Shown here one piece after another: positions 1 through 64,000 of a stretch of DNA of 64,000 bases. Positions within the stretch are counted from its first letter, which is position 1. Each line of letters begins with the position of its first letter. The DNA is from an uncultured Candidatus Saccharibacteria bacterium. Lineage in GTDB: Bacteria; Patescibacteriota; Minisyncoccia; Minisyncoccales; GWA2-38-27. The notes beneath the pieces were generated by a model that worked only from the letters and a program-made list of their open reading frames with translations, was not told the origin of the DNA and did no database searches. The stretch covers positions 72,235 through 136,234 of the forward strand of contig CAZSQP010000002.1 in NCBI GenBank assembly GCA_964609075.1, read 5' to 3'. A program made the position numbers and the translations under genes.

Positions 1-10
1 TTACGGATTC

Positions 11-2377
11 TTGCCTCAAAACTTAGCTTCTAGAACGTTAAGGATCTTATTGGGCTTTTCTCTAATTTCTCTTTCTTTATCTGTTTCAGTTTGGCTTAAA
101 GGAGCTTTCTTTGAAAAAGAACTTAAAAAGCCAAAAGTTGAAAAACCTCTTTCTGAAGTTGTTTTAGATCCTGACTCTTATAATTTGGCAGATTATTTAA
201 GTTTTGATTCAGCTAAAGCAGCAGACAAAGCTTTGAAGCTGTCTAAAGGGCCTGCTTGTTCCACCCATCTTTTGTATTTTCTCTTAAAAGACAATTCTGA
301 TCTTAAATTTATCTTTTTAAGAGCTTTGCTTGATTTTGAAGATTTCAAAAAAAGCTTAGAAGCAGAAATTAAAAAAATTGAACCTTCGGGTTTAAAAGAA
401 AGCTTCGACAAAACTATTTTAGAAGGGTTGAAAAAAGCTGTTGAAAAGAATCACTTCAGAATAGAAAAAGGAGATCTTCTTTCAGCTTTAGCTTCAACAG
501 ATAAGGTTTTTAAAAGAATCCTGCTTCAGTCAAATATTAAAAAGGAAGATATTGATAATCTAGTTTTATGGAAAGAGTCTTTTGAGGAAAAAGAGAGGTT
601 CTGGGATTATGACAATTTAATGAAAAGAGGGACTCTAGCTAGAGAATGGAGTGCAGGTTATACTGTCAATCTAGATAAGTTTTCCAGGGATCTTACAGAA
701 ATACTGAGAAAAGAAAAACTTGAGAAAACGGGACACAAAAAGGAAATTAAAACAGTAGAAAGAATTCTCTCTAGGAGAGAGATGAATAATGTTCTTTTGA
801 TAGGGGAGCCGGGCTCCGGAAGGAAAAGTATTGTTTACAGCTTGGCAGAAAAGAGTATTTTTGGAGATAGTCTTCCCGATGTATCTTTCAAAAGAGTAGT
901 TGAGCTTGATATGGCTTCTCTGACAGTCCGTATTGATGATCCAGAAGAGGTAGAGTCTGTTTTAGATAAGATATTTCAGGAAGCTGTTTCTGCTGGAAAT
1001 ATTATTTTAGTAATAGACGACTTTCACAATTATGTAGGCCAAAAGGTAAGGCCTGGAGTAGTTGATCTTTCGGGCATAATAGCTAAGTACCTTCATCTTC
1101 CTCAGTTTCAGATTATAGCTTTAACAGATTATCAAGGTCTTCATAGAAACATTGAGAAAAACAGCTCTATTTTATCTTTATTTGAAAAGGTGGAAGTTCC
1201 AGAGCTTTCTAAGGAGAAGACTCTTTTACTTTTAGAAAAGACAGCTCCTTTTTTAGAAAAGAAATATAACCTCTTTATCTCTTATCCTGCTATGAGAGAG
1301 GTTATATCTTTATCTGACAGGTATTTTACTTCTCCTTTTCCTGAAAAGGCTTTGGATCTTTTAGACGAGGTAGCTATCTTTGTAAACTCTAGAAAAGAAA
1401 AGGTGGTATTGCCTGAGCATGTGGCTAAAATTGTAACAGAGAAAACAGAGGTTCCTGTAGGAGAACTAAAAGCAGGAGAAAAAGAGACCCTTCTTGATTT
1501 AGAAGAGCTGATACATAGGAGAATTATAAATCAATCAGAAGCTGTAGAAGAAGTTTCCACTGCTTTAAGAAGAGCCAGGTCCGAGGTGACAGTGAGAGAA
1601 GGTCCCATGGGAGCTTTCCTTTTTATGGGTCCTACTGGAGTAGGGAAGACAGAGACGTCCAAAGCTTTAGCTGAAGTATATTTTGGTTCTGAAAAAAGAA
1701 TGATAAGACTAGACATGTCAGAATTTCAAAACACTGACGATATTCCTCGTTTAATAGGTTCTCCCTCTATAGAAGGACTTCTTACTACAGCTGTCAGAGA
1801 AGATCCTTTCTCTCTTGTTCTATTAGATGAGGTTGAAAAAGCCCATCCCAATATCTTAAATCTATTTTTACAGGTTTTAGATGAAGGTCATCTGACAGAC
1901 GGCTTGGGTAGAAAGGTTGATTTTAGAAGTACTATTATTATAGCTACTAGTAATGCGGGGTATAAGGTTATACTAAAAGCTATAAAAGAAAAATCAAAAT
2001 GGGAGACAGTAAAAAAGAAACTTTTGGATCATCTTTTTGAAAAGAATATTTTTAGGCCGGAATTTGTCAATCGTTTTGATGCAGTAGTAGTTTTTGGTCC
2101 CTTAAGTAAGCAGAACCTTTTAGATATATCAGAATTGATGCTTAGAAATTTAAAAGGTAATATGGAGGAGAAAGGTATTGATTTTGAGATAACAGAAACT
2201 CTAAAAGAGAAGATAGTTGATTTGGGATATGATCCTAAATTTGGAGCTAGGGAGATGAGAAGGGTTATTCAGAATAAAGTGGAAAATAGTTTAGCTTCAG
2301 CTCTTTTGTCTGGAGAATTAAAAAGAGGAGACAGGGTAAAGGTCAACCCTGCTAACTTCAAAATCATAATAAATTAA
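11..2377 (+). CDS. ClpC/ClpB-family AAA+ ATPase with two nucleotide-binding modules. The frame is open to the window edge, so the 5' end may be truncated.
   Basis: NBD2 is canonical (Walker A GPTGVGKTE, Walker B LVLLDEVEKAH, sensor GAREMRR). NBD1 aligns to Clp D1 (LIGEPGSGRKS, ILVIDDFHNYVG). There is no stop between nt 2 and 11, and the ORF-track start is TTG. Confidence 0.8.
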   Translation: MPQNLASRTLRILLGFSLISLSLSVSVWLKGAFFEKELKKPKVEKPLSEVVLDPDSYNLADYLSFDSAKAADKALKLSKGPACSTHLLYFLLKDNSDLKFIFLRALLDFEDFKKSLEAEIKKIEPSGLKESFDKTILEGLKKAVEKNHFRIEKGDLLSALASTDKVFKRILLQSNIKKEDIDNLVLWKESFEEKERFWDYDNLMKRGTLAREWSAGYTVNLDKFSRDLTEILRKEKLEKTGHKKEIKTVERILSRREMNNVLLIGEPGSGRKSIVYSLAEKSIFGDSLPDVSFKRVVELDMASLTVRIDDPEEVESVLDKIFQEAVSAGNIILVIDDFHNYVGQKVRPGVVDLSGIIAKYLHLPQFQIIALTDYQGLHRNIEKNSSILSLFEKVEVPELSKEKTLLLLEKTAPFLEKKYNLFISYPAMREVISLSDRYFTSPFPEKALDLLDEVAIFVNSRKEKVVLPEHVAKIVTEKTEVPVGELKAGEKETLLDLEELIHRRIINQSEAVEEVSTALRRARSEVTVREGPMGAFLFMGPTGVGKTETSKALAEVYFGSEKRMIRLDMSEFQNTDDIPRLIGSPSIEGLLTTAVREDPFSLVLLDEVEKAHPNILNLFLQVLDEGHLTDGLGRKVDFRSTIIIATSNAGYKVILKAIKEKSKWETVKKKLLDHLFEKNIFRPEFVNRFDAVVVFGPLSKQNLLDISELMLRNLKGNMEEKGIDFEITETLKEKIVDLGYDPKFGAREMRRVIQNKVENSLASALLSGELKRGDRVKVNPANFKIIIN

Positions 2378-2390
2378 AAAATTTAAACCT

Positions 2391-3371
2391 ATGAATAAAA
2401 TAGATTCTCAGTTTCCAAGATTTGGAAGTCCGGGATATCGTTTTCAAAAAGGGGCAGCTTTAGTGGCTGTTATTGTAGCTATAATCGTTCTTGCCGTTGT
2501 AGGGACTGGTGTTTCTTTAGCTACCAGAGTCTGGGATCCTTTGTGGAGTCCTTTCAGGCCAGAGCCAAAAGAAGTTGTTGATAAAACGATCTCTAAGATG
2601 GCAGAGCTTGATACCCTTGAAATGGATATTGAACTTTCTATAGAAAAAGGGGAAGAGAAAGTTCTTCTTGGGCTTGACGTTGCAGCTGACAACAAAGAGG
2701 AGAAATTTAAAGGCAGCTATAATTTTTCTGCAACCGGGAAGGAAGAGGCATCTGGAGATATTGAAACTTTAAGTATAGGGAAAGAACTCTACATTAAAAT
2801 GAACAGTATTAATCTTCCTGATTCTTTCCCATTAGGAGATATGAGTAGCTTTGAAGGAGAATGGATAAAATTTCCTTCTGCTGAAGAGGGCTCTTCTCAG
2901 TGGAGCGTTCAAGACAATATAGGAGATATTAAGGATATTTACTCCATTAGAAAAGAATTGAAGGATGAAAAGATAGATGGTTTTAATTCTTATCACTATA
3001 TTCTTGTTCTAGAAAAAGAAGGATTAAGAGATTTGATTAAAGACTCTATAAAAGAAGAAGGTTCTAATCCTTTAGTAGGATCAATGGAAGAGCAGATAGA
3101 CGAAACAGTAGAGGCATTAGGAAATTTAGAGATTGGTGTTTGGATAGACAAAAAGGAAAATCTTCTTAAAAAAATAGAGATAGAGGAAACTTTCACCTTA
3201 GAAGGAGAAGAAGCTGTTCTTAAAGTTGTTTCTCAATTTTCTCAATTTAATCAGCTTGTAACAGTAGAAGCTCCAGAAGAATCTGTTAATTTTGAAGAGG
3301 TTATATTTCAACTTCTTATGGGAGGAAATCTTATTCAGATGCCTTCCCAAAACGTTATTCCTAATTATTAA
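2391..3371 (+). CDS. hypothetical membrane-anchored protein
   Basis: 326-aa ORF with an N-terminal hydrophobic anchor (QKGAALVAVIVAIIVLAVVG) and an acidic, Lys-rich soluble part. It starts 14 nt after the clp stop and a terminator follows. I recognise no family. Confidence 0.6.
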   Translation: MNKIDSQFPRFGSPGYRFQKGAALVAVIVAIIVLAVVGTGVSLATRVWDPLWSPFRPEPKEVVDKTISKMAELDTLEMDIELSIEKGEEKVLLGLDVAADNKEEKFKGSYNFSATGKEEASGDIETLSIGKELYIKMNSINLPDSFPLGDMSSFEGEWIKFPSAEEGSSQWSVQDNIGDIKDIYSIRKELKDEKIDGFNSYHYILVLEKEGLRDLIKDSIKEEGSNPLVGSMEEQIDETVEALGNLEIGVWIDKKENLLKKIEIEETFTLEGEEAVLKVVSQFSQFNQLVTVEAPEESVNFEEVIFQLLMGGNLIQMPSQNVIPNY

Positions 3372-3388
3372 ATCTTAATAAATTAGGT

Positions 3389-3420
3389 AAAAGCAGCCCT
3401 TTTTAAAGGGCTGCTTTTAT
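3389..3420 (+). terminator. rho-independent terminator
   Basis: aaaagcagccct / agggctgctttt form a perfect 12-bp stem (3389-3400 with 3407-3418) followed by ttttat. Confidence 0.8.
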
Positions 3421-3437
3421 TTCCTCCTGTGAATTCA

Positions 3438-3545
3438 TTGTGGAAAAACTCCTTATTTAAGTTCATTTTGAGGGGTGGTTTAGATGGGTTGACGAGGTAT
3501 GCTAAAGTGGGGTATAAAGGAAATAGAGTGGTAGATTGTGGAAAA
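3438..3545 (+). promoter_or_regulatory. candidate MraZ operator boxes / dcw promoter region
   Basis: GTGG/TGGG motifs at 3440, 3475, 3485, 3507, 3528 and 3538. Spacings are about 10 or 21 nt (helical phasing), directly upstream of mraZ. Confidence 0.35.
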
Positions 3546-3580
3546 CTATGGGAAAACCGCTCAGATCAGTGGATAACTTT

Positions 3581-4012
3581 ATGATTATAGGAGAATACAA
3601 ACATACAATAGACACAAAAAAAAGGCTGGCTCTGCCTGCCAAGTTTAGAAAAGAATTAGGTAAGAGGGTAGTAATAACCAAGGGAGTTGATAAGTGTTTA
3701 GTTGTTTATCCAGAGAAAGAATGGAGAGTAATGTCAGACAAACTTAAGAACCTTCCTATAAGCAGGAAGGAGGCCAGAAACTTTGCCAGGATTATGCTAG
3801 CAGGGGCTGTCTCAGCTAACATAGATAGATTGGGTAGAGTACTGATACCAGATTATTTGAAAGAATATGCAGGATTAAAAAAGAATACTGTGATTTGTGG
3901 TCTTTCTAACAGGCTGGAGATTTGGGATGAAAACAAGTGGAGTAAGTTTAAAGATAAGGTTGAACCCAAGGTAGACGATATGGCGTCCAATTTGGAAGAA
4001 CTGGGAATATAG
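3581..4012 (+). CDS. mraZ: transcriptional regulator MraZ
   Basis: MIIGEYKHTIDTKKRLALPAKFR and a second half GRVLIPDYLKEY give the duplicated MraZ half-domains. It is the first gene of the mraZ-rsmH-ftsL-ftsI order. I prefer ATG 3581 to the ORF-track start 3536. Confidence 0.85.
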   Translation: MIIGEYKHTIDTKKRLALPAKFRKELGKRVVITKGVDKCLVVYPEKEWRVMSDKLKNLPISRKEARNFARIMLAGAVSANIDRLGRVLIPDYLKEYAGLKKNTVICGLSNRLEIWDENKWSKFKDKVEPKVDDMASNLEELGI

Positions 4013-4849
4013 ATGATCCATAAACCTGTTCTTAAAAAAGAAATACTGGAGTATCTGGAAGTAGAGAGTAATAAAAACTTTATTGACGCTACAGCAGGAG
4101 AAGGGGGTCATACCAAACTGATTCTTGATCACAACGGACCAGAGGGGAAAGTAATAGCTGTTGAGAGAGATCCAGTTTTATCCCAGAAATTAAAAGAGAG
4201 GAATCTAGATAGAGTTGTTGTAGTTAATAAGAGTTATTCTGATATTGAAGAGTTTGACAGAGTTGACGGAATACTTCTTGACCTCGGTCTTTCCAGCTGG
4301 CACCTTGAAGAATCTGGTAGGGGATTCTCTTTTCAAAAAGAAGAACCTCTGGATATGAGATTTAATCCAGAGAAGAATTCTTTGACAGCTTATGAGATAG
4401 TAAACAAGTGGCCAGAGAAAGAGATAGCTAGGATTTTAGAAGAATACGGAGAGGAAAGGTTTTCTAAAAGGATATCAAGAAGGATTGTTAAAGAAAGAGT
4501 TATTAAGACAACAAAAGAGCTAAGAGAAATAATTGAAAAAACTGTTCCTTCGAAAGGCAGGATTCATCCTGCTACCAGAACCTTTCAGGCATTAAGAATA
4601 GAAGTCAATAAAGAACTGAATCATTTAGAAAGAGCGCTTCCTCGTCTTTTTGAAATTTTATCTCCTAAAGGAAGATTAGTTATTATCTCCTTTCATTCTT
4701 TAGAAGATAGAATTGCAAAACAATTCTTAAAAAACCAAAAAGGTCTTAAAATAATTACAAAAAAACCCGTAAAGGCTAGTTTAGAAGAAATAAGAAATAA
4801 CCCCCGAGCAAGAAGCTGTAAGCTTCGAGCAGGAGAAAAAAATGATTAA
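4013..4849 (+). CDS. rsmH: 16S rRNA (cytosine1402-N4)-methyltransferase RsmH
   Basis: Motifs DATAGEGGHT, LLDLGLSSWHLE..GRGFSF and ISFHSLEDR. Position immediately after mraZ. Confidence 0.9.
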   Translation: MIHKPVLKKEILEYLEVESNKNFIDATAGEGGHTKLILDHNGPEGKVIAVERDPVLSQKLKERNLDRVVVVNKSYSDIEEFDRVDGILLDLGLSSWHLEESGRGFSFQKEEPLDMRFNPEKNSLTAYEIVNKWPEKEIARILEEYGEERFSKRISRRIVKERVIKTTKELREIIEKTVPSKGRIHPATRTFQALRIEVNKELNHLERALPRLFEILSPKGRLVIISFHSLEDRIAKQFLKNQKGLKIITKKPVKASLEEIRNNPRARSCKLRAGEKND

Positions 4850-5186
4850 ATCAATCGCTCTAAATCTACCTTTCGTTTCAAGGAAAAGCTCTTTTAGCTT
4901 TGGATCTGTCTTGAGAATTTCTCAGTTCTTAGTTTTGGTAATAGCTCTAGCTTTTTTCTTTCTATATGTTTTCCAGGTCAATTACTATATTGCAGAAAGA
5001 TATTCTCTTCGTAATTCCCAAAAAGAGCTTAACAGTTTAGCCTCAGAAAGCAAGTCTTTAGAAATTAATTCTTTGGAGGCTAATTCTTTGAATAAGGTAA
5101 CAACCTTTTTAGAGGGGTTGGATTTGGAAAGAGTCAATAAGACTCATTATATTAGAGTCTTAGATGCAAAAGTGGTAACAAAGTAG
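4842..5186 (+). CDS. ftsL: FtsL-like cell-division protein (single-pass membrane)
   Basis: 114 aa with one TM (FLVLVIALAFFFLYVF) and a short extracytoplasmic tail. It sits in the canonical slot between rsmH and ftsI and overlaps rsmH by 8 nt. The call rests on position and topology only. Confidence 0.5.
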   Translation: MIKSIALNLPFVSRKSSFSFGSVLRISQFLVLVIALAFFFLYVFQVNYYIAERYSLRNSQKELNSLASESKSLEINSLEANSLNKVTTFLEGLDLERVNKTHYIRVLDAKVVTK

Positions 5187-5192
5187 TTCTTA

Positions 5193-6845
5193 ATGAGAAA
5201 CTGGAGGATTAATATTGTACTATCTTTTATTGTCCTCTTGGGTCTTGGTTTGACAGGTCAGTTAATAAATCTTCAAATACTAAAACATGATCTTTATCAA
5301 GCTTTAGCCCAGGGTCAACATAAAATGTATAAGCCCGCCCAAGGAGAGAGAGGGCGGATTTTTTTTAACAATGGCGAAGCTTTAGCTATCAATGTTAAAG
5401 GAAATTATGTTTTTGTTTCTCCAGAAAAAATAGAAGATAAAGAAAAAACAGCTCAGGTTTTAGCCGATATTCTCAATAAAAAAAAGGAAGAAGTTATAGG
5501 ATTGATAGAACAGGGAGTTGTTTTTCAGGAGATAGAAAAAGATTTAACAGAGGAAGAAGAAAAAAAGATAAAAGAGAACAATTTAAAGGGTGTCTATTTA
5601 AACGAAACTCTTCTTAGAAAGTATCCTCAGGGGGAAACAGCTTCTCAGGTAGTAGGATTTTTAGGAGGCGATAAAATGGGCCAGTATGGATTGGAGGGTT
5701 TTTACAATAGTGTCTTAAAAGGGAAAGAGGTATTTCCAGAAGACGAAATATTGGTAGATGAAAGTATAAACGGATCAGATCTTTTATTAACCTTAGACTA
5801 TAATATTCAGTTTATGGCAGAAAAGCTTTTAAAGAGGGCAGAAGAAGATTTAAAAATAGAGGGGGGAGAAATAATAGTTATAGAACCTCAAACAGGAAAG
5901 ATTCTTGCTCTAGCAAACCATCCAGTTTTTAATCCAAATGAGTATTCTGAGGTTGAAGACTTTGATATCTTTCAAAACGGAGCTGTTCAGAAGATTTATG
6001 AACCGGGTTCTGTCTTTAAGCCGATTACTATGGCTTCAGCTATAAATGAAGAGGTTATTACTCCCAACACCACTTACATAGATCAGGGAGTTATTAAGAT
6101 AGGAGGGTATAAGATATATAATTACGGAGAAAGGGTTTGGGGTGAAAAGTCTATGACAGAAGTCTTAGAGAAGTCAATAAATACCGGAGCTGTATTTGCA
6201 GAAAGACAATTAGGTCATAATAAGTTTCTGGAGTATCTTGAGAAGTTTGGTTTTTTTGAACCTACTGGCATTGATCTTCAAGCAGAGATATTTTCTGAAA
6301 ATAAAGAGTTTAAGAAAGGGTACGAGATAAATTATGCCACAGCTTCTTTCGGACAAGGCATAGAAATCACTCCTATTCAGATGGCTAGAGCTTTTTGCGC
6401 TATAGCTAATGGGGGAAATCTTGTCAAACCCTTTATAGTGGAAGAAATATCAAAAAAAGGGAAAAAGACTAAGAAAGAACCTGAGATATTAAGAGAGAAT
6501 ATCATTTCCCAAGAAACCTCTTCTAAACTAACAGCTATGCTAATTTCTGTGACAGAAAACGGTTATGCCAAAGAAGCCAGGATACCGGGTTATTATGTTG
6601 CTGGAAAGACAGGAACTTCCCAGATTCCCTGGTCTTCGCTAGGAGTGAATAAAAAGGGTTATTCTGACAAGACTTGGCAGAGCTTTATAGGTTTTGCCCC
6701 AGCTTTTAATCCAAAATTCCTTGTCTTAATCAAGCTTAATAGTCCAGAAGCTAAAACAGCTGAATATTCTGCAGTTCCTATATTCGCAGAGCTTGGAAAA
6801 TATATTGTAGATTATCTTCAGATACCGCCTGACTATCAGGAGTAA
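5193..6845 (+). CDS. ftsI: class B penicillin-binding protein / peptidoglycan D,D-transpeptidase FtsI
   Basis: N-terminal TM, SxxK (GSVFKP), SxN (KSINTG) and KTG (GKTGTS) motifs, in dcw context. Confidence 0.9.
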   Translation: MRNWRINIVLSFIVLLGLGLTGQLINLQILKHDLYQALAQGQHKMYKPAQGERGRIFFNNGEALAINVKGNYVFVSPEKIEDKEKTAQVLADILNKKKEEVIGLIEQGVVFQEIEKDLTEEEEKKIKENNLKGVYLNETLLRKYPQGETASQVVGFLGGDKMGQYGLEGFYNSVLKGKEVFPEDEILVDESINGSDLLLTLDYNIQFMAEKLLKRAEEDLKIEGGEIIVIEPQTGKILALANHPVFNPNEYSEVEDFDIFQNGAVQKIYEPGSVFKPITMASAINEEVITPNTTYIDQGVIKIGGYKIYNYGERVWGEKSMTEVLEKSINTGAVFAERQLGHNKFLEYLEKFGFFEPTGIDLQAEIFSENKEFKKGYEINYATASFGQGIEITPIQMARAFCAIANGGNLVKPFIVEEISKKGKKTKKEPEILRENIISQETSSKLTAMLISVTENGYAKEARIPGYYVAGKTGTSQIPWSSLGVNKKGYSDKTWQSFIGFAPAFNPKFLVLIKLNSPEAKTAEYSAVPIFAELGKYIVDYLQIPPDYQE

Positions 6846-6846
6846 T

Positions 6847-7518
6847 ATGATAAACTTTTTTAAAAAACTACTTTTCTTTCTTCAGAGACCTTCTTTTGTT
6901 TTAATTACAGGCAAAGAAGCAGAAAAAACATCTAAAATTATTTCTGAAATCTTAAAGTCTTCGTTTAAGATTAAAGTAATGTCTAATGGAGATCTCCCTT
7001 GGGCCTTAGATAGAGAGGAAGTTATTGTTTTTAAGGCAGAAAAGATAAAGCCCAAACTCTTAAATGAACTTAAGTTTTTTCTCAGAAGATCCAGTAATCC
7101 TATTTTAATGGTTACTTATCTAGGAAAGGTTCCGAAGAGCAAGTACTTTTTTTCAGGAAGGAAGAAAGATTCTTTCTGCGCCAGGAAGATAGCAGAAATA
7201 ATGCCTACCAGGGGTTTTTGTATTTTAAATTTTGATGATAAGGCGGTAAAAGAAATTGAAAATGAAACAGTAGCTCAGGTTATAACATATGGTTTTCAGA
7301 AAAAGTCAGATATTCAAGCTACAGACCTCAAAGCGTCTAAAGGTTTAAATTTTAAGATAAATTATGAGGGGTATATTATTCCTTTCTGGCTTAAAAAGGT
7401 TTCAGGAAAATCTTATGTCTATAATGCTTTAGCTTCTGTGGGAGCAGCTTTGGCTTTTGATATTAATCTAGTAGAAGTTTCCCAAGCTTTAAAAGAGATT
7501 GACTTTATCGACAAATAG
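6847..7518 (+). CDS. truncated, P-loop-degenerate Mur-ligase-like protein (in the murE/murF slot)
   Basis: It aligns to the start of a Mur ligase central domain: VLITGKEAEKTS in place of GxTGTNGKT, then ILNFDD, ITYG, YNALASVGAALAFDI. It ends after 223 aa, before the C-terminal domain. Confidence 0.5.
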   Translation: MINFFKKLLFFLQRPSFVLITGKEAEKTSKIISEILKSSFKIKVMSNGDLPWALDREEVIVFKAEKIKPKLLNELKFFLRRSSNPILMVTYLGKVPKSKYFFSGRKKDSFCARKIAEIMPTRGFCILNFDDKAVKEIENETVAQVITYGFQKKSDIQATDLKASKGLNFKINYEGYIIPFWLKKVSGKSYVYNALASVGAALAFDINLVEVSQALKEIDFIDK

Positions 7519-7545
7519 CCTATTTTATGATAAATTATAGAATAC

Positions 7546-7618
7546 GGCCCCATCGTCTAGTGGCCTAGGACGCCTGCTTCTCAAGCAAGTAACAGGGGTT
7601 CGACTCCCCTTGGGGCCG
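7546..7618 (+). tRNA. tRNA-Glu (anticodon CTC)
   Basis: Hand-folded cloverleaf: acceptor GGCCCCA/TGGGGCC, D arm GTCT..GGAC, anticodon arm CCTGC-TTCTCAA-GCAAG (one C-A mismatch), T arm AGGGG-TTCGACT-CCCCT. CCA is not encoded. Confidence 0.85.
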
Positions 7619-7623
7619 CTATT

Positions 7624-8100
7624 ATGAAAAAAGCAATTACGAGAGGTTTAAGTTTTGGTCTTACTTCGGGTATTATTACTACTTTGGGTTTGATTGTTGG
7701 TTTAAATTCTGGAACTCACTCTGATAAAATTGTTATTAGTGGTATTCTTGTTATAGCTATAGCAGATTCTCTTTCTGATGCTCTAGGAATCCATATCTCA
7801 GAAGAATCTAACGACGATTCTTTAGATAAGCAAATTTGGGGTTCTACTATAGCTACTTTTTTGTCTAAACTTGTTTTTGCTTTGACTTTTATCATTCCTG
7901 TACTTCTTTTTCCTTTGTCTATTGCGATTCCTATAAGTATTGCTTGGGGACTTCTTTTAATAGCTTTGTTTAGTTTTTATATCGCTAAAAAAAGAGGGAC
8001 TAAACCTTACAAAGCAGTACTGGAGCATCTTTTTATTGCTATATTAGTAATAGCTGCTACTCAGTACATAGGAGACTCAGTCGGTAATTTGATGGGATAG
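7624..8100 (+). CDS. VIT1/CCC1-like small integral membrane protein (possible Fe/Mn transporter)
   Basis: 158 aa with about 5 TM segments. GLSFGLTSGIITTLGLIVG and IADSLSDALGIHISEES resemble VIT-family motifs as I recall them. Confidence 0.5.
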   Translation: MKKAITRGLSFGLTSGIITTLGLIVGLNSGTHSDKIVISGILVIAIADSLSDALGIHISEESNDDSLDKQIWGSTIATFLSKLVFALTFIIPVLLFPLSIAIPISIAWGLLLIALFSFYIAKKRGTKPYKAVLEHLFIAILVIAATQYIGDSVGNLMG

Positions 8101-8140
8101 TTTCTCTTTTAGTTTATTCTCTTTTTGCTACAATGGAGTA

Positions 8141-10777
8141 ATGCTTTGGCATAATACAGATAAAGAAAAGGTTCTCAAAAAGTTAAAGTCTGATTCTGAT
8201 CAGGGCTTGTTTTTAGATGAGGTAAAAAAGAGACAAAAGGTCTATGGAAAGAATGTTTTAGCTAAAGAAAAGCCTCTTTCTAAGATTAAGCTTATTTTAA
8301 ACCAGTTTAAGAGTCCTTTAATATACGTTCTTGTTATGGCAGGAATAGTAGTTTTGTTTTTTAAAGAGTTTACAGATGCCATCGTTATTTTTGGAGCTGT
8401 GATTTTAAATACTATAGTGGGCTTTATCCAAGAAAACAAGGCTAACAAATCTTTAAGAGAGCTGAGAAAGGCGGTGGAGATAAAATGTAAAGTTGTAAGA
8501 GAGGGACATACTAGAGTTTTGAACTATGAGAATCTTGTTCCAGGAGATATTGTTCTTCTTGAGGCTGGAGATAAGGTTCCAGCTGACGGTAGGATTTTAA
8601 AAGAGGATGAATTAAAGATAAATGAAATGACCTTGACAGGAGAATGGATTCCGGCCTCTAAAAAAGTGAGAACCCTTAAGAAGGATACTCCTCTTCCAGA
8701 CAGAGACAATATGGTCTATATGGGTACTATTGTAGAGTCGGGAAGAGGGAAATTTATTGTAACAGATACGGGTTCCAAGACAGAGACAGGCAGAGTGGCT
8801 CAGATGGTAAAAGAGGCAGAAGAAGAAATGACACCCCTTCAGAAAAAGATAGCTAGGTTTGCCAAGATAGTAGGGGGGGTTATAGTTGTTGTAGCTTTCT
8901 TAATATTGATAGAAGGTATGATTACAGGAAATTCCTTTATTGAGATGTTTACTACAGCCGTAGCTGTAGCTGTAGCAGCTATCCCTGAGGGGCTTCCTGT
9001 TGCTGTAACAGTTATTCTCGCTATTGGCATGAGAAGGATTTTAAAGAAAAAGGGATTGGTCAGAAAACTTCTGGCAGCAGAGACTTTAGGAGGAACTTCT
9101 GTTATCTGTACAGACAAGACCCTGAGCTTAACGGAAGGTAAAATGAGAGTTGCAGAAGTTTTCACAGAGAAAAAAGGTAACCTTCTCGCTTTGAAAATAG
9201 CAAGCTTTGCCAACGAGGCTTTTATTGAAAATCCAGAAGACTCTATTAAAAAATGGATAGTTCGGGGAAGGCCTACAGATAAAGGGCTTCTTTTAGCTGG
9301 TATTGAGTCAGGTTTGAATAAGACAGAAATGGATTTAGAGACTCCCCAAATAGCAGATCTTCCTTTTAAGTCTGAGAATAAATTTATAGCTTCTTTAAAT
9401 AAGGAAAGCGATAGAAAAGAAGTTCTTTATATCTCAGGAGCTCCAGAGAATATTATTAAGATTTCCAAATTCTTTGCTTTTGGAAAGAAGAAAAAGAAAT
9501 TAAGCAAGACTCAAAAGAAAAAGATTGAAAAGAAATTGGATGAGATGACAGAAAAAGGATTGAGAGTAGTTGCTGTGGGGTATAAAAAGACAAGAGGGGA
9601 GAGGAAAAAGATTGAAGGCCTAGAGCCCAAAAAGAAAAATAAGGAGCTTCAATCTTTATGTAAAGATATTGTTTTTGTAGGATTAATAGGGTTGAAGGAT
9701 CCTTTAAGGAAAGGAGTGAAGAGAGCGATAAAAAAAGTCAGAAGTGCTGGTATGAGACCTGTTATTGTGACAGGAGATCATAAGCTGACAGCCGTAGCTG
9801 TAGGAAAAGAAATAGGGATAAAAGCGAGAAAAGAAAATGTTATAGAAGGTTCTGAACTTGATAAGCTTTCAGATAAAGAGTTTGAAAAGAAACTTTCTCA
9901 GATAGAGATATATGCTAGGGTAGAACCTAAACATAAAATGAGGATTGTTCAGGCTTGGCAGAGTAAGGGAGAGGTTGTTGCTATGACAGGAGATGGGGTA
10001 AATGACGCACCAGCTTTGAAAAAAGCAGATATTGGGGTGGCCTTGGGATCTGGTACTGGTGTAGCCAAGGAGGTTTCAGATCTTATTATTTTGAATAATA
10101 ACTTTAATGTTATAGTTTCAGCCATAGAAGAGGGAAGAAGGATATTGGATAATATTAGAAAGGTAATTACCTATTTGCTGTCCGATTCTTTTACAGAGAC
10201 TATTTTAATAGGAGGAAGCCTTTTGGTTGGTTTTCCTCTTCCTGTTACAGCTGTTCAAATATTATGGGTTAATATTATAGAGGATGGGCTTCCAGATATA
10301 GCTTTAGCCTTCGAACCCAAAGAAAAGGACTTGATGGAAAGAAAACCGCAAGGAAACAAAGAACCTCTCTTAAACAGAGAGATGAAAGCTATAATCTTTA
10401 TTATAGGACTTTTGACAGATATAGTTCTCTTAGGTTTGTTTTTCTGGCTCTGGAATAAAAACCATGATTTAGCTTATGTCCAGACTATGATCTTTGGAGC
10501 CTTAAGTATAGATTCCTTGTTTTATGTTTTCTCCTGTAAGAGTTTAAGGAGAAACTTATGGCATTTCAACCCTTTTTCAAATCGGTTATTGATTCTGTCG
10601 TGGATAGTGGGAATAATTCTTTTGGTAGGAGCTGTTTATTTAGGTCCTCTTCAGAAGCTTTTGGGAACAGTCCCTCTGGGCTTAAAGGATTTGTTCTTTA
10701 TTCTCGGTTTAGGGGCTGCAAAATTAGTTCTAATTGAGTTTACTAAATGGATTTTTATTGTAAGACATAGAACATGA
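8141..10777 (+). CDS. P-type (type II, Ca2+/cation) ATPase with a variant phosphorylation motif
   Basis: LTGEW (TGE), IPEGLP, ICTDKTLSLTEGKM (where DKTGTLT is expected), TGDHKLTA, GDGVNDAPALKKADIGVA, and about 10 TM segments. Confidence 0.9.
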   Translation: MLWHNTDKEKVLKKLKSDSDQGLFLDEVKKRQKVYGKNVLAKEKPLSKIKLILNQFKSPLIYVLVMAGIVVLFFKEFTDAIVIFGAVILNTIVGFIQENKANKSLRELRKAVEIKCKVVREGHTRVLNYENLVPGDIVLLEAGDKVPADGRILKEDELKINEMTLTGEWIPASKKVRTLKKDTPLPDRDNMVYMGTIVESGRGKFIVTDTGSKTETGRVAQMVKEAEEEMTPLQKKIARFAKIVGGVIVVVAFLILIEGMITGNSFIEMFTTAVAVAVAAIPEGLPVAVTVILAIGMRRILKKKGLVRKLLAAETLGGTSVICTDKTLSLTEGKMRVAEVFTEKKGNLLALKIASFANEAFIENPEDSIKKWIVRGRPTDKGLLLAGIESGLNKTEMDLETPQIADLPFKSENKFIASLNKESDRKEVLYISGAPENIIKISKFFAFGKKKKKLSKTQKKKIEKKLDEMTEKGLRVVAVGYKKTRGERKKIEGLEPKKKNKELQSLCKDIVFVGLIGLKDPLRKGVKRAIKKVRSAGMRPVIVTGDHKLTAVAVGKEIGIKARKENVIEGSELDKLSDKEFEKKLSQIEIYARVEPKHKMRIVQAWQSKGEVVAMTGDGVNDAPALKKADIGVALGSGTGVAKEVSDLIILNNNFNVIVSAIEEGRRILDNIRKVITYLLSDSFTETILIGGSLLVGFPLPVTAVQILWVNIIEDGLPDIALAFEPKEKDLMERKPQGNKEPLLNREMKAIIFIIGLLTDIVLLGLFFWLWNKNHDLAYVQTMIFGALSIDSLFYVFSCKSLRRNLWHFNPFSNRLLILSWIVGIILLVGAVYLGPLQKLLGTVPLGLKDLFFILGLGAAKLVLIEFTKWIFIVRHRT

Positions 10778-11730
10778 TATTTATACACATTCTAATTTTT
10801 ATAGCGTCTGTAGTAATTCTTTTCTGGTCAGGTCCCAAATTAGTTAAAGCTTTAATGAGAATGGCTAGGTTTTTAGGCTGGCGAGAATTTGTAGTTGCCT
10901 TTTTTGTAATGGCTATTGCTGGAGCTATTCCTAATCTTTTTGTTGGTATTAGTTCTGTTTTGGAAGGAATACCGGAGCTTTCTTTTGGAGATATTGTCGG
11001 AGGGAATGTAATAGATCTTACCTTGGCCGTAGCTTTAGCTATTTTAATCGGGGGCTCAGCTTTACCCGCTAGAAGCAAAATGGTCCAGAGTAGCGCTATT
11101 TTTACTGTAATAGTAGCAGTTTTTCCTCTTTTACTTATTCTTGATGGAAAGCTGGGAAGAATAGATGGAGCAGTTTTAGTTTCAGCTTTTATCTTTTATG
11201 TAATATGGCTTTTTTCTAAAGAAGAAAGATTTAGAAAAACCTATAACCAAAAAAAGAGGAAAAAGGGAAGGTTTAAAGGATTTTTAAAAGATATAGGGAA
11301 AGTATTTTTCTTTCTTTTTCTTCTTTTAATAGCAGCTCAAGGAATAGTTTCTTCTGCTGAAGCTTTTTCTAAAACTCTGAATATATCTTTGCCTGTAGTT
11401 GGTATTCTTATTGTGGGAGCGGGGAATGCTCTTCCTGAGATTTACTTTGCAGTTGTTTCTGCCAGAAGAAGACAGAACTGGCTTATACTAGGAGACTTAA
11501 TGGGCTCTGTAGCTGTTTGCGCTACTTTAATTTTAGGCATTGTGGCTCTTCTTTCTCCTATTGTAGTTCCTGACTTTTCTCCTTTTGCCATAGCCAGATT
11601 CTTTTTGGTTATTTCAGCTGTTTTCTTTTTTGTAATAGTTAAAACAGACGAAAAGATAAGCAGAAAAGAAGGGGTTGTTCTTCTCTTAATATATATTCTC
11701 TTTTTGGTAGCTGAAATTATGATCAGGTAG
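10774..11730 (+). CDS. CaCA-family Na+/Ca2+ exchanger-like membrane protein
   Basis: Two alpha-repeat-like motifs (GDIVGGNVIDLTLAVAL and GAGNALPEIYFAVVSA) separated by a basic loop. It overlaps the ATPase stop by 4 nt. Confidence 0.8.
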   Translation: MIFIHILIFIASVVILFWSGPKLVKALMRMARFLGWREFVVAFFVMAIAGAIPNLFVGISSVLEGIPELSFGDIVGGNVIDLTLAVALAILIGGSALPARSKMVQSSAIFTVIVAVFPLLLILDGKLGRIDGAVLVSAFIFYVIWLFSKEERFRKTYNQKKRKKGRFKGFLKDIGKVFFFLFLLLIAAQGIVSSAEAFSKTLNISLPVVGILIVGAGNALPEIYFAVVSARRRQNWLILGDLMGSVAVCATLILGIVALLSPIVVPDFSPFAIARFFLVISAVFFFVIVKTDEKISRKEGVVLLLIYILFLVAEIMIR

Positions 11731-11789
11731 CTTTACTTTGTTTTTAAAAAGAGAGATAATAGAGTATATAAGGTTAATAAGTAATTATT

Positions 11790-12284
11790 ATGACAAAGGG
11801 AATATCAACATTTTTCGCTATCTTAGTTGTAGGCATTATAGCTGTAATAGGCTTTACTATTCTTTATTCTTATCAGTATATTTGGTATCCGGAGGAAGTA
11901 ACCACTACTAACCAATTTAAAGTTAAAAGTCCCCAACAGACAGTCCTCGACTTTTACAAATGTTATATCAAAGGAAGAGAGGAAATGAAGGGGATTAAGG
12001 GAGCTTTAGAAGATTGTAATGGCTTAGAAAAGTCTTTTAAAGAAGATATCATAGCTCATACAGAAGGAGAAATTCAGTTTAAAGGCTATGATCCGATACT
12101 TTTTGCTCAAGACTCTCCTGGTCTAGAAAGTGTTCAGGCAGAGCAAATATCACCGGAAAATGGCAAGATTATAGTAATAGTTACTTTTAATCCTAGCTGG
12201 CCTGATCATAAGGTCAAGACTTATCTTCAGAGGTTAGGCAGCAAATGGAAAATTACTGGCATGGAGGATATAACTGAAGAGTAG
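11790..12284 (+). CDS. hypothetical membrane-anchored protein, member 1 of the KGISTFFAILVVGIIA N-terminus family
   Basis: 164 aa. The N-terminus MTKGISTFFAILVVGIIAVIGFTILYSYQYIW is shared with the ORFs at 50131 and 51222. The C-terminal domain is unrelated to theirs. Confidence 0.6.
   Translation: MTKGISTFFAILVVGIIAVIGFTILYSYQYIWYPEEVTTTNQFKVKSPQQTVLDFYKCYIKGREEMKGIKGALEDCNGLEKSFKEDIIAHTEGEIQFKGYDPILFAQDSPGLESVQAEQISPENGKIIVIVTFNPSWPDHKVKTYLQRLGSKWKITGMEDITEE
11805..11885 (+). repeat. 81-nt conserved block, copy 1 (encodes the N-terminal anchor)
   Basis: tcaacatttttcgctatcttagttgtaggcattatagctgtaataggctttac.attctttattcttatcagtatatttgg. It shows 1 mismatch to 51243-51323 and about 6 to 50152-50232. 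Confidence 0.9.
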
Positions 12285-12291
12285 TTTTTAG

Positions 12292-12323
12292 AAAATCAAC
12301 TCTTTTTAGGGTTGATTTTTTAT
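12292..12323 (+). terminator. rho-independent terminator
   Basis: aatcaac (12294-12300) pairs with gttgatt (12311-12317), followed by ttttatt. Confidence 0.7.
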
Positions 12324-12348
12324 TGGAAAAGTTATAGGATAGATTAAT

Positions 12349-13377
12349 ATGGATTTTGTAATACCTCTTTTGATTTTAATAATTATAGGTTTGGCAGCGG
12401 TTATCTTTCTCCTATTAAAGAGGAGGTCCGGAAAAGATCAGTCTCTTTTGATGATGCAGCAGCAGCTTAATCATTTGAGCGATGTAATGGAAAACAAGCT
12501 TTCAGAATCGACTAAGGCTATGCAGGATCAATCCCACCAGACTTCAAAGATTGTAAGGGATGTTACAGAAAAATTAACCAAGCTGGATGAGACTAACAAG
12601 CAGGTTATAGGATTTGCTGAGCAGCTTCAATCATTAGAGAATATACTTAAAAATCCAAAACAGAGAGGCGTTTTAGGAGAATACTATTTAGAGGAGTTAT
12701 TAAAGAATGTTTTCAGTCCTACTCAGTATCAGCTTCAGTATCAGTTTAAAGATGGAGAAACGGTTGATGCTGTAATATTTTTAGGAAAAGACAAGATAAT
12801 TCCTATTGATTCTAAATTCTCTCTGGAAAACTACAATAGAATAATAGGAGAAAAAGATCCTCAAAGAAGAGAAGAATTAGCCAAGAAAGTAAGGAATGAT
12901 CTTAAAAACAGAATTGATGAGACTTCAAAGTATATAAGGCCTAACGAGAAAACATTAGAATTTGCTTTTATGTTTATACCGGCTGAAGCTGTCTATTATG
13001 ATTTATTAATTAATAAGGTAGGAGCCATAAAAAGCAATACCAGAAACCTTGTAGATTACGCTATTAGAGAGAAACATGTTCATATTGTCTCTCCAACCTC
13101 TTTTTACGCTTATCTTCAGACAATATTACAGGGCTTAAGAGCTTTACAGATAGAGAAATCAGCTAAAGAGATAAGGAAAAGAGTTGAAGTTCTAGGTCGT
13201 CACATTTCAAATTATGAAGAATATTTAAAAAAAATAGGTAAGAATTTGGGAGCTACTGTCAACAGCTATAATTCAGCTTACAAATCCTTTGGAAGAATAG
13301 ACAAGGATGTAATGAAAATTACAGATAAAAAAGGAAAGGTAAAGGTAAAAGAGCTGGACAGGCCCCAAACAGAATAA
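12349..13377 (+). CDS. rmuC: DNA recombination protein RmuC
   Basis: N-terminal TM, a long coiled-coil, then an RmuC-type core (QRGVLGEYYLEELL, VDAVIFL..IPIDSKF, MFIPAEAVY). Confidence 0.8.
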   Translation: MDFVIPLLILIIIGLAAVIFLLLKRRSGKDQSLLMMQQQLNHLSDVMENKLSESTKAMQDQSHQTSKIVRDVTEKLTKLDETNKQVIGFAEQLQSLENILKNPKQRGVLGEYYLEELLKNVFSPTQYQLQYQFKDGETVDAVIFLGKDKIIPIDSKFSLENYNRIIGEKDPQRREELAKKVRNDLKNRIDETSKYIRPNEKTLEFAFMFIPAEAVYYDLLINKVGAIKSNTRNLVDYAIREKHVHIVSPTSFYAYLQTILQGLRALQIEKSAKEIRKRVEVLGRHISNYEEYLKKIGKNLGATVNSYNSAYKSFGRIDKDVMKITDKKGKVKVKELDRPQTE

Positions 13378-13378
13378 T

Positions 13379-13690
13379 ATGTTAGCTGTAATAAAGACGG
13401 GAGGAAAGCAATATCTGGTTTCCCCCGGAGACAAAATTAAAATAGAGAAGATAGAAGGTAAAGAGGGTAAAGAAATTACCTTTAAAGAGGTTTTACTTTT
13501 AGAGAAGAATAAAAAGCTTGAGATAGGGGAGCCTAAAGTAAAGGGAGCCAAGGTAACAGGAGAGATTCTAAAGCAAGGTAAAAGGAATAAGGTAACAGTT
13601 TATAAATACAAGCCTAAGAAGCGTCAGAAGACAAAAAAGGGTCACAGGCAGCCCTTTACAGAGGTTGAGATCAAAAAGATGGAGATGTAA
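13379..13690 (+). CDS. rplU: 50S ribosomal protein L21
   Basis: MLAVIKTGGKQYLVSPGDKIKIEK... and a basic C-terminus (KPKKRQKTKKGHRQPFTEV). Confidence 0.9.
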   Translation: MLAVIKTGGKQYLVSPGDKIKIEKIEGKEGKEITFKEVLLLEKNKKLEIGEPKVKGAKVTGEILKQGKRNKVTVYKYKPKKRQKTKKGHRQPFTEVEIKKMEM

Positions 13691-13693
13691 AAT

Positions 13694-13720
13694 AAAGCCC
13701 CTAACGTTTAGGGGCTTTTT
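13694..13720. terminator. bidirectional rho-independent terminator
   Basis: gcccctaa (13697-13704) pairs with ttaggggc (13708-13715). A-run upstream and T-run downstream. It serves rplU (+) and the minus-strand small-gene pair. Confidence 0.8.
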
Positions 13721-13916
13721 GGGTGCTTGAATATCGAAGGGCCAAAGCCCATACGATATCCAGCACGAGAGCGATAGCTAGACCTCCGAAAGAGACCCAG
13801 CTGTCCTCTACAGGCTCTGGAGCTGTTCCTTGGAATAGGGGAATCCCTACGATGGTCATCCCCATAATAGCTCCAAAGAAAAGAATCCAGAAAAGACACT
13901 TCTCGTCCCTGTCCAT
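13701..13916 (-). CDS. small two-TM membrane protein (G+C-rich cassette)
   Basis: 71 aa, MDRDEKCLFWILFFGAIMGMTIVGIPLF...GGLAIALVLDIVWALAL. SD aaaggag lies 6-7 nt upstream and the stop sits inside the terminator hairpin. Confidence 0.55.
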   Translation of the reverse strand: MDRDEKCLFWILFFGAIMGMTIVGIPLFQGTAPEPVEDSWVSFGGLAIALVLDIVWALALRYSSTQKAPKR

Positions 13917-13958
13917 TCTTCGTCTCCTTTCTTTCCGTTGGCAGCGGGCAGAAAGGAT

Positions 13959-14114
13959 TTAGACAAAAGCTACAGCGATGGCTGCTCCCAGCAGAAGAGA
14001 GAGGCCGGTAATGATCCACCAGGCCATTCTCTTACTATAACTGGTAGCATGTCCCCTGTGCTTTCTTCGGGGACCTTGGTTCATCACATCTACTGCTTGT
14101 GCTTGGCTACGCAT
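13959..14114 (-). CDS. small basic protein with a C-terminal TM (51 aa; below the ORF-track cutoff)
   Basis: My translation is MRSQAQAVDVMNQGPRRKHRGHATSYSKRMAWWIITGLSLLLGAAIAVAFV. SD ggagg lies 5 nt upstream and a perfect sigma70-type promoter sits at 14149-14177. Confidence 0.45.
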   Translation of the reverse strand: MRSQAQAVDVMNQGPRRKHRGHATSYSKRMAWWIITGLSLLLGAAIAVAFV

Positions 14115-14148
14115 GACAACCTCCTTTATTAAAGTGCTTTTGATTACT

Positions 14149-14177
14149 ATTATACTATATTATTTTAGCTATGTCAA
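14149..14177 (-). promoter_or_regulatory. consensus sigma70-type promoter (minus strand)
   Basis: The minus strand reads TTGACA (14177-14172), a 17-nt spacer, then TATAAT (14154-14149). Confidence 0.7.
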
Positions 14178-14182
14178 TAGCA

Positions 14183-14211
14183 TTGCTGGAGATTTCTAAA
14201 AAAGGTATACT
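14183..14211 (+). promoter_or_regulatory. sigma70-type promoter for the triple-HTH gene
   Basis: TTGCTG (14183-14188), 17 nt, TATACT (14206-14211). It lies inside the ORF-track N-terminus, which supports the ATG 14252 start. Confidence 0.6.
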
Positions 14212-14251
14212 GTTTAAAAGAACCTTTAAAACAGAAGAAAGGGGAATAGCA

Positions 14252-15310
14252 ATGAGAGGATTTGAAACTCTCGATTCTCTGCTTCATTACGCTCGGCTTT
14301 TCGAGAAAGCTATTAAAAACTATCAGGAAAGCAACAATGGAAGACTGCCTACCCAGCAAGAACTGGTAGAAATTTTAAGTATAGAGAGGACCAAAATTTC
14401 AAGGATGATTCCTGCGATTAACAGGGCAGATTTGGGGATAATTATTAGGACTTTTAGATCTGGTCAGAAGAAAGCGACTTCTGTTAGCGATCAAGAGATT
14501 CGTGAAACTTACAACGGGTTTCTCAATGAGAGTTCTGTTTTGCCAACCCAAAAAGAGCTGGCCGATTCCCTCGGCATAGCTCTCTCTGTCTTGTCTAGAA
14601 GAATTAGAAGGCTGAACCGGGACAAGAGTTTGCCGCCTGTTATTACAAAAGGAATGGGCAGAGCAGACAACAGGAAGCGAAAGAGGGATAACTTTTGCTT
14701 TTCCAGGTTGGTAGATACGGTTCAAGAATATAGAAGGGGACATCAGAAACAGCTACCCAACCAGGATGAACTGGCTGGAATATTAGGTGTTTCCCAGCAT
14801 GCTGTTTCTTATCAGCTCAAGAAAGTAAATATAGAAAGGCTGTCCCAAGGGAGAATTTTCATTCGAACCCGGGGAAGCAGAGAATTTACCAAGCTCCAAG
14901 AAAGCAAAAAGGTTGGAAGTTCTGCTGCCGCCTTTTCAGAATTAAGGGGAGCGGTAAGAATTCTCTTTGGCTGGCTAAACAGCGTCCTTAAAGACAGAGA
15001 TCTGCTGAAGGATTTAAACGGGGGGCATCTCAGCTCAGTCGTTTTGATAAGGGATTTTTTTATTGCTTGTAAAAAGGCCCTAAAGATATTTTTACAAAGA
15101 GAAGCATTTTTTGTTTTCCCTTTGGCAGAAGAAAACCGAGGATATTGTAGTGGAGATAAGCTTTATCTTTGCGAGTGTTTTGTGGAACCGAAGAAAAAGA
15201 GATACCAAGGAACTCGCTTTCTAGCCGAGATTCTTTTTTACACCCTTATCTCTTCTCTTTTTTCTTCCCAGAGTTTGATAGAAAAGATGATGGAAAAGGT
15301 AATAAAATAA
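14252..15310 (+). CDS. protein with three tandem HTH modules (putative DNA-binding regulator)
   Basis: Three repeats: LPTQQELVEILSIERTKISRMIPAINR / LPTQKELADSLGIALSVLSRRIRRLNR / LPNQDELAGILGVSQHAVSYQLKKVNI. SD aaagggg precedes ATG 14252 (the ORF-track start is 14171). Confidence 0.65.
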   Translation: MRGFETLDSLLHYARLFEKAIKNYQESNNGRLPTQQELVEILSIERTKISRMIPAINRADLGIIIRTFRSGQKKATSVSDQEIRETYNGFLNESSVLPTQKELADSLGIALSVLSRRIRRLNRDKSLPPVITKGMGRADNRKRKRDNFCFSRLVDTVQEYRRGHQKQLPNQDELAGILGVSQHAVSYQLKKVNIERLSQGRIFIRTRGSREFTKLQESKKVGSSAAAFSELRGAVRILFGWLNSVLKDRDLLKDLNGGHLSSVVLIRDFFIACKKALKIFLQREAFFVFPLAEENRGYCSGDKLYLCECFVEPKKKRYQGTRFLAEILFYTLISSLFSSQSLIEKMMEKVIK

Positions 15311-15348
15311 AAGCCTGCCGAAGATAAGTTTGGCGGGCTCTTTGTTTT
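15311..15348. terminator. bidirectional terminator
   Basis: agcctgcc (15312-15319) pairs with ggcgggct (15332-15339), followed by ctttgtttt. It lies between convergent genes. Confidence 0.7.
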
Positions 15349-15967
15349 ACTTTCTTCCTTCAAAGGCGTCCTCTAAGGTCTGTTCGTCAGCATACTCTAA
15401 TTCTCCTCCTGTGGGAAGACCTCTTCCTAAACGAGTTATTTTAATATCTAAATCTTTTAGTTTTCTCTCTAACAGAAGAGCTGTAGTTTCTCCTTCTGTT
15501 GTGGGATTGGTAGCTATTATTATTTCTTTAAAATCAGCTTTCAGCCCAAATTTCTCAGGATTTTTTATTCTTTCTTTTAATTCTTCCAATCTTATCTTCT
15601 CAATATCTTCTTTTTTTAAATTAGAAACAGTTCCTCCCAAAATAAAATAATATCCTTTGTATTTCTTGGTTTTTTCTATTGAAGTTAGATCAGTTTCTTT
15701 CTCTACTATGCAAAGAAGGTTTTTATCTCTTGATTTATTTTGGCAAATAGGGCAGAGGTCTTCTTTGTTTGAGGGCTCAAAAGAATTAAAACAGAAAGAA
15801 CATACTTTAATGTTCCCTTTTAAATTATTTAGAGCTTCAATTAACTCTTTAAAGTCTTTTTGAGGAAGATGAATAAGATAATATATAAATCGAGAGGCTG
15901 TTCTCGGTCCTACAGTAGGGAATTTAGAAAAAAGATCTATCAGCTTTTTAATAGAAGAAGGATGCAT
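15347..15967 (-). CDS. recR: recombination protein RecR
   Basis: PTVGPRTASRFIYYL (HhH), a Cys4 zinc finger (CSFCFN...CPICQN) and a Toprim segment (LCIVEKETD...ATNPTTEGE). Confidence 0.9.
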   Translation of the reverse strand: MHPSSIKKLIDLFSKFPTVGPRTASRFIYYLIHLPQKDFKELIEALNNLKGNIKVCSFCFNSFEPSNKEDLCPICQNKSRDKNLLCIVEKETDLTSIEKTKKYKGYYFILGGTVSNLKKEDIEKIRLEELKERIKNPEKFGLKADFKEIIIATNPTTEGETTALLLERKLKDLDIKITRLGRGLPTGGELEYADEQTLEDAFEGRK

Positions 15968-17331
15968 TATTTTTGGTCTGTAAGATATTCTTCTTTTTCT
16001 AGATTTCTGAAAGTAGCCCTCTGTTCGTCAAAATAGAGTTCAGCTTTTCCAATCGGCCCGTTTCTATGCTTAGCTATAATAATATCAGCTATGTTCTTTC
16101 TTGTTGTGTCTTCTCTGTATCTGTCTTCTCTATAAATAAACATTACTGCATCCGCATCCTGTTCAAGACTTCCACTGTCACGAAGGTCGGCTAATTTAGG
16201 AATTTGAGGAGTTCTATGTTCAACTAATCTTGAAAGTTGTGAGAGAGCCAGAACAGGGATATTCAGTTCTCTTGCTAGACCTTTTAGAGACCTAGAGATT
16301 TCTGTTACCTGCTGGACGATGCTGGCTGCAGAATCTCTGGGGGATACTAATTGAAGATAATCTATAATTATTAATCCCAGTCCATGTTGAGCTTGAAGTC
16401 TTCTGGCCATAGCTCTCATCTGGAGAACATTGGCTGTGGCAGCGTCATCAACATAAATAGGGGCCTCGGAGAGCGTTCCCATAGCGTGCTGTATTCTGGT
16501 AAAGTCGTTGTTTTCGCCTTCACTTTTAAGTTTTCCAGTTCTTAACTTCCAAAGATCTACGTTGGATAAACTGGCTATTAATCTGTCAGCCAGCTGATCT
16601 TTTGACATTTCTAAGCTAAAGATACCTACGGGCGTTTTGGTATCTACAGCGACATTAGTTGCAATATTTAAAGCTAAGCTTGTTTTTCCCATTGAGGGTC
16701 TTGAGGCTAAAATGACAAGGTCTGACTTCTGGAGACCGGCTAACATATTATCTAAGCTTTTAAATCCTGTAGGAAGGCCTCTTAGTCCTCCTTTTTCTTT
16801 TGAAAGTCTGTCCATTCTTTCAAAAGCCTCTTCTAGGGTTGATTTTATAGGGGTGAATTTTTGGGTTAAGCCCTGCTGAGCTATACTGAATATTCTCTGT
16901 TCCGCTTTATCTAAAAGAACCTCAATGTCTTCTTCTTCACTGTATCCCAAAGAATTTATCTCCTGGCTTGATTCTATTAAATCTCTTAAGACTCTCTTTC
17001 TTTGAACTGTCTTAGCATAATCTATTATATGGGCTGCTGTTGGCACCTTGTTTACTAATTCTGTAAGATAGCTATTTCCTCCTATTTCTTTTAGAAGTTT
17101 TTTCTCTTTTAATCTATTGGTTAAAGATAGAAGATCTACAGCTTCTCCTTTTTCAAAAAGTTCTGTTACCGTTTTATATATTTCCTGATGACTCTTTTTA
17201 TAGAAGTCTTTTGGGGTTAAAAAGTCTGCTATTTTAGTTATAGCATTCTTGTCTATTAAAAGGCATCCTAGAACCGATTGTTCAGTCTCAATATTTTGTG
17301 GGGGCAATTGTGATTTTTTTCCTGCCATCAT
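15967..17331 (-). CDS. dnaB: replicative DNA helicase DnaB
   Basis: PPQNIETEQSVLGCLL N-terminal domain, Walker A SRPSMGKTSLALN, IIDYLQL, SQLSR and the Arg finger region. Confidence 0.92.
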   Translation of the reverse strand: MMAGKKSQLPPQNIETEQSVLGCLLIDKNAITKIADFLTPKDFYKKSHQEIYKTVTELFEKGEAVDLLSLTNRLKEKKLLKEIGGNSYLTELVNKVPTAAHIIDYAKTVQRKRVLRDLIESSQEINSLGYSEEEDIEVLLDKAEQRIFSIAQQGLTQKFTPIKSTLEEAFERMDRLSKEKGGLRGLPTGFKSLDNMLAGLQKSDLVILASRPSMGKTSLALNIATNVAVDTKTPVGIFSLEMSKDQLADRLIASLSNVDLWKLRTGKLKSEGENNDFTRIQHAMGTLSEAPIYVDDAATANVLQMRAMARRLQAQHGLGLIIIDYLQLVSPRDSAASIVQQVTEISRSLKGLARELNIPVLALSQLSRLVEHRTPQIPKLADLRDSGSLEQDADAVMFIYREDRYREDTTRKNIADIIIAKHRNGPIGKAELYFDEQRATFRNLEKEEYLTDQK

Positions 17332-17346
17332 TTTCTTTATAGCAGA

Positions 17347-18726
17347 TTATTTTTTATCTGCAATGTTTTTCTTTATAACTGGTCCTTCTTTTGTGTCTTC
17401 TATGCTATATCCTTTCTTATTTATTTCTCTTCTTGTTTTATCAGCTTTTTTCCATCTATTTTCTTTTCTTTGTTTTTCTCTCTTTTTGACTAATTCTTTT
17501 ACTTCTTTTGGTATTTTAACGGGCTTTATTTCTTTTAAATTAAAGCCGAATATCTTATCAAACTCTAAAAGAGTTTCCTTTTTATTTTTAGCTTTTTTGT
17601 CTTTTATTAAATTCCACATCAGAGCCAAAGCCTTGGGAGCGTTTAAATCATCTGAGATAAACTGATTGAATTTCTTTTGGTATCCTTTGTTTATCTTAGA
17701 ACCACCTTTCATTTCAGAAAACTTTTGATAGAGATTTTCTAAGGCGTTTTGAGCTCCTTTTAGTGTTTCCCAACTAAAGGTAAGCTTTTTCCTGTAATGA
17801 GTTCCTAAACATAAATAGCGATAGGCTAAAGGATAGATTCCTTTTTCTGTTAAGTCGTTTAATGTAATAATATTTCCTTCTGATTTTCCCATTCTTCCTT
17901 CTTTTAGAGTAAGGAATTCTCCATGAAGCCAGTAATTAGCAAGATTCTTGTTGTATAAAGCTTCTGCCTGGGCTATTTCATTAGTGTGGTGGATAGGAAT
18001 GTGGTCTATTCCTCCACAGTGAATGTCAAAAGGTATTCCCAAGTGTTTTATTGCCATAACAACGCATTCTGTGTGCCAACCAGGAAAGCCTTTTCCCCAG
18101 GGAGAATCCCATTCCATCTGCCTTTTTACTTTTTTAGGAGTTAATTTCCAAAGAGCAAAGTCTGTAGGATTATTTTTTCCTTTTACTTTAGCTACTCTTG
18201 CTCCTTCTTTTAGGTTTCTTTTTTTACTTCCGGTTAGTTTTCCGTAGTCTTTTATTTTTGAAGTGTCAAAATATACCCCATCTTCTATTTTGTAAGTATA
18301 TCCTTTCTTTTCTAATTCTTTTATCAGTTCTATCTGTTCTTTTATAGTTTCTGTTGCTTTGGGGAGAATATCTGCCTTTTTAATATTCAACCTTTTAATA
18401 TCTTCTTTAAAAGCTTTAGTATAGAAATCAGCTATTTGTTGAGCTGTCTTTTTTTCTCTTTTAGCTCCTTTTTCCATCTTATCTTCTCCTGTGTCAGAAT
18501 CTGAAGTAAGGTGTCCTACGTCCGTAATATTCATTACATGTTTTACTTTGTAATTGTTGTATTCTAAAGTCCTTTTAAGAATATCCTCAAAAATGTAAGT
18601 TCTTAAGTTTCCTATATGGGCGTACCAATAAACAGTAGGACCGCAGGTGTATAATCTTACCTGTTTCTTTTTTATGGGTTTAAAGTTTTCCTTTTTTCTG
18701 GTTAGGGTATTGTAGAGCTTTATCAT
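17347..18726 (-). CDS. cysS: cysteine--tRNA ligase
   Basis: Class I signatures [15 protein letters not shown] (HIGH-type) and GRMGKSEGN (KMSKS-type), plus the CysRS zinc ligand region HTECVVM. Confidence 0.92.
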
Positions 18727-18878
18727 AATAGTTTATTCTAGCAGAATTGGTTTGAAATATCTATTTTTCAGTTGACACAATATAATTAATATGATAAAAG
18801 GTAATCAGCAAGACAGGGAACGGTTCCTTGTCGTTTAAAACTGGAATATGGCGAAAACCTGAGAAAGGAGAAAACGCC

Positions 18879-19511
18879 ATGTCCGAAGGAAAAGGTTATC
18901 ACAACCAGACAGCGAAGTTTCTGGCAGTTGTAGGGGAGAATATGCCTTCGATGTCAAGGGAGGTAATGCAGAAATGGATTGATAATCCACTTCTGCTCCA
19001 AAGTGCCCTGAGCTTTTTAGCAAATCCTCCTAAAGAAGTCTTTTCTGTTTGGAAAAGAATCAAGCTGGGCACTGGCCTCAAAACCAAAGAGGACTTTCTC
19101 AGTGCCTTCGAACTAGGAGGCTACCGGGTCAGCAATTGGGCAAAGAACATTCTTTCCCAGCCTGCTTTCAAGGCAGCTGATAAAGAAATCGAGATTGACC
19201 TGGTTATAGCAACAATAAAAGACCTCGGTTTCCAAGAATCGACTCCCAGAAGTCGGATCTACAAGAGAGCCCAAGAAATAGGCCTGGAACTCTGTCCTGC
19301 TGAGGTAGGCCCTCAGCTCAGGATCCAGTATCCAGACCAGACCAAAGGAGAATGGCTCCTAGTAGCAATGGAGCCTATTACCGATTCTGACGGAGATCTG
19401 AGCGTGTTCGAGGTCAAGCACGGTTTCGGCGGCCGGTGGCTCGGCGGTAACGGCGGCGACCCTGACTGTGTCTGGAGTCCCGGGAATCGCTGGGTGTTCT
19501 GCCGCAAGTAG
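18879..19511 (+). CDS. hypothetical protein (G+C-rich cassette)
   Basis: 211 aa counted from ATG 18879, with SD aaaggag 7 nt upstream (the ORF-track start is 18828). The C-terminus is Gly/Trp-rich (GGRWLGGNGGDPDCVWSPGNRWVFCRK). I recognise no family. Confidence 0.6.
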   Translation: MSEGKGYHNQTAKFLAVVGENMPSMSREVMQKWIDNPLLLQSALSFLANPPKEVFSVWKRIKLGTGLKTKEDFLSAFELGGYRVSNWAKNILSQPAFKAADKEIEIDLVIATIKDLGFQESTPRSRIYKRAQEIGLELCPAEVGPQLRIQYPDQTKGEWLLVAMEPITDSDGDLSVFEVKHGFGGRWLGGNGGDPDCVWSPGNRWVFCRK

Positions 19512-19517
19512 CAAAGT

Positions 19518-19569
19518 CCTTGGACTCTTGGATCCTTAGCTCTTGCTTTGGACCCCTGGACCCTTGGAC
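19518..19569 (+). repeat. tandem array of a degenerate 8-nt unit YCYTGGAC in the 3' UTR
   Basis: ccttggac tcttggat ccttagct (cttg) ctttggac ccctggac ccttggac. It starts 7 nt after the stop codon and ends at the terminator. Confidence 0.8.
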
Positions 19570-19571
19570 AA

Positions 19572-19603
19572 AACCCTTTGTCGTTTACGGCAAGGGGTTT
19601 TTT
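19572..19603 (+). terminator. rho-independent terminator
   Basis: aaccctttgtcg ttta cggcaaggggtt forms a stem followed by ttttta. Confidence 0.75.
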
Positions 19604-19665
19604 ATCTTGATTAAAGTTTTTTAAAAAGTTAAGATAGAGTAATAATAAGTTAAACTATTTTAAAA

Positions 19666-20319
19666 ATGAAAAAGACAGATTATATCTTTCCTTTAGTTAT
19701 AGGCGAAGCAATAGCTTTAATATTTTTAGCGGTATCCAGGTTGGGGATAGCTAGAGCCTTAAGTTTGCCTGAAGCCGTAGATCAGTTTGCTCTATACCTA
19801 CCTCTTATCCTTCCTATACTTTCTTTAATAGGAACTATTATAGCTTACGGGGTAGGGAAGGTTTTTCCTATTTTGTTTCAGTTAGCAAAGTTTGTTTTAG
19901 TAGGAGCTTTAAACACTTTTGTTGATTTGGGAGTCTTGAATATATTAATGCTTGTTTTCGGGATATCTGCCGGCTGGCTTTATTCTTTATTTAAAGCTTT
20001 ATCTTTTTCAGCTTCTGTAGTAAATTCTTATTTTTGGAATAAGTTTTGGACTTACGAGCACAAAGAAACCAAAGTAGGAGGAAAGGAGTTTGGAAAGTTC
20101 TATTTAGTAGCCGGAATAGGTTTTCTTTTGAATGTGGGAGTGGCTTCTTTTGTGGTTAACGTTATAGGGCCTCAGTTCGGGGTTTCTCCTGAATTATGGG
20201 CTAATATAGGGGCTTTTGTGGCCATTATAACTGTCTTTATGTGGAACTTCTTGGGATACAAGTTTATAGTCTTTAAAAAGAAAGACAAAGAGGTTCCTAT
20301 TACTCCTCCTGTGGAATAA
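19666..20319 (+). CDS. GtrA-family membrane protein with an N-terminal extension
   Basis: FVLVGALNTFVDLGVLNILM, VVNSYFWNKFWTYE and MWNFLGYKFIVFKK are typical GtrA-like segments. Confidence 0.75.
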   Translation: MKKTDYIFPLVIGEAIALIFLAVSRLGIARALSLPEAVDQFALYLPLILPILSLIGTIIAYGVGKVFPILFQLAKFVLVGALNTFVDLGVLNILMLVFGISAGWLYSLFKALSFSASVVNSYFWNKFWTYEHKETKVGGKEFGKFYLVAGIGFLLNVGVASFVVNVIGPQFGVSPELWANIGAFVAIITVFMWNFLGYKFIVFKKKDKEVPITPPVE

Positions 20320-20320
20320 T

Positions 20321-21433
20321 ATGTCTAATTTGGTACTTTATCGAAAATACAGACCTCAGACCTTTTCTGAGATAGTAGGGCAAGAGCACGTTGTCAAGAC
20401 TTTAAAAAACGCTATAGCCTCAGATACGATTTCCCATGCTTATCTTTTTTCAGGCCCCAGGGGTTCTGGAAAGACAACTATTGCCAGGTTGTTAGCTAAG
20501 GCTGTAAATTGCCACGACAGAAAAAAAGGGGAGTCAGAGCCCTGTAATGAATGTTCTTCCTGTCAAGAGGTAAGAGAAGGAAGATCTTTGGATATTATTG
20601 AGATTGATGCTGCTTCTCAGGGAGGAATAGAAGGAATAAGAGAGCTGAGGGAAGGAATCAAGTTTTCTCCCAATAAAGAAAAATATAAAGTCTTTATTAT
20701 AGACGAATCCCACCAGCTGACCAAAGACGCAGCTAACGCTTTATTAAAAACCCTTGAGGAGCCTCCTCCTCACGCTATTTTTATTTTAGCTACAACAGAG
20801 ATTCACAAAATGATACCTACTATTATTTCAAGATCTCAAAGGTTTGATTTTAGAAAGCTTACTCTTGATGAGATTGTAAAAAGGCTTAAACATATCTCAA
20901 AAGAAGAAAAAGCTGATGTTGACGATTCTGTCTTAAGGCTTATAGCCCTAAACTCCGGAGGTTCCATCAGGGACGCAGAAAGCCTTCTTGACCAGGTTTT
21001 AGCCTTTAGAGGAGTTTTGAAAAAAGAAGCTACGGTAAAAGAAGTTCAAGATCTTTTAGGGATAGCAGACAACGCTGTCTTGGCTAAATTTGTTTCTTTT
21101 CTTTCTGAGAAAAAAGGGAAAGAGGCCATTAACTTTCTCCAGGAGGTTTTTGACAAAGGGTATGATCCCCAGCAGTTCTCCAAAGCTTTAATAGATTATT
21201 TAAGAAAGATACTTATCTTTAAGATTGATCCTGACTCCCTGGATTCTTTAATTGTAGGGCTTACCAAAGAAGAACAAGGGACACTCAAAGAGCTTTCAGG
21301 AAAGCTTGAAGGAAAGGATCTTAATAAATTGCTGGAATTATTTTTAGAAGCTGAAAACAAGATGAAATACGCTTCCATACCCCAGCTTCCTTTAGAGCTG
21401 GCTATAGTTGAGATAACCAAAAAAGAGGAATAG
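20321..21433 (+). CDS. dnaX: DNA polymerase III subunit gamma/tau (short form)
   Basis: YRPQTFSEIVGQEH, GPRGSGKTT, zinc module CNECSSCQE, Walker B VFIIDESHQLT, and SRSQRF. Confidence 0.9.
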   Translation: MSNLVLYRKYRPQTFSEIVGQEHVVKTLKNAIASDTISHAYLFSGPRGSGKTTIARLLAKAVNCHDRKKGESEPCNECSSCQEVREGRSLDIIEIDAASQGGIEGIRELREGIKFSPNKEKYKVFIIDESHQLTKDAANALLKTLEEPPPHAIFILATTEIHKMIPTIISRSQRFDFRKLTLDEIVKRLKHISKEEKADVDDSVLRLIALNSGGSIRDAESLLDQVLAFRGVLKKEATVKEVQDLLGIADNAVLAKFVSFLSEKKGKEAINFLQEVFDKGYDPQQFSKALIDYLRKILIFKIDPDSLDSLIVGLTKEEQGTLKELSGKLEGKDLNKLLELFLEAENKMKYASIPQLPLELAIVEITKKEE

Positions 21434-21436
21434 ATA

Positions 21437-21487
21437 TTGAAATTTTTGAACCAAGGCATTATAATGGAGAAATAAGAACCTTGGTTC
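21437..21487 (+). promoter_or_regulatory. sigma70-type promoter embraced by a 9-bp perfect inverted repeat (candidate operator)
   Basis: TTGAAA (21437-21442), 17 nt, TATAAT (21460-21465). GAACCAAGG (21448-21456) and CCTTGGTTC (21479-21487) flank the -10 element and end 1 nt before the ATG. Confidence 0.6.
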
Positions 21488-21488
21488 T

Positions 21489-22166
21489 ATGGCAAAGATA
21501 AAAGAAAAAGAAAAAGCAATAAAATTAAGGAGAAAAGGGCTTTCTTACAGAGAAATTTTAGAAGAAATTTCTGTATCTAAGTCGACGCTATCTTTATGGT
21601 TAAGAAGTGTTGGCTTAAGCAAAAAACAAAAGCAAAGATTAACGGAAAAGAAATTAGCAGCAGCAAAAAGAGGATGGGAAGCTTGCCGACAAAAAAGAAT
21701 TTTAATTACTAAGCAAATTAAAAATAAAGCTCGAGGAGAGATCGGAAAAATTAATAAAAAAGAGCTATGGTTAATAGGGGTTGCCCTTTATTGGGCTGAA
21801 GGAGATAAGGAGAGGAACGGAAGTTGCTTAGTAGGTTTAGGTAATTCAGACCCTTATTTAATACAGGTATTTTTAAAATGGCTTAGAGAAATATGCGAAA
21901 TTTCTGATGACGATATTTTTTTTAGAATATTCCTCCACGACAATAATAAAAGAAGACTAAAAGAAGTAAAAAAATATTGGTCACAAATTACGGGCTTTCC
22001 AATTACTGAATTTGATAGAATAACTTGGAAGAAGAATAAAATCAAAACTAAAAGAAAGAATATTGGTAAAAATTACTACGGATTGTTAAAGGTGTTTGTA
22101 AGAAAAAGCAGTAACTTTAATCGGAGGATTGAAGGATGGAAAGAAGGTATTTATAATGCCGGGTAG
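21489..22166 (+). CDS. HTH + LAGLIDADG-like (homing-endonuclease-type) protein
   Basis: N-terminal resolvase-type HTH (KGLSYREILEEISVSKSTLSLWLR), then LWLIGVALYWAEGDK and YLIQVFLKWL resembling a LAGLIDADG core. The last 10 nt overlap tRNA-Gln. Confidence 0.5.
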   Translation: MAKIKEKEKAIKLRRKGLSYREILEEISVSKSTLSLWLRSVGLSKKQKQRLTEKKLAAAKRGWEACRQKRILITKQIKNKARGEIGKINKKELWLIGVALYWAEGDKERNGSCLVGLGNSDPYLIQVFLKWLREICEISDDDIFFRIFLHDNNKRRLKEVKKYWSQITGFPITEFDRITWKKNKIKTKRKNIGKNYYGLLKVFVRKSSNFNRRIEGWKEGIYNAG

Positions 22167-22230
22167 TGTAATGGTAACACCCTAGATTTTGGCTCTAGTG
22201 ATCCTGGTTCGAGTCCAGGCCCGGCAGCCA
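22157..22230 (+). tRNA. tRNA-Gln (anticodon TTG), CCA encoded
   Basis: Hand-folded: acceptor TGCCGGG/CCCGGCA (U1-A72, typical of bacterial tRNA-Gln), D arm GTGT..ACAC, anticodon arm CTAGA-TTTTGGC-TCTAG, T arm CCTGG-TTCGAGT-CCAGG, discriminator G, CCA. Confidence 0.9.
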
Positions 22231-23865
22231 TCGTGCACGAATAGAGGCAATAGCCTCTATTTTTGCTTTATTTTGGGGCATTTTGGCTGGTTCTAACCCT
22301 ATGTATTCTTTTTCAAGAGCAGGATAGCCATTTCCTACCTCTGCAAACCACTCATTCGGTTCAATAGAGAGCTTTCCGTCTTTTATTATTGGCACTTTCC
22401 CTAATGCCATTGAAATTTCTTTCTTTAGTTCTAACCCACCCATCAAAAAGGCTTTTCTGGCGTAGGTGGCGAAGTTAAAGGTTCTTTCCGTTAGTTCCAG
22501 CCATCTTTCGGCTCGTGCTTCGGTTTCTCGCAGTTTTCCTTTCAACTGGCTAATTTTGGCTTGAAGGTCGTTTTTCTCTTTGATAAAAGTTTCGTCATCA
22601 ATCAACTGGCGGTATCTCATCTTGGTAAGTTCATCAAGTTCTTTTTGAGTTTCTACCAAAGTTTTGTGTTGCATTTCATAAACTTTAGTCCTGTCTTCAA
22701 TCTCTGTATCATTTTTCTTGTTTAGCCCTTCTAAAGCCCAGTTTAGAAATTCGGGGAGAATTGTGTATTTTTCAAGCTCTTTTTCAACCTGTAATTCCAG
22801 ATTGTCTTCTCTGACTACTTTTCTTTGCGTGCAATTTACTCGTCTTGTCCTTCTGGTGCAGTGATAATAGGTATATTCTTTAATTTCTTTCGTGCTTTTG
22901 ATAAGTTTCTTTTTTGTTTCGGCGGTATAAAGACAGCCGCACTCACCACACCTGATAAATCCAGTAAAAGCAAATTTGTGCGTTTTGGGTCTCGGTCTCC
23001 CTTTTCTGCCGAGAATTGTTTGCACTCGGTCATATTCCTCAAGAGTAATCATCGGCTCGTGCTTGCCTTCGTATTGCGTGCCGTAGTATTCAATAATCCC
23101 AGCATAAAAAACATTAGTGAAAATCTTGTAAATTCCGCTTCGGGATAGGGGCTTATCGCCATATCCCTTTTTCCTGAATTTTCTTGTTTTGAAACCCCAC
23201 TCATTATTGGCAATATCTAAAATCTTGGGCGGGGTGTAGTTGCCCGTAAGCATTAAATCCCACATTTTGCGGATAAGATTAAACCGCTCTGGGTCTTTGA
23301 TGATTGTTTTCTCTGCTTTGTCGTTTAGATAGCCGAGCGGGGCAAGATTGGGTTTCCATCCTTTTTGCAGTTTGCTTTCCGTGCCTCTTTTGACATTTTT
23401 TCTTAAATCCAAAATATACTGGTTAGCCATTCCGCTTTCAACATTAAAAAGTAGAACATTATCATCGGGAAGATACTGGCGGTCTATGGTTTGGATTGAC
23501 TTGAGTATTCCTTGCTGTAATAGCCAGCTTAACTTGCCGCTATCAATGGGGTTTCGGGTTAGTCGGTTTATTTGCCAGCATAAAATTCCGTCAGCCTCGC
23601 CGTCTTCAATCCGTTTTATCATTTCATCAAACAAAGGACGATTGTTTGGTTTCTTGGCTGTCTTTGCCTCTGTATAGGTTTTTTTAATATCCAAATTCAA
23701 ATCAGTGGCAAGCTGTTTTAGGCGATTGACTTGGTCGTCAATGGATTGCACTTGTCGGTCTTCGCTTTCCGATGATTTTCTGGCGTAAAGGAAGTATTTA
23801 ATTTTATTTACTTCTTGTCTCATATAACTCAAAGGGGCGGTCTGGTAGCCCAGTTGCTTTTCCAC
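22195..23865 (-). CDS. large serine recombinase (integrase)
   Basis: Resolvase-type N-terminus YARKSSESEDRQVQSIDDQ ... GILCWQINRLTRN, a recombinase domain, a zinc ribbon (CGECGCLYTAE...YYHC) and a coiled-coil. The ORF-track start is GTG; ATG 23823 (MRQEVNKIKYFLYARKSS) is an alternative. The last 11 codons are antisense tRNA-Gln sequence. Confidence 0.85.
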   Translation of the reverse strand: MEKQLGYQTAPLSYMRQEVNKIKYFLYARKSSESEDRQVQSIDDQVNRLKQLATDLNLDIKKTYTEAKTAKKPNNRPLFDEMIKRIEDGEADGILCWQINRLTRNPIDSGKLSWLLQQGILKSIQTIDRQYLPDDNVLLFNVESGMANQYILDLRKNVKRGTESKLQKGWKPNLAPLGYLNDKAEKTIIKDPERFNLIRKMWDLMLTGNYTPPKILDIANNEWGFKTRKFRKKGYGDKPLSRSGIYKIFTNVFYAGIIEYYGTQYEGKHEPMITLEEYDRVQTILGRKGRPRPKTHKFAFTGFIRCGECGCLYTAETKKKLIKSTKEIKEYTYYHCTRRTRRVNCTQRKVVREDNLELQVEKELEKYTILPEFLNWALEGLNKKNDTEIEDRTKVYEMQHKTLVETQKELDELTKMRYRQLIDDETFIKEKNDLQAKISQLKGKLRETEARAERWLELTERTFNFATYARKAFLMGGLELKKEISMALGKVPIIKDGKLSIEPNEWFAEVGNGYPALEKEYIGLEPAKMPQNKAKIEAIASIRARWLPGLDSNQDH

Positions 23866-23953
23866 GAGGGATTGGCTTCTGGCAAACCGCCCCTTAAAGG
23901 ACAGAAGCCGATAAAAAACTCGTGGATTTGTTGCAACTTTGGGCTACATCTAC

Positions 23954-23981
23954 ATTATAACGCTGTCTAAATTTTAAGCAA
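23954..23981 (-). promoter_or_regulatory. sigma70-type promoter for the recombinase gene
   Basis: The minus strand reads TTGCTT (23981-23976), 16 nt, TATAAT (23959-23954). Confidence 0.55.
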
Positions 23982-23998
23982 GCTCAATAAGGGGACAA

Positions 23999-24592
23999 CT
24001 ATTTTCCTAACATCATAACCATTTTTACCAAATCGTTATTTAATTTTTCATTCATTCTAATGACCCGTCTGTATTTTCTGGTCATTCTCCCATTATAGTA
24101 TTTTCTTTTTACTTCTTGTTCTGCTTTTTCTATGTCTGGGTAAGAAACTGAACAGCCTCTGAATTTACCACCTCTCAACTGGTCGGTGTAGCAAATATCG
24201 CCGCAGTGTCGGCAACCGAACCATTTGCCAATGCTGTAAATTACGCCAACCCGCCTGCCGCAGTATTGCCCATTCTTGGACAAAGGACATATAAACCAGT
24301 ATCTAACACCGCCGTAATTACAGGGAGTAGTCGTGAGGCTGACCTTATAATCCAAACTTTCTTTTTTACCGCTCCATTTGTCAGTGTGCGTGTATTGCAA
24401 TCTGATGTAATCGCCTTCGTCTCCGCCTATATTTACATTAAAGCCAATACTGCTTTCGTTGCCGCTTAATCCGTAAGTCCACTTGATACCGCCATATCTC
24501 CAACCACTCTCAAGATAGCCGTGCTTTTTGAGCCAAAAAATACTTAATCTATTGCTCCATTCTGCTTCTTGTTTTGCCATAATTTTTTTCAA
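23999..24592 (-). CDS. hypothetical Cys-rich (zinc-ribbon-like) protein
   Basis: 197 aa with CPLSKNGQYCGRRV...FGCRHCGDICY. The ORF-track start is TTG; ATG 24580 (MAKQEAEW) is an alternative. I cannot name a family. Confidence 0.6.
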   Translation of the reverse strand: MKKIMAKQEAEWSNRLSIFWLKKHGYLESGWRYGGIKWTYGLSGNESSIGFNVNIGGDEGDYIRLQYTHTDKWSGKKESLDYKVSLTTTPCNYGGVRYWFICPLSKNGQYCGRRVGVIYSIGKWFGCRHCGDICYTDQLRGGKFRGCSVSYPDIEKAEQEVKRKYYNGRMTRKYRRVIRMNEKLNNDLVKMVMMLGK

Positions 24593-24736
24593 AAACCCGC
24601 CGAAATCATTAGAGATTGTTAGAGGTTATTTTTGAAGTTGGGGATTAAATTTCCGCTTAAATAAAGGCAAATTTCTTATTTTATTGACCTTGAATAAAAC
24701 TCCATTTAATTCATTATTTTTGCGAAACGAACCCAG

Positions 24737-25273
24737 CTATTCTTTAACCCCAGAAACATCAACATCAATAGCCAGTGGAGCTGGTGGTTTTTCTCCCGCA
24801 CGGGCGGCTTGTATCCGTTGTAATTCGTGAAGGGCTTTATAAATACTTCTTTCAATAGATGTTTCATAGCGGAGTAATTTTTCCATATCATCATTAACAA
24901 TCATCGCTTTAATTTTCTTTTTCTTCTTTTGACTTTCTGGTTCTTCGTCTAAACCAAAACTAATTTCTTTATAATTTTTCCGCCACTCCATTGCGTTCTT
25001 TTCAACCTCTAAAGTCCTTCTAAGACGCCAGAAATTAGCGACAATTCTGTCAGCAAGCAACATTTCAAGCTCTCCTACTGGTTTCATTTCATTTCTTAGT
25101 CGTTTTCCAAGTTCAACAAGGCTCTGTTCGTCCTCTTTTTCCAATAATACCTCTTTACTCAACAGCCCGTGTTTTAAGGCATTGTATTTGCTTATTTCTT
25201 TGCCTTTATCTGTTTTTACCCCGCCGAGTTTGGCATTTTGGCGGTTAGCTTCTATTTGTTGTTGTGTCGTCAT
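24737..25273 (-). CDS. hypothetical protein
   Basis: 178 aa with N-terminal ANRQNAKLGGVKTDKGKEISKYNALKHGLLSK. It overlaps the upstream primase gene by 4 nt, so they form an operon. Confidence 0.6.
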   Translation of the reverse strand: MTTQQQIEANRQNAKLGGVKTDKGKEISKYNALKHGLLSKEVLLEKEDEQSLVELGKRLRNEMKPVGELEMLLADRIVANFWRLRRTLEVEKNAMEWRKNYKEISFGLDEEPESQKKKKKIKAMIVNDDMEKLLRYETSIERSIYKALHELQRIQAARAGEKPPAPLAIDVDVSGVKE

Positions 25274-27450
25274 AAGTTTGTATTATTTACCCCACCCCTC
25301 AACTCACTATTGTTTTTCTCTTTAGAGATAGTGAGCGAGGCGGTAGGATAGATTAACATTTTTCTTTTATCGCTTGGGTCTTGCTCTTGCATTATCAAGC
25401 CAGCAGTTTCCAGCATTGGAATGATTTGTTGCCGCAACTGCCAATCAGCGATAAATCGTCCATAAACCTGATAATGCTTTTGGATTATATCTTGACGGCT
25501 CAATCCCAACTCCCCAGTGATTTCTTCAAATCCTTCAGCCCTGTTTTTGTTTTTATCATCCCAAGCAGTTAAAATAACTTCCTGATAGAGATGGTAAATA
25601 TAGGGCGGCAGGTTAAGTTCTTGGCTTTCAGAGATTGCATTCCAAATTTTGAACGCTTCTTCAATGTCCTCATCGCTTGCCACAATAACCAAGCCGTCGT
25701 TTTTTCTGAACCACAGATTTAACAAAGCAAAAGATTTTATCAAAGAGATAAGCCGCCCGATGTCTCTTGAATGTCTGGGCTTGAGCATTTTGTTTTTCTT
25801 GAAAAATCTTTCTTCAATTTTCTCTGGCGAGCCGATTTTAATTTCTTTGACATTTTCTTGCTTAATTGCTCGTATCCTTTCTTTCAATAGTTTCCTTTCG
25901 GGGTTATCGTCCAGCCACTTTTGATAGGTGTCAGCGTCAGTTTCCTTTTTGATTTTCTCGTGGATTGCTTCCCTGATTTTTTCTTGGTTTGTCTCTGGGC
26001 TAAGCAATAAAAACCTTGTTGCTTCCTGTTCGTCAATTTTTAACCCAGCAGTGCAGAAAATTACTGACGGATAACCCCTTAACAAGACATTTTTAGTCTT
26101 TAATCCGAATTTCTGCGTTTTATCAGTGATTTTCAGTGATATTTCTTTTTTGTCGTGAGAAAGCAGAGGTCTTAGCCGTTCCAAGAGTTGAGTGTGCGGC
26201 TGGTCAAGAAAAATTAAAACCTTTCTGGACAAATCAACCAAATATCCTTTTTTCTCTTTTTGGTATTCTCCTATGTCGTGAAAAAAGGCGGTGGGAGAAC
26301 AATAGCCAATTTCAATAATGTCTTCTTCGGGGAACAGCCGAGCGATTTCGGTGGGGATATAAGACTTGCCAGTTGATGACGGAGCGTTGAAGCTGATATT
26401 AAACTGGGAGTTTTCTGTATAAGCAGAGAGTTCACATAAAAAAGTTATCAATTTATTTTCCTCGTCTTTTTTGATGGTCAGACCCAGTGTTTTGATGAGC
26501 TCTGATGAGGAGAGTGATTTGAATTGCGAGGTATCAATTTTTTCTGGATACTCTTTTGCGTATTTACCAAATAAATCATCGGGATTGCCGTTGAGTTTTA
26601 CAAAGTAATCGGTTATGTCGCCGCCTTCGCCGACTTCCTCTGGCAGTGTGATGATGTAGGTCTCATTTCCACCATTTTCCACCATTTTTGCCACTCGTTC
26701 AGCTCCTTTCTTGCCCGCCTCGTCATTGTCAAAGCAAATATAGATTTTGCTAACATTTGCTAACCTTTTGCACCACTCTTGCTTAAAGGTCATTGCTCCG
26801 TGCGTGGAAGTGATGGCTGGTATTCCTTTTGATAATAAAATCAATCTATCAAACTCGCCTTCGCAGGTTATAATTTTATTAGTGGCGGTTTTGAGCGTTT
26901 CCCAGCCATAGATTTGAGCTTCAATTCCTCTGGGGTAGGTTATTTTTTCATCGCCTTCATTCGGGTCTTGTCTTAGCTTAAAAAACACAAAATTCCCACC
27001 AATATCTTGAATGGGAATAGTAATCCACCATTTGCCGTAAAACTTGCCCCAACCGAGCTTAAAATCGCTTACAAGGGCGTCCGTAATGCCTCTGGCGTGC
27101 AGATATTGGCGAATATGGTCTGGAATGGCTTGATGACAGGTTTCTACCAGAGAAGTGTCAAATTTCGGATATTTTCGGATATTTTTCGTGGATTTTCGTG
27201 GATTTAGAGCAATGTCGTCTATGCTGTCGCCAAGATGTTCGGCAAGCGTTATGATGTTGCCTTTCTCCCCGCATTTCTTGCAATCGTATTGTCCAGTTTC
27301 AGTATCAAAGTAAAGATGTTTTTCATCGCTTCTGCTGTCGTCATCGCAGTTGTTAAATAGGCAACGGGTTATCAGTTCTCCATTTTGTTCTTTGAAAGGA
27401 ATGCCTTTGCGGGTTAGGTATTCTTTAATTGTAATGGTTTGTAATTCCAT
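25270..27450 (-). CDS. primase (zinc finger + TOPRIM) fused to a P-loop ATPase and a C-terminal winged-helix
   Basis: Cys cluster RCLFNNCDD...YDCKKCGEKG, TOPRIM ITCEGEFDRL / CFDNDEAGKKG, Walker A NAPSSTGKSY, Walker-B-like VLIFLDQPH, and a C-terminal wHTH-like region (LETAGLIMQEQDPSDKRKMLIYPT). Confidence 0.8.
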   Translation of the reverse strand: MELQTITIKEYLTRKGIPFKEQNGELITRCLFNNCDDDSRSDEKHLYFDTETGQYDCKKCGEKGNIITLAEHLGDSIDDIALNPRKSTKNIRKYPKFDTSLVETCHQAIPDHIRQYLHARGITDALVSDFKLGWGKFYGKWWITIPIQDIGGNFVFFKLRQDPNEGDEKITYPRGIEAQIYGWETLKTATNKIITCEGEFDRLILLSKGIPAITSTHGAMTFKQEWCKRLANVSKIYICFDNDEAGKKGAERVAKMVENGGNETYIITLPEEVGEGGDITDYFVKLNGNPDDLFGKYAKEYPEKIDTSQFKSLSSSELIKTLGLTIKKDEENKLITFLCELSAYTENSQFNISFNAPSSTGKSYIPTEIARLFPEEDIIEIGYCSPTAFFHDIGEYQKEKKGYLVDLSRKVLIFLDQPHTQLLERLRPLLSHDKKEISLKITDKTQKFGLKTKNVLLRGYPSVIFCTAGLKIDEQEATRFLLLSPETNQEKIREAIHEKIKKETDADTYQKWLDDNPERKLLKERIRAIKQENVKEIKIGSPEKIEERFFKKNKMLKPRHSRDIGRLISLIKSFALLNLWFRKNDGLVIVASDEDIEEAFKIWNAISESQELNLPPYIYHLYQEVILTAWDDKNKNRAEGFEEITGELGLSRQDIIQKHYQVYGRFIADWQLRQQIIPMLETAGLIMQEQDPSDKRKMLIYPTASLTISKEKNNSELRGGVNNTNL

Positions 27451-27472
27451 AGTTTTGTAATGTTAGGTTTTG

Positions 27473-27670
27473 TTAGGTTTTTAAGTCGCCAGTTTGTCGG
27501 CGGCGTTCCTGTAATTTTTGGTATTCGGCTTCGGTCATTGGTTTGTAAATCAACTCAACAAGTCGGATGAGTTTTGCACCCTGCTCATACGCTTCCTCTC
27601 GGCTTATTTCTTTGCCGAAGCGATTTTTGTAAAGCGTTTGGTATTTTTTTATTTGCTCATCCGACAACAT
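27473..27670 (-). CDS. hypothetical small protein
   Basis: 65-aa helical ORF, 22 nt upstream of the primase start, in the same operon. Confidence 0.5.
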   Translation of the reverse strand: MLSDEQIKKYQTLYKNRFGKEISREEAYEQGAKLIRLVELIYKPMTEAEYQKLQERRRQTGDLKT

Positions 27671-27674
27671 AGTT

Positions 27675-27968
27675 TTATTCGGAGTAAATTCGGTTCTTCA
27701 ACATTTTCACATTGTCAAAGAACGCCCGTGCTTTAACTTCCAAGCGGTCTGCCCAGTAGTCATCAACGACCTTTTCAATGCCGATTGCTCGGCGAAAGAT
27801 GAACTGGACTTTTCGGGGGTTGGCTTTGTCTAATGAGACAAGCTCAAAACCCGCACTTATCAATGCGGCTGAACACCCCAAATCAAAGGTGTAAAAATAG
27901 TTTGTTTGGTCATCTAAAGGAATGTATTGATATTCCTCTGGCTGACCCTTTTTTAATGGTTTGGTCAT
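27675..27968 (-). CDS. hypothetical protein (resembles the family I recall as DUF5659)
   Basis: 97 aa. TFDLGCSAALISAGFELVSLDKANPRKVQFIFRR ... KMLKNRIY. The family assignment is from memory only. Confidence 0.5.
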   Translation of the reverse strand: MTKPLKKGQPEEYQYIPLDDQTNYFYTFDLGCSAALISAGFELVSLDKANPRKVQFIFRRAIGIEKVVDDYWADRLEVKARAFFDNVKMLKNRIYSE

Positions 27969-28043
27969 ATAATTTTTGGTTAAGTTAATAATTAGTTTGC
28001 GACCCTCTACTAATAGATGGCGAATTTCACGCTTTGTCGTAGG

Positions 28044-28078
28044 AAAACAAAAAACTCCCCATTTTGTGAGGAGTTTTC
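28044..28078 (-). terminator. rho-independent terminator of the 696-aa gene
   Basis: The minus strand reads aaaactcctc acaaaat ggggagtttt followed by ttgtttt. Confidence 0.7.
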
Positions 28079-28114
28079 CGTAGGAGATTTATTAAAAGTT
28101 AAAGGTTAATTTCG

Positions 28115-30205
28115 CTACTGGTATTCGTCGTAGACTTCTGGGGTTTGTCTTTTATATTCTTCTTCTATTCCTAAATCATCTTTGTCTTTATTGGCATTAG
28201 CTTTTTCTTTTTTGTCTGGCGGCGGTATCAGAGTAATTTTAATTTTATAAGAATTGCCGCTTTTTTCTGTTGATGAGTGATATGGGTAAAAGGGGTCATA
28301 ATCAAGTAAGAAGTAGTTTTGAAGTGCTTTTGCCAGCAATTCTTTTTGTTTTTTATATTTATCTCTTGCTTGTGCGTCTTTGATTGTCAATTCACCATTG
28401 ACCTGTGCCAGCACTTTCATAAATGTCCACGCTTCGCTTGGATTTGGGTTTTTACCTCGCCCGACCATTCCCATTTCTTTGTAGTCAGCATTATGTTTGA
28501 ATTGTTTTACTTGGATAAAAACATTTTCGTCATCCTCAAATTTAATAGTGAAATTTTCCCATTTCGTTCCTGCTGGCAATTTATAAGGAAATTGATTTTT
28601 TCTTTCCTTTTTTTTGGTTTGAGCGATTGCTTTTAGTCCGTCTTGCAATCCTTCTACTTCCATTCTGCCGCCAACGATTTGGATTTTTTGTATCCGTTCG
28701 TGAGTATGGGATATTTTTGGGTCATATTCCCCAAGTAGTTTTTCGGTAGCTAATTTTTTAAGTGCGGGTATTTTAGATTTGACGAGCTTCGCTTTTATAA
28801 AAACATTGTCTTTGTCTGTCCATTCTTGTTTATCGTTGCTTAGCTCTTTTATGGTAAAAAATCCCTCTTTCTCTAATGCCAGCATTGTCCTTAAAACATT
28901 GATATTCGGGTCTCGTATCTCGTTAAATTTGATAACCAGTATTTCGTTTTCAAATTGATTGTAAAGGTTTGCGATATAGTTGAGCAATACTTCCCTTTGC
29001 TTTTTGTAGGCATAATAATTATGAGAGACGCCTCGCAAATAAGAGGGTGTCTCAAGGTGTTTGGTATCGGGATAAAATTCTTTTACCGCCTCAATCTTTT
29101 CTGCGTTGACTTTATTGGCGATAAATTCACTGATTTCTTCGTCAACATCTTTTTTTAATCTTTTTTCATCCAATATCTCAATATCAAAACCATCATCAGC
29201 TTCTACCTTATGCGGATTATTATCTAAATCTCTGATTAAGTTCCAATTAAAGGCAATTTCTTGATGAAAGCGAGGGTCGGTTTCAATTAAAATATCCTCT
29301 GGGGTAGTATTAGCACCGAAGAAAATAATATCGGTAATAAATAAATCCCAAAGAGAATAACAAATTTGTTCTATTGTGTTGTTGTTAAATGATAATTCGG
29401 TTATTGGGTGAGGTAGGTCGTCTCTCCAAGTTTCAACTAAAATTTTCTTTTTTAGATACAAATCTAAATCATTGTTTTGCCCAACCTCTTTACTTATTTT
29501 TTTGACTTTGTAATTTTTTAGAGTAAAGCCATCATATTTTAATAACTTATTAAATTTGTCTTCGTATGTTTTGGCGATTTCCTCGTTTCCATTGTGCATT
29601 AAAGGATGGCTTGCTTCTTCAATAATCTTAAAGAGGATTTCTTGATTTTTTGGATTTGGCGAGGTGGCAAGTGCTATAAAGACATCATAGACCATCCGCC
29701 ATTTTGTTTGAGGATATTCAATGAGTTTTTTATCAACTCCACAATCGGTTAAAAAATTTATAAGATTTGTTCCTGTTTCTAAATTACCGATTTCTCTGGC
29801 AATAAGTTCCAGAGACTTCGGCTTTATAACTGATTGTGAAATTTTGGTTTCTGGAACAGCATTTTTATTTTCCGAGTAGCTACTCCCGCTTTCGTAGAGA
29901 CGATAAAGTTCATCAAATTTGGATTGGCGAATTGCTAAGAGATACGCCGTTGGCGGTGCAAATAAATTATCATCCACAAAAAATCCAGTTGGTTCTAAGT
30001 CCAAAGCCTTCCATTCTTTTAATTTATTGAGTAGTTTCCTTTGAGCTTCAGCCGACGGCAAGTTATCATCGGTCTTTCTTGAGTATTTCGGTGGTTTTCT
30101 TAAAGTAAACTCTACCTTTTCTCCTTTAGGGGTGGAGAGCTGTTCTTTTCTTATTTCTTGCAAAATCCACCAAATCTCTTGATTAAATTTTTCCTCTGGG
30201 GTCAT
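28115..30205 (-). CDS. large orphan protein (696 aa), function unknown
   Basis: A long uninterrupted ORF with its own terminator. I could find no catalytic or nucleotide-binding motif by eye. The C-terminal tail is Lys- and acid-rich. Confidence 0.7.
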   Translation of the reverse strand: MTPEEKFNQEIWWILQEIRKEQLSTPKGEKVEFTLRKPPKYSRKTDDNLPSAEAQRKLLNKLKEWKALDLEPTGFFVDDNLFAPPTAYLLAIRQSKFDELYRLYESGSSYSENKNAVPETKISQSVIKPKSLELIAREIGNLETGTNLINFLTDCGVDKKLIEYPQTKWRMVYDVFIALATSPNPKNQEILFKIIEEASHPLMHNGNEEIAKTYEDKFNKLLKYDGFTLKNYKVKKISKEVGQNNDLDLYLKKKILVETWRDDLPHPITELSFNNNTIEQICYSLWDLFITDIIFFGANTTPEDILIETDPRFHQEIAFNWNLIRDLDNNPHKVEADDGFDIEILDEKRLKKDVDEEISEFIANKVNAEKIEAVKEFYPDTKHLETPSYLRGVSHNYYAYKKQREVLLNYIANLYNQFENEILVIKFNEIRDPNINVLRTMLALEKEGFFTIKELSNDKQEWTDKDNVFIKAKLVKSKIPALKKLATEKLLGEYDPKISHTHERIQKIQIVGGRMEVEGLQDGLKAIAQTKKKERKNQFPYKLPAGTKWENFTIKFEDDENVFIQVKQFKHNADYKEMGMVGRGKNPNPSEAWTFMKVLAQVNGELTIKDAQARDKYKKQKELLAKALQNYFLLDYDPFYPYHSSTEKSGNSYKIKITLIPPPDKKEKANANKDKDDLGIEEEYKRQTPEVYDEYQ

Positions 30206-30234
30206 AGTAATTTTTGGTAATAATCATTTAATGT

Positions 30235-30263
30235 TGCAGATATTCTTTCTCTGCTGTATAATA
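30235..30263 (+). promoter_or_regulatory. sigma70-type promoter for the HTH gene (near-leaderless transcript)
   Basis: TTGCAG (30235-30240), 17 nt, TATAAT (30258-30263). The ATG at 30274 lies only 10 nt after the -10 element. Confidence 0.6.
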
Positions 30264-30273
30264 ATGGTATCAA

Positions 30274-30495
30274 ATGTTAAGTAAAAAATCAATGACAGAA
30301 ACAGCGAAAAACAAAGAAGAAATACCAGAATTGCTCACCCTTCAAGAAGCGTGTGATATTTTGAAGTGCCACCCTAACACTTTACGCCAGTGGGACAGGA
30401 AAGGCATTTTGGTTGCTGTTCGTTTTGGCGAAAGAAAAGACAGGCGTTATCGCAAAGAGGATATTTTGAAGTTATTAAACCAAAAGAAAAGATGA
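30274..30495 (+). CDS. excisionase/MerR-type HTH DNA-binding protein (candidate recombination directionality factor or regulator)
   Basis: LLTLQEACDILKCHPNTLRQWDRKGILVAVRFGERKDRRYRKEDI matches the HTH_17/excisionase pattern. Confidence 0.7.
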   Translation: MLSKKSMTETAKNKEEIPELLTLQEACDILKCHPNTLRQWDRKGILVAVRFGERKDRRYRKEDILKLLNQKKR

Positions 30496-30517
30496 TATAA
30501 ACCATTAACAATTTAAT

Positions 30518-30699
30518 TGCCTAACCCTCGTTGAGGTATGGCATTAAAAAACCTACCACAGGATAGAGAGCTCGTCGTCAGAGCACCTGTGGTAGGTCAT
30601 ATCCCGAAAGGGGTATGGGTGGAGCAATCCATCGCTGGCGGCGAGCTTTGTGGTTTTACCGCCAGAGGCATAAATTAAATAACAAAACCTACCACAGGT
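30518..30699 (+). promoter_or_regulatory. hairpin-dense structured leader upstream of mod (candidate RNA switch, or ori/iteron region)
   Basis: Perfect 12-bp hairpin acctaccacagg (30551-30562) / cctgtggtaggt (30586-30597). GAAA-loop hairpin at 30598-30617, GCAA-loop hairpin at 30618-30633, and ctggcgg/ccgccag at 30635-30665. A second direct copy of aaaacctaccacagg lies at 30684-30698, ending 1 nt before the ATG. Confidence 0.55.
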
Positions 30700-32562
30700 A
30701 TGCCAAAAAAATTACAATTACAATCAATTGAAAAAGCCAAAGGCAGACCAATGCTTCAATGGGCAGGTAAAAAGCCTTTGGACAAAATAGAATACTATCC
30801 AGCCCAAGAAAAAGAAGTTTATGGCGACAAAAACTCCAAAGATTTTAATAAACTTTTCTGGGGCGACAACCTTCAAGTTTTAGCCCATCTCTTAAAAGAA
30901 TATAGGGGCGAGATTGATTTAATTTATATTGACCCGCCTTTTGATAGCAAAGCCGAGTATGTGAAAAAAGTAAAAATCAGGGGTGAAAAAATAGAAGGCG
31001 AACAGCATAGTTTGTTAGAAGAAAAACAATATACTGACATCTGGGAGAAAGATGAGTATTTGCAGTTTATGTATGAGCGGCTTTTAATTATGCGTGAACT
31101 TCTTGCTGATACGGGGAGTATTTATTTACATTGCGATTGGCACAGGGGGGCGTTTTTAAGGATGATAATGGATGAAGTTTTTGGCGAGGGAAATTTCAAA
31201 AATGAAATTGTTTGGCATTATATGACTTATCAGGGGCAGGTTGAAAAATACTTCCCTCGTAAGCACGACCATATTCTTTTTTATACCAAAACTAAAGAGT
31301 ATGACTTTAAGTTGTTAAAAGATAAGGAATTTGAAAAGAATATAGACTATAAACGCTGGCATAGATATTTGATAAATGGAAATGAAATCAGGGGTAATAA
31401 CTATCCAAAAGATGACACTCGTTTTGATGTATTTATAAATAAATGGCGTGAAAAAAATAAAAGAGAGCCGACTAAAGATGATGTAATTTATCGTCTGGAA
31501 GGATACACAATTGATAGTGTCTGGAACATAAAAGCCGAAGACCCCAAAAGTTTAACAAGAACGGGCTATCCAACCCAAAAGCCAGCAGAGCTTATAGAAA
31601 GAATTATTGAAGCGTCATCAAAAGAGGGCGATATTGTAGCTGATTTTTTTGTTGGCTCTGGCACTACTCCAGCCGTTGCTCAAAAACTCGGCAGACGCTG
31701 GATTGCCTGCGATATTAACTTGGGAGCAATACAAACTACCGCCAAACGGCTTAATCAAATCATTCAAAAGCAATCAAAAGAAAAAGCTAAAGATTTTAAG
31801 GGCATACACGCTTTCAAAATCTACAATGTCAACGATTACGATATTTTCAAAAATGAACTGGAAGCAAAAGAAATCGTAATGGAGATGTATGGTGTAGAGC
31901 CGATAAAGCGAAGTTATTTTGACGGCGTTCTGGATAACAACTTTGTAAAAGTAATGCCGATGAACCGAGTATTGAATAAGTTGGATATTAAGACGGCGTT
32001 GAAAAATGTTGAAGACAAGATTGACACTTTCTCGGTTAAGAAAAAATCAAAATCTGGCGAGCCAGTTTATGAGGAAGGCGTTTTGATTATTTGTTCTGGA
32101 ATGGAGCTTGATGTGTCAGATTATTTGAAGAAAGAAAACAAAACAGGCGTGAAAGTAGAAATCCGAGATATTTTAACTGACAAGAAAAACCTCATTTTCA
32201 AAAAGAAGCCCGAAGCGAAGATTGAAGTGAAAGCTAAAGACAAGAAGCTGTCAGTTGAACTCAAAGAGTTTTATTCACCAATTTTGATGAGAAAGTTAGA
32301 AATTGAAAACGCCAGAACACTTAAAAAAGAGTATCAAGCCAAAGTAAAAGATTTTAAGCAAATCATAGATAGCGTGGCTATTGATATTGATTATGACGGC
32401 AAACTCTTTAATGCCGAAATTACTGATTTGCCGAGTAAAAAAGAAATAATCAAAGGCAAATACGATTGGGATTACAAGCAAAAGGGCAAATATGCCGTAG
32501 CTGTAAAAATCGTTGATGTGCTTGGTGAGGAATACTTTGAAACCTTTGAGGTATCAGCATAA
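30700..32562 (+). CDS. mod: type III restriction-modification Mod subunit (beta-class N6-A/N4-C DNA methyltransferase)
   Basis: Motif IV DLIYIDPPFDS lies N-terminal to motif I DIVADFFVGSGTTPAVAQKLGRRWIACDIN (beta-class order). A Res-type helicase-nuclease gene follows immediately. Confidence 0.85.
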   Translation: MPKKLQLQSIEKAKGRPMLQWAGKKPLDKIEYYPAQEKEVYGDKNSKDFNKLFWGDNLQVLAHLLKEYRGEIDLIYIDPPFDSKAEYVKKVKIRGEKIEGEQHSLLEEKQYTDIWEKDEYLQFMYERLLIMRELLADTGSIYLHCDWHRGAFLRMIMDEVFGEGNFKNEIVWHYMTYQGQVEKYFPRKHDHILFYTKTKEYDFKLLKDKEFEKNIDYKRWHRYLINGNEIRGNNYPKDDTRFDVFINKWREKNKREPTKDDVIYRLEGYTIDSVWNIKAEDPKSLTRTGYPTQKPAELIERIIEASSKEGDIVADFFVGSGTTPAVAQKLGRRWIACDINLGAIQTTAKRLNQIIQKQSKEKAKDFKGIHAFKIYNVNDYDIFKNELEAKEIVMEMYGVEPIKRSYFDGVLDNNFVKVMPMNRVLNKLDIKTALKNVEDKIDTFSVKKKSKSGEPVYEEGVLIICSGMELDVSDYLKKENKTGVKVEIRDILTDKKNLIFKKKPEAKIEVKAKDKKLSVELKEFYSPILMRKLEIENARTLKKEYQAKVKDFKQIIDSVAIDIDYDGKLFNAEITDLPSKKEIIKGKYDWDYKQKGKYAVAVKIVDVLGEEYFETFEVSA

Positions 32563-32566
32563 CTTT

Positions 32567-35098
32567 ATGGAAAATCCTTTTTTACAACATATCCAGCAGA
32601 AAGTCGCTCTCTGGCGAGACGGCAATTATAAGGGTGCAGAAAAAGAAACGCTGAATATCTTGACCCACATCAAACGAGTGGGCTTTTTGCATAAACCACA
32701 GGTAGAAGCTCTGGAAACTTATATTTACTTAAAAGAGGTTGTCGGCAACAAGTCGTCTTTGGAAGTGTTTAGGTCGCTTTTTGAAAATAAAAAAGATATG
32801 CTTCTTGGTTTAGGCATTTCTAAAGAACAAGCATTTGATTTAATGGACAACGAAGAAAAGATTGCCGAATTGATGGAAGACCGCTTTGGCGTTTCCGATT
32901 ACCCTAATCAAGTTTACGCTCTCACAATGGGAGCGGGCAAAACGATTTTAATGGCAGTGATGATGTTGTATGATTTTGTCCTTTCGTTTTATCACCCAGA
33001 AGACAAGCGATTTGCTAAAAACGCTTTGGTGTTTGCTCCCGACACGACAATTATTGAGAGCTTGAAAGAAATAAAAACCTTTGATTATACACGGGTAATC
33101 CCGAAAGAATATCAAAACATTCTTTTGAACATTAAATATCATTATCTTGAAGATGTCGCCACGCCTTTGTCGCCAATCGGCAATTACAATGTTATTATTT
33201 CAAACTCCCAGAAAATCATCTTAAAGACCCAGCGAAATCACAATAATACTCAACGATTATTTTCCGATTGGCAGTATATGACAAAGCGAGAGATAGAAAA
33301 CAGGCGTTTGCAAGCCATAAGGCAATTAACAGATTTGGTCGTTTTTGTAGATGAAGCCCATCATTCTTACGGCAAGACGCTGGAAGGCACGCTAAAGAAA
33401 ACCCGCCAGACCATTAACTATATCCATCAAGAGGGCAAGACGCCTGTCGTTGGCGTGATAAATCTTACTGGCACGCCGTATGTAAATAATAAAATGATTG
33501 CTGATGTTGTTTGTCATTTTGGATTAAAACAGGGCATTGAAAAAGGCATTTTGAAGCAGGTAAGATTTTTTGAATATAGCAAAGTGAGAACAGAAAAGTT
33601 TATTGAAGATGTGGTAGATAAGTTCTGGAGTGAATACGGAGAAAATCGGCTTGAAGGACGCTTGCCAAAGATAGCTTTTTACTCTGCCAGCATTGATGAT
33701 TTACAGAAGGATTTGAGACCAAAACTGGAAAAGATTTTAGCCCAGCGAAAAATCGCTCTTGATAAGATTTTAGAATATCACACCGAAGCCGAAGAAAATA
33801 AAGATGAGTTTATTGTCGTAGACACAATTGATAGCAGGAAGCAGTTTATTCTGCTCGTTGGTAAAGGAACAGAGGGTTGGAATTGTCGGTCGCTTGTTGC
33901 CTGTGCTTTATACAGGAGACCGAGAAGTGCTATTTTTGTTTTGCAATCTTCAACTCGTTGTTTGCGGAGCATTGGCGACAATTCAACGCTGGCTTCAATT
34001 TTCCTTTCCGAAGAAAACTATCGCATTTTAGACAAAGAACTTAGAAATAACTTTGCCACTGATATTGAAGAATTGTCAGCCCAAGACCAGAAATCTATTG
34101 AGCACACTCTTAAAATAGAAAAAAAGAAGAAATTAAAAATCAGAAAGACCCTAAAGGAAATCTTGGCGGTTCAAAATCAAGATTTAGATAAAATTAAAAT
34201 TGATTTCAAAACATTCAATCCAGAGAATTATTTATCTTTTATTGCCGAAGGCGGGATATTTTTGGATGAAAGCAAAGAAGCTGGCTATAAAGAAGCGAGA
34301 ATAAAGAAAGAAGTGAGAGAGATGGGCGATTTTACTTTTTACGAGATTATTGAAATTATCAACCGCTATACTCATTTGTCTTGTTTGGCTATTGAGCAGA
34401 TTTTGGAAAACAATGAATTATCAAAAGAAAACATAATCAAAAGAGTGAATAAAAATCCAGCATTTTTATTGTTTATTACGCAGAACATTTTAGCTGGGGC
34501 TTATCAATATCAGGAGAAGACCGAAACCATTGAAGAAGAACTGGAGCTGGCGAAACTATATCCCTTCAAAATCAGCATTGAACAGGGCAGAAATATCCTC
34601 GTGATTTACAAAGAGCAAATGGAGAAGGCATACGGCAAGAGCCGTTTAGGATTTCACATTAACCCTTATAATTTTGATAGCTCTGACGAAAAAGACCTGT
34701 TTAAGTATTTGCGGGATGTGTTGGATAAAGACGAGGCAATTGTTGATGTTTATTTTACAGGGGGAGCAACCGACCCTACCCACAATGATTTCTATTTTGA
34801 GTATTACAGCCCAGAGAATAAACGGATTGCCAGATATTTCCCAGATTTTTTGGTTGAGACGACAAAAGGCAGGTTTTTAGTTGTTGAGGTGAAGTCCAAC
34901 CGAGAAAAAGAGGGCTACGAGAAAAACAAGCAGGAATACAATGGCAAAGTAGAAAACCTTTTTAATGAGGTTTTTGCCAAAGAAATCGGTTTTAAGGAGT
35001 TCCAGCGAGCAAACAAAAATTTTGAGTATCGCATTATCTTTGACGCCTCACTTCAAAAACGCCAGCAGGAATTATTGGAAAGTATAAGAAAAATTTGA
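32567..35098 (+). CDS. res: type III restriction-modification Res subunit (SF2 helicase + PD-(D/E)xK nuclease)
   Basis: Walker A ALTMGAGKTILMA, DEAH box VVFVDEAHHSYG, motif III LTGTP, and C-terminal nuclease PDFLVET...FLVVEVKS. I prefer ATG 32567 (MENPFLQH), 5 nt after the mod stop, to the ORF-track start 32513. Confidence 0.85.
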   Translation: MENPFLQHIQQKVALWRDGNYKGAEKETLNILTHIKRVGFLHKPQVEALETYIYLKEVVGNKSSLEVFRSLFENKKDMLLGLGISKEQAFDLMDNEEKIAELMEDRFGVSDYPNQVYALTMGAGKTILMAVMMLYDFVLSFYHPEDKRFAKNALVFAPDTTIIESLKEIKTFDYTRVIPKEYQNILLNIKYHYLEDVATPLSPIGNYNVIISNSQKIILKTQRNHNNTQRLFSDWQYMTKREIENRRLQAIRQLTDLVVFVDEAHHSYGKTLEGTLKKTRQTINYIHQEGKTPVVGVINLTGTPYVNNKMIADVVCHFGLKQGIEKGILKQVRFFEYSKVRTEKFIEDVVDKFWSEYGENRLEGRLPKIAFYSASIDDLQKDLRPKLEKILAQRKIALDKILEYHTEAEENKDEFIVVDTIDSRKQFILLVGKGTEGWNCRSLVACALYRRPRSAIFVLQSSTRCLRSIGDNSTLASIFLSEENYRILDKELRNNFATDIEELSAQDQKSIEHTLKIEKKKKLKIRKTLKEILAVQNQDLDKIKIDFKTFNPENYLSFIAEGGIFLDESKEAGYKEARIKKEVREMGDFTFYEIIEIINRYTHLSCLAIEQILENNELSKENIIKRVNKNPAFLLFITQNILAGAYQYQEKTETIEEELELAKLYPFKISIEQGRNILVIYKEQMEKAYGKSRLGFHINPYNFDSSDEKDLFKYLRDVLDKDEAIVDVYFTGGATDPTHNDFYFEYYSPENKRIARYFPDFLVETTKGRFLVVEVKSNREKEGYEKNKQEYNGKVENLFNEVFAKEIGFKEFQRANKNFEYRIIFDASLQKRQQELLESIRKI

Positions 35099-35110
35099 TA
35101 TAATTTTATT

Positions 35111-35262
35111 GGAGTAGTGAGAGTTGGTGTTCATCGGCTTTTGCCGATGACAAGATTGTGTAATAAGTCCGCCATCCGCCTTGTGCGGTGAATTTGCCCG
35201 AAAGGGTGAAGGGTGCGGTGAAAAGCAATAGTGGCTCACGGGCATACCAAGAGTGCTACTCC
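35111..35262 (+). ncRNA. 152-nt closed multi-helix RNA-like element in the res 3' UTR (class unknown; RNase P RNA-like helix order)
   Basis: Terminal helix ggagtag (35111-17) / ctactcc (35256-62). Second helix ttggtgt (35124-30) / ataccaa (35244-50). Hairpin tcatcggc-tttt-gccgatga (35131-50). GAAA-loop hairpin at 35196-35207. Possible long-range gtccg (35167-71) / cgggc (35239-43). A terminator follows directly. Confidence 0.5.
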
Positions 35263-35268
35263 AACAAA

Positions 35269-35294
35269 AAGCTCCCGTTTCTGGGAGTTTTTTG
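35269..35294 (+). terminator. rho-independent terminator of the mod-res unit
   Basis: agctccc gtttct gggagtt followed by ttttg. Confidence 0.7.
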
Positions 35295-35439
35295 TTATAA
35301 TAAATAGTGAGTAGCAGGGTAGGGTAAGTTTATGCGTTAGTATGCATTAGCGTATCCTTTCAAATCTGGGATGTAAATATACTCATTTTGTCGCTGGATA
35401 ATGGTTCTAACATTGTCCACGATGGTCAGCAAAAAAGAT

Positions 35440-35474
35440 TAGAAACAAAAAGAGCGGTCCTTTAAGGCCGCTCT
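35440..35474 (-). terminator. rho-independent terminator of the protease gene
   Basis: The minus strand reads agagcggcc ttaaa ggaccgctct followed by ttttgtttct. Confidence 0.7.
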
Positions 35475-36634
35475 TCTAGAATTATGGTTACTTTTTCTGC
35501 TTTTCTTTCCTCTTCTCTTCTCTTTCTCGCTTCCTCTTCTTTGTAGGTTCTGAAGCAGTAGTTCCAGGCGATTATCAAGGCAAGAGCAACAAGCCAAATA
35601 GACGAGACTGCGTTTCCTTTGAGAATCCCCATTTGGGATTTTATTATCGGGTCTCCTATAAATCCGAATACTAGAAAAACGAAAGCTGAGATGATAAAGA
35701 AGGGCAGTGCTTCGTTCTTGTCATGGCTTATGCTGTTGGATATAGTAATTGCTATAAAAACAATCAAGGCAGTAGCAATCAGAGAGATTGTTCTCCCGGA
35801 CTCTATCTTTTGAAAACAAGGGTCAACTTCAGAAAGTGTCCCTTCAAAATCAAGTATGCCGGCTCCGAGCTGTTCTCTGTGGAAAAAACCATCTTTTAGA
35901 GGGGCTGCTTTTTCTTTCATGGTAGCAATTATTTCTTCTGGAGTAAGATCTGATCTCTGTCTTATAAGGTAAGCCAGAAGACCTGTTACTCTTGGAGCCG
36001 AAAAAGAAGTTCCTGCTTTTATCAAATAATGAATCGTTGTCTTTTCTATGGGTCCTTCTCTTTCTTTTTCTCTTTTGAGTATCTCTTTCTTTCCAAAACC
36101 TGAAACTGTAATATCGATATGTTCTCCGTAGTTGGAATAGTCTGTTTTACTGTCCTTAGTGCTTGCTGCTACGGCAATAGTCTCTCTGTATCCTGCTGGA
36201 TATTGTTTTGAAGAGGTATCGTCGTTGCCTGCCGCAGCTACTATTACGACTCCTTCTTGATGAAGGATTTTGATCAGGGCATACTCAAGAGGATCAGGAC
36301 TATAACTTCCAAAACTAATATTAATAAGATACTTCTTCTCAGGGTTAATTTTAATTTCTTTAGCTATCTCAGTCAGTCTTTTAAGGTATTCTTCTCTCTT
36401 AACAGATGATCTTCCAGCAAGAGATATTTTTACTTCGCACTTACCAAAAGAAGCCTTTCTTATTATATCGGAGACCATTTTTCCGTGACTGTCTTTTTCT
36501 TGGCTAAAGCTATCCAAGACATAAACAACTACATCATCTTTTCCCGTCGTTGAATTAAGTTCGCGATTTACCAGAATTGTTGAAACTAAAGCCACCAATA
36601 AGATCAAGAAGGTAATTTTCGTCGGGTGTTTCAT
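35462..36634 (-). CDS. S8 (subtilisin-like) serine peptidase with a C-terminal multi-TM anchor
   Basis: Signal/anchor N-terminus, Asp region VVYVLDSF, His region DSHGKMVSD, AAAGNDD, Ser motif GTSFSAPRVTGLLA, and three C-terminal TM helices. Confidence 0.8.
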   Translation of the reverse strand: MKHPTKITFLILLVALVSTILVNRELNSTTGKDDVVVYVLDSFSQEKDSHGKMVSDIIRKASFGKCEVKISLAGRSSVKREEYLKRLTEIAKEIKINPEKKYLINISFGSYSPDPLEYALIKILHQEGVVIVAAAGNDDTSSKQYPAGYRETIAVAASTKDSKTDYSNYGEHIDITVSGFGKKEILKREKEREGPIEKTTIHYLIKAGTSFSAPRVTGLLAYLIRQRSDLTPEEIIATMKEKAAPLKDGFFHREQLGAGILDFEGTLSEVDPCFQKIESGRTISLIATALIVFIAITISNSISHDKNEALPFFIISAFVFLVFGFIGDPIIKSQMGILKGNAVSSIWLVALALIIAWNYCFRTYKEEEARKRREEERKAEKVTIILEERP

Positions 36635-36767
36635 CCCTTCCTCCTTTTGTTAAAGAACTCTTGGATTAAGTTTAACAATATTTTCTTTTTTGTAAAGTGT
36701 CTTTACAGAGATGCTAATTAATGTTAATTTTATATCACCTAGTTCCTTAAAAAAAGGAGAGAAGAAG

Positions 36768-37721
36768 ATGAAAATCGACCCTCATGTTCATTGTAGAGAC
36801 GGAAAACAGGATTACAAAGAGACGATTGCTCATGTTCTTGATGTAGCAGAGGAGGCGGGTATTGGCATTGTTTTTGACATGCCCAACACAGATCCTCCTA
36901 TTACTAGTTGGGACAGAGTCAGGAGTAGGATCAGTCTAGTTCCCAGAGATAAAAAAGACAGATATTTTCTATACATGGGTCTTACTTCAGATCCAAATCA
37001 GATAAGGCATGCTGCAAAATGTTGTGAAGATTATCCTCAGGTTATAGGTTTAAAACTTTATGCGGGAAAATCAACAGGAAACTTAGCTGTTATAGATGTT
37101 GAGAGTCAACAGTTAGTTTATAGGACTTTAGCTCAAGCAGGGTATGAAGGGGTGTTGGCGGTTCATTGCGAAAAAGAAGAGTATTTAAAGCCCCATCTTT
37201 GGAACCCGAGGCGTCCTATTACACATGATTACGCAAGGCCGATTGAAGCGGAAGTTCATTCTGTAAAAGACCAGATAGCTTTTGCTCTGGAGGCAGGATT
37301 TAAAGGCCATCTTCATGTTTGCCATGTTACCTGTTCAGAGGTAGTCAGAATTATCAAAGAAGTAAGAAGTAATTTAAGAATAAGTTGCGGGGTAACTCCT
37401 CACCATCTTCTTTTTTCTTGCGATGTAAATCAGCAGAATATTCTGTTTGGTAATTTCTTCAAAGTTAATCCTCCTCTCAGAATAGAAGTTCAAAGAGAAC
37501 TTCTGGTACTATCATTAAAAAAAGGTTTGATTGATTGGATAGAAACAGATCATGCTCCTCATTCATTAGGAGAGAAGTTTTCTCTTCCTTATTCTTCAGG
37601 AATTCCTTCTTTGTATTTCTATAGATACCTTGTTGAAGACTTCTTGCCTTCAATAGGAGTTTCTGGGGAGTTGATCGAAAGAATGACTTGCCATAATATT
37701 TCTGCTGTTTTCTGGCCCTAA
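36768..37721 (+). CDS. pyrC: dihydroorotase-like cyclic amidohydrolase
   Basis: KIDPHVHCRDG, HLHVCHVT and ETDHAPH metal-ligand motifs. SD aaggagag precedes ATG 36768 (the ORF-track start is 36711). Confidence 0.7.
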   Translation: MKIDPHVHCRDGKQDYKETIAHVLDVAEEAGIGIVFDMPNTDPPITSWDRVRSRISLVPRDKKDRYFLYMGLTSDPNQIRHAAKCCEDYPQVIGLKLYAGKSTGNLAVIDVESQQLVYRTLAQAGYEGVLAVHCEKEEYLKPHLWNPRRPITHDYARPIEAEVHSVKDQIAFALEAGFKGHLHVCHVTCSEVVRIIKEVRSNLRISCGVTPHHLLFSCDVNQQNILFGNFFKVNPPLRIEVQRELLVLSLKKGLIDWIETDHAPHSLGEKFSLPYSSGIPSLYFYRYLVEDFLPSIGVSGELIERMTCHNISAVFWP

Positions 37722-37787
37722 AAGAGAGAACCCGGGATATTTCTCGGGTTTTTTTATTACTTAATTTTAGGATATAATGTAGGATAT

Positions 37788-38159
37788 ATGGAAAAAGAGA
37801 AATTTGAGAAAATTGTAGAAGAAGCTCTAAAAAGCATTCCTAAAAGATTTTTAAATAAGCTTGATAATGTAGATATAGTTATTCAGGAAAGGCCTACTTC
37901 TTATCAATTAAGGAAAATAAAGAAAGGAAATAATATTCTCCTTTTCGGTCTTTATGAAGGTGTTCCCCAAACCAAAAGAAGGCATTATGGTCAAGTTCTT
38001 CCAGATAAAATTACTATCTTTAAAGAATCTATTAAGAAAGTAGCCAGAACAGAAGAAGAGATAAAAGAAAAAGTAAGAAAGGTGGTCTGGCATGAGATAG
38101 CTCATCATTTTGGAATGTCAGAAGAGAGAGTAAGAAGGGCTGAGAAGAGAAAGTCTTGA
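37788..38159 (+). CDS. small zincin-type metallopeptidase-family protein
   Basis: LDNVDIVIQERP ... GLYEG ... WHEIAHHFGMSEE (HExxH), 123 aa. Confidence 0.7.
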   Translation: MEKEKFEKIVEEALKSIPKRFLNKLDNVDIVIQERPTSYQLRKIKKGNNILLFGLYEGVPQTKRRHYGQVLPDKITIFKESIKKVARTEEEIKEKVRKVVWHEIAHHFGMSEERVRRAEKRKS

Positions 38160-38184
38160 CTTCTTCTTTAAAATAGAGTAAGAT
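38156..38184 (+). promoter_or_regulatory. sigma70-type promoter
   Basis: TTGACT (38156-38161), 17 nt, TAAGAT (38179-38184). Confidence 0.55.
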
Positions 38185-38237
38185 ATTAAATCTGTAACAA
38201 TGATGTTGCAGATTTGTTCTTTAAGAAAGGAGTTTCT

Positions 38238-38408
38238 ATGAGAGAGAAAATTCACTTTTTAATGGGCAAGGGGCTTTTTCCTGTGGAGATCCTTCTCTAT
38301 CTAGACCATGAAGGTCTGGATATAGGAGCTGATCGTCAAATTATAGATCAGCTTCCTCCTCTGGTGAGAGAAAGCCTTTTAATCTCCGCTCTTAAAAAGC
38401 TGAGTTGA
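38238..38408 (+). CDS. hypothetical small protein (56 aa)
   Basis: SD aaaggag lies 6 nt before ATG 38238. A promoter sits upstream and a hairpin downstream. No family. Confidence 0.4.
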   Translation: MREKIHFLMGKGLFPVEILLYLDHEGLDIGADRQIIDQLPPLVRESLLISALKKLS

Positions 38409-38450
38409 ACTTCTTTCAGAGCCCGGGATTTATTCTTGGGCTTTTATTTT

Positions 38451-38478
38451 TTGACAAATTTTCAAAAAAAGTTAAAAT
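38451..38478 (+). promoter_or_regulatory. sigma70-type promoter
   Basis: TTGACA (38451-38456), 16 nt, TAAAAT (38473-38478). Confidence 0.6.
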
Positions 38479-38507
38479 CCTGGTAGAACCTTTTAAAGGA
38501 GAAAATA

Positions 38508-38783
38508 ATGGCAGACCAAGAAACCCTAACTCGGACTGTTTCAGAATTAGAAGCTGATCAATCTGTAGTGATTTGCTTGGTAGACGGTAAAAGAGTAGAT
38601 GGGATTATTGAGAAAAAAAGAAACCCTAATGGATGGGTTCTTTCTGTTAATTTTAGAAGAGGTAATATCTATTTCGATAGAGTTGCTCGAGAATGGAAAT
38701 ATTATGAAGGGAATTGTCTGGCAGTATCTATATCTTCGATCTCTGCTCCTTTTCAGCCTCGTCTCACAATCAAAAAGCCCTAA
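38508..38783 (+). CDS. hypothetical protein (91 aa)
   Basis: SD aaaggag lies upstream of ATG 38508, with its own promoter. No family recognised. Confidence 0.5.
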   Translation: MADQETLTRTVSELEADQSVVICLVDGKRVDGIIEKKRNPNGWVLSVNFRRGNIYFDRVAREWKYYEGNCLAVSISSISAPFQPRLTIKKP

Positions 38784-38787
38784 TTCT

Positions 38788-39360
38788 CTAGGGCTTTTTT
38801 TCTATTCTTCTAACATATTCTCTTTTTTCTGTATTTACTTCTATAATGTCTCCCTGATTTACAAAAAGAGGAACGTTTATCTCAAAGCCTGTTTCCAGAA
38901 TTACGGTTTTGGTACCTCCTTCTGCGGTATTTCCTTTTACTCCCGGAGGAGCTTCTTTTATCTTAAGATGGACTTTTATGGGCAACACGATATTAATAAT
39001 TTCATCTTGGAAGATTATGCCTTGAACCTCTAGTTCCTCTTTAAGAAAATTTACAGAAGAGCCTAGTTTTTCTTTGGTAAAAGAGAATCTTTTTGAGGGA
39101 TCTTCTTTTTTACAAAAAACATATTCTCCTCTATGAGAATATATAAATTGAAGATTTATTTTTGTTATCTCAGCTTCTTTAAAAGAATCTGAAGGATGAA
39201 TTGTTTTAGATACTATTTCTCCTGTCTTAAGATTCTTTAGTTTTGTCTGTAAAACAGAATGACCTCTTCCTTTAAACATAGAAGATGCCTCTATTATTTC
39301 ATAGGGGTCTTTTTCTATAATTATTCTATCTCCTTTTTCTAATTGAGAATAAGATATCAT
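38788..39360 (-). CDS. efp: elongation factor P (Arg at the position of the modified Lys34)
   Basis: Collinear with E. coli EF-P. PYEIIEASSMFKGRGHSVLQTKLKNLKTG aligns without gaps to [29 protein letters not shown]. Confidence 0.92.
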   Translation of the reverse strand: MISYSQLEKGDRIIIEKDPYEIIEASSMFKGRGHSVLQTKLKNLKTGEIVSKTIHPSDSFKEAEITKINLQFIYSHRGEYVFCKKEDPSKRFSFTKEKLGSSVNFLKEELEVQGIIFQDEIINIVLPIKVHLKIKEAPPGVKGNTAEGGTKTVILETGFEINVPLFVNQGDIIEVNTEKREYVRRIEKKP

Positions 39361-40280
39361 TTTAGTACTTTTCCTATAATACCAGAGTTTCCTTTGAGAA
39401 ATTCTTTTGAATCCATAGGTTTTTTTCCTTCTTTTTGAATTCTTTTAACAATTAAAGCGTTTTTTCCGCATTTTACAGCTAAACTGTTATTTAAAAGAAA
39501 AGTCTCTCCCGGTTTTAGTACTTCTTTTTCTATTACTTCAGCTTCTAATATCTTTAACCTTATCCCTTTATCTCCTTTTTCCCAAAAAGTAAAAGTTGAA
39601 GGCCAAGGGCAGAAGGCTCTTATCTTTCTCTCTATTTCTTCTGCTTTATTATTCCAATTAATACGTCCTTCCTCTTTTTTAATGGTTTTTGCGTAGCTTG
39701 ATTTACCTTTCTGTTCTTTAGAGTTTAATTCTCCTTTGATCCATTTGGGAATTGTTTCTATTAAAAGATCAGCTCCCATTTCAGCTAATCTCTTTTTTAA
39801 CAGAAGACAATTTTCTTTTTTCATTGTATATTTTCTTTGAGCTATTATCTTTCCCTGGTCTATTTTCTCTGTCATTAAAAAAATGGTAACCCCTGTTTCT
39901 TTGTCTCCGTTGAGAATAGCTGATTGGATAGGGGAGCAGCCTCTGTATTTTGGAAGAAGGGAAGGATGGATATTCAAGCTTTTGTATTTAGGAAGTTCTA
40001 ATATTTCTTTTGTCATTATTTGAGAACAGTCAGCTGAAATTAAAAGGTCAGGCTTTATCTCTTTTAACTTTAACAATATTTCAGAGTTTTTTTCTGTTTC
40101 AAAAACAGGAATACTTAGTTTTTTAGCTGTTCTTTTGACAGGAGTAGGAGTAAGATTGTTTTTTCTTCCTGCTTTTTTGTCAGGGGAGGTTATAGCTAAA
40201 GAAAGCTTGTATTCTTCTGCAAGTTTTTTTAGTATTATAGATCCAAACTCGGCGTTTCCTATAAAGGCTATATTTGGCAT
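39357..40280 (-). CDS. fmt: methionyl-tRNA formyltransferase
   Basis: IAFIGNAEFG, SLNIHPSLLPKYRGCSPIQ and the C-terminal Fmt domain. It overlaps efp by 4 nt. Confidence 0.9.
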   Translation of the reverse strand: MPNIAFIGNAEFGSIILKKLAEEYKLSLAITSPDKKAGRKNNLTPTPVKRTAKKLSIPVFETEKNSEILLKLKEIKPDLLISADCSQIMTKEILELPKYKSLNIHPSLLPKYRGCSPIQSAILNGDKETGVTIFLMTEKIDQGKIIAQRKYTMKKENCLLLKKRLAEMGADLLIETIPKWIKGELNSKEQKGKSSYAKTIKKEEGRINWNNKAEEIERKIRAFCPWPSTFTFWEKGDKGIRLKILEAEVIEKEVLKPGETFLLNNSLAVKCGKNALIVKRIQKEGKKPMDSKEFLKGNSGIIGKVLK

Positions 40281-40331
40281 TAGGTTTTTTTTGTGTTAGT
40301 CTTATTAAGAGTTCTTTGAAAGGAGAAGAGA

Positions 40332-40568
40332 ATGAATCCCTCAAAATCTATTTTAACAGAGAATTTTTACAGGACTCTCAAGAATATGCTGAAAGATAAT
40401 TACGAATATATTTTTGTAGTATCTTTAATAGCGTCTATAATAACCGTTATCATCTGTTGCTCTAAAGATCTCAATTTTGTTACTTGGGGTTTGATAGCTT
40501 TCTTTCTAACTTTTGTTTTTTCCTGTTTTGTTCTCGCCCTTATCTTAGTCTGGGCTTGGAAGGGATAA
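40332..40568 (+). CDS. small two-TM membrane protein
   Basis: 78 aa with SD aaaggag upstream and two hydrophobic helices. A terminator follows immediately. Confidence 0.5.
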   Translation: MNPSKSILTENFYRTLKNMLKDNYEYIFVVSLIASIITVIICCSKDLNFVTWGLIAFFLTFVFSCFVLALILVWAWKG

Positions 40569-40596
40569 GGTCTTGGTGAAACCGAGACCTTTTTAT
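40569..40596 (+). terminator. rho-independent terminator
   Basis: ggtcttgg tgaaa ccgagacc followed by tttttatt. Confidence 0.8.
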
Positions 40597-40636
40597 TACA
40601 AGATTATATGCTTTACATTAACGAATCAAGCTCTGC

Positions 40637-41302
40637 TTATTTTTCCATTTTCCACTCTATATCTTCTTTCTTTCCAACAAATTCCAACCAGGTTCCGTCT
40701 TTATCTATTACATACCATTTCTTTTTAGATTCTGACCAGATCATAGGATCTTCTCTATAATAGGGTTTTTTTACTATTTCTTTAGGTTTTAATCTATCTA
40801 ATTCCAGCCATTTTTTAAAAACGGTTTCAATAGTATAGTCAAGATCTCTTGATTTTGCCCAGTCAGCTACTTTGTCTATTGCTTTTTTAGCTTTTTCAAT
40901 GGATCCTGCTAGCTCTAGAAGCTGTTTAGCAGGTTTTGTGTATCTGGAATAAATTATTTTTCTTTTTTTAGCGCTTCTTTTAACTTCGTTTAAGCTCAAC
41001 CCTTTTGTTTTAAAATAATAGGTTACAATCTGCCTTACAGCTGTTTCTTCTTTTAATTCTTGATAATATTTTATCTTTCCTTTTTTTAAATATTCCTCTA
41101 TTTTTTTAGCTATACTTTTTCCTATTCCGTCTATTTTTTCTAATCCCTTTATTCCTTCTTTTTCATATATATCTTTTACATTTTCTTTAAGCTTTTCTAA
41201 AGCTCTAGCTGCTTTTCTGTAGGCTTTGGGCTTGAAAGCTGTTCCTTTAATGTTAAGGTATTCTTCTATCTCATATAATATTTTAGCTATTTTCTTGTTC
41301 AT
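40637..41302 (-). CDS. helix-hairpin-helix DNA-binding protein resembling the N-terminal (8-kDa + HhH) part of family-X polymerases
   Basis: IAKILYEIEEYLNIKG..FKPKAYRKAARALE ... LEKIDGIGKSIAKKIEEYL. No polymerase catalytic domain follows. Confidence 0.6.
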   Translation of the reverse strand: MNKKIAKILYEIEEYLNIKGTAFKPKAYRKAARALEKLKENVKDIYEKEGIKGLEKIDGIGKSIAKKIEEYLKKGKIKYYQELKEETAVRQIVTYYFKTKGLSLNEVKRSAKKRKIIYSRYTKPAKQLLELAGSIEKAKKAIDKVADWAKSRDLDYTIETVFKKWLELDRLKPKEIVKKPYYREDPMIWSESKKKWYVIDKDGTWLEFVGKKEDIEWKMEK

Positions 41303-41580
41303 CTTAGAATGTCTTTTATTCTCTGAGCTTCTTTTTCAACGATGTCTGAATCATATTCTCCACTATGGGCTGTTGTTTTATTGTAAACGGGTCTTTTTTG
41401 GTCTAAATGAAGATTGAATATTATGTTATTTTCATTTTCTTTTAGATAGATATGGAATCTTGGAAAATCGTTTCTGTCTAGAGGACGATAAAAAGAAGAA
41501 TTAGGCCCTCTTTTAAAGTGATAACCTATCTTTCTCATCATATTGGCTGTATTATATTTTTTTTCTATAGAAAACTTCAT
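41299..41580 (-). CDS. hypothetical protein (93 aa)
   Basis: The ORF overlaps the downstream gene by 4 nt. No family recognised. Confidence 0.5.
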   Translation of the reverse strand: MKFSIEKKYNTANMMRKIGYHFKRGPNSSFYRPLDRNDFPRFHIYLKENENNIIFNLHLDQKRPVYNKTTAHSGEYDSDIVEKEAQRIKDILR

Positions 41581-41634
41581 TATCTTATTCTATCATTTTT
41601 AGTTAAAAGAAAAAGGCCCGATTTCTCAGGCCTT

Positions 41635-42219
41635 TTAGAGGTTCTCCAAAGCCTGTATTAGAAACTTAAGAGAATATTTTTCGTTATTAATATGGAGGCG
41701 CAGAATAAGCTGAAGGATGATTTTTTCCAGCTCCTTTTTAACAGCAGCAAGAGGACCTCGGATGGATCCGTCAGTTTCTATAACAGAAGTTATCTGGTCT
41801 CTTGAGGCGAACACGGACCTCTTAAATCCTATTCTGACATCATATTTTTCTCCGATGCCTTTTCTTTTAATTAATCCCCAGCAAGTTTTAGCAGGCTTTC
41901 CCTGTTTTGGGCTAACTACCACCAGCATATTCCTGGGAAGATCTTCTGGCTCCTCTTTTCTCGGAAGGAAATTTTCAATAATCCAGGCCAGGAGCTGAAG
42001 ATTGTCTATATCCCCAGGCTTTTCTGCTTCGGTTCTGAAAAGAGGGATAACTTTTCTATCCGGTACATAGGTAATATCAGCCTGACCCCTTCCGGTTCTA
42101 ATCTTCAAAAAATTATCTTCTAAGACCTTTTCTATAATTCCTTTTTGAGTCTTTTCATTTCCCTTATGGGGAAGAACAATCACGAAAGTTCCTTCTTTCA
42201 TATCTAGTATATTCATCAC
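41635..42219 (-). CDS. hypothetical protein (194 aa)
   Basis: SD aaaggagg lies upstream. A TTGATT-16-TAAGAT promoter lies in 42220-42297 (minus strand) and a bidirectional hairpin at 41611-41637. Confidence 0.55.
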   Translation of the reverse strand: MMNILDMKEGTFVIVLPHKGNEKTQKGIIEKVLEDNFLKIRTGRGQADITYVPDRKVIPLFRTEAEKPGDIDNLQLLAWIIENFLPRKEEPEDLPRNMLVVVSPKQGKPAKTCWGLIKRKGIGEKYDVRIGFKRSVFASRDQITSVIETDGSIRGPLAAVKKELEKIILQLILRLHINNEKYSLKFLIQALENL

Positions 42220-42315
42220 AATCCTCCTTTTTTAAGGTTCTTTTTTTATCTTACATTTTTTTATAGAATAATCAAACATTGTTAAAAGATTTTTCTTTTG
42301 ATAAAATCTATTAAT

Positions 42316-42870
42316 ATGCCTAGAAGAATATTTATAGCTTTAAATCTTCCTTCTTCTGTAAAAAAGAGCTTGACTTCTATCCAAGAGGAGCTTGGTTCTT
42401 TATTTGAATCTAAACGGATTATAAGGTGGATAAAACCTGACAACCTTCATGTTACCTTGGTTTTTGTAGGATCTTCAGGAGATGAAGATTTAGTTGAGAT
42501 AAGCTATAAAGTGAAAGAGACAGCTTTAAGCCATAATCCTTTTTCTTTAAAGCTTGAGAAAATAGATTACGGTCCTCCAGGCAAAATACCTCCCAGAATG
42601 GTTTGGGCTAAAGGAGAGAATACAGAAAAATTAGATTTGCTTCAAAAAGAGCTTCAAGGAAAAATAATGGGAGAGGATAGGAGATTTACCTTCCATGTTA
42701 CTCTAGGAAGAGTTAGAAAATGGCAGTGGAAAAGAATAGAACCGGAAGAGAGGCCTGAGATAAAGAGGAATATTAGCTTGGAGTTTCCTGTAAAATCAAT
42801 TGATATTATGGAAAGCAATCTTAAAAGGGGAGGATCTGAATATACATTATTAGAATCTCATTCTTTATGA
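42316..42870 (+). CDS. thpR: RNA 2',3'-cyclic phosphodiesterase (2H family, ThpR/LigT)
   Basis: Two HxT/S motifs (LHVTLVFVG and FHVTLGR). I prefer ATG 42316 (MPRRIFIALNLP). Confidence 0.8.
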   Translation: MPRRIFIALNLPSSVKKSLTSIQEELGSLFESKRIIRWIKPDNLHVTLVFVGSSGDEDLVEISYKVKETALSHNPFSLKLEKIDYGPPGKIPPRMVWAKGENTEKLDLLQKELQGKIMGEDRRFTFHVTLGRVRKWQWKRIEPEERPEIKRNISLEFPVKSIDIMESNLKRGGSEYTLLESHSL

Positions 42871-44183
42871 ATATATATTTTATAGGTATAGGGGGAATAG
42901 GGACTTCGGCTTTAGCTCAGTATTATCTTTCCCAGGGCCATAAAGTTTATGGCTCTGATTTGGTTTCTTCTGAAATAATAGAGCTTTTAGAGAGAAAAAG
43001 GATAAAGGTTTTTATAGGTTCTCATAAAGCAGAGAATATTCCAGAAAAGGTTGATCTTTTAATCTACAGTCCAGCTGTTAAAGAGGGGAACCCTGAGCTT
43101 AAAGAGGCAAAGAAGAGGGGTATTGAGATAAAGAGCTATCCTGAGGCCTTAGGGGAGATAACAAAAGACTATTATACTATTGCAGTTTCTGGCACTCATG
43201 GAAAGAGTACTGTTTGCGCTATGCTTTCTTTAGTATTAGAGGAAGCGGGCTTTGATCCTACAGTAATAATAGGGACAAGATTAAAAGAATTTGAGGGGAG
43301 CAACTTTAGGGCAGGGGAGAGCAATTATCTTGTAATTGAAGCTGATGAATGGCAAGCTTCTTTTTTAAATTACCATCCTGATATAGTTATTTTAAATAAT
43401 ATCGAGATGGAGCATATAGACTATTATAAAGATATGGAGGATATTATGAATACCTATTTGAAATACGTTTCCAATCTTAAAGAAGGGGGCTTTCTAGTTT
43501 TGAACGGAGACGATGAAAATATATCAAAGCTTAAAGGAAATCTTTCAGGAGTGAATAAAGAGGAGTTTAGCATAAAACAAAAAGAGTCAGAGAGAATGAA
43601 AGACTGCTTAAAGATTCCAGGAGAGCATAATGTCTACAACGCTTTAGCTGTTTTAAGGACGGCAAGGATACTTAAGATTCCTGATGAGACGACCTTTAGT
43701 TCTTTATCAGAGTATAGGGGGAGCTGGAGGAGATTTGAAATTTCAGAGGGATTTATAGGAGAAAAGAAATTTACCTTAATAGCAGATTACGCTCATCATC
43801 CTACAGAAATAGCTTCAACTCTTAAAGCTGCTAGAGAGAAATACCCCAATGCTAAAATCTGGTGCATTTTCCAGCCTCATCAGTATCAGAGAACATATTA
43901 TCTTTTTAAAGATTTTGTTAAAGAATTTTCCGAAGCCCCCATTGACGAAATAATAATTACAGATATTTATGATGTTGCCGGTAGGGAAGAAAAAGAGATA
44001 AAAGAGAAAATAAGCGCTAAAAAGCTGGCAGACAACATTCAAAAAGAAGCTGTTTTTTATCTTTCCAAGAACGAATTGGAGCAATATTTAAAGGATAATC
44101 TAAAAGGAGGAGAGGTTCTTATCATAATGGGTGCTGGGGATATTTACAGACTGGCTGAAAAGTTTTCCACACAAGGAGTTTGA
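42867..44183 (+). CDS. murC: UDP-N-acetylmuramate--L-alanine ligase
   Basis: IYFIGIGGIGTSALAQ, AVSGTHGKST and DYAHHP. Confidence 0.9.
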   Translation: MNIYFIGIGGIGTSALAQYYLSQGHKVYGSDLVSSEIIELLERKRIKVFIGSHKAENIPEKVDLLIYSPAVKEGNPELKEAKKRGIEIKSYPEALGEITKDYYTIAVSGTHGKSTVCAMLSLVLEEAGFDPTVIIGTRLKEFEGSNFRAGESNYLVIEADEWQASFLNYHPDIVILNNIEMEHIDYYKDMEDIMNTYLKYVSNLKEGGFLVLNGDDENISKLKGNLSGVNKEEFSIKQKESERMKDCLKIPGEHNVYNALAVLRTARILKIPDETTFSSLSEYRGSWRRFEISEGFIGEKKFTLIADYAHHPTEIASTLKAAREKYPNAKIWCIFQPHQYQRTYYLFKDFVKEFSEAPIDEIIITDIYDVAGREEKEIKEKISAKKLADNIQKEAVFYLSKNELEQYLKDNLKGGEVLIIMGAGDIYRLAEKFSTQGV

Positions 44184-44265
44184 CAAAAAAGGGTTAAAAG
44201 AGAGAGAATAGTATAAAGAGAGTAAAAAACAAGGTCGGTTAAAAACTGTTAATTAATCAGAAATT

Positions 44266-44415
44266 ATGTCAACAGTTATTTGGATAATAGTAGCCGTTGT
44301 AGTTATTGGATTAATAATATACCTTCTTACAAAGAAAAAAGGAGGAGGAGAAGGAGAAGGCGGACCTACCCCTCCAGAAGGTCCTCCAGCACCGCCACAG
44401 CAGCCAACTCAGTAG
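44266..44415 (+). CDS. small membrane protein with a Gly/Pro-rich tail (49 aa; below the ORF-track cutoff)
   Basis: My translation is MSTVIWIIVAVVVIGLIIYLLTKKKGGGEGEGGPTPPEGPPAPPQQPTQ. A terminator follows directly. Confidence 0.45.
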   Translation: MSTVIWIIVAVVVIGLIIYLLTKKKGGGEGEGGPTPPEGPPAPPQQPTQ

Positions 44416-44425
44416 TTGAGATTTC

Positions 44426-44455
44426 GGCGCTATCTTTTAAAGGTAGCGCCTTTTA
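44426..44455 (+). terminator. rho-independent terminator
   Basis: ggcgcta (44426-32) pairs with tagcgcc (44444-50), followed by tttt. Confidence 0.75.
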
Positions 44456-44458
44456 GTT

Positions 44459-44488
44459 AAAAAAAAGAGCGCGGTAGTTTCCGCGCTC
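44459..44488 (-). terminator. rho-independent terminator of the minus-strand micro-operon
   Basis: The minus strand reads gagcgcgg aaacta ccgcgctc followed by ttttttt. Confidence 0.8.
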
Positions 44489-44571
44489 AGAACTTCAGCA
44501 GAGAGCCAAATAGGCTCCCAGTGCTATAAGCCAGAGTTTCCAGCTCATAGCTTTCTCCTTTGCAGGGGAGG

Positions 44572-44682
44572 TCAAAAGATGGACCGCCAGAGGGTAATGA
44601 AGAGGTGGTAGAAGATAACCACCACTGTACCGATGAGAGATCCGAGGAAAAATCCTTTCAGAAACTTCCATATCTTAATCAT
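44572..44682 (-). CDS. 36-aa hydrophobic peptide (micro-operon gene 2)
   Basis: My translation is MIKIWKFLKGFFLGSLIGTVVVIFYHLFITLWRSIF. Its ATG overlaps the upstream stop (ATGA). Confidence 0.4.
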   Translation of the reverse strand: MIKIWKFLKGFFLGSLIGTVVVIFYHLFITLWRSIF

Positions 44683-44852
44683 GATATAAAGCTTCCTTTC
44701 CTATTAGAACCAGGGACAGTTCCTCTTCTCGTTGTTTTTCTTTGTTTGCTCGTTCTTTCTCTGCACTTACGGCAGAAGTGATGAGGGGGCTCTACTTCAT
44801 TTTGGCAGTAACTGCCGTCCGGAAGACGTCCCAAACATCTATTTTTTTTCAT
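44679..44852 (-). CDS. 57-aa basic Cys-containing protein (micro-operon gene 1)
   Basis: My translation is MKKNRCLGRLPDGSYCQNEVEPPHHFCRKCRERTSKQRKTTRRGTVPGSNRKGSFIS (C-x9-C ... C-x2-C). SD gggagg lies 5 nt upstream, behind a consensus promoter. Confidence 0.45.
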   Translation of the reverse strand: MKKNRCLGRLPDGSYCQNEVEPPHHFCRKCRERTSKQRKTTRRGTVPGSNRKGSFIS

Positions 44853-44890
44853 TTTTCCTCCCTTAGCTGGTTTTCAATGAACAATAAACT

Positions 44891-44919
44891 ATTTTAATAC
44901 TATATCCCTTTTTTGTCAA
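44891..44919 (-). promoter_or_regulatory. consensus sigma70-type promoter (minus strand)
   Basis: The minus strand reads TTGACA (44919-44914), 17 nt, TAAAAT (44896-44891). Confidence 0.65.
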
Positions 44920-44961
44920 CAGGTATTTTCAAAACTAAAATAATTTGTAATAATAGATTTA

Positions 44962-46359
44962 ATGGAAAGAATATATACAAAAGAAACTTTAAATAAAGAA
45001 GAAAAAAAGGTTAAGGTTGCAGGATGGGTTAAAACGGTAAGATTTCATGGAAAAATAATCTTTATTGACTTAAGGGACTTTAAAGGCGTTCTTCAGCTTG
45101 TAGTAGGACCTAAAAGCAAATCTTACAAAACAGCTAAGAAGATAAGACCGGAATGGGTAATAGAAGTTGAAGGAAAGATATCGAAAAGACCTCCTAAAAT
45201 GACTAATCCTGATTTAGAAACAGGAAAGATAGAAATGGCCGTAGACGAGATAGAGGTTTTGTCTGAAGCTGAAACTCCTCCTTTTTCTATAGAAGGAGAA
45301 GGTTATGAGATATCAGAGGAGAAGAGGATGAAATATCGCTATCTGGATCTAAGAAGAGAGAGAATGAAGAATAATCTTTTATCTAGACAGAGGGTAATAA
45401 AGTTTATGAGAGACTTCTTAGTTAAGGAAGGGTTTGTAGAGATAGAAACTCCTATTCTAGGAAAATCTACTCCTGAAGGGGCCAGAGACTTTGTAGTTCC
45501 TTCCAGACTTCATCCTGGTGATTTTTATGCTTTACCTCAATCTCCCCAGCAGTACAAACAACTCTTACAGGTTGCAGGAATAGAAAAATACTTTCAGATA
45601 GCTAGATGCTTTAGAGATGAAGACCCCAGAGCAGACAGACAGGCAGAGTTTACTCAGTTGGATATGGAGATGTCTTTTATGGGACAAGAAGAAATTCTAA
45701 ACCTGACAGAAAAACTCTATACAGATTTGATTAAAAAGCTTTTTCCTCAAAAAAAGATTTTAAAAACGCCTTTTCCTCGCTTAAGTTATAAAGAGGCAAT
45801 GGAAAAATACAATACAGACAGGCCTGATTTGAGAAAGAATAAGAAGAATAAAGACGAATTGGCCTTTGCTTTTGTAGTTGACTTTCCTATGTTTGAATGG
45901 AAAAAAGAAGAGAAGAGATGGGGGGCTATGCATCATCCCTTTACCCGTCCTCAGACAGAAGATATTAAAAAGATAAAGGAAAACCCTTCTAATATTTTAG
46001 CTTATCAATATGATTTGGTTCTAAACGGCCACGAAATAGGAGGAGGAAGTTTAAGATCTTACAAGCCGGAAATTCTGGAAGCCGTTTTTGAAGTTTTAGG
46101 TCATACTAAAAAAGATATACAAGAGAAATTCGGCCATCTCTTTGAAGCCTTCAAATACGGAGTGCCTCCTCATGGAGGAAATGCCCCCGGTATAGACCGT
46201 TTTATGGCTATTTTGCAAGGGGAGAGCAGTATTAGAGAAGTTATCGCCTTTCCTAAAACGGGAGATGGAAGAGCCCTTATGATGGAAGCTCCCTCTTCTG
46301 TCTCTAAAGATCAATTAAAAGAGCTTCATATTAAAGTAGTAAAACCCAAAAAGAAATGA
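44962..46359 (+). CDS. aspS: aspartate--tRNA ligase (short form without the large bacterial insertion)
   Basis: OB-fold N-terminus, motif 2 FRDEDPRADRQAEFTQLD, GGGSLR, and motif 3 GNAPGIDR. Confidence 0.92.
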   Translation: MERIYTKETLNKEEKKVKVAGWVKTVRFHGKIIFIDLRDFKGVLQLVVGPKSKSYKTAKKIRPEWVIEVEGKISKRPPKMTNPDLETGKIEMAVDEIEVLSEAETPPFSIEGEGYEISEEKRMKYRYLDLRRERMKNNLLSRQRVIKFMRDFLVKEGFVEIETPILGKSTPEGARDFVVPSRLHPGDFYALPQSPQQYKQLLQVAGIEKYFQIARCFRDEDPRADRQAEFTQLDMEMSFMGQEEILNLTEKLYTDLIKKLFPQKKILKTPFPRLSYKEAMEKYNTDRPDLRKNKKNKDELAFAFVVDFPMFEWKKEEKRWGAMHHPFTRPQTEDIKKIKENPSNILAYQYDLVLNGHEIGGGSLRSYKPEILEAVFEVLGHTKKDIQEKFGHLFEAFKYGVPPHGGNAPGIDRFMAILQGESSIREVIAFPKTGDGRALMMEAPSSVSKDQLKELHIKVVKPKKK

Positions 46360-47288
46360 AGAAAAGATTAATTGTTCTATTTCTTTCTATTATTTTGAGC
46401 TTGCCTTTTTGGTTTTTGACCAACCTGAGCCAGTTTCATTTTGAGAACCTTTTAGCAAAGGAAATGGGAGCTGACAACGTTATTCTGACAGCTAAAGCAG
46501 TGGAGTTTATGCCAAAAGATATTGATGTTGAAGCAGATTCTGCTTTATCAGCTGAGTTAACAGAAAAAGGAATCAAAGTTCTTTATTCTAAAAATTCTTC
46601 TCAGAAAATGCCCATAGCCTCTTTAACTAAGCTTATGACCTCTTTGGTTGTTTTAGATTTGAAAGGAAGCTATGATATTTCTCAAGAGATACCGATTTCT
46701 CAAGAAGCTGTAAACAGGGATGGAGAGTCTAATCTAGTAAGGGGAGATATTTTAAATGTAGATAATCTTTTACACATGGCTTTAATGGAGTCTAGCAATG
46801 ATGCAGCTTACGCTCTAACTAATCCTTTAGGGAAAGAAGCCTTTGTTGATTTGATGAATCTTTATACAGAAGATATCGGTTTAAAGAATACTTACTTTTT
46901 TAATCCTACAGGCTTAGAACCTGATAATCCAGAAGATCCTTTAAATTTTTCTACAGCAGAAGATATGGTTTTTTTATCAGAATATATTTTAAAAGAACAT
47001 CCTGAAATATTCTATATCACAAAAAAGACTTCCTTTGAGGTAAAAAGAAAAGGAGGTATAATCCACCACTTTATACCAGAAAATACAAACCAGCTTTTAA
47101 AAGAACTTCCTCAGATAGTGGGAGGCAAGACAGGATGGACTCCTAAGGCTAAAGGTTGCCTTTTAGTTTTAATAGAAGATGAAAAAAAAGATAAGCTTTT
47201 TATAAATATTGTCTTAGGTTCTCAAGATAGATTTTCTGATATGAGAAAGATAATAAAAGAGGTAAATAGAATAAAATGGGAGAACTGA
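46356..47288 (+). CDS. D-alanyl-D-alanine carboxypeptidase (S11 family)
   Basis: SxxK (ASLTKLMT), SxN (ESSNDAA) and KTG (GKTGWT), with an N-terminal anchor. Confidence 0.85.
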   Translation: MKKRLIVLFLSIILSLPFWFLTNLSQFHFENLLAKEMGADNVILTAKAVEFMPKDIDVEADSALSAELTEKGIKVLYSKNSSQKMPIASLTKLMTSLVVLDLKGSYDISQEIPISQEAVNRDGESNLVRGDILNVDNLLHMALMESSNDAAYALTNPLGKEAFVDLMNLYTEDIGLKNTYFFNPTGLEPDNPEDPLNFSTAEDMVFLSEYILKEHPEIFYITKKTSFEVKRKGGIIHHFIPENTNQLLKELPQIVGGKTGWTPKAKGCLLVLIEDEKKDKLFINIVLGSQDRFSDMRKIIKEVNRIKWEN

Positions 47289-48337
47289 CAGTCAATGTTT
47301 TAAAAATATTTATTCTTGGAACCTCCTCTTTTGTTATTTCCTTTTTCCTAACTCCTCCTTTAACCAATATTCTCTATAAATACCGCCTCTGGAAAAAAGA
47401 GGCAAGGGGGAGGTCAATTGACGGAAGAGAAGTACCTGTTTTTAGAAAATACCATACAGAAAAAGAGAAAAAGGTTCCCAGATTCGGGGGGCTTTTAATT
47501 TGGATTTCTACTTTGTTTTTAGCTCTTTTATTCTGGCTTTTAAGTCTTTTTACTGATAATTGGTGGGTAAACAAGCTAAGCTTTTTTAGCAGAAGCCAGA
47601 CTTGGCTTCCTTTCTTTGCTTTAGTTTCAGCTTCTTTAGTTGGATTTTTAGATGATATTCTAGTAGTCTTTGGAAAAGGAAAATATGTTGGAGGAGGGCT
47701 TAAGTTGAGATACAGACTTATTCTGGTAGCTTTAATAGGTTTAATAGGAGGCTGGTGGTTCTATTCCAAACTTGGATACAACACTATTCATATTCCAGGA
47801 AATGGAGACATATTCTTTGGTTTCTGGTATATTCCACTCTTTCTTTTTGTAATGATGGCAACTTACAGTGGGGGAGTAATAGACGGTCTGGACGGACTCT
47901 CTGGAGGGGTTTTTGCTGTAATATTCGGAGCTTTTGCCGGAATAGCACTTTTCAGAGGACAGGTTGATTTGGCAGCTTTTTGCACTGTTCTATCAGGAGC
48001 TATTCTAGCCTTTTTATGGTTTAATATACCCCCAGCTCGCTTCTATATGGGAGAAACAGGCATGATGGGACTTTGCTGCGCTTTGACTGTGGTAGCTTTT
48101 CTTACAGATTCTATTTTAGTTCTTCCTGTGATAGCCTTCCTTTTAGTATTAGAATCAGCCTCTGTAATTATTCAGTTAATATCCAAGAAGTTTTTTAAAA
48201 GAAAAGTCTTTTTAGCAGCTCCTATCCATCATCATTTTGAAGCTAAAGGGTGGCCTCACTACAAGATAACAATGAGATTCTGGGTTATAGGGATTGTGGT
48301 GGCTATTGTGGGCTTGGCTATTAGGTTGTTAGGGTAA
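47276..48337 (+). CDS. mraY: phospho-N-acetylmuramoyl-pentapeptide transferase
   Basis: GFLDD, IDGLDGLSGG, APIHHHFE and a polytopic membrane profile. Confidence 0.9.
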   Translation: MGELTVNVLKIFILGTSSFVISFFLTPPLTNILYKYRLWKKEARGRSIDGREVPVFRKYHTEKEKKVPRFGGLLIWISTLFLALLFWLLSLFTDNWWVNKLSFFSRSQTWLPFFALVSASLVGFLDDILVVFGKGKYVGGGLKLRYRLILVALIGLIGGWWFYSKLGYNTIHIPGNGDIFFGFWYIPLFLFVMMATYSGGVIDGLDGLSGGVFAVIFGAFAGIALFRGQVDLAAFCTVLSGAILAFLWFNIPPARFYMGETGMMGLCCALTVVAFLTDSILVLPVIAFLLVLESASVIIQLISKKFFKRKVFLAAPIHHHFEAKGWPHYKITMRFWVIGIVVAIVGLAIRLLG

Positions 48338-48463
48338 ATCAATTGTTTTTTGCCTTAAAATGCCTTAAGATGTATTAATAAAGTTTCACCTCCAGTTTTA
48401 AGAAAAAAAAGTCAATTACAAGTTTAAAATAATAATTTATTATAAATTTAAACCTATAAAACC

Positions 48464-49975
48464 ATGAAAAAATATTTTAAATCTTTTTCTATTATTCTTT
48501 CTGTAATATTATTTTCCTTTCTATTTTTAGGGTCAGTTTTTTTCTTGACGTCTAAAGCTAATGCATTTTCTTTAGAATCAATGACATTAGAAGAATTGCA
48601 GTCTTTGCTTACCAGAATTAGATCTCAAATAGAAGGGATTCAGCGGGGAGAGGGAGAATGGTGTCATGATTTTAACGTTAATTTAAGATACGGAATGAAC
48701 GGATCAGAAGTGAGAGCTCTACAAGAAGCTTTAAAAAAAGAAGGTTTTTATAACAGATCAGTTACTGGCTATTTCAATCAGTATACTGCTTCAGCAGTAG
48801 TTGGTTTCCAGGAAAAATATGCTTCAGAAGTCTTGGTTCTTTGGGGTTTAAATCATGGAACGGGTTATGTCGGTTCTACTACTATAGCTAAGTTAAACAA
48901 TCTTTTTGGATGTGAAGAGGAATCAGAAACATGTCACACCTCAGATTTGTGGTCCTGGGAATACTGTACCCCAGATTGTAAGTGTAATGCGGGAGAAGGG
49001 GACTGTGACAAGGATAGTGATTGTAATACAGGCCATTGTGCTTATAACGTAGGAGAAGATTACGGTCAAAGCAGTAAGATGGATGTTTGTGAGGAAGAAA
49101 ATTATTCCATAAATGTAAATTCTCCAAAAGAAGACGAAGAATGGAAGATAGGGGAAGAACATGAAATCAGCTGGAGATCTAATTATGATGGAAAAGTTAA
49201 TATTATACTTTTAGATGCTCGTGCTGGCTTGTCTTACTATGTAATTGCTAGGAATATTGATGAAGATGACTGGGAGTATAATTGGGAATTTCCTCAAGAA
49301 GCAGAAGAATGGTCATTACCCGGTAATCATGTTTTTAAGGTTTGGATTGGTAGTTATGATCCTCCGTCTAAAAGCGGAGACTGGGAGCCGCTAAAAGATG
49401 AAGCTAATTCAAAAATACATGGAGAAAGCGAATACTTCACTATTTCTTCTTCTGGAGAAAAGTCCATCACAGTTATTTCTCCCAATGGGGGAGAAGAATG
49501 GGAAAAGGGAGAGACGTATGTTATTGATTGGGAATCAATAGGAGTTGATGATATAGAAGTTATATCTTTAATTGACTACAGTAATTCTTCAAATCCAATG
49601 GGATATCATCTTACTTACCATCACTCTACAGAGATTTTGTATTCTTGGACGATTTCCGATTCTTTTGAAGTGGGAGATAAATATAAGATTGAGATTACTG
49701 CTTCTGAGGGTGATGAAATTGTTTCTGATGAAAGCAATAGCTATTTCAGTATTGTTGAGAGCTTGGAGTGTAATGATGCTGATATTTCATCAGGAGAAAC
49801 ATCTGGGGTTTCTGATGGGGTAGTAAATATTTATGATTTGTTGAAAGTTAGGCAATGTGTTGGTGAGGATGCTTCCGGGGATTGCGAAGTTGCTGATATA
49901 AATAATGATGGAGTGATTAATGAAGATGATGCAGATATTGTTAGAAGTTTTTACTTACAAGAATGTATTGAATAA
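48464..49975 (+). CDS. secreted protein with a peptidoglycan-binding domain, a Cys-rich module, two SPxxxEEW beta-domains and a C-terminal dockerin-like module
   Basis: Signal peptide ...TSKANA. PG_binding_1-like GSEVRALQEALKKEGFY..TGYFNQYTASAVVGFQ. Repeats SPKEDEEWKIGEEHEISW and SPNGGEEWEKGETYVIDW. C-terminal SDGVVNIYDLLKV ... DINNDGVINEDDADIV. Confidence 0.7.
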   Translation: MKKYFKSFSIILSVILFSFLFLGSVFFLTSKANAFSLESMTLEELQSLLTRIRSQIEGIQRGEGEWCHDFNVNLRYGMNGSEVRALQEALKKEGFYNRSVTGYFNQYTASAVVGFQEKYASEVLVLWGLNHGTGYVGSTTIAKLNNLFGCEEESETCHTSDLWSWEYCTPDCKCNAGEGDCDKDSDCNTGHCAYNVGEDYGQSSKMDVCEEENYSINVNSPKEDEEWKIGEEHEISWRSNYDGKVNIILLDARAGLSYYVIARNIDEDDWEYNWEFPQEAEEWSLPGNHVFKVWIGSYDPPSKSGDWEPLKDEANSKIHGESEYFTISSSGEKSITVISPNGGEEWEKGETYVIDWESIGVDDIEVISLIDYSNSSNPMGYHLTYHHSTEILYSWTISDSFEVGDKYKIEITASEGDEIVSDESNSYFSIVESLECNDADISSGETSGVSDGVVNIYDLLKVRQCVGEDASGDCEVADINNDGVINEDDADIVRSFYLQECIE

Positions 49976-50130
49976 GAGAAATCCATTTTATAGAAGAAGA
50001 AAAAGAAAACTTTGGACCAGAAGAACCTGGGTGTAATGTGCTGCTATAGAGTAAGAGTCAATTAAATATAAGGAGACAGATTTAAAGGGGCTTTCGATGA
50101 CAGAATCTTACTGAATCTAAATAAAGTAAT

Positions 50131-50727
50131 ATGAAAACACAAAAAGGAATCTCAACGTTTTTCGCTATCTTAGTTGTAGGCATTATAGCTATAATGGGCT
50201 TTAGCATCCTTTATTCTTATCAGTATATATGGACCTCAGAAGAAGAAATAAATATATCTAAAACATCAAGAGATGAAACTGCTGATTGGGAAATATATAG
50301 AAATGAAGAATATGGATTTGAGGTAAAATATCCCTCTAATTTTACTAGAGAAATCGTTTCTTGTCATCAGAATGCACACATAGGCACTATTAAAGATGAA
50401 AAAGCAGTTAGAATTAAAAATGAAAGTCAGGGTATATATATCTTGATTTGTAACTTCGACGTTAAGTACGAAGAATTCCAAAGTGGCGATGTGACACAAT
50501 TGAGTAAATTTAAAAATATAAAAATTGATGACCACGACGTCTTGGTCGATGAATATATAATAAGGGGAGGAGGAAGAGCAAATTATTATGTTGATAAGAC
50601 AGATAATTCCTCGGTTTATATAGATAGTTTTTGGGCTTATCCTGAAGGTAGTTTTTCAGACGAAGATCTAAAACCTAAAGAGAGCGTTGTAAAGAGTATT
50701 ATCTCTACTTTCAAATTTACTGATTAA
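50131..50727 (+). CDS. hypothetical membrane-anchored protein, member 2 of the KGISTFFAILVVGIIA family
   Basis: MKTQKGISTFFAILVVGIIAIMGFSILYSYQYIW, then a domain bounded by WEIYRNEEYGFEVKYP and ISTFKFTD. Confidence 0.6.
   Translation: MKTQKGISTFFAILVVGIIAIMGFSILYSYQYIWTSEEEINISKTSRDETADWEIYRNEEYGFEVKYPSNFTREIVSCHQNAHIGTIKDEKAVRIKNESQGIYILICNFDVKYEEFQSGDVTQLSKFKNIKIDDHDVLVDEYIIRGGGRANYYVDKTDNSSVYIDSFWAYPEGSFSDEDLKPKESVVKSIISTFKFTD
50152..50232 (+). repeat. 81-nt conserved block, copy 2
   Basis: About 6 mismatches to the copies at 11805 and 51243. Sequence diverges completely after ...tatcagtatatatgg. Confidence 0.85.
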
Positions 50728-50762
50728 ATTGACATAAAAGAGTAGTTTGGTAAAATAAAGGT

Positions 50763-51008
50763 ATGAACAAAGCAATTCGCTACAACGTTATTTTCCGCCC
50801 AGAGCCAGAAGGAGGTTTTACTGTAATTGTTCCCAGTCTGCCTGGATGCGTCAGCTACGGCAAAGATCTAAAAGAAGCTAAAAAAATGGCAGTAGATGCC
50901 ATTAAGGCATACATTTCTTCTTTGAAAAAGCACAAAGAGCCCGTTCCTACAGATGAAGAGAATTTCTTCACTTCTGTAGAGGTTAAGAAAATTCCTTTGC
51001 ATGGCTAA
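50763..51008 (+). CDS. hicB: HicB-family antitoxin
   Basis: YNVIFRPEPEGGFTVIVPSLPGCVSYGKDLKEAKKMAVDAIKAYI. It overlaps the hicA start by 8 nt. Confidence 0.8.
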   Translation: MNKAIRYNVIFRPEPEGGFTVIVPSLPGCVSYGKDLKEAKKMAVDAIKAYISSLKKHKEPVPTDEENFFTSVEVKKIPLHG

Positions 51009-51225
51009 GCTGCCGAATATTACTTCTAAAGAACTTGTAAAAATACTAAAATCTCTTGGCTTTCAGCTAGATCATTCTACTGGAAGCCATTTTGTTTTCT
51101 ATAATCCTAAGAACAAGAGAAGAGTTGTTGTTCCTTATCATAAAAAAGACTTGCCCAAAGGAACGTTAATGAGCATTATAAGAGAAGCGGGGATTAATAA
51201 AGAAGAATTAAATAATAAGTTATGA
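51001..51225 (+). CDS. hicA: HicA-family mRNA interferase toxin
   Basis: ITSKELVKILKSLGFQLDHSTGSHFVFYNP...VVVPYHKKDLPKGTLMSIIREAGI. Confidence 0.85.
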   Translation: MAKLPNITSKELVKILKSLGFQLDHSTGSHFVFYNPKNKRRVVVPYHKKDLPKGTLMSIIREAGINKEELNNKL

Positions 51226-51497
51226 AAACACAAAAAGGAATCTCAACATTTTTCGCTATCTTAGTTGTAGGCATTATAGCTGTAATAGGCTTTACCATTC
51301 TTTATTCTTATCAGTATATTTGGACGGAAGAAGAAGTTGTTCCTAAAACAGAGATACCAGAAAAAGAAACTTCTGTGCCAGATGATTGGAAGACTTATAG
51401 AAATGAAGGGTATATGATTGAATTCCAATATCCTGATAATTGGGAAGTGTGCAGTTTAGAAGAGGTTTGTCTTAAAAGAATTAATCTTTTTAAATAG
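51222..51497 (+). CDS. member 3 of the KGISTFFAILVVGIIA family, N-terminal part (likely split gene)
   Basis: MKTQKGISTFFAILVVGIIAVIGFTILYSYQYIW ... WKTYRNEGYMIEFQYP, then a premature TAG. Its ATG overlaps the hicA stop (ATGA). Confidence 0.5.
   Translation: MKTQKGISTFFAILVVGIIAVIGFTILYSYQYIWTEEEVVPKTEIPEKETSVPDDWKTYRNEGYMIEFQYPDNWEVCSLEEVCLKRINLFK
51243..51323 (+). repeat. 81-nt conserved block, copy 3
   Basis: 1 mismatch to 11805-11885, which lies 39 kb away. Confidence 0.9.
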
Positions 51498-51526
51498 CGC
51501 CTTCAAAAGATGATCCTTATCTGTGC

Positions 51527-52117
51527 ATGTATGGAAGCTTTGAATTAAATGTTTTTACAGAAGGTTTTGCAAATCCTAAAGAGCTTAAAAAATACTATCA
51601 AGATCTTCTAGCTCAAGAAGAGAATTTAGTAATTGAAAATACGACCTTTCATAATTTGCCTGCTGTTAAAATTAGTTATTCTTCAGTAAGTGGATTGTAC
51701 GCAAGTGAAATTATAGCTTTTATAACCGAGGATTATACTTATGAAATAGAATATAATGCATTAATGAAAACAGAAAATAAGGAAGATCTAAATAAAATCC
51801 TTTCCAGTTTTGAATTTACTAACAGAGAGATTATCAATATATCTATTTGGCCTGAGGTTAATAGTTTTGATATAAGTGAAAAAAGCTTTGAAGGGAAAAT
51901 TTGGAACGACAAAGATAAAATAGAAATAATAACTACTGAGTCTACAATTTTTTACAGATCTTCCGGTCCTGATTTCGAACGAATTTATCTGACATTCTCT
52001 GAACTTTATTCAATACTCAATAATTGGGAGGGACCTCCTTGGCCCTTTAAAGTAAAAGGTTTTTTAAAAGAGGAGGGAATAATAAAAGCTACTGAAGTTT
52101 TCTATATTACCCAGTAG
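51527..52117 (+). CDS. C-terminal continuation of family member 3 (different frame) plus an extra domain
   Basis: It contains LNKILSSFEFTN, the counterpart of ISTFKFTD that ends the 50131 protein. The frame is open back to 51494. Confidence 0.5.
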   Translation: MYGSFELNVFTEGFANPKELKKYYQDLLAQEENLVIENTTFHNLPAVKISYSSVSGLYASEIIAFITEDYTYEIEYNALMKTENKEDLNKILSSFEFTNREIINISIWPEVNSFDISEKSFEGKIWNDKDKIEIITTESTIFYRSSGPDFERIYLTFSELYSILNNWEGPPWPFKVKGFLKEEGIIKATEVFYITQ

Positions 52118-52176
52118 AAAAAACTATCTAGATTAATTTTTAGTAGAAAACATATTTTACATATTTTGTTTTGCTA

Positions 52177-52205
52177 TTGACAAAACTGTAATAATTTGTT
52201 ATGAT
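52177..52205 (+). promoter_or_regulatory. consensus sigma70-type promoter for the PEP-CTERM gene
   Basis: TTGACA (52177-52182), 17 nt, TATGAT (52200-52205). A purine-rich leader of about 120 nt follows. Confidence 0.65.
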
Positions 52206-52330
52206 AGTGAAACGAGCACACTAAAAAACAAGAGACAAAAGACAGAAAGGAGGCAGAACGGAAACAGCCCTAAGAAGGTAGAAAAGAGTGATCAAACACA
52301 AGGGAGAGGGGTAAGAAAAGGAGAGATGTT

Positions 52331-52987
52331 ATGAAGCAGCTTACGATGGTTCTGGTGATGGTTCTTCTGGCGAGCCCGGTCTTCGCTGCAGGGGGGATTT
52401 GCGAGCCCTACCTGAGCGACCACACGGTTCTTCCCGGTCTGGAAGTGGACTGGTATACGACCAGCTACGACAACGGGACCACAGCAACGATCTCAGTCTG
52501 GCTCCGCCTTAAGGATCATCGATTGGATTCTTCTCAATGGTGGTTTACCGCCGATCAAGAAGATCCCAGTCGGTGGAAAGGTGCTTTTCACGCAAGCGGT
52601 GAACTGATGGACGGCGAAGAGGTTATCTTTTTCGAAGAAAGGAGTAACCGTAGCCTTATCGAAAGAAATTCGGTGAGGATGTGGAAATACCTTTCTGCGG
52701 GAAAAGGGGGAACCTCTTCGGATCCCTTCCAGAGCTTGCATGGAGACCTCGGCTTGGAGCCGGCTCGTATCACTTGGGCTAACTTCAAGTATCGGGAGGA
52801 GCCGGCCTGGTACGATGAATCGAAGACGGCGTGGAATGTCGATTTACTCTTTGATGGAATCTTTGTGGCCGACACCCACAAAGAAGCTCAGGCTCTAGGG
52901 AGTCAATTCATTACTCCTGAGCCGGCTACTTTCTGTCTCTTGGGTCTGGGTGTTGCCGGAGTTCTGTTCCGGCGGCGCAAGACCTGA
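52331..52987 (+). CDS. secreted PEP-CTERM-domain protein (G+C-rich cassette)
   Basis: Signal peptide MKQLTMVLVMVLLASPVFAAGG. C-terminus TPEPATFCLLGLGVAGVLFRRRKT has the PEP motif, a TM and a basic tail. SD aaaggagag. 38/60 G+C at 52381-52440. Confidence 0.75.
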   Translation: MKQLTMVLVMVLLASPVFAAGGICEPYLSDHTVLPGLEVDWYTTSYDNGTTATISVWLRLKDHRLDSSQWWFTADQEDPSRWKGAFHASGELMDGEEVIFFEERSNRSLIERNSVRMWKYLSAGKGGTSSDPFQSLHGDLGLEPARITWANFKYREEPAWYDESKTAWNVDLLFDGIFVADTHKEAQALGSQFITPEPATFCLLGLGVAGVLFRRRKT

Positions 52988-52993
52988 AAACTC

Positions 52994-53026
52994 AAGCCCT
53001 TCGGTTTCGACCGAGGGGCTTTTTAT
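52994..53026 (+). terminator. rho-independent terminator
   Basis: aagcccttcgg tttcga ccgaggggctt (11 bp including G-U) followed by ttttat. Confidence 0.8.
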
Positions 53027-53065
53027 ACTTAATTTTAGCTTTTAATTCTGCTATACTTAAAGTAT

Positions 53066-53833
53066 ATGATAGGAGTGTTTGATTCTGGAATAGGAGGTTT
53101 AACCGTTGTTTCTGAAATAAAAAAGCTTCTTCCAGAAGAGAAAATAATATACTTTGGTGATACAGCTCATCTCCCTTACGGTACAAAGGGAGAAAAGTTT
53201 GTTAAAGAGAGTTCTGAGAAGATAACTAAATGGCTTTTAGATAAAGGGGCTGATGTCATTGTAATAGCTTGTAATACTTCTTCTGCTTGGGCTTCTGAAT
53301 ATCTTAAAGATAAGTTTCCCAAAACTTCTTTTTTTGAAATGGTAAATCCTGTATCCAAAGATCTTTCTTCTTTTAAAAAAATAGGGGTTATTGGAACACC
53401 GGGAACAGTTGCGAGTCAGTGCTACAACAAAAAGCTTTTAGTTTCAGGAATTGATGTTTTCTCTGTCTCCTGTCCCTTATTCGTTCCTTTAGCAGAAGAG
53501 GGATGGTTGGAAGGAAAGGTGACAGAAGAGATAGCAGAAAGATATTTGAAGCCTTTAAAAGACAAAAAGATTGAATCCTTGGTTCTAGCCTGCACTCATT
53601 ATCCTTTACTGGAAAAAGCTATTAGGAAGTCTTTAGGAAGTAAGATTAAAGTAATAAACCCAGCAGAAAGCTTGGCTAGAGAACTTTCCTCTTTTTTGAA
53701 AAAGAATCCTAATCTTTCCTCTAAAAAAGGGGAAAGCAGATACTATTTTACAGACAAACCTTACAATTTTGAAAAGATAAGCAGGCTTTGTCTGGGAGAG
53801 AAAATAAAGCCTGTTTTAATAAAGCCTTTATGA
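53066..53833 (+). CDS. murI: glutamate racemase
   Basis: IGVFDSGIGGLTV, IACNTSS and LACTHYPLL. Confidence 0.9.
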   Translation: MIGVFDSGIGGLTVVSEIKKLLPEEKIIYFGDTAHLPYGTKGEKFVKESSEKITKWLLDKGADVIVIACNTSSAWASEYLKDKFPKTSFFEMVNPVSKDLSSFKKIGVIGTPGTVASQCYNKKLLVSGIDVFSVSCPLFVPLAEEGWLEGKVTEEIAERYLKPLKDKKIESLVLACTHYPLLEKAIRKSLGSKIKVINPAESLARELSSFLKKNPNLSSKKGESRYYFTDKPYNFEKISRLCLGEKIKPVLIKPL

Positions 53834-55176
53834 AACAATTTAAAGGAAAAAAAGTAGTCATCATGGGATTAGGTCTTCATGGCGGGGGAGTAGGAGCTGC
53901 TAAATTCTTTTGTAAGTCTGGAGCTGAAGTCTTGGTTACAGATTTAAAGACAAAAGAAGAACTTAAAGATTCTTTAAAAAGACTAAAAGATTTTAATATT
54001 AATTTTATTTTAGGAGAGCATAGAGAAAAAGATTTTGTTAAAGCTGACCTTGTAATTAAAAACCCTGATGTTCCAAAAAATTCTCCTTTTTTAAAAAAGG
54101 CTAAAGAGAATAATGTTTCTGTTAAAACAGATATTGAGATTTTCTTTAATCTTTTTGAGGGAGATATTATAGGGATAACAGGGACCAAAGGAAAGTCTAC
54201 TGTAGCTTCTCTTTTATCTCTTTTTTTAAAGAAAAAATATCCCAGAACGCTTTTGGGAGGGAATATAGGTATATCCCCTTTGGAGCTTCTTTTAAGGCCT
54301 AAAAAGGGAAATATAGCCGTTTTAGAGCTCTCCAGTTTCGAACTTGAAGACTTAGGCAAAAGCCCTAAAACAGCTGTTATAACAAATATTTTAAAGGATC
54401 ACTTAAAAAGACATGGGGGGTTTGATAATTATTTAAAAGCTAAAAAAGAGATCTTTTTGCATCAAAGAAAAGAAGATAATTTGGTCTTAAATTATGATGA
54501 TAAAAAGGTAAAGGATTTTTCTTCAGAAGCTGTTTCTAAGGTCTTTTACTTTTCTAAAGAAGATTCTGTCGATGGTTCTTTTTTAAAAGATAATGATATA
54601 TATTTTAAAGAAGAGAAGGTCTGTTCTCTTAATGATCTAAAAATCAAAGGAGAACATAATCTTTTAAATGTTTTAGCGGCTGTTACAGCAGCTAAAATAT
54701 ATGGTATAGATTCTAAAGATATTAGAGAAGTTATAAGATCTTTTGAGGGAATTCCTTTCCGCCAGCAGCTTATATCAGAAATAGAGGGCAAGAAGTATTA
54801 TAACGATACCACAGCCACCATACCGGAAGCTGTCATAGAAGCCTTAAATAGATTTTCAGGTGATATTATTCTCATATCAGGAGGAGTTGATAAAGGATCA
54901 GAGTATAAGGGGCTGGCTGAGAAGATAAAAGAAAGAGTTTCTTCTCTTATTCTTCTTCCTGGAACAGGAACAGATAAATTAAAAGAAGAGCTTGACAGAT
55001 TAGATTTTAAAGATGTGTATTTTGTTAAAGATATGAAAGAAGCTGTTCAAAAGAGTTCTCCTTTAAAAGGAGATATTGTTCTTCTTTCTCCCGGAGGTTC
55101 AAGCTTTAACCTTTTTAAGAATGAATTTGATAGGGGAGAGAAATTTAACCAAGAAGTTAAAGAACTGGAAAAATGA
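53830..55176 (+). CDS. murD: UDP-N-acetylmuramoylalanine--D-glutamate ligase
   Basis: VVIMGLGLHGGGVGAAKFF and GITGTKGKST. ATG 53830 overlaps the murI stop (ATGA); the ORF-track start is 53788. Confidence 0.9.
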   Translation: MKQFKGKKVVIMGLGLHGGGVGAAKFFCKSGAEVLVTDLKTKEELKDSLKRLKDFNINFILGEHREKDFVKADLVIKNPDVPKNSPFLKKAKENNVSVKTDIEIFFNLFEGDIIGITGTKGKSTVASLLSLFLKKKYPRTLLGGNIGISPLELLLRPKKGNIAVLELSSFELEDLGKSPKTAVITNILKDHLKRHGGFDNYLKAKKEIFLHQRKEDNLVLNYDDKKVKDFSSEAVSKVFYFSKEDSVDGSFLKDNDIYFKEEKVCSLNDLKIKGEHNLLNVLAAVTAAKIYGIDSKDIREVIRSFEGIPFRQQLISEIEGKKYYNDTTATIPEAVIEALNRFSGDIILISGGVDKGSEYKGLAEKIKERVSSLILLPGTGTDKLKEELDRLDFKDVYFVKDMKEAVQKSSPLKGDIVLLSPGGSSFNLFKNEFDRGEKFNQEVKELEK

Positions 55177-56276
55177 AAGCTAAAAAGATAGATCGTCTTT
55201 TTTTAGGCATTACTACATTTTTAATTCTGACGGGTATTGGTATTTTAGCCAGTGTTTCAGCTATAATTTCTCAAGAGAGAACGGGAGAACCTACTTATTA
55301 CCTTTTTCATCAGTTGATATGGGGGTTTTTAATAGGAGTCATTTTAGGATTTATAGTTTACAGAGTAGGTCTTGATTTTTTTAAAAGAAAGAGCTTAATC
55401 TTTGTTTTGGTAATTTTGGCTTTTATGGCTCTAGTCTTTATACCTCAGTTAAGCATTAAAGCCGGAGGAGCTCCCAGATGGGTTAATCTGGGTTTTGTTA
55501 CTTTTCAGCCTTCTGAATTTTTAAAACTTGCCTTTATTATCTATCTTGCTGCATGGCTAGAAAAGAGGACAGAGTCTAAAAGAAAGAAAAACTGGAAGTT
55601 TACTTTAATGCCTTTTCTGGTTATTCTAGGTCTTCTTACTTTTCTTTTGATTATGCAGTCAGATCTTAGTACTTTAGGTGTAATCTTTATTGTAGCTCTA
55701 CTGATGTATTTTTCCTCAGGTACTCCTCTCTGGCACAGTATCTTAATATTTCTTTTGGGAGCCGGTGCTTCTTTTATAGCTGTGAAACTTGTTCCTTACA
55801 GAATGAGAAGAGTACTTGTTTTTTTAAACCCTAACCTAGATCCTATGGGAATGGGATATCAGATAAAGCAGGCTCTTATAGCTGTGGGTTCTGGAGGTAT
55901 TTTCGGAGTAGGTCTGGGTATGTCTCTTCAAAAAATGGGTTATTTGCCTCAAGCTATGTCAGACTCTATTTTTGCTATCTTTGCAGAGGAAGCAGGTTTA
56001 ATAGGGTCTGCTTTTTTAATCTTTTTGTTTCTTATTTTCTTATGGCGCGGGCTTAAGATAGCCAAAAAATGCGAGGACAAGTTTCCAAAGCTAGCTGTTC
56101 TAGGAATTGTATCCTGGATATGCATTCAGGCCTTTATTAATATTGGGGCTATGATAGGAGTTTTCCCTCTTACCGGTATTCCTCTTCCTTTTGTAAGTTA
56201 TGGGGGATCTCATATCGTAGCAGAGCTCATAGGTATAGGTATTATTCTTAATGTTTCTAGAAATAATAAAAAGTGA
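55173..56276 (+). CDS. ftsW: SEDS-family peptidoglycan polymerase / lipid II flippase FtsW
   Basis: A 10-TM profile with FQPSEFLK, DLSTLGV and GIPLPFVSYGGS. Confidence 0.9.
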   Translation: MKAKKIDRLFLGITTFLILTGIGILASVSAIISQERTGEPTYYLFHQLIWGFLIGVILGFIVYRVGLDFFKRKSLIFVLVILAFMALVFIPQLSIKAGGAPRWVNLGFVTFQPSEFLKLAFIIYLAAWLEKRTESKRKKNWKFTLMPFLVILGLLTFLLIMQSDLSTLGVIFIVALLMYFSSGTPLWHSILIFLLGAGASFIAVKLVPYRMRRVLVFLNPNLDPMGMGYQIKQALIAVGSGGIFGVGLGMSLQKMGYLPQAMSDSIFAIFAEEAGLIGSAFLIFLFLIFLWRGLKIAKKCEDKFPKLAVLGIVSWICIQAFINIGAMIGVFPLTGIPLPFVSYGGSHIVAELIGIGIILNVSRNNKK

Positions 56277-56290
56277 TAGAATGAGATAAT

Positions 56291-57412
56291 ATGAAGATTG
56301 TTTTAACAGGAGGAGGTACTGCAGGCCATATTATTCCTCTGGTTTCTGTAGTTAGAGAAATTAAAAAAAACCATCCTCAAAAAAGAATTGATTTTTATTA
56401 TATAGGTCCCAAGGACGATTTTGCTTTGAGCCTTCTTTCCAAAGAAGGGGTTGAGATAAAGACTGTTTTTGCCGGGAAGATAAGGAGATACTTTTCTTTC
56501 AAGAATATAGTTGATATTCTCTTTAAGCTTCCCATAGGCGTTCTTCAATCCTTCTTCCATATCTTTATAATTTCCCCAGACCTTATCTTTAGTAAGGGAG
56601 GATATGGATCCATTCCGATTGTTTTAACAGGCAAGATTCTTTTGACTCCCATATTCTTGCATGAGTCTGATGTAGTTCCCGGTTTGGCGAACAGAATTGC
56701 GGGTAGACTTTCTTTAGAAATATTTACAGCTTTTCCTGCAGAAAAGACAAGTGATTTTCCTGCAAAAAAAATGCTTTCTGTAGGAAACCCTATCAGAAAA
56801 GAACTCTTGGAAAAGTGTAGCAAAGACACAGCAAAGAGAGTATTCCAGCTTACAGGAGAAAAGCCCGTTATACTTGTCTTGGGGGGTTCTCAAGGAGCTC
56901 AGAGAATAAATGACAAGATATTGATTGTTCTCTCAGAGCTTTTAAAGGATTTTGAAGTAATTCATCAAACAGGAGATAATAATTTTGAACAAGTTAAAGC
57001 TGAATCAGAAGTAGTTACAAGAGAAAAGATCAGGAAATACTATCACCCCTTTCCTTTTTTAAGCGAGAAGGAATTATCATGCGCTTATCATAATTCAGAT
57101 CTTGTTATTTCCAGAGCCGGAGCTGGAACTATTTTTGAGTTAGCAGCTCTTAGAAAACCAAGTATCCTGGTTCCTCTTGAGGGTTCTGCTCAAAATCATC
57201 AAGTAAGGAATGCTTATGCTTTTTCAGAAAATGGAGCTGCAATCGTTATAGAAGAAGAGAATTTTACACCCCACTTCCTTTTAGAGAAAGTAAAGAATCT
57301 CTTTTCTTCAGAAAAGAAACTGCAAGATATGTCTAAAAAAGCTGGAGATGCTTCAAAACCTGACGCAGCTACTATAATAGCAGAGTATATAGTTAGTTAT
57401 TTAACTCAATAA
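56291..57412 (+). CDS. murG: undecaprenyldiphospho-muramoylpentapeptide beta-N-acetylglucosaminyltransferase
   Basis: LTGGGTAGHIIPL, GGSQGAQ and ISRAGAGTIFELA. Confidence 0.9.
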   Translation: MKIVLTGGGTAGHIIPLVSVVREIKKNHPQKRIDFYYIGPKDDFALSLLSKEGVEIKTVFAGKIRRYFSFKNIVDILFKLPIGVLQSFFHIFIISPDLIFSKGGYGSIPIVLTGKILLTPIFLHESDVVPGLANRIAGRLSLEIFTAFPAEKTSDFPAKKMLSVGNPIRKELLEKCSKDTAKRVFQLTGEKPVILVLGGSQGAQRINDKILIVLSELLKDFEVIHQTGDNNFEQVKAESEVVTREKIRKYYHPFPFLSEKELSCAYHNSDLVISRAGAGTIFELAALRKPSILVPLEGSAQNHQVRNAYAFSENGAAIVIEEENFTPHFLLEKVKNLFSSEKKLQDMSKKAGDASKPDAATIIAEYIVSYLTQ

Positions 57413-57476
57413 GATATTGCTTTATTTTGAAAAGAAGGTATAAAAGAAATTGGTTCTTTAGAAAAAGGAGATACCA

Positions 57477-57914
57477 ATGACCCAAGAAAAGAAAGACTTG
57501 TGGGAGGAGCTTCTTTTGACTTCCCCGACAAACGATGAACTTTGCCGTATTATAATATCAGTTCCAGATTTAGTGGAGGAAGCTTGGAGTAAGTTGCTTG
57601 TCCAGAGACCAAGAACAGAAGACCTTCTTTTTATTATGGATCATGCTGGTCCAGATTTTACTGAAAGGGCATGGAGATTTTTCCGCCGAAAGATCATAGC
57701 TAGGCTTGTTGATCATTCGGCTTTAAGGCGTATTACGACCTTTCCTCCTGCTCATAGAGCCGAGGTTGCCGCTTTAATTCTTAAAGATAATCCCAATTCT
57801 GATGACTTGCAGGTTATTGAAAATTGTTTTCCTGATCTTAGAGAAGAAGCTAAGAAACATCGGGCTAAAAGAGGGAAAGCTAGCAAGATTATCTCCGAGA
57901 TGCTAAAAAGATAG
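57477..57914 (+). CDS. hypothetical protein built from three repeats of about 35 aa
   Basis: LLLTSPTNDELCRIIISVPDLVEEAWSKLL / LLVQRPRTEDLLFIMDHAGPDFTERAWRFF / LILKDNPNSDDLQVIENCFPDLREEAKKHR. SD aaaggag. A terminator follows. Confidence 0.55.
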   Translation: MTQEKKDLWEELLLTSPTNDELCRIIISVPDLVEEAWSKLLVQRPRTEDLLFIMDHAGPDFTERAWRFFRRKIIARLVDHSALRRITTFPPAHRAEVAALILKDNPNSDDLQVIENCFPDLREEAKKHRAKRGKASKIISEMLKR

Positions 57915-57915
57915 A

Positions 57916-57950
57916 AAAATGCCTGTCCTCTAATTTGGACAGGTTTTTAT
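57916..57950 (+). terminator. rho-independent terminator
   Basis: cctgtcc (57922-28) pairs with ggacagg (57937-43), followed by tttttatttt. Confidence 0.8.
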
Positions 57951-57968
57951 TTTAATGTAAGATATGAT

Positions 57969-58931
57969 ATGAGATATATTTTAATTTTTATCGCTTTTTT
58001 GGTTTTAGGTTTTTTTATCCTAAACTTTTTGCCTTCAAGAGATTTTACTGTAGAAAATCCTCCAACTGATTTTTTAAAAGAAAAAGAAATAAAACTCTTT
58101 TTTGTCGGAGATCTAATGTTAGATAGGGGAGTGGAGCTGAAAGTTAAAAGAGAGGCAGGTGGAGATTTTAAGTTTGTTTTTTCTAAAATAGAAAAAGAGT
58201 TAAAAAAAGCAGATCTTCTTTTTGGTAATTTAGAAAGTATTATTTCAGATAAAGGGACTAATGTAGGAAGCAAGTATTCTTTCAGGTCAGATCCAGAATC
58301 AATGGAAGCTTTGACTTATGCCGGTTTTAATATTATTTCTTTAGCTCATAACCATGCTTTAGATTATACTAATAAAGCTTTAGAAGATTGTATGGAAAGG
58401 TTGAAAGAAGCTGGTATTGATTATGTGGGAGCAGGAAATAAAGAGGAGGCTTTCTCTTTAAAGATAAAAGAAGTAGATGATTTAAGGATAGGCTTTTTAG
58501 CTTTTACCGACCTAGGCACAGAATATTGGAAAGCAGGAGAGGAGAGTGTAGGTATTGCCTGGGTAAAGGAAGCCCCAAGAGAAATTATTTCTAAAGCTAA
58601 AGAAAAAGTAGATATTCTAGTAGTTTCTTTTCATTCAGGCAAAGAATACATTATAGAACCAGAATCCTCTAAAATCTCTCTTTTTAAAGAAATTATAGAA
58701 AGCGGAGCAGATTTAGTTGTAGGTCATCATCCTCATGTAGTTCAGCCTATTGAGAAATACAAGCAGGGATGGATAGCTTATAGTCTAGGAAACTTTGTTT
58801 TTGATCAAAACTTTTCTGAAGAGACAATGGAAGGTCTTTTACTGGAGGTTTTAATAAAAGGAAAAGTGATTAAAGAGGTTAATCCTAGAGAAATAGAAAT
58901 ATCAGATTCTTTTCAGCCCTATTTTGAGTAA
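57969..58931 (+). CDS. CapA/PgsA-family metallophosphoesterase-like protein
   Basis: FFVGDLMLDRGV, GNLESIISDKG, SLAHNHALDY and VGHHPHVVQP. Confidence 0.8.
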   Translation: MRYILIFIAFLVLGFFILNFLPSRDFTVENPPTDFLKEKEIKLFFVGDLMLDRGVELKVKREAGGDFKFVFSKIEKELKKADLLFGNLESIISDKGTNVGSKYSFRSDPESMEALTYAGFNIISLAHNHALDYTNKALEDCMERLKEAGIDYVGAGNKEEAFSLKIKEVDDLRIGFLAFTDLGTEYWKAGEESVGIAWVKEAPREIISKAKEKVDILVVSFHSGKEYIIEPESSKISLFKEIIESGADLVVGHHPHVVQPIEKYKQGWIAYSLGNFVFDQNFSEETMEGLLLEVLIKGKVIKEVNPREIEISDSFQPYFE

Positions 58932-58966
58932 AAAAAGGGCGCGGTCTGATTTTTCAAACCGCGCCG
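58930..58966 (-). terminator. rho-independent terminator (minus-strand gene; also closes capA-like)
   Basis: ggcgcggt (58938-45) pairs with accgcgcc (58958-65). The minus-strand reading is followed by cttttttt. Confidence 0.8.
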
Positions 58967-58987
58967 GTTTGGTGCAGAACGAAGGTG

Positions 58988-59665
58988 TTACCAACCTCCG
59001 TCATCGAAGAAGTCGTCCAGGGCTTCGCCCGGACCTCTGCTTCGACCCCAACTACTTCGACCCCAGGAACCTCCTCGTGAATGACGGGAATGTGAGCGAC
59101 GGGGTTGACACCCGTTGCTCCAGGCACCGTCAAAGTATTGATCGAGGGCCTCCCCAGCGGTCCTGCCTTGATAGCGGACTCTTCGGGGTTGGGGAGCGTG
59201 TTGGGGTGGGCCACCTCCTTGCTGTACCACGATCACCTTGTTCTGGTGATTGTGGTAGACCAGGACTTTGTTTTCCGTCCTGGAGGGAATGGCAGTCCTC
59301 AACTCGTCTCTTTCAGGCCTTGCAGACGGTTCGGAAACGGGGGCTGGCTCCGGAAGAGGAGTCCTTTCGGGCTCTTCCTTTTTGAATCTGTACCGAAGCT
59401 TAAGCTCCGCGTGCGTGGTGGCGGTAGTGCCTTCTGGCACTTCCACCGTGCCGCCGTTTTCCAGTTCGATCGAAGAAGGAATCTCCTTCTCGATCTTACT
59501 GACACCTTCCAGGACGACTTCTTCGTCGTCCAGGGTGGCGTACACTGGAGTCCTTGTCTTCGTTTCCACCTTCTGAGGTTCGTTCTGCTTTCCCCAGTTG
59601 AGGGCGACGATCAATCCGATCAACGCCACAACCGCTAATGCCAGACCGATCTTCCTGATGTCCAT
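58988..59665 (-). CDS. G+C-rich membrane-anchored protein with a Pro/Glu-rich linker and an RG/RS-rich tail
   Basis: N-terminal anchor MDIRKIGLALAVVALIGLIVAL. The tail has two GEALDxxFD motifs and SHSRHSRGGSWGRSSWGRSRG. SD aaggag. A consensus promoter lies upstream. 34/60 G+C at 59041-59100. Confidence 0.6.
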   Translation of the reverse strand: MDIRKIGLALAVVALIGLIVALNWGKQNEPQKVETKTRTPVYATLDDEEVVLEGVSKIEKEIPSSIELENGGTVEVPEGTTATTHAELKLRYRFKKEEPERTPLPEPAPVSEPSARPERDELRTAIPSRTENKVLVYHNHQNKVIVVQQGGGPPQHAPQPRRVRYQGRTAGEALDQYFDGAWSNGCQPRRSHSRHSRGGSWGRSSWGRSRGPGEALDDFFDDGGW

Positions 59666-59720
59666 GTCTTACTCCTTGTTTTGATACTGCACCTTGTTTG
59701 TGAAGAGCTACTATACTAAC

Positions 59721-59749
59721 ATTGTATCATATAAGATTACTTTTGTCAA
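59721..59749 (-). promoter_or_regulatory. consensus sigma70-type promoter (minus strand)
   Basis: The minus strand reads TTGACA (59749-59744), 17 nt, TACAAT (59726-59721). Confidence 0.65.
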
Positions 59750-59795
59750 GGATTTTATTGTCTTCTTTTGCAAAATAGGATAAAATAGAAAAATC

Positions 59796-61262
59796 ATGGC
59801 TACAATAGATCAAATAAGGGAAAATAGAATTAAAAAGGTAAAAGCTATTAAAGCTGCCGGTCTTTCTGTTTATCCTTCAGAGACGAAGAGAACTTATAAT
59901 ATAGGAGAAGCTCTCGATAATTTTAGTAAGCTCTCTAAATCAGAGAAAGAGGTTGTTTTAGCAGGAAGAATGATGTCTTTAAGAGAACATGGAGCTTTAA
60001 CTTTTTCCAACTTGAGAGATAAAGAGGGAAGTATCCAGTTAATGTTCAGGGAGAACAGAATGGGAGAGAAGGGGTACAAGTTCTTTTTGGATAATTTTGA
60101 TATTGGAGATTTTATTGAGGTTAAAGGAGTTTTAATGAAAACTAAAAAGGGAGAGAAAACTCTTTTAGTCTCAGATTACAAGATGCTGGCAAAATCTCTT
60201 CTTCCTTTGCCTGAAAAGTGGCATGGGATAAAAGATATCGAGGAAAGATACAGAAAAAGGTATTTAGATCTTTTATTCAATGAAGATATTAAAGAAAACT
60301 TTAAGAAAAGATCTGAGATAATAAAGAGCTTGAGAGAGTTTTTAGAAAAGGAAGATTTTATGGAAGTAGAGACTCCTGTGTTACAGCCTGTTTACGGAGG
60401 AGCAGAAGCCAAACCCTTTAAAACTCATTTGAATGCTCAGAATCTTGATTTGTATTTAAGAATAGCTCCAGAACTCTATTTAAAGAGATTGTTGGCAGGA
60501 GGATTTGAAAAAGTTTATGAGATAGGGAAGTGTTTTAGGAACGAAGGAATAGACAAGTCCCACAACCCAGACTTTACCATGTTGGAACTTTATTGGGCCT
60601 ATGCCAATTATAAGGATATGGCAGAATTTACAGAAAAGATGTTCTCTTACATTCTAAAGAAAGTCTTTAAAAAACAAGAGATAGAATATGAAGGAAAAAA
60701 GATAAATTTCAAAACTCCCTGGAAGAGAATCGACTATTTTGATCTGTTCAAAAAAGAAACAGGAATCAATTTGGAAGATATTTCAGGAGAAGCTCTCAAA
60801 AAAGAAGCTGAGAAAATGGGGATAAAGACAGAAAAAGGAGATCAGAAACCCCAAGTAGCAGACAAAATATTCAAAGAGAAGTGTCGTCCTAAAATATGGC
60901 AGCCTACTATAGTTCTTCATTATCCTAAAGGTTCTTTTCCTTTGTCTAAAAACTATGAGAAAAATGAAAAGAAACTGGCCTGTTTCCAGTTAATAGTAGC
61001 TGGATGGGAATTAGTTAAAGTTTTTACAGAGCTTAATGATCCCCTAGAGCAAAAAGAAAGGTTTAAAGAGCAAGAAAAATACTTTAAAAAGGGGTTAGAG
61101 GAAGCCCAGAGAATGGACAAAGACTTTTTAACAGCTTTAGAATACGGCGTTCCGCCTGCTGCCGGTTTTGGCATGGGAATAGACAGACTGACTGCTTTAT
61201 TAACAAATTCCCATAGTTTAAGGGAGATAATATTATTTCCTACAATGAAGCCTAAAGAATAA
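59796..61262 (+). CDS. lysS: lysine--tRNA ligase (class II)
   Basis: OB-fold N-terminus, motif 2 FRNEGIDKSHNPDFTMLE, and motif 3 GFGMGIDRL. Confidence 0.92.
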   Translation: MATIDQIRENRIKKVKAIKAAGLSVYPSETKRTYNIGEALDNFSKLSKSEKEVVLAGRMMSLREHGALTFSNLRDKEGSIQLMFRENRMGEKGYKFFLDNFDIGDFIEVKGVLMKTKKGEKTLLVSDYKMLAKSLLPLPEKWHGIKDIEERYRKRYLDLLFNEDIKENFKKRSEIIKSLREFLEKEDFMEVETPVLQPVYGGAEAKPFKTHLNAQNLDLYLRIAPELYLKRLLAGGFEKVYEIGKCFRNEGIDKSHNPDFTMLELYWAYANYKDMAEFTEKMFSYILKKVFKKQEIEYEGKKINFKTPWKRIDYFDLFKKETGINLEDISGEALKKEAEKMGIKTEKGDQKPQVADKIFKEKCRPKIWQPTIVLHYPKGSFPLSKNYEKNEKKLACFQLIVAGWELVKVFTELNDPLEQKERFKEQEKYFKKGLEEAQRMDKDFLTALEYGVPPAAGFGMGIDRLTALLTNSHSLREIILFPTMKPKE

Positions 61263-61264
61263 TT

Positions 61265-62515
61265 ATGTTGGATATAGAATATATTAGAGAAAATCCAAAA
61301 GAAATAGAAAAAGGAGCTAAAGACAAAAGCGTTAAAATAGATGTTAACAAGCTTTTGGATATAGATAAAAAGAGGAGAAAAAACCTGACTCAGTTAGAAG
61401 AATTAAGAGCTGAAAAAAACAAAGCTAACAAAGAAATAGCTAAAGCTAAAAACAAAAAGAAACTTATCTCAGAGATGAAAAAGGTGGATAAGAAAGCAGA
61501 TAAGCTTGAAAAGAAGCAGAAAGAGTTAAACAAGGAATTTGAAGACTTAATGTATAAAGTGCCCAATATTCCTTTTGAAGACGTTCCTATAGGAAAAGAT
61601 GATTCAGAAAACGTAGTTTTGAGAAAAGAAGGAGAGAAAACAAAGTTTGATTTTGAAAACAAAGATTATTTAGAGATAGCCAAAAAGCTTGATTTGGTGG
61701 ATATAAGGAGAGCAGCTAAGATTTCCGGAAGCAGGTTTGGATATCTTAAAAGAGAAGCTGTTTTATTGGAGTTTGCTTTAGTTAATCTTGCTTTTGATAC
61801 TTTAAGGAAAGAGGGATTTGTTCCTGTTATCCCTCCTGTTTTGGTAAAGCCTGAGATAATGAGAGGAATGGGATATATCGATACCAAAGAGGATGCAAAT
61901 GAAACCTATTATTTAGAAGAAGATGATCTTTTCCTTGTAGGAACTTCAGAACAGTCAATAGGGCCTATGCATAAGGATGAGGTTCTAGAAAAATTTCCTA
62001 AAAGATATGTTGCTTTCTCAACCTGTTTTAGAGAAGAAGCAGGTTCTTATGGAAAAGATACCAAAGGGATACTAAGAGTTCATCAGTTCGACAAATTAGA
62101 AATGTTCAGCTTTGTAAAGCCAGAAGATTCTAAAAAAGAGCATCAATTTCTCTTATCTTTAGAAGAAAAACTTATGAAGCTTTTAGGCCTTCCTTATCAG
62201 GTAATAAATATTTGTACTGGTGACTTGGGAAGACCGGCAGCTGCTAAATACGATATTGAAGCCTGGATACCTTCAGAAGGGAGATATAGAGAAACTCATT
62301 CTACTTCCAACTGCACTGACTTTCAATCAAGAAGGTTGAATATTAAATACAGAAACAAGGAGAATAAATTAGAATATGTTCATACCCTAAATGGGACAGC
62401 TTTTGCCATAGGAAGGATTATTATAGCTATAATAGAGAATTATCAGCAAAAAGACGGAAGCATAAAGGTCCCAGAAGCTCTTCATAAATATTTAGATTTT
62501 AAAGAGATAAAATAA
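61265..62515 (+). CDS. serS: serine--tRNA ligase
   Basis: N-terminal coiled-coil arm, FREEAGSYGKDTKGILRVHQFDKLE, TGDLG..AAKYDIEAW and SNCTDFQSRRL. Confidence 0.92.
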   Translation: MLDIEYIRENPKEIEKGAKDKSVKIDVNKLLDIDKKRRKNLTQLEELRAEKNKANKEIAKAKNKKKLISEMKKVDKKADKLEKKQKELNKEFEDLMYKVPNIPFEDVPIGKDDSENVVLRKEGEKTKFDFENKDYLEIAKKLDLVDIRRAAKISGSRFGYLKREAVLLEFALVNLAFDTLRKEGFVPVIPPVLVKPEIMRGMGYIDTKEDANETYYLEEDDLFLVGTSEQSIGPMHKDEVLEKFPKRYVAFSTCFREEAGSYGKDTKGILRVHQFDKLEMFSFVKPEDSKKEHQFLLSLEEKLMKLLGLPYQVINICTGDLGRPAAAKYDIEAWIPSEGRYRETHSTSNCTDFQSRRLNIKYRNKENKLEYVHTLNGTAFAIGRIIIAIIENYQQKDGSIKVPEALHKYLDFKEIK

Positions 62516-62631
62516 TGGAAGTTATTATAGCTATTATAGTTTTAGTAGTGATTGCTCTGGGTTTAGGGTGGATTGTAACTAATGAGGTATCTTTTGAGGC
62601 AAATTCTATGCGTGTCTTAGAATCCAGATAA
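62515..62631 (+). CDS. possible 38-aa single-TM peptide (below the ORF-track cutoff)
   Basis: My translation is MEVIIAIIVLVVIALGLGWIVTNEVSFEANSMRVLESR. Its ATG overlaps the serS stop (TAATG), and it exactly fills the gap to the next gene. Confidence 0.35.
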   Translation: MEVIIAIIVLVVIALGLGWIVTNEVSFEANSMRVLESR

Positions 62632-62632
62632 T

Positions 62633-63403
62633 ATGGAAGAAAAAGTTACTATTAAAGGAGTTGAATCCAATTGTAGAATAAAGGGGGAGGGAAGACCTCT
62701 TTTAATTTTACACGGTTGGGGGCTTGGTTCCTCCAACTCCTGGTTTAAAGTCCAAAAAATGCTTTCTTTGCAGGGTTTTAAAGTAATAGCTCCTGATTTT
62801 CCAGGGTTTGGAAAAAGCTCCAAACCTCCTTTCCCTTGGACTGTTTCAGATTATGCTGATTGGCTTAGAGGGCTTGTAGACTATTTTAAATTGGAAAAGT
62901 TTTCTGTAATAGCTCATTCTTTTGGAGGAAGAGTTATTGTAAAATACATTGCAGAAGATGGAGACAAGATAGAGAAACTTATTCTTTGTTCTCCTGCTGG
63001 GGTAAAGCCTAAAAAAAACATTGAAGCTAAATTAGCTTTTTGGATGAGCAGAATAGGAAATGTTATTTTTAATATTAAGTATTTGAAAAAATTTAGAGAG
63101 ACAATAAAAAGTATATTCTATCTTTTTTTAAGAAAGACAGACTATGTTAAATCCCAAGGCGTAATGAGAGAGACTATTAAAAAGGTTTTGGAAGAAGATT
63201 TGACTCCTTATCTTTCAGGAATTAAAATAAACACTCTTCTTGTTTGGGGAAAGAGAGATAAGATAGTTCCTCTAAAATACGCCTCTATTTTTAAAAGAGA
63301 GATTGAAAATTCAGAATTGAAGACAATTCCCAAGGCAGCTCATAGTCCTCATCTTGATAACCCAGAAAAGCTTTTAGAAATAATAATTCCTTTTTTAAGA
63401 TAA
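62633..63403 (+). CDS. alpha/beta-fold hydrolase
   Basis: LILHGWGLGS, nucleophile elbow AHSFGG, and a C-terminal His region AAHSPH. Confidence 0.8.
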   Translation: MEEKVTIKGVESNCRIKGEGRPLLILHGWGLGSSNSWFKVQKMLSLQGFKVIAPDFPGFGKSSKPPFPWTVSDYADWLRGLVDYFKLEKFSVIAHSFGGRVIVKYIAEDGDKIEKLILCSPAGVKPKKNIEAKLAFWMSRIGNVIFNIKYLKKFRETIKSIFYLFLRKTDYVKSQGVMRETIKKVLEEDLTPYLSGIKINTLLVWGKRDKIVPLKYASIFKREIENSELKTIPKAAHSPHLDNPEKLLEIIIPFLR

Positions 63404-63404
63404 T

Positions 63405-64000
63405 ATGTCGTTTATTCTATCTTTATTCTGGTTTTTAAGGACTGTCAAGACAGCTCTCTTCTACTTTTATCTATGGCAGCTTAAAGAATACCAGGTAAGA
63501 AGATTCATAGACCATTTCAGAACTTATAAAGGAAGAAGTCTTTTTTTAAACAACCTCTATTTTCTGAAAATATTCCTTTTAATTCTCTTTGGATTATTCT
63601 TTCTTTTAAGAAACTCTTTCCAGGAAGGAGTTTTTGGAACCTTTCTTTTTCTTTTCTCTCTAGCTCTAATCTTAATCTATCTTACAGAAATATTATTTGC
63701 TATTAAAAGAAATTTTAAAAGGCCTGTCTTTACTAAAAAGACAATTTTAGTTTTATCGTTAGGAGTCCTTCTAGAAATTGTTTTCATATCATTCTTTTTC
63801 AGAAATTCTCTTTTACCTCTAGCCCTTTTAGCTTTTGATTTTCTCTCTCCTTTGATTTTTTCTCTGATTGTTTTAATAATTCAACCTTTAGCTGTTTTAA
63901 TAAAACTCTACTATATTAAAAAAGCAAAAGAGAAGATAAGAAAACAGAACAATCTTTTAGTAATAGGAATCACTGGAAGTTATGGCAAAAGTTCTACTAA
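63405..64000 (+). CDS. murF: MurF-like Mur ligase with a long polytopic N-terminal membrane extension (3' partial; runs off the window)
   Basis: My translation from ATG 63405 gives about 185 aa of hydrophobic segments (SLFWFLRTVKTALFYFYLW ... LIVLIIQPLAVLIKLYYI), then LLVIGITGSYGKSST (the Mur ligase P-loop) at the window edge. Confidence 0.7.
   Translation, partial: MSFILSLFWFLRTVKTALFYFYLWQLKEYQVRRFIDHFRTYKGRSLFLNNLYFLKIFLLILFGLFFLLRNSFQEGVFGTFLFLFSLALILIYLTEILFAIKRNFKRPVFTKKTILVLSLGVLLEIVFISFFFRNSLLPLALLAFDFLSPLIFSLIVLIIQPLAVLIKLYYIKKAKEKIRKQNNLLVIGITGSYGKSST

What the first reader, a model, noticed from the sequence alone, without database searches (positions are those of the whole stretch)
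22157..35420. Integrated element of about 13 kb at tRNA-Gln whose serine-recombinase ORF terminates inside the tRNA
Between dnaX/tRNA-Gln and the S8 protease lies a block with a different composition: 25/60 G+C hand-counted at 26701-26760, against 18/60 at 61-120. Its gene content is purely accessory: a large serine recombinase, a Cys-rich orphan, a primase-ATPase-wHTH fusion, small orphans, a 696-aa orphan, an excisionase-type HTH and a type III R-M system. The recombinase stop codon (22195-22197) lies in the 3' strand of the tRNA anticodon stem, so its last 11 codons (..LPGLDSNQDH) are antisense tRNA sequence. The element/chromosome junction is therefore within or flush with the tRNA 3' half. 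An imperfect match to that tRNA segment occurs near the opposite end: 22186-22210 (attttggctctagtgatcctggttc) against 35385-35407 (attttgtcgctggataatggttc), about 19 matches with 2 gaps. That level of similarity is what attL and attR of a serine integrase might share. If the host is a CPR-type bacterium, an integrative element carrying its own replication module and an R-M system is uncommon and worth describing.
Basis: partly seen in the sequence, partly recalled or inferred. Interest (0 to 1): 0.7.

Follow-up and report, generated by a model that had tools for sequence, protein, structure and literature searches.

The report
Integrase gene that ends inside tRNA
A 13.2-kb mobile element sits at the very 3' end of a tRNA-Gln gene, and its serine integrase has its own attachment site inside its reading frame, so insertion swaps the enzyme's tail for antisense tRNA; thousands of relatives in CPR bacteria do the same at many tRNAs.

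Summary
tRNA-Gln lies at 22157-22230 (+). A 556-aa large serine recombinase lies at 22195-23865 (-), and its last 12 codons are antisense tRNA.

The 13 kb is an insertion. A relative with 85% identical dnaX (L083) has dnaX, tRNA-Gln and then the window's genes from 36.7 kb onward, with no element between them.

The true junctions share only CAGC, at 22225-22228 and 35427-35430, which are tRNA positions 71-74. The element is therefore 13,202 bp.

The phage-type site (attP) lies inside the integrase ORF. Joining the two ends restores a 30-residue native tail, WLTIVDNVRTIIQRQNEYIYIPDLKGYANAY. The same kind of tail is found in a circular 10.4-kb sibling contig (L115) and in two other attP-form contigs.

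In relatives the Trp codon TGG is the antisense of the tRNA CCA in 52 of 58 tRNA-fused loci. The targets include Gln, Asn, His, Ser, Trp, Met, Asp, Ala and Phe.

A T-loop-like motif lies 5 bp closer to the centre in attB than in attP, as in known serine integrases. The integrase 3' coding region also encodes an antisense terminator for the tRNA.

LOOT RNA is a conserved component of these elements. I found no description of this family in the papers searched.

The parts
22157..22230 (+). Host tRNA-Gln(UUG). This is the attB target. Its last bases, CCA at 22228-22230, are now supplied by the element as the antisense of the integrase Trp codon.
   Evidence: ARAGORN. Rfam tRNA match at 65.3 bits. 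The empty-site relative L083 has the same tRNA ending ...CCCGGCAG|CAGTATT, with no encoded CCA.
22225..22228 (.). attL core CAGC, which is tRNA positions 71-74. The crossover lies here. By the symmetry of the reconstructed attP, the central dinucleotide is most likely CA, positions 71-72.
   Evidence: This is the only sequence shared by the two junctions. The attP inverted repeat CACGATGG/CCATCGTG is centred on CTGA.
22239..22262 (+). Intrinsic-terminator hairpin plus T-run on the tRNA-sense strand. It is embedded antisense in the integrase codons ..KAKIEAIASI...
   Evidence: Terminator scan. A matching hairpin was found in 39 of 62 loci and the P-arm consensus is shared.
22195..23865 (-). Large serine integrase in its integrated-state form. 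Residues up to ..IRARW are element-encoded. The codons of the tail LPGLDSNQDH lie largely in host tRNA antisense sequence, since the crossover falls in the first of them. Gene callers start the protein at M15 (542 aa, P0001).
   Evidence: Pfam Resolvase 1.5e-17, Zn_ribbon_recom 2.4e-11, Recombinase 1.7e-7. PDB A118 integrase CTD 5.8e-9. More than 5,000 homologs.
23999..24592 (-). Cys-rich 197-aa protein. It is a conserved element gene of unknown function.
   Evidence: tblastn hits next to int in 30 related loci. No Pfam, PHROG or PADLOC family.
24737..25273 (-). 178-aa conserved element protein of unknown function.
   Evidence: Hits in 8 related loci at the same position.
25270..27450 (-). Replication protein. 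It has an N-terminal Zn finger, a DnaG-type Toprim primase and a C-terminal P-loop region, with a possible winged HTH.
   Evidence: Pfam Toprim_2 5e-11. PHROG DNA primase and primase/helicase. 57-74% identical in related elements among the hits listed, 34 hits in all.
27473..27670 (-). 65-aa protein. After int, it is the most widely conserved element gene.
   Evidence: 61 tblastn hits across the 80 loci, up to 91% identity.
27675..27968 (-). DUF5659 protein.
   Evidence: Pfam 1.9e-11. 43 tblastn hits.
28115..30205 (-). 696-aa conserved element protein of unknown function. It is modular, and its N- and C-terminal parts are conserved separately.
   Evidence: Only a weak AbiJ_NTD3 match, below the cut-off.
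30274..30495 (+). HTH_17/MerR-type 'excisionase-like' protein. It is a candidate regulator or directionality factor.
   Evidence: Pfam HTH_17 3.9e-12. PHROG excisionase families.
30518..30633 (+). LOOT RNA, immediately downstream of the HTH_17 gene.
   Evidence: Rfam RF03000 at 85.7 bits (gathering score 46.4). It holds the same position and strand in 12 of 15 related elements scanned.
30700..32562 (+). Cargo: type III-like DNA methyltransferase (mod).
   Evidence: Pfam N6_N4_Mtase 5.8e-51. PADLOC MTase_III 5.6e-67.
32513..35098 (+). Cargo: ResIII-type helicase/nuclease (res). The real start is probably downstream of 32513.
   Evidence: Pfam ResIII 3.7e-8. NCBIfam restriction endonuclease family 2.7e-28, below the cut-off. 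91% identical in L034 and 80% in circular L115.
35110..35296 (+). Candidate structured RNA of about 150 nt with its own terminator, carried by the element.
   Evidence: MFE -80.5 kcal/mol, z = -6.98. No Rfam family. A 92.7% identical copy lies next to attP in L132.
35337..35426 (-). Displaced native C-terminal tail of the integrase (the P' arm and beyond): TIVDNVRTIIQRQNEYIYIPDLKGYANAY*. It is an open frame that rejoins int on excision.
   Evidence: Translation. It matches the tails of intact integrases in L115, L132 and L031, and the far-end remnants in L001, L005, L013, L046 and L078.
35427..35430 (.). attR core CAGC. Host DNA resumes to the right, starting AAAAAAGATTAG.., then the S8 protease terminator.
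   Evidence: The tetranucleotide profile is host-like from 35.2 kb onward.

Best explanation
Window positions about 22,227 to 35,428 are a 13,202-bp integrative, self-replicating element. It carries no capsid or conjugation genes, so it is plasmid-like.

It belongs to a very large family of elements in CPR/Patescibacteria that insert at the extreme 3' end of tRNA genes by means of a large serine integrase (LSR).

The element's attP lies inside the integrase ORF, about 30 codons before its native stop. The P arm is the coding sequence ..A-S-I-R-A-R-W. The Trp codon TGG is the antisense of the tRNA CCA end. The crossover falls in the next 2-4 bp, at tRNA positions 71-74. The P' arm encodes the native tail, L-T-IVDNVRTIIQRQNEYIYIPDL...

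Integration (attP x attB) therefore has four consequences:
1. It leaves the host tRNA body intact and gives it an encoded CCA.
2. It places an element-encoded intrinsic terminator, written antisense in the int codons, right behind the tRNA.
3. It replaces the integrase's 30-residue native tail with a short peptide translated from antisense tRNA.
4. It parks the native tail at the far end of the element, from where excision restores it.

The host half-site B' is the acceptor 3' strand, the T stem and the T loop. The T-loop antisense motif TCGAACC sits 5 bp closer to the centre than the similar TTAGAACC motif in P'. That is the attB/attP geometry of known LSRs (zinc-ribbon-domain motif shift). 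It explains how integrases about 75-80% identical use many different tRNAs. The distal motif is universal in tRNAs, and target choice is probably set mainly by the central bases.

Shown here: the insertion, the boundaries, the attP form, the family-wide register and the motif geometry.

Inferred: the exact central dinucleotide, which protein domain reads which motif, any function of the tail swap, and the roles of HTH_17 and LOOT RNA.
For: - Empty site. L083 (dnaX 85% identical) has dnaX, tRNA-Gln(ttg), dihydroorotase-like gene, Zincin, EF-P, fmt ... murC, aspS. This is the same order as window 36.7-47 kb, and nothing lies between the tRNA and the dihydroorotase-like gene.
- Composition. The tetranucleotide step coincides with the boundaries.
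- LSR identity.
- Family. More than 5,000 homologs. The top 120 are 74-100% identical, and about 110 of them carry tRNA-antisense or very short tails after the conserved W.
- In 80 genomic loci, 56 have an opposite-strand tRNA overlapping the int 3' end. TGG equals CCA exactly in 52 of 58 tRNA-fused loci. 53 of 62 anchorable loci have TCGAAC at +19..24.
- The tRNA body is host DNA. The 96%-identical int of L085 is identical in DNA up to TGGCTGCCGGGC and then follows a different tRNA-Gln(ctg) in a different neighbourhood.
- Far end. Window 35282-35433 is homologous to the far ends of six related elements. It encodes, on the minus strand, the native tail seen in intact integrases.
- attP form. 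L115 is a 10,383-bp circle (88-bp terminal overlap) with int, o65, DUF5659, an o696-like gene, xis, LOOT, mod (74%) and res (80%), and no host genes. Its int ends WLRTVNNVRTIIQQQNEYIYIPDLRIYASA. L132 and L098 join DNA like window 35103-35423 directly to DNA like window 22226 onward.
- attP is an inverted repeat, CACGATGG-CTGA-CCATCGTG.
- The 5-bp motif shift matches the published LSR model (PMC3783163).
- Terminator.
- Tail codons show many synonymous differences between elements: 113 synonymous against 170 non-synonymous differing codons. This is a crude measure.
Against: - No reads are available, so excision or circularisation of this particular copy is not shown.
- The attP forms are from relatives whose matching DNA stretches are 74-93% identical to the window's. 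None is from this element.
- The central dinucleotide is inferred from symmetry and from a 4-bp overlap. One locus (L049) has attL TGGTTC against attR TGGTTT, which would place it one base to the left or reflects later mutation.
- The empty-site relative also lacks the flanking o225 and S8 protease genes. The site is therefore variable beyond the element, and the original attB of this host is reconstructed and was not observed.
- Five intact int+P' junctions sit in longer contigs (L031, L033, L038, L081, L082). Intact junctions are therefore not always free circles, and tandem arrays or other arrangements are possible.
- Assigning the RD and ZD domains to the motifs rests on analogy with the A118 integrase. 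The two proteins align only over residues 225-428.
- Whether the tail swap has any functional effect is unknown. Tails translated from tRNA vary from 2 to over 100 residues.
Confidence: 0.87

Rival explanations
1. It is a classical tRNA-targeting island that crossed over inside the tRNA (anticodon stem or 3' half). The element supplies a replacement 3' half, and the displaced, diverged original half lies at 35385-35407.
For: The ORF stop lies in the anticodon stem. Many islands driven by tyrosine integrases work this way (general knowledge). L013 and L087 do show 20-23-nt repeats of tRNA 3' ends near such sites.
Against: The proposed match is at chance level, and no tRNA 3' copy is present in the 64 kb. 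Nearly identical integrases are fused to different tRNA bodies, with identity ending in the acceptor stem. attP-form contigs join window 35423 to window 22226, i.e. at the CCA end. In L013 the 23-nt repeat lies outside the real attR.
Confidence: 0.03
2. This is a fixed, no longer mobile remnant. The island entered long ago, and the integrase is now decaying or domesticated (for example as an invertase or regulator). The overlap with the tRNA is genome compaction.
For: No reads show excision. The integrated-state integrase lacks its native tail. The flanks (o225, S8 protease) differ from the empty-site relative, which suggests some time has passed since insertion.
Against: The int ORF is intact and 96% identical to a copy in another host at another tRNA-Gln. 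The 30-codon native tail at the far end is still open and conserved. The core repeats are intact, and sibling elements exist as circles. The register TGG = CCA is kept in 52 of 58 tRNA-fused loci, which compaction would not produce.
Confidence: 0.08
3. This is a prophage or phage satellite that uses a serine integrase.
For: Serine integrases are typical of temperate phages. An excisionase-like gene and a primase are present.
Against: Pfam and PHROGs find no capsid, portal, terminase, tail or lysis genes in any ORF. The 10.4-kb circular sibling has no room for them. The integrase has no relatives in the IMG/VR viral contigs. A satellite lifestyle cannot be excluded, because four conserved proteins are orphans.
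Confidence: 0.05

Closest known systems
Phage large serine integrases with defined att architecture (Listeria A118/LI integrase; also Bxb1, phiC31, SPbeta)
   Same: The domain set is the same: Resolvase, recombinase domain, and zinc ribbon with coiled coil. attP is an inverted repeat around a central dinucleotide. The distal motif is 5 bp closer to the centre in attB than in attP (PMC3783163). There are hybrid attL and attR sites with only a few shared bases.
   Different: attP lies inside the integrase ORF. The target is the 3' end of tRNA genes, and the B' arm is generic tRNA sequence. Close relatives use at least 9 different tRNA species. The protein has about 100 extra C-terminal residues with no counterpart in A118. 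The carrier is a small replicative element and not a phage.
SSV1-type archaeal integrases (tyrosine recombinases whose attP lies within the int gene; review PMC8371274, listed; the details here are from general knowledge)
   Same: The attachment site is inside the integrase ORF, the target is a tRNA gene, and integration alters the integrase gene.
   Different: The enzyme is a serine and not a tyrosine recombinase. Only the last 30 codons are exchanged, so all three recombinase domains stay on one ORF, whereas SSV1-type integration splits the gene in two. The host is bacterial (CPR). The shared core is 4 bp and not about 44 bp of tRNA.
Integration-dependent immunity of mycobacteriophages (attP inside the repressor gene; integration changes the protein's C-terminus). 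Recalled from general knowledge and not checked here.
   Same: Integration rewrites the 3' end of an element gene, which produces different protein isoforms in the free and the integrated state.
   Different: There the gene is the repressor and the recombinase is a tyrosine integrase. Here it is the integrase itself. No functional consequence has been shown here.
Tycheposons and similar tRNA-targeting replicative islands (10.1101/2020.12.28.424599)
   Same: The layout is modular: integrase, primase/replication module and variable cargo, inserted at tRNA genes. A minority of tycheposons carry large serine recombinases.
   Different: Tycheposons are found in marine cyanobacteria. 910 of 937 use tyrosine recombinases, and they are drawn with partial tRNA genes alongside the full-length ones (figure legend). 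No attP-in-ORF arrangement or TGG = CCA register is mentioned in the passages read.

Membership tests
Large serine recombinase (serine integrase) | N-terminal resolvase catalytic domain with the Ser nucleophile motif | tested here: met
   Pfam Resolvase 1.5e-17 over residues 25-169. The motif YARKSSESEDRQ is present.
Large serine recombinase (serine integrase) | C-terminal recombinase domain plus zinc-ribbon domain | tested here: met
   Pfam Recombinase 1.7e-7 and Zn_ribbon_recom 2.4e-11. The A118 integrase CTD (4kis) matches residues 225-428 at E = 5.8e-9.
Large serine recombinase (serine integrase) | Short att sites: inverted-repeat half-sites around a central dinucleotide, with attB distal motifs shifted 5 bp inward relative to attP | tested here: met
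   attP is CACGATGG-CTGA-CCATCGTG. TGGAC occupies the same position in P' and B'. TCGAACC is at +19..25 in B' against TAGAACC at +24..30 in P'. The model is from PMC3783163. This is a sequence-level test only.
Large serine recombinase (serine integrase) | Catalyses attP x attB recombination; needs a directionality factor for attL x attR | not testable with these tools
   Indirect evidence only: an empty site (L083), occupied sites, and circular or attP forms (L115, L132, L098).
Classical tRNA-gene genomic island (tyrosine integrase type) | Tyrosine recombinase | tested here: not met
   No Phage_integrase domain in any ORF of the element. The recombinase is of the serine type.
Classical tRNA-gene genomic island (tyrosine integrase type) | Direct repeat of a 15-60-nt tRNA 3' segment at both ends | tested here: not met
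   No second copy in the window with up to 3 mismatches. The shared core is 4 bp.
SSV1-type 'attP within int' elements | attP inside the integrase ORF, so that integration disrupts the gene | tested here: inconclusive
   attP is inside the ORF, but only the last 30 codons are exchanged, and all three recombinase domains stay on a single open reading frame.
SSV1-type 'attP within int' elements | Tyrosine recombinase of the SSV family | tested here: not met
   The enzyme is a serine recombinase.
Prophage | Virion structural and packaging genes | tested here: not met
   Pfam and PHROGs find none. No relatives in IMG/VR. Four orphan proteins remain unassigned.
ICE / IME | Relaxase, coupling protein or T4SS genes, or an oriT | tested here: inconclusive
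   No such Pfam domains were found. The orphan proteins were not modelled, and oriT cannot be tested.
LOOT RNA (Rfam RF03000) | Match to the covariance model above the gathering score | tested here: met
   85.7 bits against a gathering score of 46.4, over the full model length.
Type III restriction-modification system (cargo) | Mod methyltransferase plus a Res helicase-nuclease encoded together | tested here: inconclusive
   Mod matches PADLOC MTase_III at 5.6e-67. Res has a ResIII helicase domain but no PADLOC REase_III match, and only a weak PD-(D/E)XK-like hit.

The most novel reading that the evidence does not exclude
These CPR elements may use integration as a protein-level switch. The free (circular) state makes an integrase with a conserved 30-residue tail (..VRTIIQRQNEYIYIPDL..YANA). 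The integrated state makes an isoform whose tail is translated from antisense tRNA. This difference in stability or coiled-coil control would bias the enzyme towards integration or excision.

The family may also have a generic way to retarget among tRNAs. The T-loop and CCA end would serve as a universal half-site, and only the central bases of attP (and with them codon 2 after the Trp) would need to change.

LOOT RNA would be the element's own regulatory RNA.
Probability: 0.3. Interest if true: 0.85.

Novelty: new variant of a known kind. Interest (0 to 1): 0.7.

Why it matters
- Mobile elements of CPR/Patescibacteria are poorly known. This family has thousands of members (more than 5,000 integrase homologs at E <= 1e-20) and carries defence cargo. 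It appears to be a major integrative element of these reduced genomes.
- It shows a serine integrase whose attachment site is written inside its own gene, in register with the tRNA CCA end, with an antisense terminator in the same codons. This is an extreme case of overlapping coding and DNA-site information.
- It suggests how a serine integrase can be retargeted among many tRNA genes. That is relevant to the engineering of programmable integrases.
- It gives LOOT RNA, an orphan RNA motif, a consistent genomic context.
- It explains a recurrent annotation oddity: 'recombinase family protein' ORFs with tails such as ..RWLPGxDSNx that run into tRNA genes, and contigs that break there.

Tried and rejected
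- I searched the window for a displaced tRNA 3' half by exact and mismatch patterns, repeat finder and local alignment. Nothing was found.
- A first regex for a native tail hit 44830 (-), 'IDVWDVFRT'. I rejected it. It lies out of frame in a small Zn-ribbon ORF, beyond core host genes (EF-P, fmt, murC), and its spacing differs from the family motif.
- I looked up the exact 556-aa product and found it not on record, because gene callers start at M15.
- An IMG/VR scan for integrase relatives returned nothing.
- P0037/L081 was suspected to be a circle. There is no terminal overlap, and a second o696-like gene follows int, so it is probably a tandem or larger arrangement.
- I considered whether the S8 protease (35462-36634) belongs to the element, because the empty-site relative lacks it. 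I rejected this. attR lies at 35427-35430. No related element carries the gene. The tetranucleotide profile there is host-like.
- A first script to anchor the junction by a hairpin regex failed, and I replaced it with protein-alignment anchoring.
- An Rfam search at permissive E-value on 35050-35470 gave only sub-threshold chance hits.
- Literature searches for a description of this family found none. The LOOT source paper gives no context in its main text, and no supplement is held.

Full report
**1. The observation**

ARAGORN and Rfam place tRNA-Gln(UUG) at 22157-22230 on the plus strand. The ORF at 22195-23865 on the minus strand encodes 556 aa with Resolvase (1.5e-17), Recombinase (1.7e-7) and Zn_ribbon_recom (2.4e-11) domains. 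Its closest solved relative is the A118 serine integrase C-terminal domain (E = 5.8e-9). Its stop codon lies inside the tRNA.

The minus strand reads ..CGA TGG CTG CCG GGC CTG GAC TCG AAC CAG GAT CAC TAG. The tail WLPGLDSNQDH is therefore antisense tRNA, and TGG (Trp) is the antisense of CCA.

The computed contrast is modest in G+C (38.1% against 35.8%) but sharp in tetranucleotide usage. The correlation with the host profile is 0.79-0.85 for the three chunks covering 22.0-35.2 kb, against 0.93-0.99 elsewhere.

The gene content matches the description.

The proposed att similarity (22186-22210 against 35385-35407) is not significant. Many places in the window score as well. No second copy of the tRNA 3' part exists in the window.

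**2. It is an insertion**

The closest available relative by dnaX (85% identity) is L083. It carries dnaX, tRNA-Gln(UUG), a dihydroorotase-like gene, Zincin_1, EF-P, fmt... murC and aspS. That is the order of window 36.7-47 kb, and only 80 nt separate the tRNA from the next gene. The promoter region upstream of that gene aligns with window ~36690-36770.

The 13 kb is therefore absent from a close relative. That relative also lacks the 225-aa ORF at 21489-22166 and the S8 protease at 35462-36634, so the neighbourhood is variable beyond the element.

In L083 the tRNA ends ..CCCGGCAG followed by CAGTATT, so no CCA is encoded there.

**3. The overlap is a family design**

The integrase has more than 5,000 homologs at E <= 1e-20. 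The best 120 are 74-100% identical and come mostly from Patescibacteria/CPR assemblies.

Nearly all share ..(A/T)S(V/I)RA(R/H)W and then diverge. The tails are of the type L[PR]GxDSN[QPL].., which is the translation of the antisense acceptor stem and T arm (DSN = GAC TCG AAC = antisense T loop). Others stop within a few codons.

In 80 loci from species-representative genomes, 56 have an opposite-strand tRNA overlapping the int 3' end. The tRNAs are Gln(CUG and UUG), Asn, His, four Ser species, Trp, Met, Asp, Ala and Phe. Several 'misses' are tRNAs that ARAGORN cannot call. L009, for example, has a group I intron in the fused tRNA.

TGG coincides exactly with the tRNA 3' end in 52 of 58 tRNA-fused loci. 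In 53 of 62 loci that could be anchored by protein alignment, TCGAAC lies at +19..24 from the T of TGG.

**4. Where the junctions are**

A 96%-identical integrase (P0002; L085 and L086) sits in another host context (ftsX, ftsE, prfB) at tRNA-Gln(CUG). Its DNA is identical to the window up to TGGCTGCCGGGC and then follows that host's own tRNA. The tRNA body is therefore host DNA, and the junction is at the acceptor/CCA end.

Window 35282-35433 is homologous to the far ends of related elements in L041, L005, L001, L013, L046 and L006. Read on the minus strand from 35432, it gives LL-TIVDNVRTIIQRQNEYIYIPDLKGYANAY*. The same motif follows the conserved W in integrases that are not fused to a tRNA, for example L031 RWRGIVNDVRTIIEK.. 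and L038 RWQALLDDFRTFDW... It is also found at the far ends of integrated elements in L001, L005, L013, L046, L048, L049 and L078.

Comparing the two junctions on the plus strand:
- attL: ..GTCCAGGCCCGGCAGCCATCGTGCACG..
- attR: ..GTCCACGATGGTCAGCAAAAAAGATTAG..

They share only CAGC, at 22225-22228 and 35427-35430. The element is therefore 13,202 bp.

**5. The attP form exists**

I scanned JGI metagenome contigs with a degenerate pattern for an uninterrupted junction, TTCGTRCA-N3-TGGC-N18-TTAGAA. It found 51 stretches.

L115 (10,471 bp) has an 88-bp terminal overlap, so it is a 10,383-bp circle. It carries int, a 376-aa gene, o65, DUF5659, an o696-like gene, the HTH_17 gene, LOOT RNA, mod (74% identical to the window's) and res (80%). 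It carries no host genes. Its integrase is intact across the junction and ends ..SIRAHWLRTVNNVRTIIQQQNEYIYIPDLRIYASA*. Joining the window's two ends gives ..SIRARWLTIVDNVRTIIQRQNEYIYIPDLKGYANAY*.

In L132 and L098, DNA 84-85% identical to window 35103-35423 is directly contiguous with DNA 75-76% identical to window 22226-23964. This independently fixes both boundaries.

The tail codons differ between elements by many synonymous changes: 113 synonymous against 170 non-synonymous differing codons over 24 codons in 21 pairs. This is a crude measure. The tail stays open in integrated copies, as expected if elements regularly pass through the free state.

**6. Architecture of the sites**

The reconstructed attP (int-sense strand) is ..TCTATTCGTGCACGATGG CTGA CCATCGTGGACAATGTTAGAACC... 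It contains an inverted repeat, CACGATGG/CCATCGTG (10 of 11 when extended), around CTGA. By symmetry the central dinucleotide is TG, which is tRNA A72-C71. The 4-bp overlap GCTG is consistent with this. One locus (L049) would fit better one base to the left.

The host half-site B' is CCGGGCCTGGACTCGAACC: the acceptor 3' strand, the T stem and the T loop.

P' and B' share TGGAC at the same distance from the centre. The distal motif is TCGAACC at +19..25 in B' and TAGAACC at +24..30 in P'. More distant relatives even have TTCGAAC in P'. This 5-bp inward shift of the distal motif in attB is the feature described for A118/LI and other serine integrases, where the zinc-ribbon domain reads it (PMC3783163).

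The host trailer arm of this window also contains TTAGAAAC at about the attB distance. This last point is suggestive only.

Inference: the distal motif and its distance from the 3' end are universal in tRNAs, and the central bases differ by tRNA (CTG for Gln, CTC for Asn, CGG for Ser, CA(C/G) for Trp, GGY for His). Retargeting may therefore need little more than a change of the attP centre, which also changes the codon after Trp.

**7. A terminator written in the integrase**

On the tRNA-sense strand, 22239-22262 forms the hairpin GAATAGAGGC-AATA-GCCTCTATTT followed by TTGCTTTATT. On the other strand the same bases encode ..KAKIEAIASI... The family consensus AAtAAaGcaaAAAcaGAggcttT.gcctCt.TtcgT.Cac..TGG shows that the T-run, the hairpin and the P arm are all conserved.

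Integration removes the tRNA's own downstream sequence, and the element replaces it with a terminator. This terminator also shields int from convergent transcription. That role is inferred. A promoter-like site (TTGAAG-17-TATAAT) ends at the tRNA start.

**8. The rest of the element**

The gene order is int, o197 (Cys-rich), o178, primase, o65, DUF5659, o696, HTH_17 (opposite strand), LOOT RNA, cargo. This order recurs across the loci, and the cargo varies. The cargo is a type III-like mod/res pair here and in L034, L025, L045, L009 and L115. It is a type IIG or type I-like system in L081 and L085.

No virion or conjugation genes were detected, and IMG/VR has no relatives of the integrase. The element is best described as an integrative, self-replicating, plasmid-like element that carries defence cargo. 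How it moves between cells is unknown.

LOOT RNA (RF03000) lies immediately downstream of the HTH_17 gene, on the same strand, in the window and in 12 of 15 related elements scanned. I found no published context for this motif in the texts available.

**9. Comparison with known systems and novelty**

The enzyme is a bona fide large serine recombinase, and the att geometry follows the published model.

Relative to characterised systems, the combination of features differs:
- attP lies inside the integrase ORF.
- The TGG = CCA register is fixed.
- The crossover is at tRNA positions 71-74, with no tRNA duplication.
- A generic tRNA half-site is used by close relatives at nine or more tRNA species.
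- A terminator is embedded in the coding sequence.

The nearest concepts are SSV1-type archaeal elements (a tyrosine integrase gene split by its own attP), integration-dependent immunity in mycobacteriophages (integration changes a repressor's C-terminus; from general knowledge), and tycheposons.

Four literature searches found no description of this CPR family. The library lacks many subscription papers, so prior description cannot be excluded.

I rate it a new variant of a known kind.

**10. What remains open**

- Activity of this particular copy.
- The exact central dinucleotide.
- Whether the tail swap matters. Tails ending ..YANA or ..YASA invite a degron hypothesis, but this is pure speculation.
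- The directionality factor.
- The roles of LOOT RNA and of the 35110-35296 RNA.
- The meaning of intact int+P' junctions inside long contigs.
- The meaning of extra tRNA-3'-end repeats near some sites (L013, L087).

Noticed in passing
window 30518-30633 (+); also L022, L012, L024, L081, L034, L006, L115, L112, L085, L013, L005, L001: LOOT RNA (Rfam RF03000), an orphan RNA motif, lies directly downstream of the HTH_17 'excisionase-like' gene on the same strand. This holds in the window and in 12 of 15 related elements scanned, including the circular one. It appears to be a standard component of this element family.
   Followed up: partly
window 35110-35296 (+); L132:3316-3505: A candidate structured RNA of about 150 nt, with a 10-bp closing helix and its own terminator, lies between res and the element end. 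MFE is -80.5 kcal/mol (z = -6.98). It matches no Rfam family. A 92.7% identical copy lies next to an intact attP in L132.
   Followed up: partly
window 22239-22262 (+): An intrinsic terminator for the tRNA is encoded antisense within the integrase's last conserved codons. The hairpin plus T-run is conserved across the family.
   Followed up: yes
L087:1984-2205; L013:3289-3360: Extra copies of the last 20-23 nt of the target tRNA lie downstream of the tRNA. There are two in L087, at a site with no integrase within the 250 nt of contig that follow the tRNA. There is one in L013, inside a pseudo-tRNA just outside attR. They may be scars of other elements or secondary attB sites. This is unexplained.
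   Followed up: no
L009:11654-11955 (-): A group I intron (Rfam, 51 bits) lies inside the tRNA that is fused to the integrase 3' end. This explains why ARAGORN misses the tRNA there and why the ORF tail is very long. It is consistent with PMC13011429 on tRNA introns in Patescibacteria.
   Followed up: partly
L031, L033, L038 (contigs of 64-636 kb); L101/L081:11707-14297: Intact integrase plus P' junctions occur inside long contigs. In L101 a second o696-like gene follows int. This suggests tandem arrays of elements, or integration by another route.
   Followed up: no
window 21489-22166 (+) and 35462-36634 (-): A 225-aa HTH protein gene overlaps the first 10 nt of tRNA-Gln. An S8 protease with a membrane tail flanks the element on the other side. 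Both are absent from the empty-site relative L083, so the tRNA neighbourhood is a variable spot independent of the element.
   Followed up: partly
window 52001-53000 and 59001-60000: There are local G+C spikes (0.466 and 0.485, against about 0.35 background). The 48.4-52.8 kb chunk has a slightly deviant tetranucleotide profile (0.93). Rfam finds no RNA family there at the gathering threshold.
   Followed up: no

What the first reader, a model, noticed from the sequence alone, without database searches (positions are those of the whole stretch)
30518..30702. Hairpin-dense leader of mod with three copies of a 12-mer arranged like an alternative-pairing switch over the start codon
The 204-nt gap between the HTH gene and mod is filled with consecutive stable hairpins. 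These are a perfect 12-bp stem (acctaccacagg 30551-62 / cctgtggtaggt 30586-97), a GAAA-tetraloop hairpin (30598-30617), a GCAA-tetraloop hairpin (30618-30633) and a 7-bp stem ctggcgg/ccgccag (30635-30665). A second direct copy of aaaacctaccacagg (30684-30698) ends 1 nt before the mod ATG, and mod has no obvious SD. The single antisense copy can therefore pair either with the upstream copy, leaving the start free, or with the start-proximal copy, occluding it. GNRA loops argue for function at the RNA level. Such a device could delay or tune methyltransferase and restriction expression when the element enters a new cell. Two alternatives exist. The 12-mer copies could be iterons or an origin for the element's primase-ATPase. 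Or the region could encode a 46-aa ORF (30538-30678, MALKNLPQDRELVVRAPVVGHIPKGVWVEQSIAGGELCGFTARGIN), whose GAGG sits only 1-2 nt from the ATG.
Basis: partly seen in the sequence, partly recalled or inferred. Interest (0 to 1): 0.7.

Follow-up and report, generated by a model that had tools for sequence, protein, structure and literature searches.

The report
LOOT RNA switch before methyltransferase gene
The hairpin cluster is a member of the orphan LOOT RNA family, and more than 130 relatives show that one arm of its fast-changing hairpin stays complementary to the start site of the next gene, usually a DNA methyltransferase, which gives this RNA its first plausible job: gating translation of restriction-modification genes on mobile elements of candidate-phyla-radiation bacteria.

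Summary
Window 30518-30633 is a full-length LOOT RNA (Rfam RF03000, 85.7 bits, cut-off 46.4), a metagenomic motif of unknown function.

I collected 132 distinct LOOT loci, mostly from Patescibacteria/CPR genomes. In 37 of them the 3' arm (b') of the hypervariable hairpin H2 has a perfect complement (b2) of at least 9 nt. It lies 66-98 nt downstream and 0-3 nt before an ATG. None of 650 non-cognate pairs reaches 9 nt. About 18 different arm sequences are involved. The gene behind b2 is usually a DNA methyltransferase, from three different Pfam families.

- b:b' and b':b2 are nearly isoenergetic.
- The 46-aa ORF is not conserved.
- The neighbouring HTH protein is almost invariant while the arms differ completely.
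- The same arm allele precedes unrelated genes.

These results exclude the ORF, operator/iteron and methylation-site readings.

A new long-range helix also emerged. The H2 apex (c) pairs with the segment after H4 (c').

Best reading: a cis-acting, bistable leader in which b' pairs either with b (start site free) or with b2 (start site occluded). The trigger, the sign of regulation and any trans action remain untested.

The parts
30274..30495 (+). HTH_17/MerR-type gene (73 aa), conserved upstream partner of the LOOT-methyltransferase cassette
   Evidence: Pfam HTH_17, E = 3.9e-12. A homologue ends 9-20 nt before LOOT in about 25 loci, mostly class B. It is 69/73 identical in loci with unrelated arms.
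30508..30518 (+). Conserved 5' box ACAATTTAATT, the probable 5' end of stand-alone LOOT RNAs
   Evidence: Shared by the window, L016 and L027. In class A loci a canonical -10 box ends 6-7 nt upstream in 59 of 85. My scan pattern required this box. A scan that did not require it shows that only ACAAYT is general.
30518..30543 (+). H1: outer stem UGCC/GGCA, internal loop CCUAAC...GUAUGG, inner stem CCUC/GAGG
   Evidence: Rfam LOOT model positions 1-33. Helices 1-2 are 94-96% paired with compensatory changes. The resemblance of the loop to the 11-nt GAAA-tetraloop receptor is my inference.
30551..30562 (+). b: 5' arm of H2 (ACCUACCACAGG), the 'anti-antisense' copy
   Evidence: There are 98 distinct arms among 118 LOOTs.
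30567..30581 (+). c: apex of H2 (AGAGCUCGUCGUCAG), which pairs with c'
   Evidence: Helix 5 is 87% paired and 14 of 15 pairs show changes on both sides.
30585..30597 (+). b': 3' arm of H2 (ACCUGUGGUAGGU), the single antisense copy, complementary to both b and b2
   Evidence: (I4, I6).
30598..30617 (+). H3: 8-bp hairpin with a GAAA tetraloop
   Evidence: Helix 6 is 97% paired and all 8 pairs covary.
30618..30633 (+). H4: 6-bp hairpin with a GCAA tetraloop; end of the Rfam model
   Evidence: helices 7-8.
30635..30657 (+). c' (CUGGCGGCGAGCUUU, 30635-49) plus the U-rich tract UUUGUGGUUUU. It is the partner of c, or of d.
   Evidence: U.G pairs (U in c) number 239 against 49 G.U, so the helix is RNA on the + strand. 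In class A loci this segment carries GGAG 5-8 nt before the next ATG.
   Evidence: It covaries in other loci: CTCGTGG/CCACGAG, TAGCGGG/CCCGCTA, GCTGGCGGGGAG/TTTTCTGCCAGC.
30667..30672 (+). e: GGCAUA, which pairs with UAUGCC over the start codon
   Evidence: MFE. A pairing of at least 6 bp is found in 11 of 31 class B loci against 29 of 237 controls, with covarying flanks.
30684..30699 (+). b2: AAAACCUACCACAGGU, the start-proximal copy (13 nt complementary to b')
   Evidence: At 6 of 7 wobble positions of b:b', b2 forms a Watson-Crick pair with b'.
30700..32562 (+). mod: N6_N4 DNA methyltransferase (620 aa), the regulated gene; its start codon lies in e'
   Evidence: Pfam PF01555, E = 5.8e-51.
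32567..35098 (+). res: type III restriction subunit, downstream in the same operon
   Evidence: Pfam ResIII. The start at 32567 comes from the gene call in L187.

Best explanation
The gap holds a LOOT-family RNA (RF03000) used as a leader of the mod-res operon of an integrative element. It is probably co-transcribed with the upstream HTH gene.

The LOOT core is H1, H2, H3-GAAA and H4-GNRA. It is followed by three extra segments: c', d and b2.

Two strands each have two possible partners.
- b', the 3' arm of H2, pairs with b. This is the LOOT fold, which forms first during transcription. Alternatively b' pairs with b2, which ends 1 nt before the mod AUG.
- c' pairs with the H2 apex c, or with d.

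When b:b' (and c':d) form, the unstructured, A-rich start region with no SD is available to ribosomes. It is held only by a weak CAU/AUG stem. When b' pairs with b2, a 13-bp helix covers positions -13 to -1 and translation of Mod is blocked. Through operon polarity or coupling, Res would be reduced as well.

Shown:
- family membership;
- three-way covariation of b, b' and b2;
- the position of b2 at the start codon;
- near-isoenergetic states;
- the c:c' helix;
- the association with DNA methyltransferase genes.

Inferred:
- action in cis;
- occlusion means repression;
- the biological purpose, which I take to be limiting or timing methyltransferase and restriction expression of a transferable R-M cassette.

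The trigger is unknown.
For: - Membership: LOOT hit at 30518-30633, 85.7 bits against a cut-off of 46.4, full model. All 17 further loci tested also pass.
- b'/b2: 37 of 132 distinct LOOT loci have a complement of b' of at least 9 nt. It lies 66-98 nt after H2 and directly before an ATG. None of 650 non-cognate pairs does.
- Three of four LOOTs found with a different pattern also show it.
- The arms are hypervariable. There are 98 alleles among 118 loci. At 83% core identity the arms are only 56% identical.
- b2 follows b' rather than b at 6 of 7 wobble positions, and in 9 loci it extends the helix by 1-2 bp.
- Energies: mean duplex values are -20.4 (b:b') and -19.8 (b2:b') kcal/mol.
- For the window leader the values are -81.3 (b:b') and -79.2 (b':b2 enforced).
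- Over 31 leaders the median difference is +2.9 kcal/mol, and the b':b2 fold is the MFE in 11.
- The fixed spacing, and the multiloop b':b2 [H3, H4, H5] in the constrained fold, fit an intramolecular design.
- Downstream genes: N6_N4_Mtase, D12 (Dam-type) and N6_Mtase+HSDR_N methyltransferases, and a VRR_NUC nuclease.
- No class B gene has an SD (0 of 31), and the host genome rarely uses one (12 of 45). Local RNA structure should therefore dominate initiation.
- c:c': 14 of 15 pairs covary, covariation score 0.499 against 0.199, 0 of 500 shuffles as high.
- RNA strand: 239 U.G against 49 G.U pairs in c:c'.
Against: - There is no expression or structure-probing data. The transcript ends are unknown.
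- The simple scan finds no canonical promoter before LOOT in the window, and only a weak terminator-like site at 30632-44.
- b:b' forms first and is a perfect 12-bp helix. b2 has only a 1-nt toehold, so spontaneous switching should be slow, and no trigger was found.
- About 70% of LOOT loci have no b2 within 250 nt. The b'/b2 device is therefore an add-on of one subfamily and not the general LOOT function.
- In one locus (L162) the b2-like site lies on another transcript. This suggests that trans action is possible.
- A helix ending at -1 could in principle activate translation by opening the CAU/AUG stem.
- The nested-fold energies ignore the possible b:b' + c:c' pseudoknot.
Confidence: 0.65

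Rival explanations
1. Trans-acting antisense sRNA. LOOT is made as a separate RNA of about 150 nt that ends at the c:c' helix plus U tract. It then base-pairs through b' with the start region of a mod mRNA made from its own promoter. On this view the adjacent arrangement is only a linked sRNA-target pair.
For: - Rfam types LOOT as an sRNA.
- 59 of 85 stand-alone LOOTs have a canonical -10 box at fixed distance.
- The GC-rich c:c' helix is followed by CUUUnUGUU in nearly all loci.
- For the truncated RNA 30508-30657, c:c' is in the MFE.
- In L162 LOOT is divergent from a Fic-mod-res operon. The mod start 1.2 kb away reads UUAAAACCAUCCAAGAAUAUG, complementary to that LOOT's b'.
- Hypervariable arms would suit an address code.
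Against: - b2 lies at a fixed 66-98 nt from H2 on the same strand in all 37 cases.
- Class B loci mostly lack their own -10 box (7 of 31) and abut the HTH gene.
- b' is buried in a perfect stem and not displayed in a loop.
- Class A loci show no enrichment of matches elsewhere in the fetched DNA. Counts are 24 observed against about 21 expected, and 0.30 against 0.17 per locus with the ATG filter.
- The L162 case is a single example. One 10-nt hit is what chance predicts; only its flanks and location make it credible.
Confidence: 0.2
2. Sensor leader of the riboswitch or protein-binding type. The conserved LOOT core senses a ligand, ion, temperature or protein. c/c'/d and b'/b2 are only its expression platforms. 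This refines the best explanation rather than excluding it, and it would supply the trigger.
For: - The core is conserved, has two GNRA loops and has a receptor-like internal loop in H1.
- c' has alternative partners c and d.
- In 32 of 86 class A loci an ORF of at least 40 aa starts within 17 nt after c', and c' carries GGAG at SD distance. c:c' would therefore mask the SD.
- Other loci place the SD next to d.
- Both ON and OFF wirings occur, as they do in riboswitch classes.
Against: - The downstream genes share no pathway. They include DUF805 and zinc-ribbon membrane proteins, unknowns, DNA methyltransferases and nucleases.
- No ligand is suggested by the gene context.
- No binding pocket can be defined with these tools.
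Confidence: 0.25
3. DNA-level sites. The 12-mers are operators for the HTH protein, iterons or an origin for the element's primase, or recognition sites of the methyltransferase used for methylation feedback.
For: - b:b' is a perfect inverted repeat and is 98% Watson-Crick across the family. On the arms alone, a DNA palindrome cannot be excluded.
- An HTH gene and a Toprim primase gene are neighbours.
Against: - HTH proteins are 69/73 identical, with an identical recognition region, next to completely different arms.
- The element backbone is 84-96% identical while the arms differ.
- The same arm allele precedes different gene families. ACTGTTCAGG occurs in L033, L072, L115 and L120. CCGTGCAAGG precedes a glycosyltransferase, an FkbM methyltransferase, a type IIG-like enzyme and a type III mod.
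- There are only two direct copies plus one inverted copy.
- The arms sit inside an RNA family with strand-specific wobble pairs and GNRA loops.
- b2 makes Watson-Crick pairs with b' where b has a wobble.
Confidence: 0.03
4. The region encodes the 46-aa protein (30538-30678).
For: The ORF exists. An automatic gene caller annotated it in the source assembly, without any Pfam hit.
Against: - Its ATG is the invariant AUGG of H1.
- In 118 homologous LOOTs the ORF from that ATG has a median length of 12.5 aa, and 73 are shorter than 20 aa.
- Hairpin lengths vary by amounts that are not multiples of three.
- Substitutions preserve base pairs and not codons.
Confidence: 0.02
5. b2 is a functionless relic of a partial tandem duplication of the LOOT 5' part (GGCAU-AAAA-b).
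For: b2 also shares its flanks with b: an A-rich prefix, an AUA-like suffix and a preceding GGCAU.
Against: - A relic would decay. Instead about 18 alleles keep 9-13 nt of perfect complementarity to b'.
- b2 tracks b' and not b at wobble positions.
- Its position at the ATG is constant.
Confidence: 0.05

Closest known systems
LOOT RNA motif (Rfam RF03000; Weinberg et al. 2017, PMC5737381; listed in PMC7779021 and PMC11701678; mentioned in Rivas 2020, PMC7657543)
   Same: It is a full-length, high-scoring match with the same four hairpins, two of them GNRA-capped. The hypervariable H2 fits the unusual 'cross-covariations' that Rivas reported for LOOT.
   Different: - The family is described only as a metagenomic sRNA candidate. 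I found no functional study in the held literature.
- The following lie outside the Rfam model, and to my knowledge none has been described: the 5' box, the c:c' long-range helix, H5, the start-proximal copy b2, the link to methyltransferase genes and the CPR host range.
- I could not read the 2017 supplement.
Three-strand translational switches in natural leaders, such as SD-sequestering riboswitch platforms and the tac/fbi and ucb/dcb refolding of hok mRNA (from my own knowledge)
   Same: One strand has two mutually exclusive partners, one of which is the start region. The states are nearly isoenergetic. The order of folding during transcription decides the initial state.
   Different: - No ligand, processing event or antisense partner has been identified here.
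- The competing helix is part of an independently conserved, tertiary-structured RNA domain.
- The competing sequences are hypervariable between close relatives.
Known regulators of restriction-modification systems: C (controller) proteins, autoregulating methyltransferases and cis-antisense RNAs, e.g. in EcoRI and Eco29kI (from my own knowledge)
   Same: They serve the same biological need: balancing or timing methyltransferase against nuclease in a transferable R-M cassette. A small HTH gene sits directly upstream, as in C-protein systems.
   Different: - Control here would be translational, through an intramolecular RNA switch and not a promoter switch.
- The HTH is of the MerR/HTH_17 type and not Xre-type, and it does not read the repeats.
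- LOOT is not transcribed antisense to its target.
Synthetic toehold switches (engineered riboregulators; from my own knowledge)
   Same: A programmable helix of about 12 nt next to the start codon decides translation. Many orthogonal sequence variants share one scaffold.
   Different: In toehold switches the start site is sequestered by default and an external trigger RNA opens it. Here the default fold probably leaves the start free, and the 'trigger' strand is built into the same RNA.

Membership tests
LOOT RNA (RF03000) | Covariance-model score above the curated gathering threshold over the full model | tested here: met
   85.7 bits against 46.4, model positions 1-121 of 121, E = 2.8e-16. 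Confirmed in the whole-window scan.
LOOT RNA (RF03000) | Four consecutive hairpins, the last two capped by GNRA tetraloops | tested here: met
   H1 30518-43, H2 30551-97, H3 with GAAA 30598-617, H4 with GCAA 30618-33.
LOOT RNA (RF03000) | Helices supported by covariation among homologues | tested here: met
   79-sequence alignment: 85.8% of cells paired against 68.4% in shuffles, score 0.499 against 0.199, 0 of 500 shuffles as high. MAFFT puts H2 out of register (65% paired), but every locus has a perfect stem of 9-13 bp.
LOOT RNA (RF03000) | Acts in trans as a small RNA (Rfam's type annotation) | not testable with these tools
   There are no transcript data. Class A loci have their own -10 box. 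Class B loci look co-transcribed.
Cis-acting alternative-pairing translational leader | One strand is complementary to two other segments, and one of them overlaps the ribosome-binding region | tested here: met
   b' 30585-97 is complementary to b 30551-62 and to b2 30687-99, which lies 1 nt before the AUG.
Cis-acting alternative-pairing translational leader | Both pairings are maintained by selection (three-way covariation) | tested here: met
   37 of 132 loci against 0 of 650 controls, about 18 alleles. b2 makes Watson-Crick pairs with b' at 6 of 7 wobble sites.
Cis-acting alternative-pairing translational leader | The two states have comparable stability | tested here: met
   Window: -81.3 against -79.2 kcal/mol. 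Over 31 leaders the median difference is +2.9, and b':b2 is the MFE in 11. These are nested models only.
Cis-acting alternative-pairing translational leader | Switching changes translation; a defined trigger exists | not testable with these tools
   This needs reporter assays, toeprinting and probing experiments.
Riboswitch | A conserved aptamer linked to genes of one pathway, pointing to a ligand | tested here: not met
   The core is conserved, but the downstream genes are heterogeneous.
Riboswitch | An expression platform with mutually exclusive helices that involve the SD or a terminator | tested here: inconclusive
   c' pairs with c or d. c' carries GGAG before the ATG in 32 of 86 class A loci, and a U tract follows c'. 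There is no functional test.
C-protein-controlled R-M system | A controller HTH protein that binds repeats (C-boxes) in the regulated region | tested here: not met
   This applies to the 12-mers. HTH proteins are nearly identical while the arms are unrelated. C-boxes upstream of the HTH gene were not examined.
Iterons / replication origin | Several direct repeats in one orientation, conserved together with the initiator | tested here: not met
   There are only two direct copies plus one inverted copy. The arms differ between elements with 84-96% identical backbones. The constraints are at the RNA level.
Small protein gene (46 aa) | The reading frame is conserved in homologues | tested here: not met
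   Median ORF 12.5 aa; 73 of 118 are shorter than 20 aa.
Type III restriction-modification system (context) | A mod gene (N6_N4 methyltransferase) followed by a res gene (ResIII helicase-nuclease) | tested here: met
   PF01555 at 30700-32562 and PF04851 at 32567-35098. Activity and specificity were not tested.

The most novel reading that the evidence does not exclude
LOOT may be a family of programmable riboregulators of CPR bacteria and their mobile elements. On this reading the conserved, tertiary-folded core is a scaffold or sensor. The wobble-free, hypervariable H2 helix is an 'address' that matches the start region of one potentially toxic DNA enzyme gene: a methyltransferase, an R-M system or a nuclease. 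It would usually act in cis and sometimes in trans, as in L162. Many orthogonal LOOT-gene pairs could then coexist in one genome and travel as cassettes. The device would set the order or level of methyltransferase against nuclease expression after horizontal transfer.
Probability: 0.35. Interest if true: 0.8.

Novelty: new variant of a known kind. Interest (0 to 1): 0.66.

Why it matters
LOOT has been an orphan structured RNA since 2017. It is known only from metagenomes and has no host or function.

These data add four things.
- A host: 29 of the 41 reference-genome hits are labelled as Patescibacteria/CPR lineages.
- An extended structure: the c:c' helix and the 5' box.
- A concrete, mutationally testable mechanism for one subfamily: three-strand control of the start site of R-M methyltransferase genes.
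- A possible new, purely RNA-based way of regulating restriction-modification systems, in a large and poorly understood part of the bacterial tree that uses few Shine-Dalgarno sequences.

The natural set of about 100 helix alleles on one scaffold is also a ready-made library of orthogonal translational switches.

Tried and rejected
- My first LOOT pattern (H1 plus the A-run) gave 19 viral hits, of which only one was LOOT. The pattern with the 5' box worked but biases the sample towards that box. A pattern independent of the box then showed that only ACAAYT is general.
- I looked for distal (trans) targets of class A arms in the fetched loci. There was no enrichment: 24 observed against about 21 expected, and 0.30 against 0.17 per locus with an ATG filter. 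Only L162 looks real. The loci are 14 kb or shorter, so power is low.
- The promoter/terminator consensus scan of 30100-30800 gave nothing decisive.
- BLAST of the leader against annotated phages and plasmids found no match.
- Literature searches for LOOT and RF03000 turned up only database or methods mentions. The 2017 supplement is not held.
- MAFFT cannot keep the hypervariable arms in register (helix 4 is 65% paired). I therefore analysed b:b' and b':b2 per locus, with non-cognate controls, and not by alignment columns.
- I rejected the 46-aa ORF, the HTH operator, iterons, the methyltransferase recognition site (same allele before unrelated genes) and target-site duplication of an inserted element (b' would be unexplained, and class A has b:b' without b2).
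- Pairing of the 5' box with the AU-rich spacer (AAUUAAAU, 30673-80) is seen in the window but is not conserved by eye in other class B loci. I dropped it.
Full report

Yes. Reading 30300-30900 confirms every coordinate.
- b: ACCTACCACAGG at 30551-62.
- b': CCTGTGGTAGGT at 30586-97. Together they form a perfect 12-bp stem with a 23-nt apex.
- An 8-bp GAAA hairpin at 30598-30617.
- A 6-bp GCAA hairpin at 30618-30633.
- CTGGCGG (30635-41) pairing with CCGCCAG (30659-65).
- A second direct copy, AAAACCTACCACAGG, at 30684-98.
- The mod ATG at 30700.

The repeat finder reports the 20-nt direct repeat (D1). It also reports the 12-nt and 13-nt inverted matches (I6; I4 = 30585-97 with 30687-99). The + strand folds with z = -6.3. 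The - strand gives only -3.2. The 13-mer occurs nowhere else in the 64 kb at up to 2 mismatches, against 0.38 expected.

**2. What is it?**

cmscan gives a full-length hit to LOOT RNA (RF03000) at 30518-30633. The score is 85.7 bits against a gathering score of 46.4, with E = 2.8e-16. An H1 hairpin at 30518-43 was overlooked.

In the held literature LOOT appears only in these places:
- as one of the 224 motifs of Weinberg et al. 2017;
- as a figure example and a table entry in the Rfam papers;
- as an oddity with 28 'cross-covariations' in Rivas 2020.

I found no functional work.

*Gene context.* The neighbourhood reads as follows:
- tRNA-Gln;
- a large serine recombinase;
- a Toprim primase-like gene;
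- DUF5659;
- an unknown 696-aa gene;
- an HTH_17/MerR gene of 73 aa;
- LOOT;
- mod (N6_N4_Mtase);
- res (ResIII).

This is an integrative element with a type III R-M cargo. The same backbone, at 77-96% identity, occurs in several metagenomic contigs with other cargos.

**3. Relatives**

A conserved box, ACAATTTAATT, precedes LOOT in the window and in two viral-contig copies. Scanning with that box plus the H1 consensus gave 41 loci in reference genomes. Of these, 29 are labelled as Patescibacteria/CPR lineages. The same scan gave 118 metagenomic hits. All 17 loci that I re-scanned with Rfam contain LOOT above threshold. After removing duplicates I had 142 loci, and 132 of them have a clear H2 stem.

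**4. The key test**

For each locus I compared the reverse complement of the H2 3' arm with the 220 nt downstream.
- Thirty-seven loci have an exact match of 9-13 nt. It always lies 66-98 nt after H2 and 0-3 nt before an ATG.
- In 650 non-cognate arm/locus pairs the longest match is 8 nt.
- The 37 loci carry about 18 different arm sequences.
- Loci with nearly identical HTH genes and mod N-termini carry unrelated triples (window, L148, L168, L073).

H2 arms are hypervariable. There are 98 alleles among 118 loci. At 83% identity in the rest of the RNA the arms are only 56% identical.

Where b:b' has a wobble pair, b2 makes a Watson-Crick pair with b' in 6 of 7 cases. In 9 loci b2 extends the helix beyond b. 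Selection therefore acts on the b':b2 pairing, not merely on a copy of b. A second scan that did not require the 5' box found four more LOOTs. Three of them have the same b2 arrangement.

**5. Energetics**

- Mean duplex energies are -20.4 kcal/mol for b:b' and -19.8 for b2:b'.
- For the window leader (30508-30730) the MFE is -81.3. It contains b:b' and the 7-bp stem.
- Enforcing b':b2 gives -79.2. H3, H4 and the 7-bp hairpin then sit in one multiloop.
- Over 31 leaders the median difference is +2.9 kcal/mol. The b':b2 fold is the predicted MFE in 11.

This is what a bistable element looks like, within the limits of nested-structure prediction.

**6. What is regulated?**

Behind b2 lie DNA methyltransferases of three Pfam families:
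- N6_N4_Mtase, which includes type III mod genes and one fusion with Mrr_cat;
- D12/Dam;
- N6_Mtase with an HSDR_N domain.

There are also a VRR_NUC nuclease and a few other genes: a PMT_2 glycosyltransferase, an FkbM methyltransferase and small unknown proteins.

None of the 31 class B genes has an SD-like motif. That is normal for this genome, where 12 of 45 genes have one. Start-site accessibility should therefore dominate initiation.

In 11 of 31 loci, the window included, the AUG also pairs with an upstream CAUA in a stem of at least 6 bp (GGCAUA 30667-72 with UAUGCC 30699-704). The flanks of this stem covary (GACAUA/UAUGUC, GUCAUAG/CUAUGAC). The control rate is 29 of 237.

**7. A second switch**

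The segment after H4 is c' (CUGGCGGCGAGCUUU, 30635-49). It is complementary to the H2 apex c (30567-81), giving 15 bp with 3 G.U pairs. This long-range helix exists in nearly all loci at 9-17 bp. RNAalifold picks it on a 79-sequence alignment. In the pair count 14 of its 15 pairs change on both sides, and it is 87% paired.

Its many U.G pairs are strand-specific, 239 against 49. This places the constraint on the + strand RNA.

The helix crosses b:b'. It is therefore either a pseudoknot or an alternative to b:b'. The linkers have medians of 6 and 4 nt, and I cannot decide between the two. It overlaps the small apical hairpin of the Rfam model.

That stem also covaries. c' is followed by CUUUnUGUU.

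In stand-alone loci two things are seen.
- This tract looks like a terminator tail.
- In 32 of 86 loci an ORF of at least 40 aa begins within 17 nt after c', and c' supplies a GGAG at SD distance. The ORFs encode DUF805, zinc-ribbon and other small membrane proteins.

LOOT thus looks like a regulatory leader or sRNA with several expression platforms.

**8. Cis or trans?**

For cis action:
- Class B loci abut the HTH gene. A homologue ends 9-20 nt upstream in about 25 loci.
- They mostly lack their own -10 box (7 of 31). Stand-alone loci have a canonical -10 box 6-7 nt before ACAATTT in 59 of 85.
- The fixed spacing argues for an intramolecular device.

For possible trans action there is one locus, L162. 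There LOOT is divergent from a Fic-mod-res operon. The mod start 1.2 kb away reads UUAAAACCAUCCAAGAAUAUG, which matches that LOOT's b' and has the typical b2 flanks. By number alone one such 10-nt hit is expected by chance, so this is only suggestive.

**9. Rivals excluded**

- The 46-aa ORF starts at the invariant AUGG of H1. It is not conserved: the median ORF is 12.5 aa. It is nevertheless called as a gene in the source assembly.
- The HTH protein is 69/73 identical, with an identical recognition region, next to unrelated arms. The 12-mers are therefore not its operators.
- The same arm allele precedes unrelated enzymes, so the arms are not methyltransferase recognition sites. The pair window/L148 is uninformative here, because the central region of mod differs between them.
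- Two direct copies plus one inverted copy inside a covarying RNA are not iterons.

**10. Mechanism proposed**

During transcription the LOOT core folds first, with b:b'. The start region is then open, and Mod, followed by Res, is translated. If b' is released it pairs with b2. Positions -13 to -1 become a 13-bp helix that stacks on the start codon, and initiation stops.

Shown:
- the parts;
- their covariation;
- their position;
- the near-equal stabilities.

Inferred:
- cis action;
- occlusion means repression;
- the purpose, which would be limiting or timing methyltransferase and restriction expression of a transferable cassette.

Unknown:
- the trigger. Candidates are core unfolding, a ligand or protein, 5' decay through b, RNase III, or c:c' against c':d.

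Also unexplained is why the hypervariable helix is kept almost wobble-free (98% Watson-Crick).

**11. Novelty**

The element belongs to a known family. The following lie outside the Rfam model, and I found no description of them:
- the extended architecture;
- the CPR host range;
- the methyltransferase link;
- the three-strand start-site switch.

I rate it a new variant of a known kind, interest 0.66.

Noticed in passing
window 30520-30525 with 30537-30541 (H1 internal loop) and 30606-30609 (H3 loop): The H1 internal loop CCUAA(C/A)...(U/C)AUGG matches 9 of the 11 nt of the classical GAAA-tetraloop receptor (CCUAAG...UAUGG). These positions are invariant in 79 LOOTs. H3 almost always carries GAAA. 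The two variable positions co-vary (C with U, A with C). This suggests an H3-H1 tertiary contact.
   Followed up: partly
L027, L028, L049, L058, L077, L136, L141, L152, L176 (just after the LOOT c' segment): In many stand-alone LOOT loci the next gene starts 4-7 nt after c'. These genes encode DUF805, zinc-ribbon or other small membrane proteins. c' supplies the only GGAG, so the c:c' helix would mask the SD. LOOT may therefore be a cis leader there and not a free sRNA.
   Followed up: partly
window 30700-30726; L033, L045, L071, L073, L106, L115, L120, L128, L138, L139, L148, L168, L185: The first nine or so codons, MxKKLQLQS (AAAAAAUUACAAUUACAAUC), are shared at nucleotide level by two different N6_N4 methyltransferase subfamilies behind LOOT (14 of 31 class B ORFs). 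The mobile LOOT module seems to extend into the coding region. Alternatively this A/U-rich repeat is part of the RNA element.
   Followed up: no
L162 7947-14214: LOOT (14090-14214, + strand) is divergent from a Fic (12876-13940), mod (10633-12855), res (7947-10628) operon on the - strand. The mod start is preceded by a b2-like site complementary to that LOOT's H2 3' arm. This is a possible trans target.
   Followed up: partly
window 22157-35098: This is an integrative element next to tRNA-Gln. It carries a large serine recombinase, a Toprim primase-like gene, DUF5659, an unknown 696-aa gene, HTH, LOOT and type III R-M. The backbone recurs at 77-96% identity in L148, L105, L168, L173, L100 and L150, with different R-M cargo behind LOOT.
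   Followed up: partly
window 31222-31554 (middle of mod): This stretch has no BLAST match in L148, although the rest of mod-res is 83-86% identical. It is probably an exchanged target-recognition domain.
   Followed up: no
window 27451-27475 (- strand, leader of the Toprim gene): The 25 nt before the Toprim ATG read UAACAAAACCUAACAUUACAAAACU. They share UAACAAAACCUA with the b2 module before mod. Only 5 nt of this could pair with b'. It may be coincidence or a common leader motif.
   Followed up: no
all LOOT loci (H2 arms): b:b' is 98% Watson-Crick (1262 Watson-Crick pairs to 21 G.U), whereas c:c' has about 21% wobble pairs. The avoidance of wobble in the most variable helix is unexplained.
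   Followed up: partly
window 30538-30678; L187 3265-3405: The 46-aa ORF inside LOOT was called as a protein gene in the source assembly (Logan SRR15425350). It is probably a false gene call inside a structured RNA.
   Followed up: yes
L071 9429-9632 (- strand): A group I intron (RF00028, 60.2 bits) lies a few kb from a LOOT-mod cassette.
   Followed up: no
L196, around the ATG of the VRR_NUC gene at L196:2856-3398 (- strand): There are two b2-like copies, AAAACCGUCCAAAC before the ATG and AAAUCCGUCCAAC just after it. Both are complementary to the H2 3' arm of the adjacent LOOT.
   Followed up: no
window, all 45 larger ORFs: The genome has 36.3% GC, and only 12 of 45 genes have an SD-like motif. 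This fits a CPR-type organism that initiates translation mostly without SD.
   Followed up: partly
A1 alignment, the tract after c' (window 30647-30655): In the conserved CUUUnUGUU tract the triplet nUG is nearly always AUG, GUG or UUG, so it is a potential start codon 5-7 nt after the GGAG-like end of c'. In the window GUG at 30650 opens a 7-codon ORF that ends at 30671-73. A leader peptide has not been excluded.
   Followed up: no
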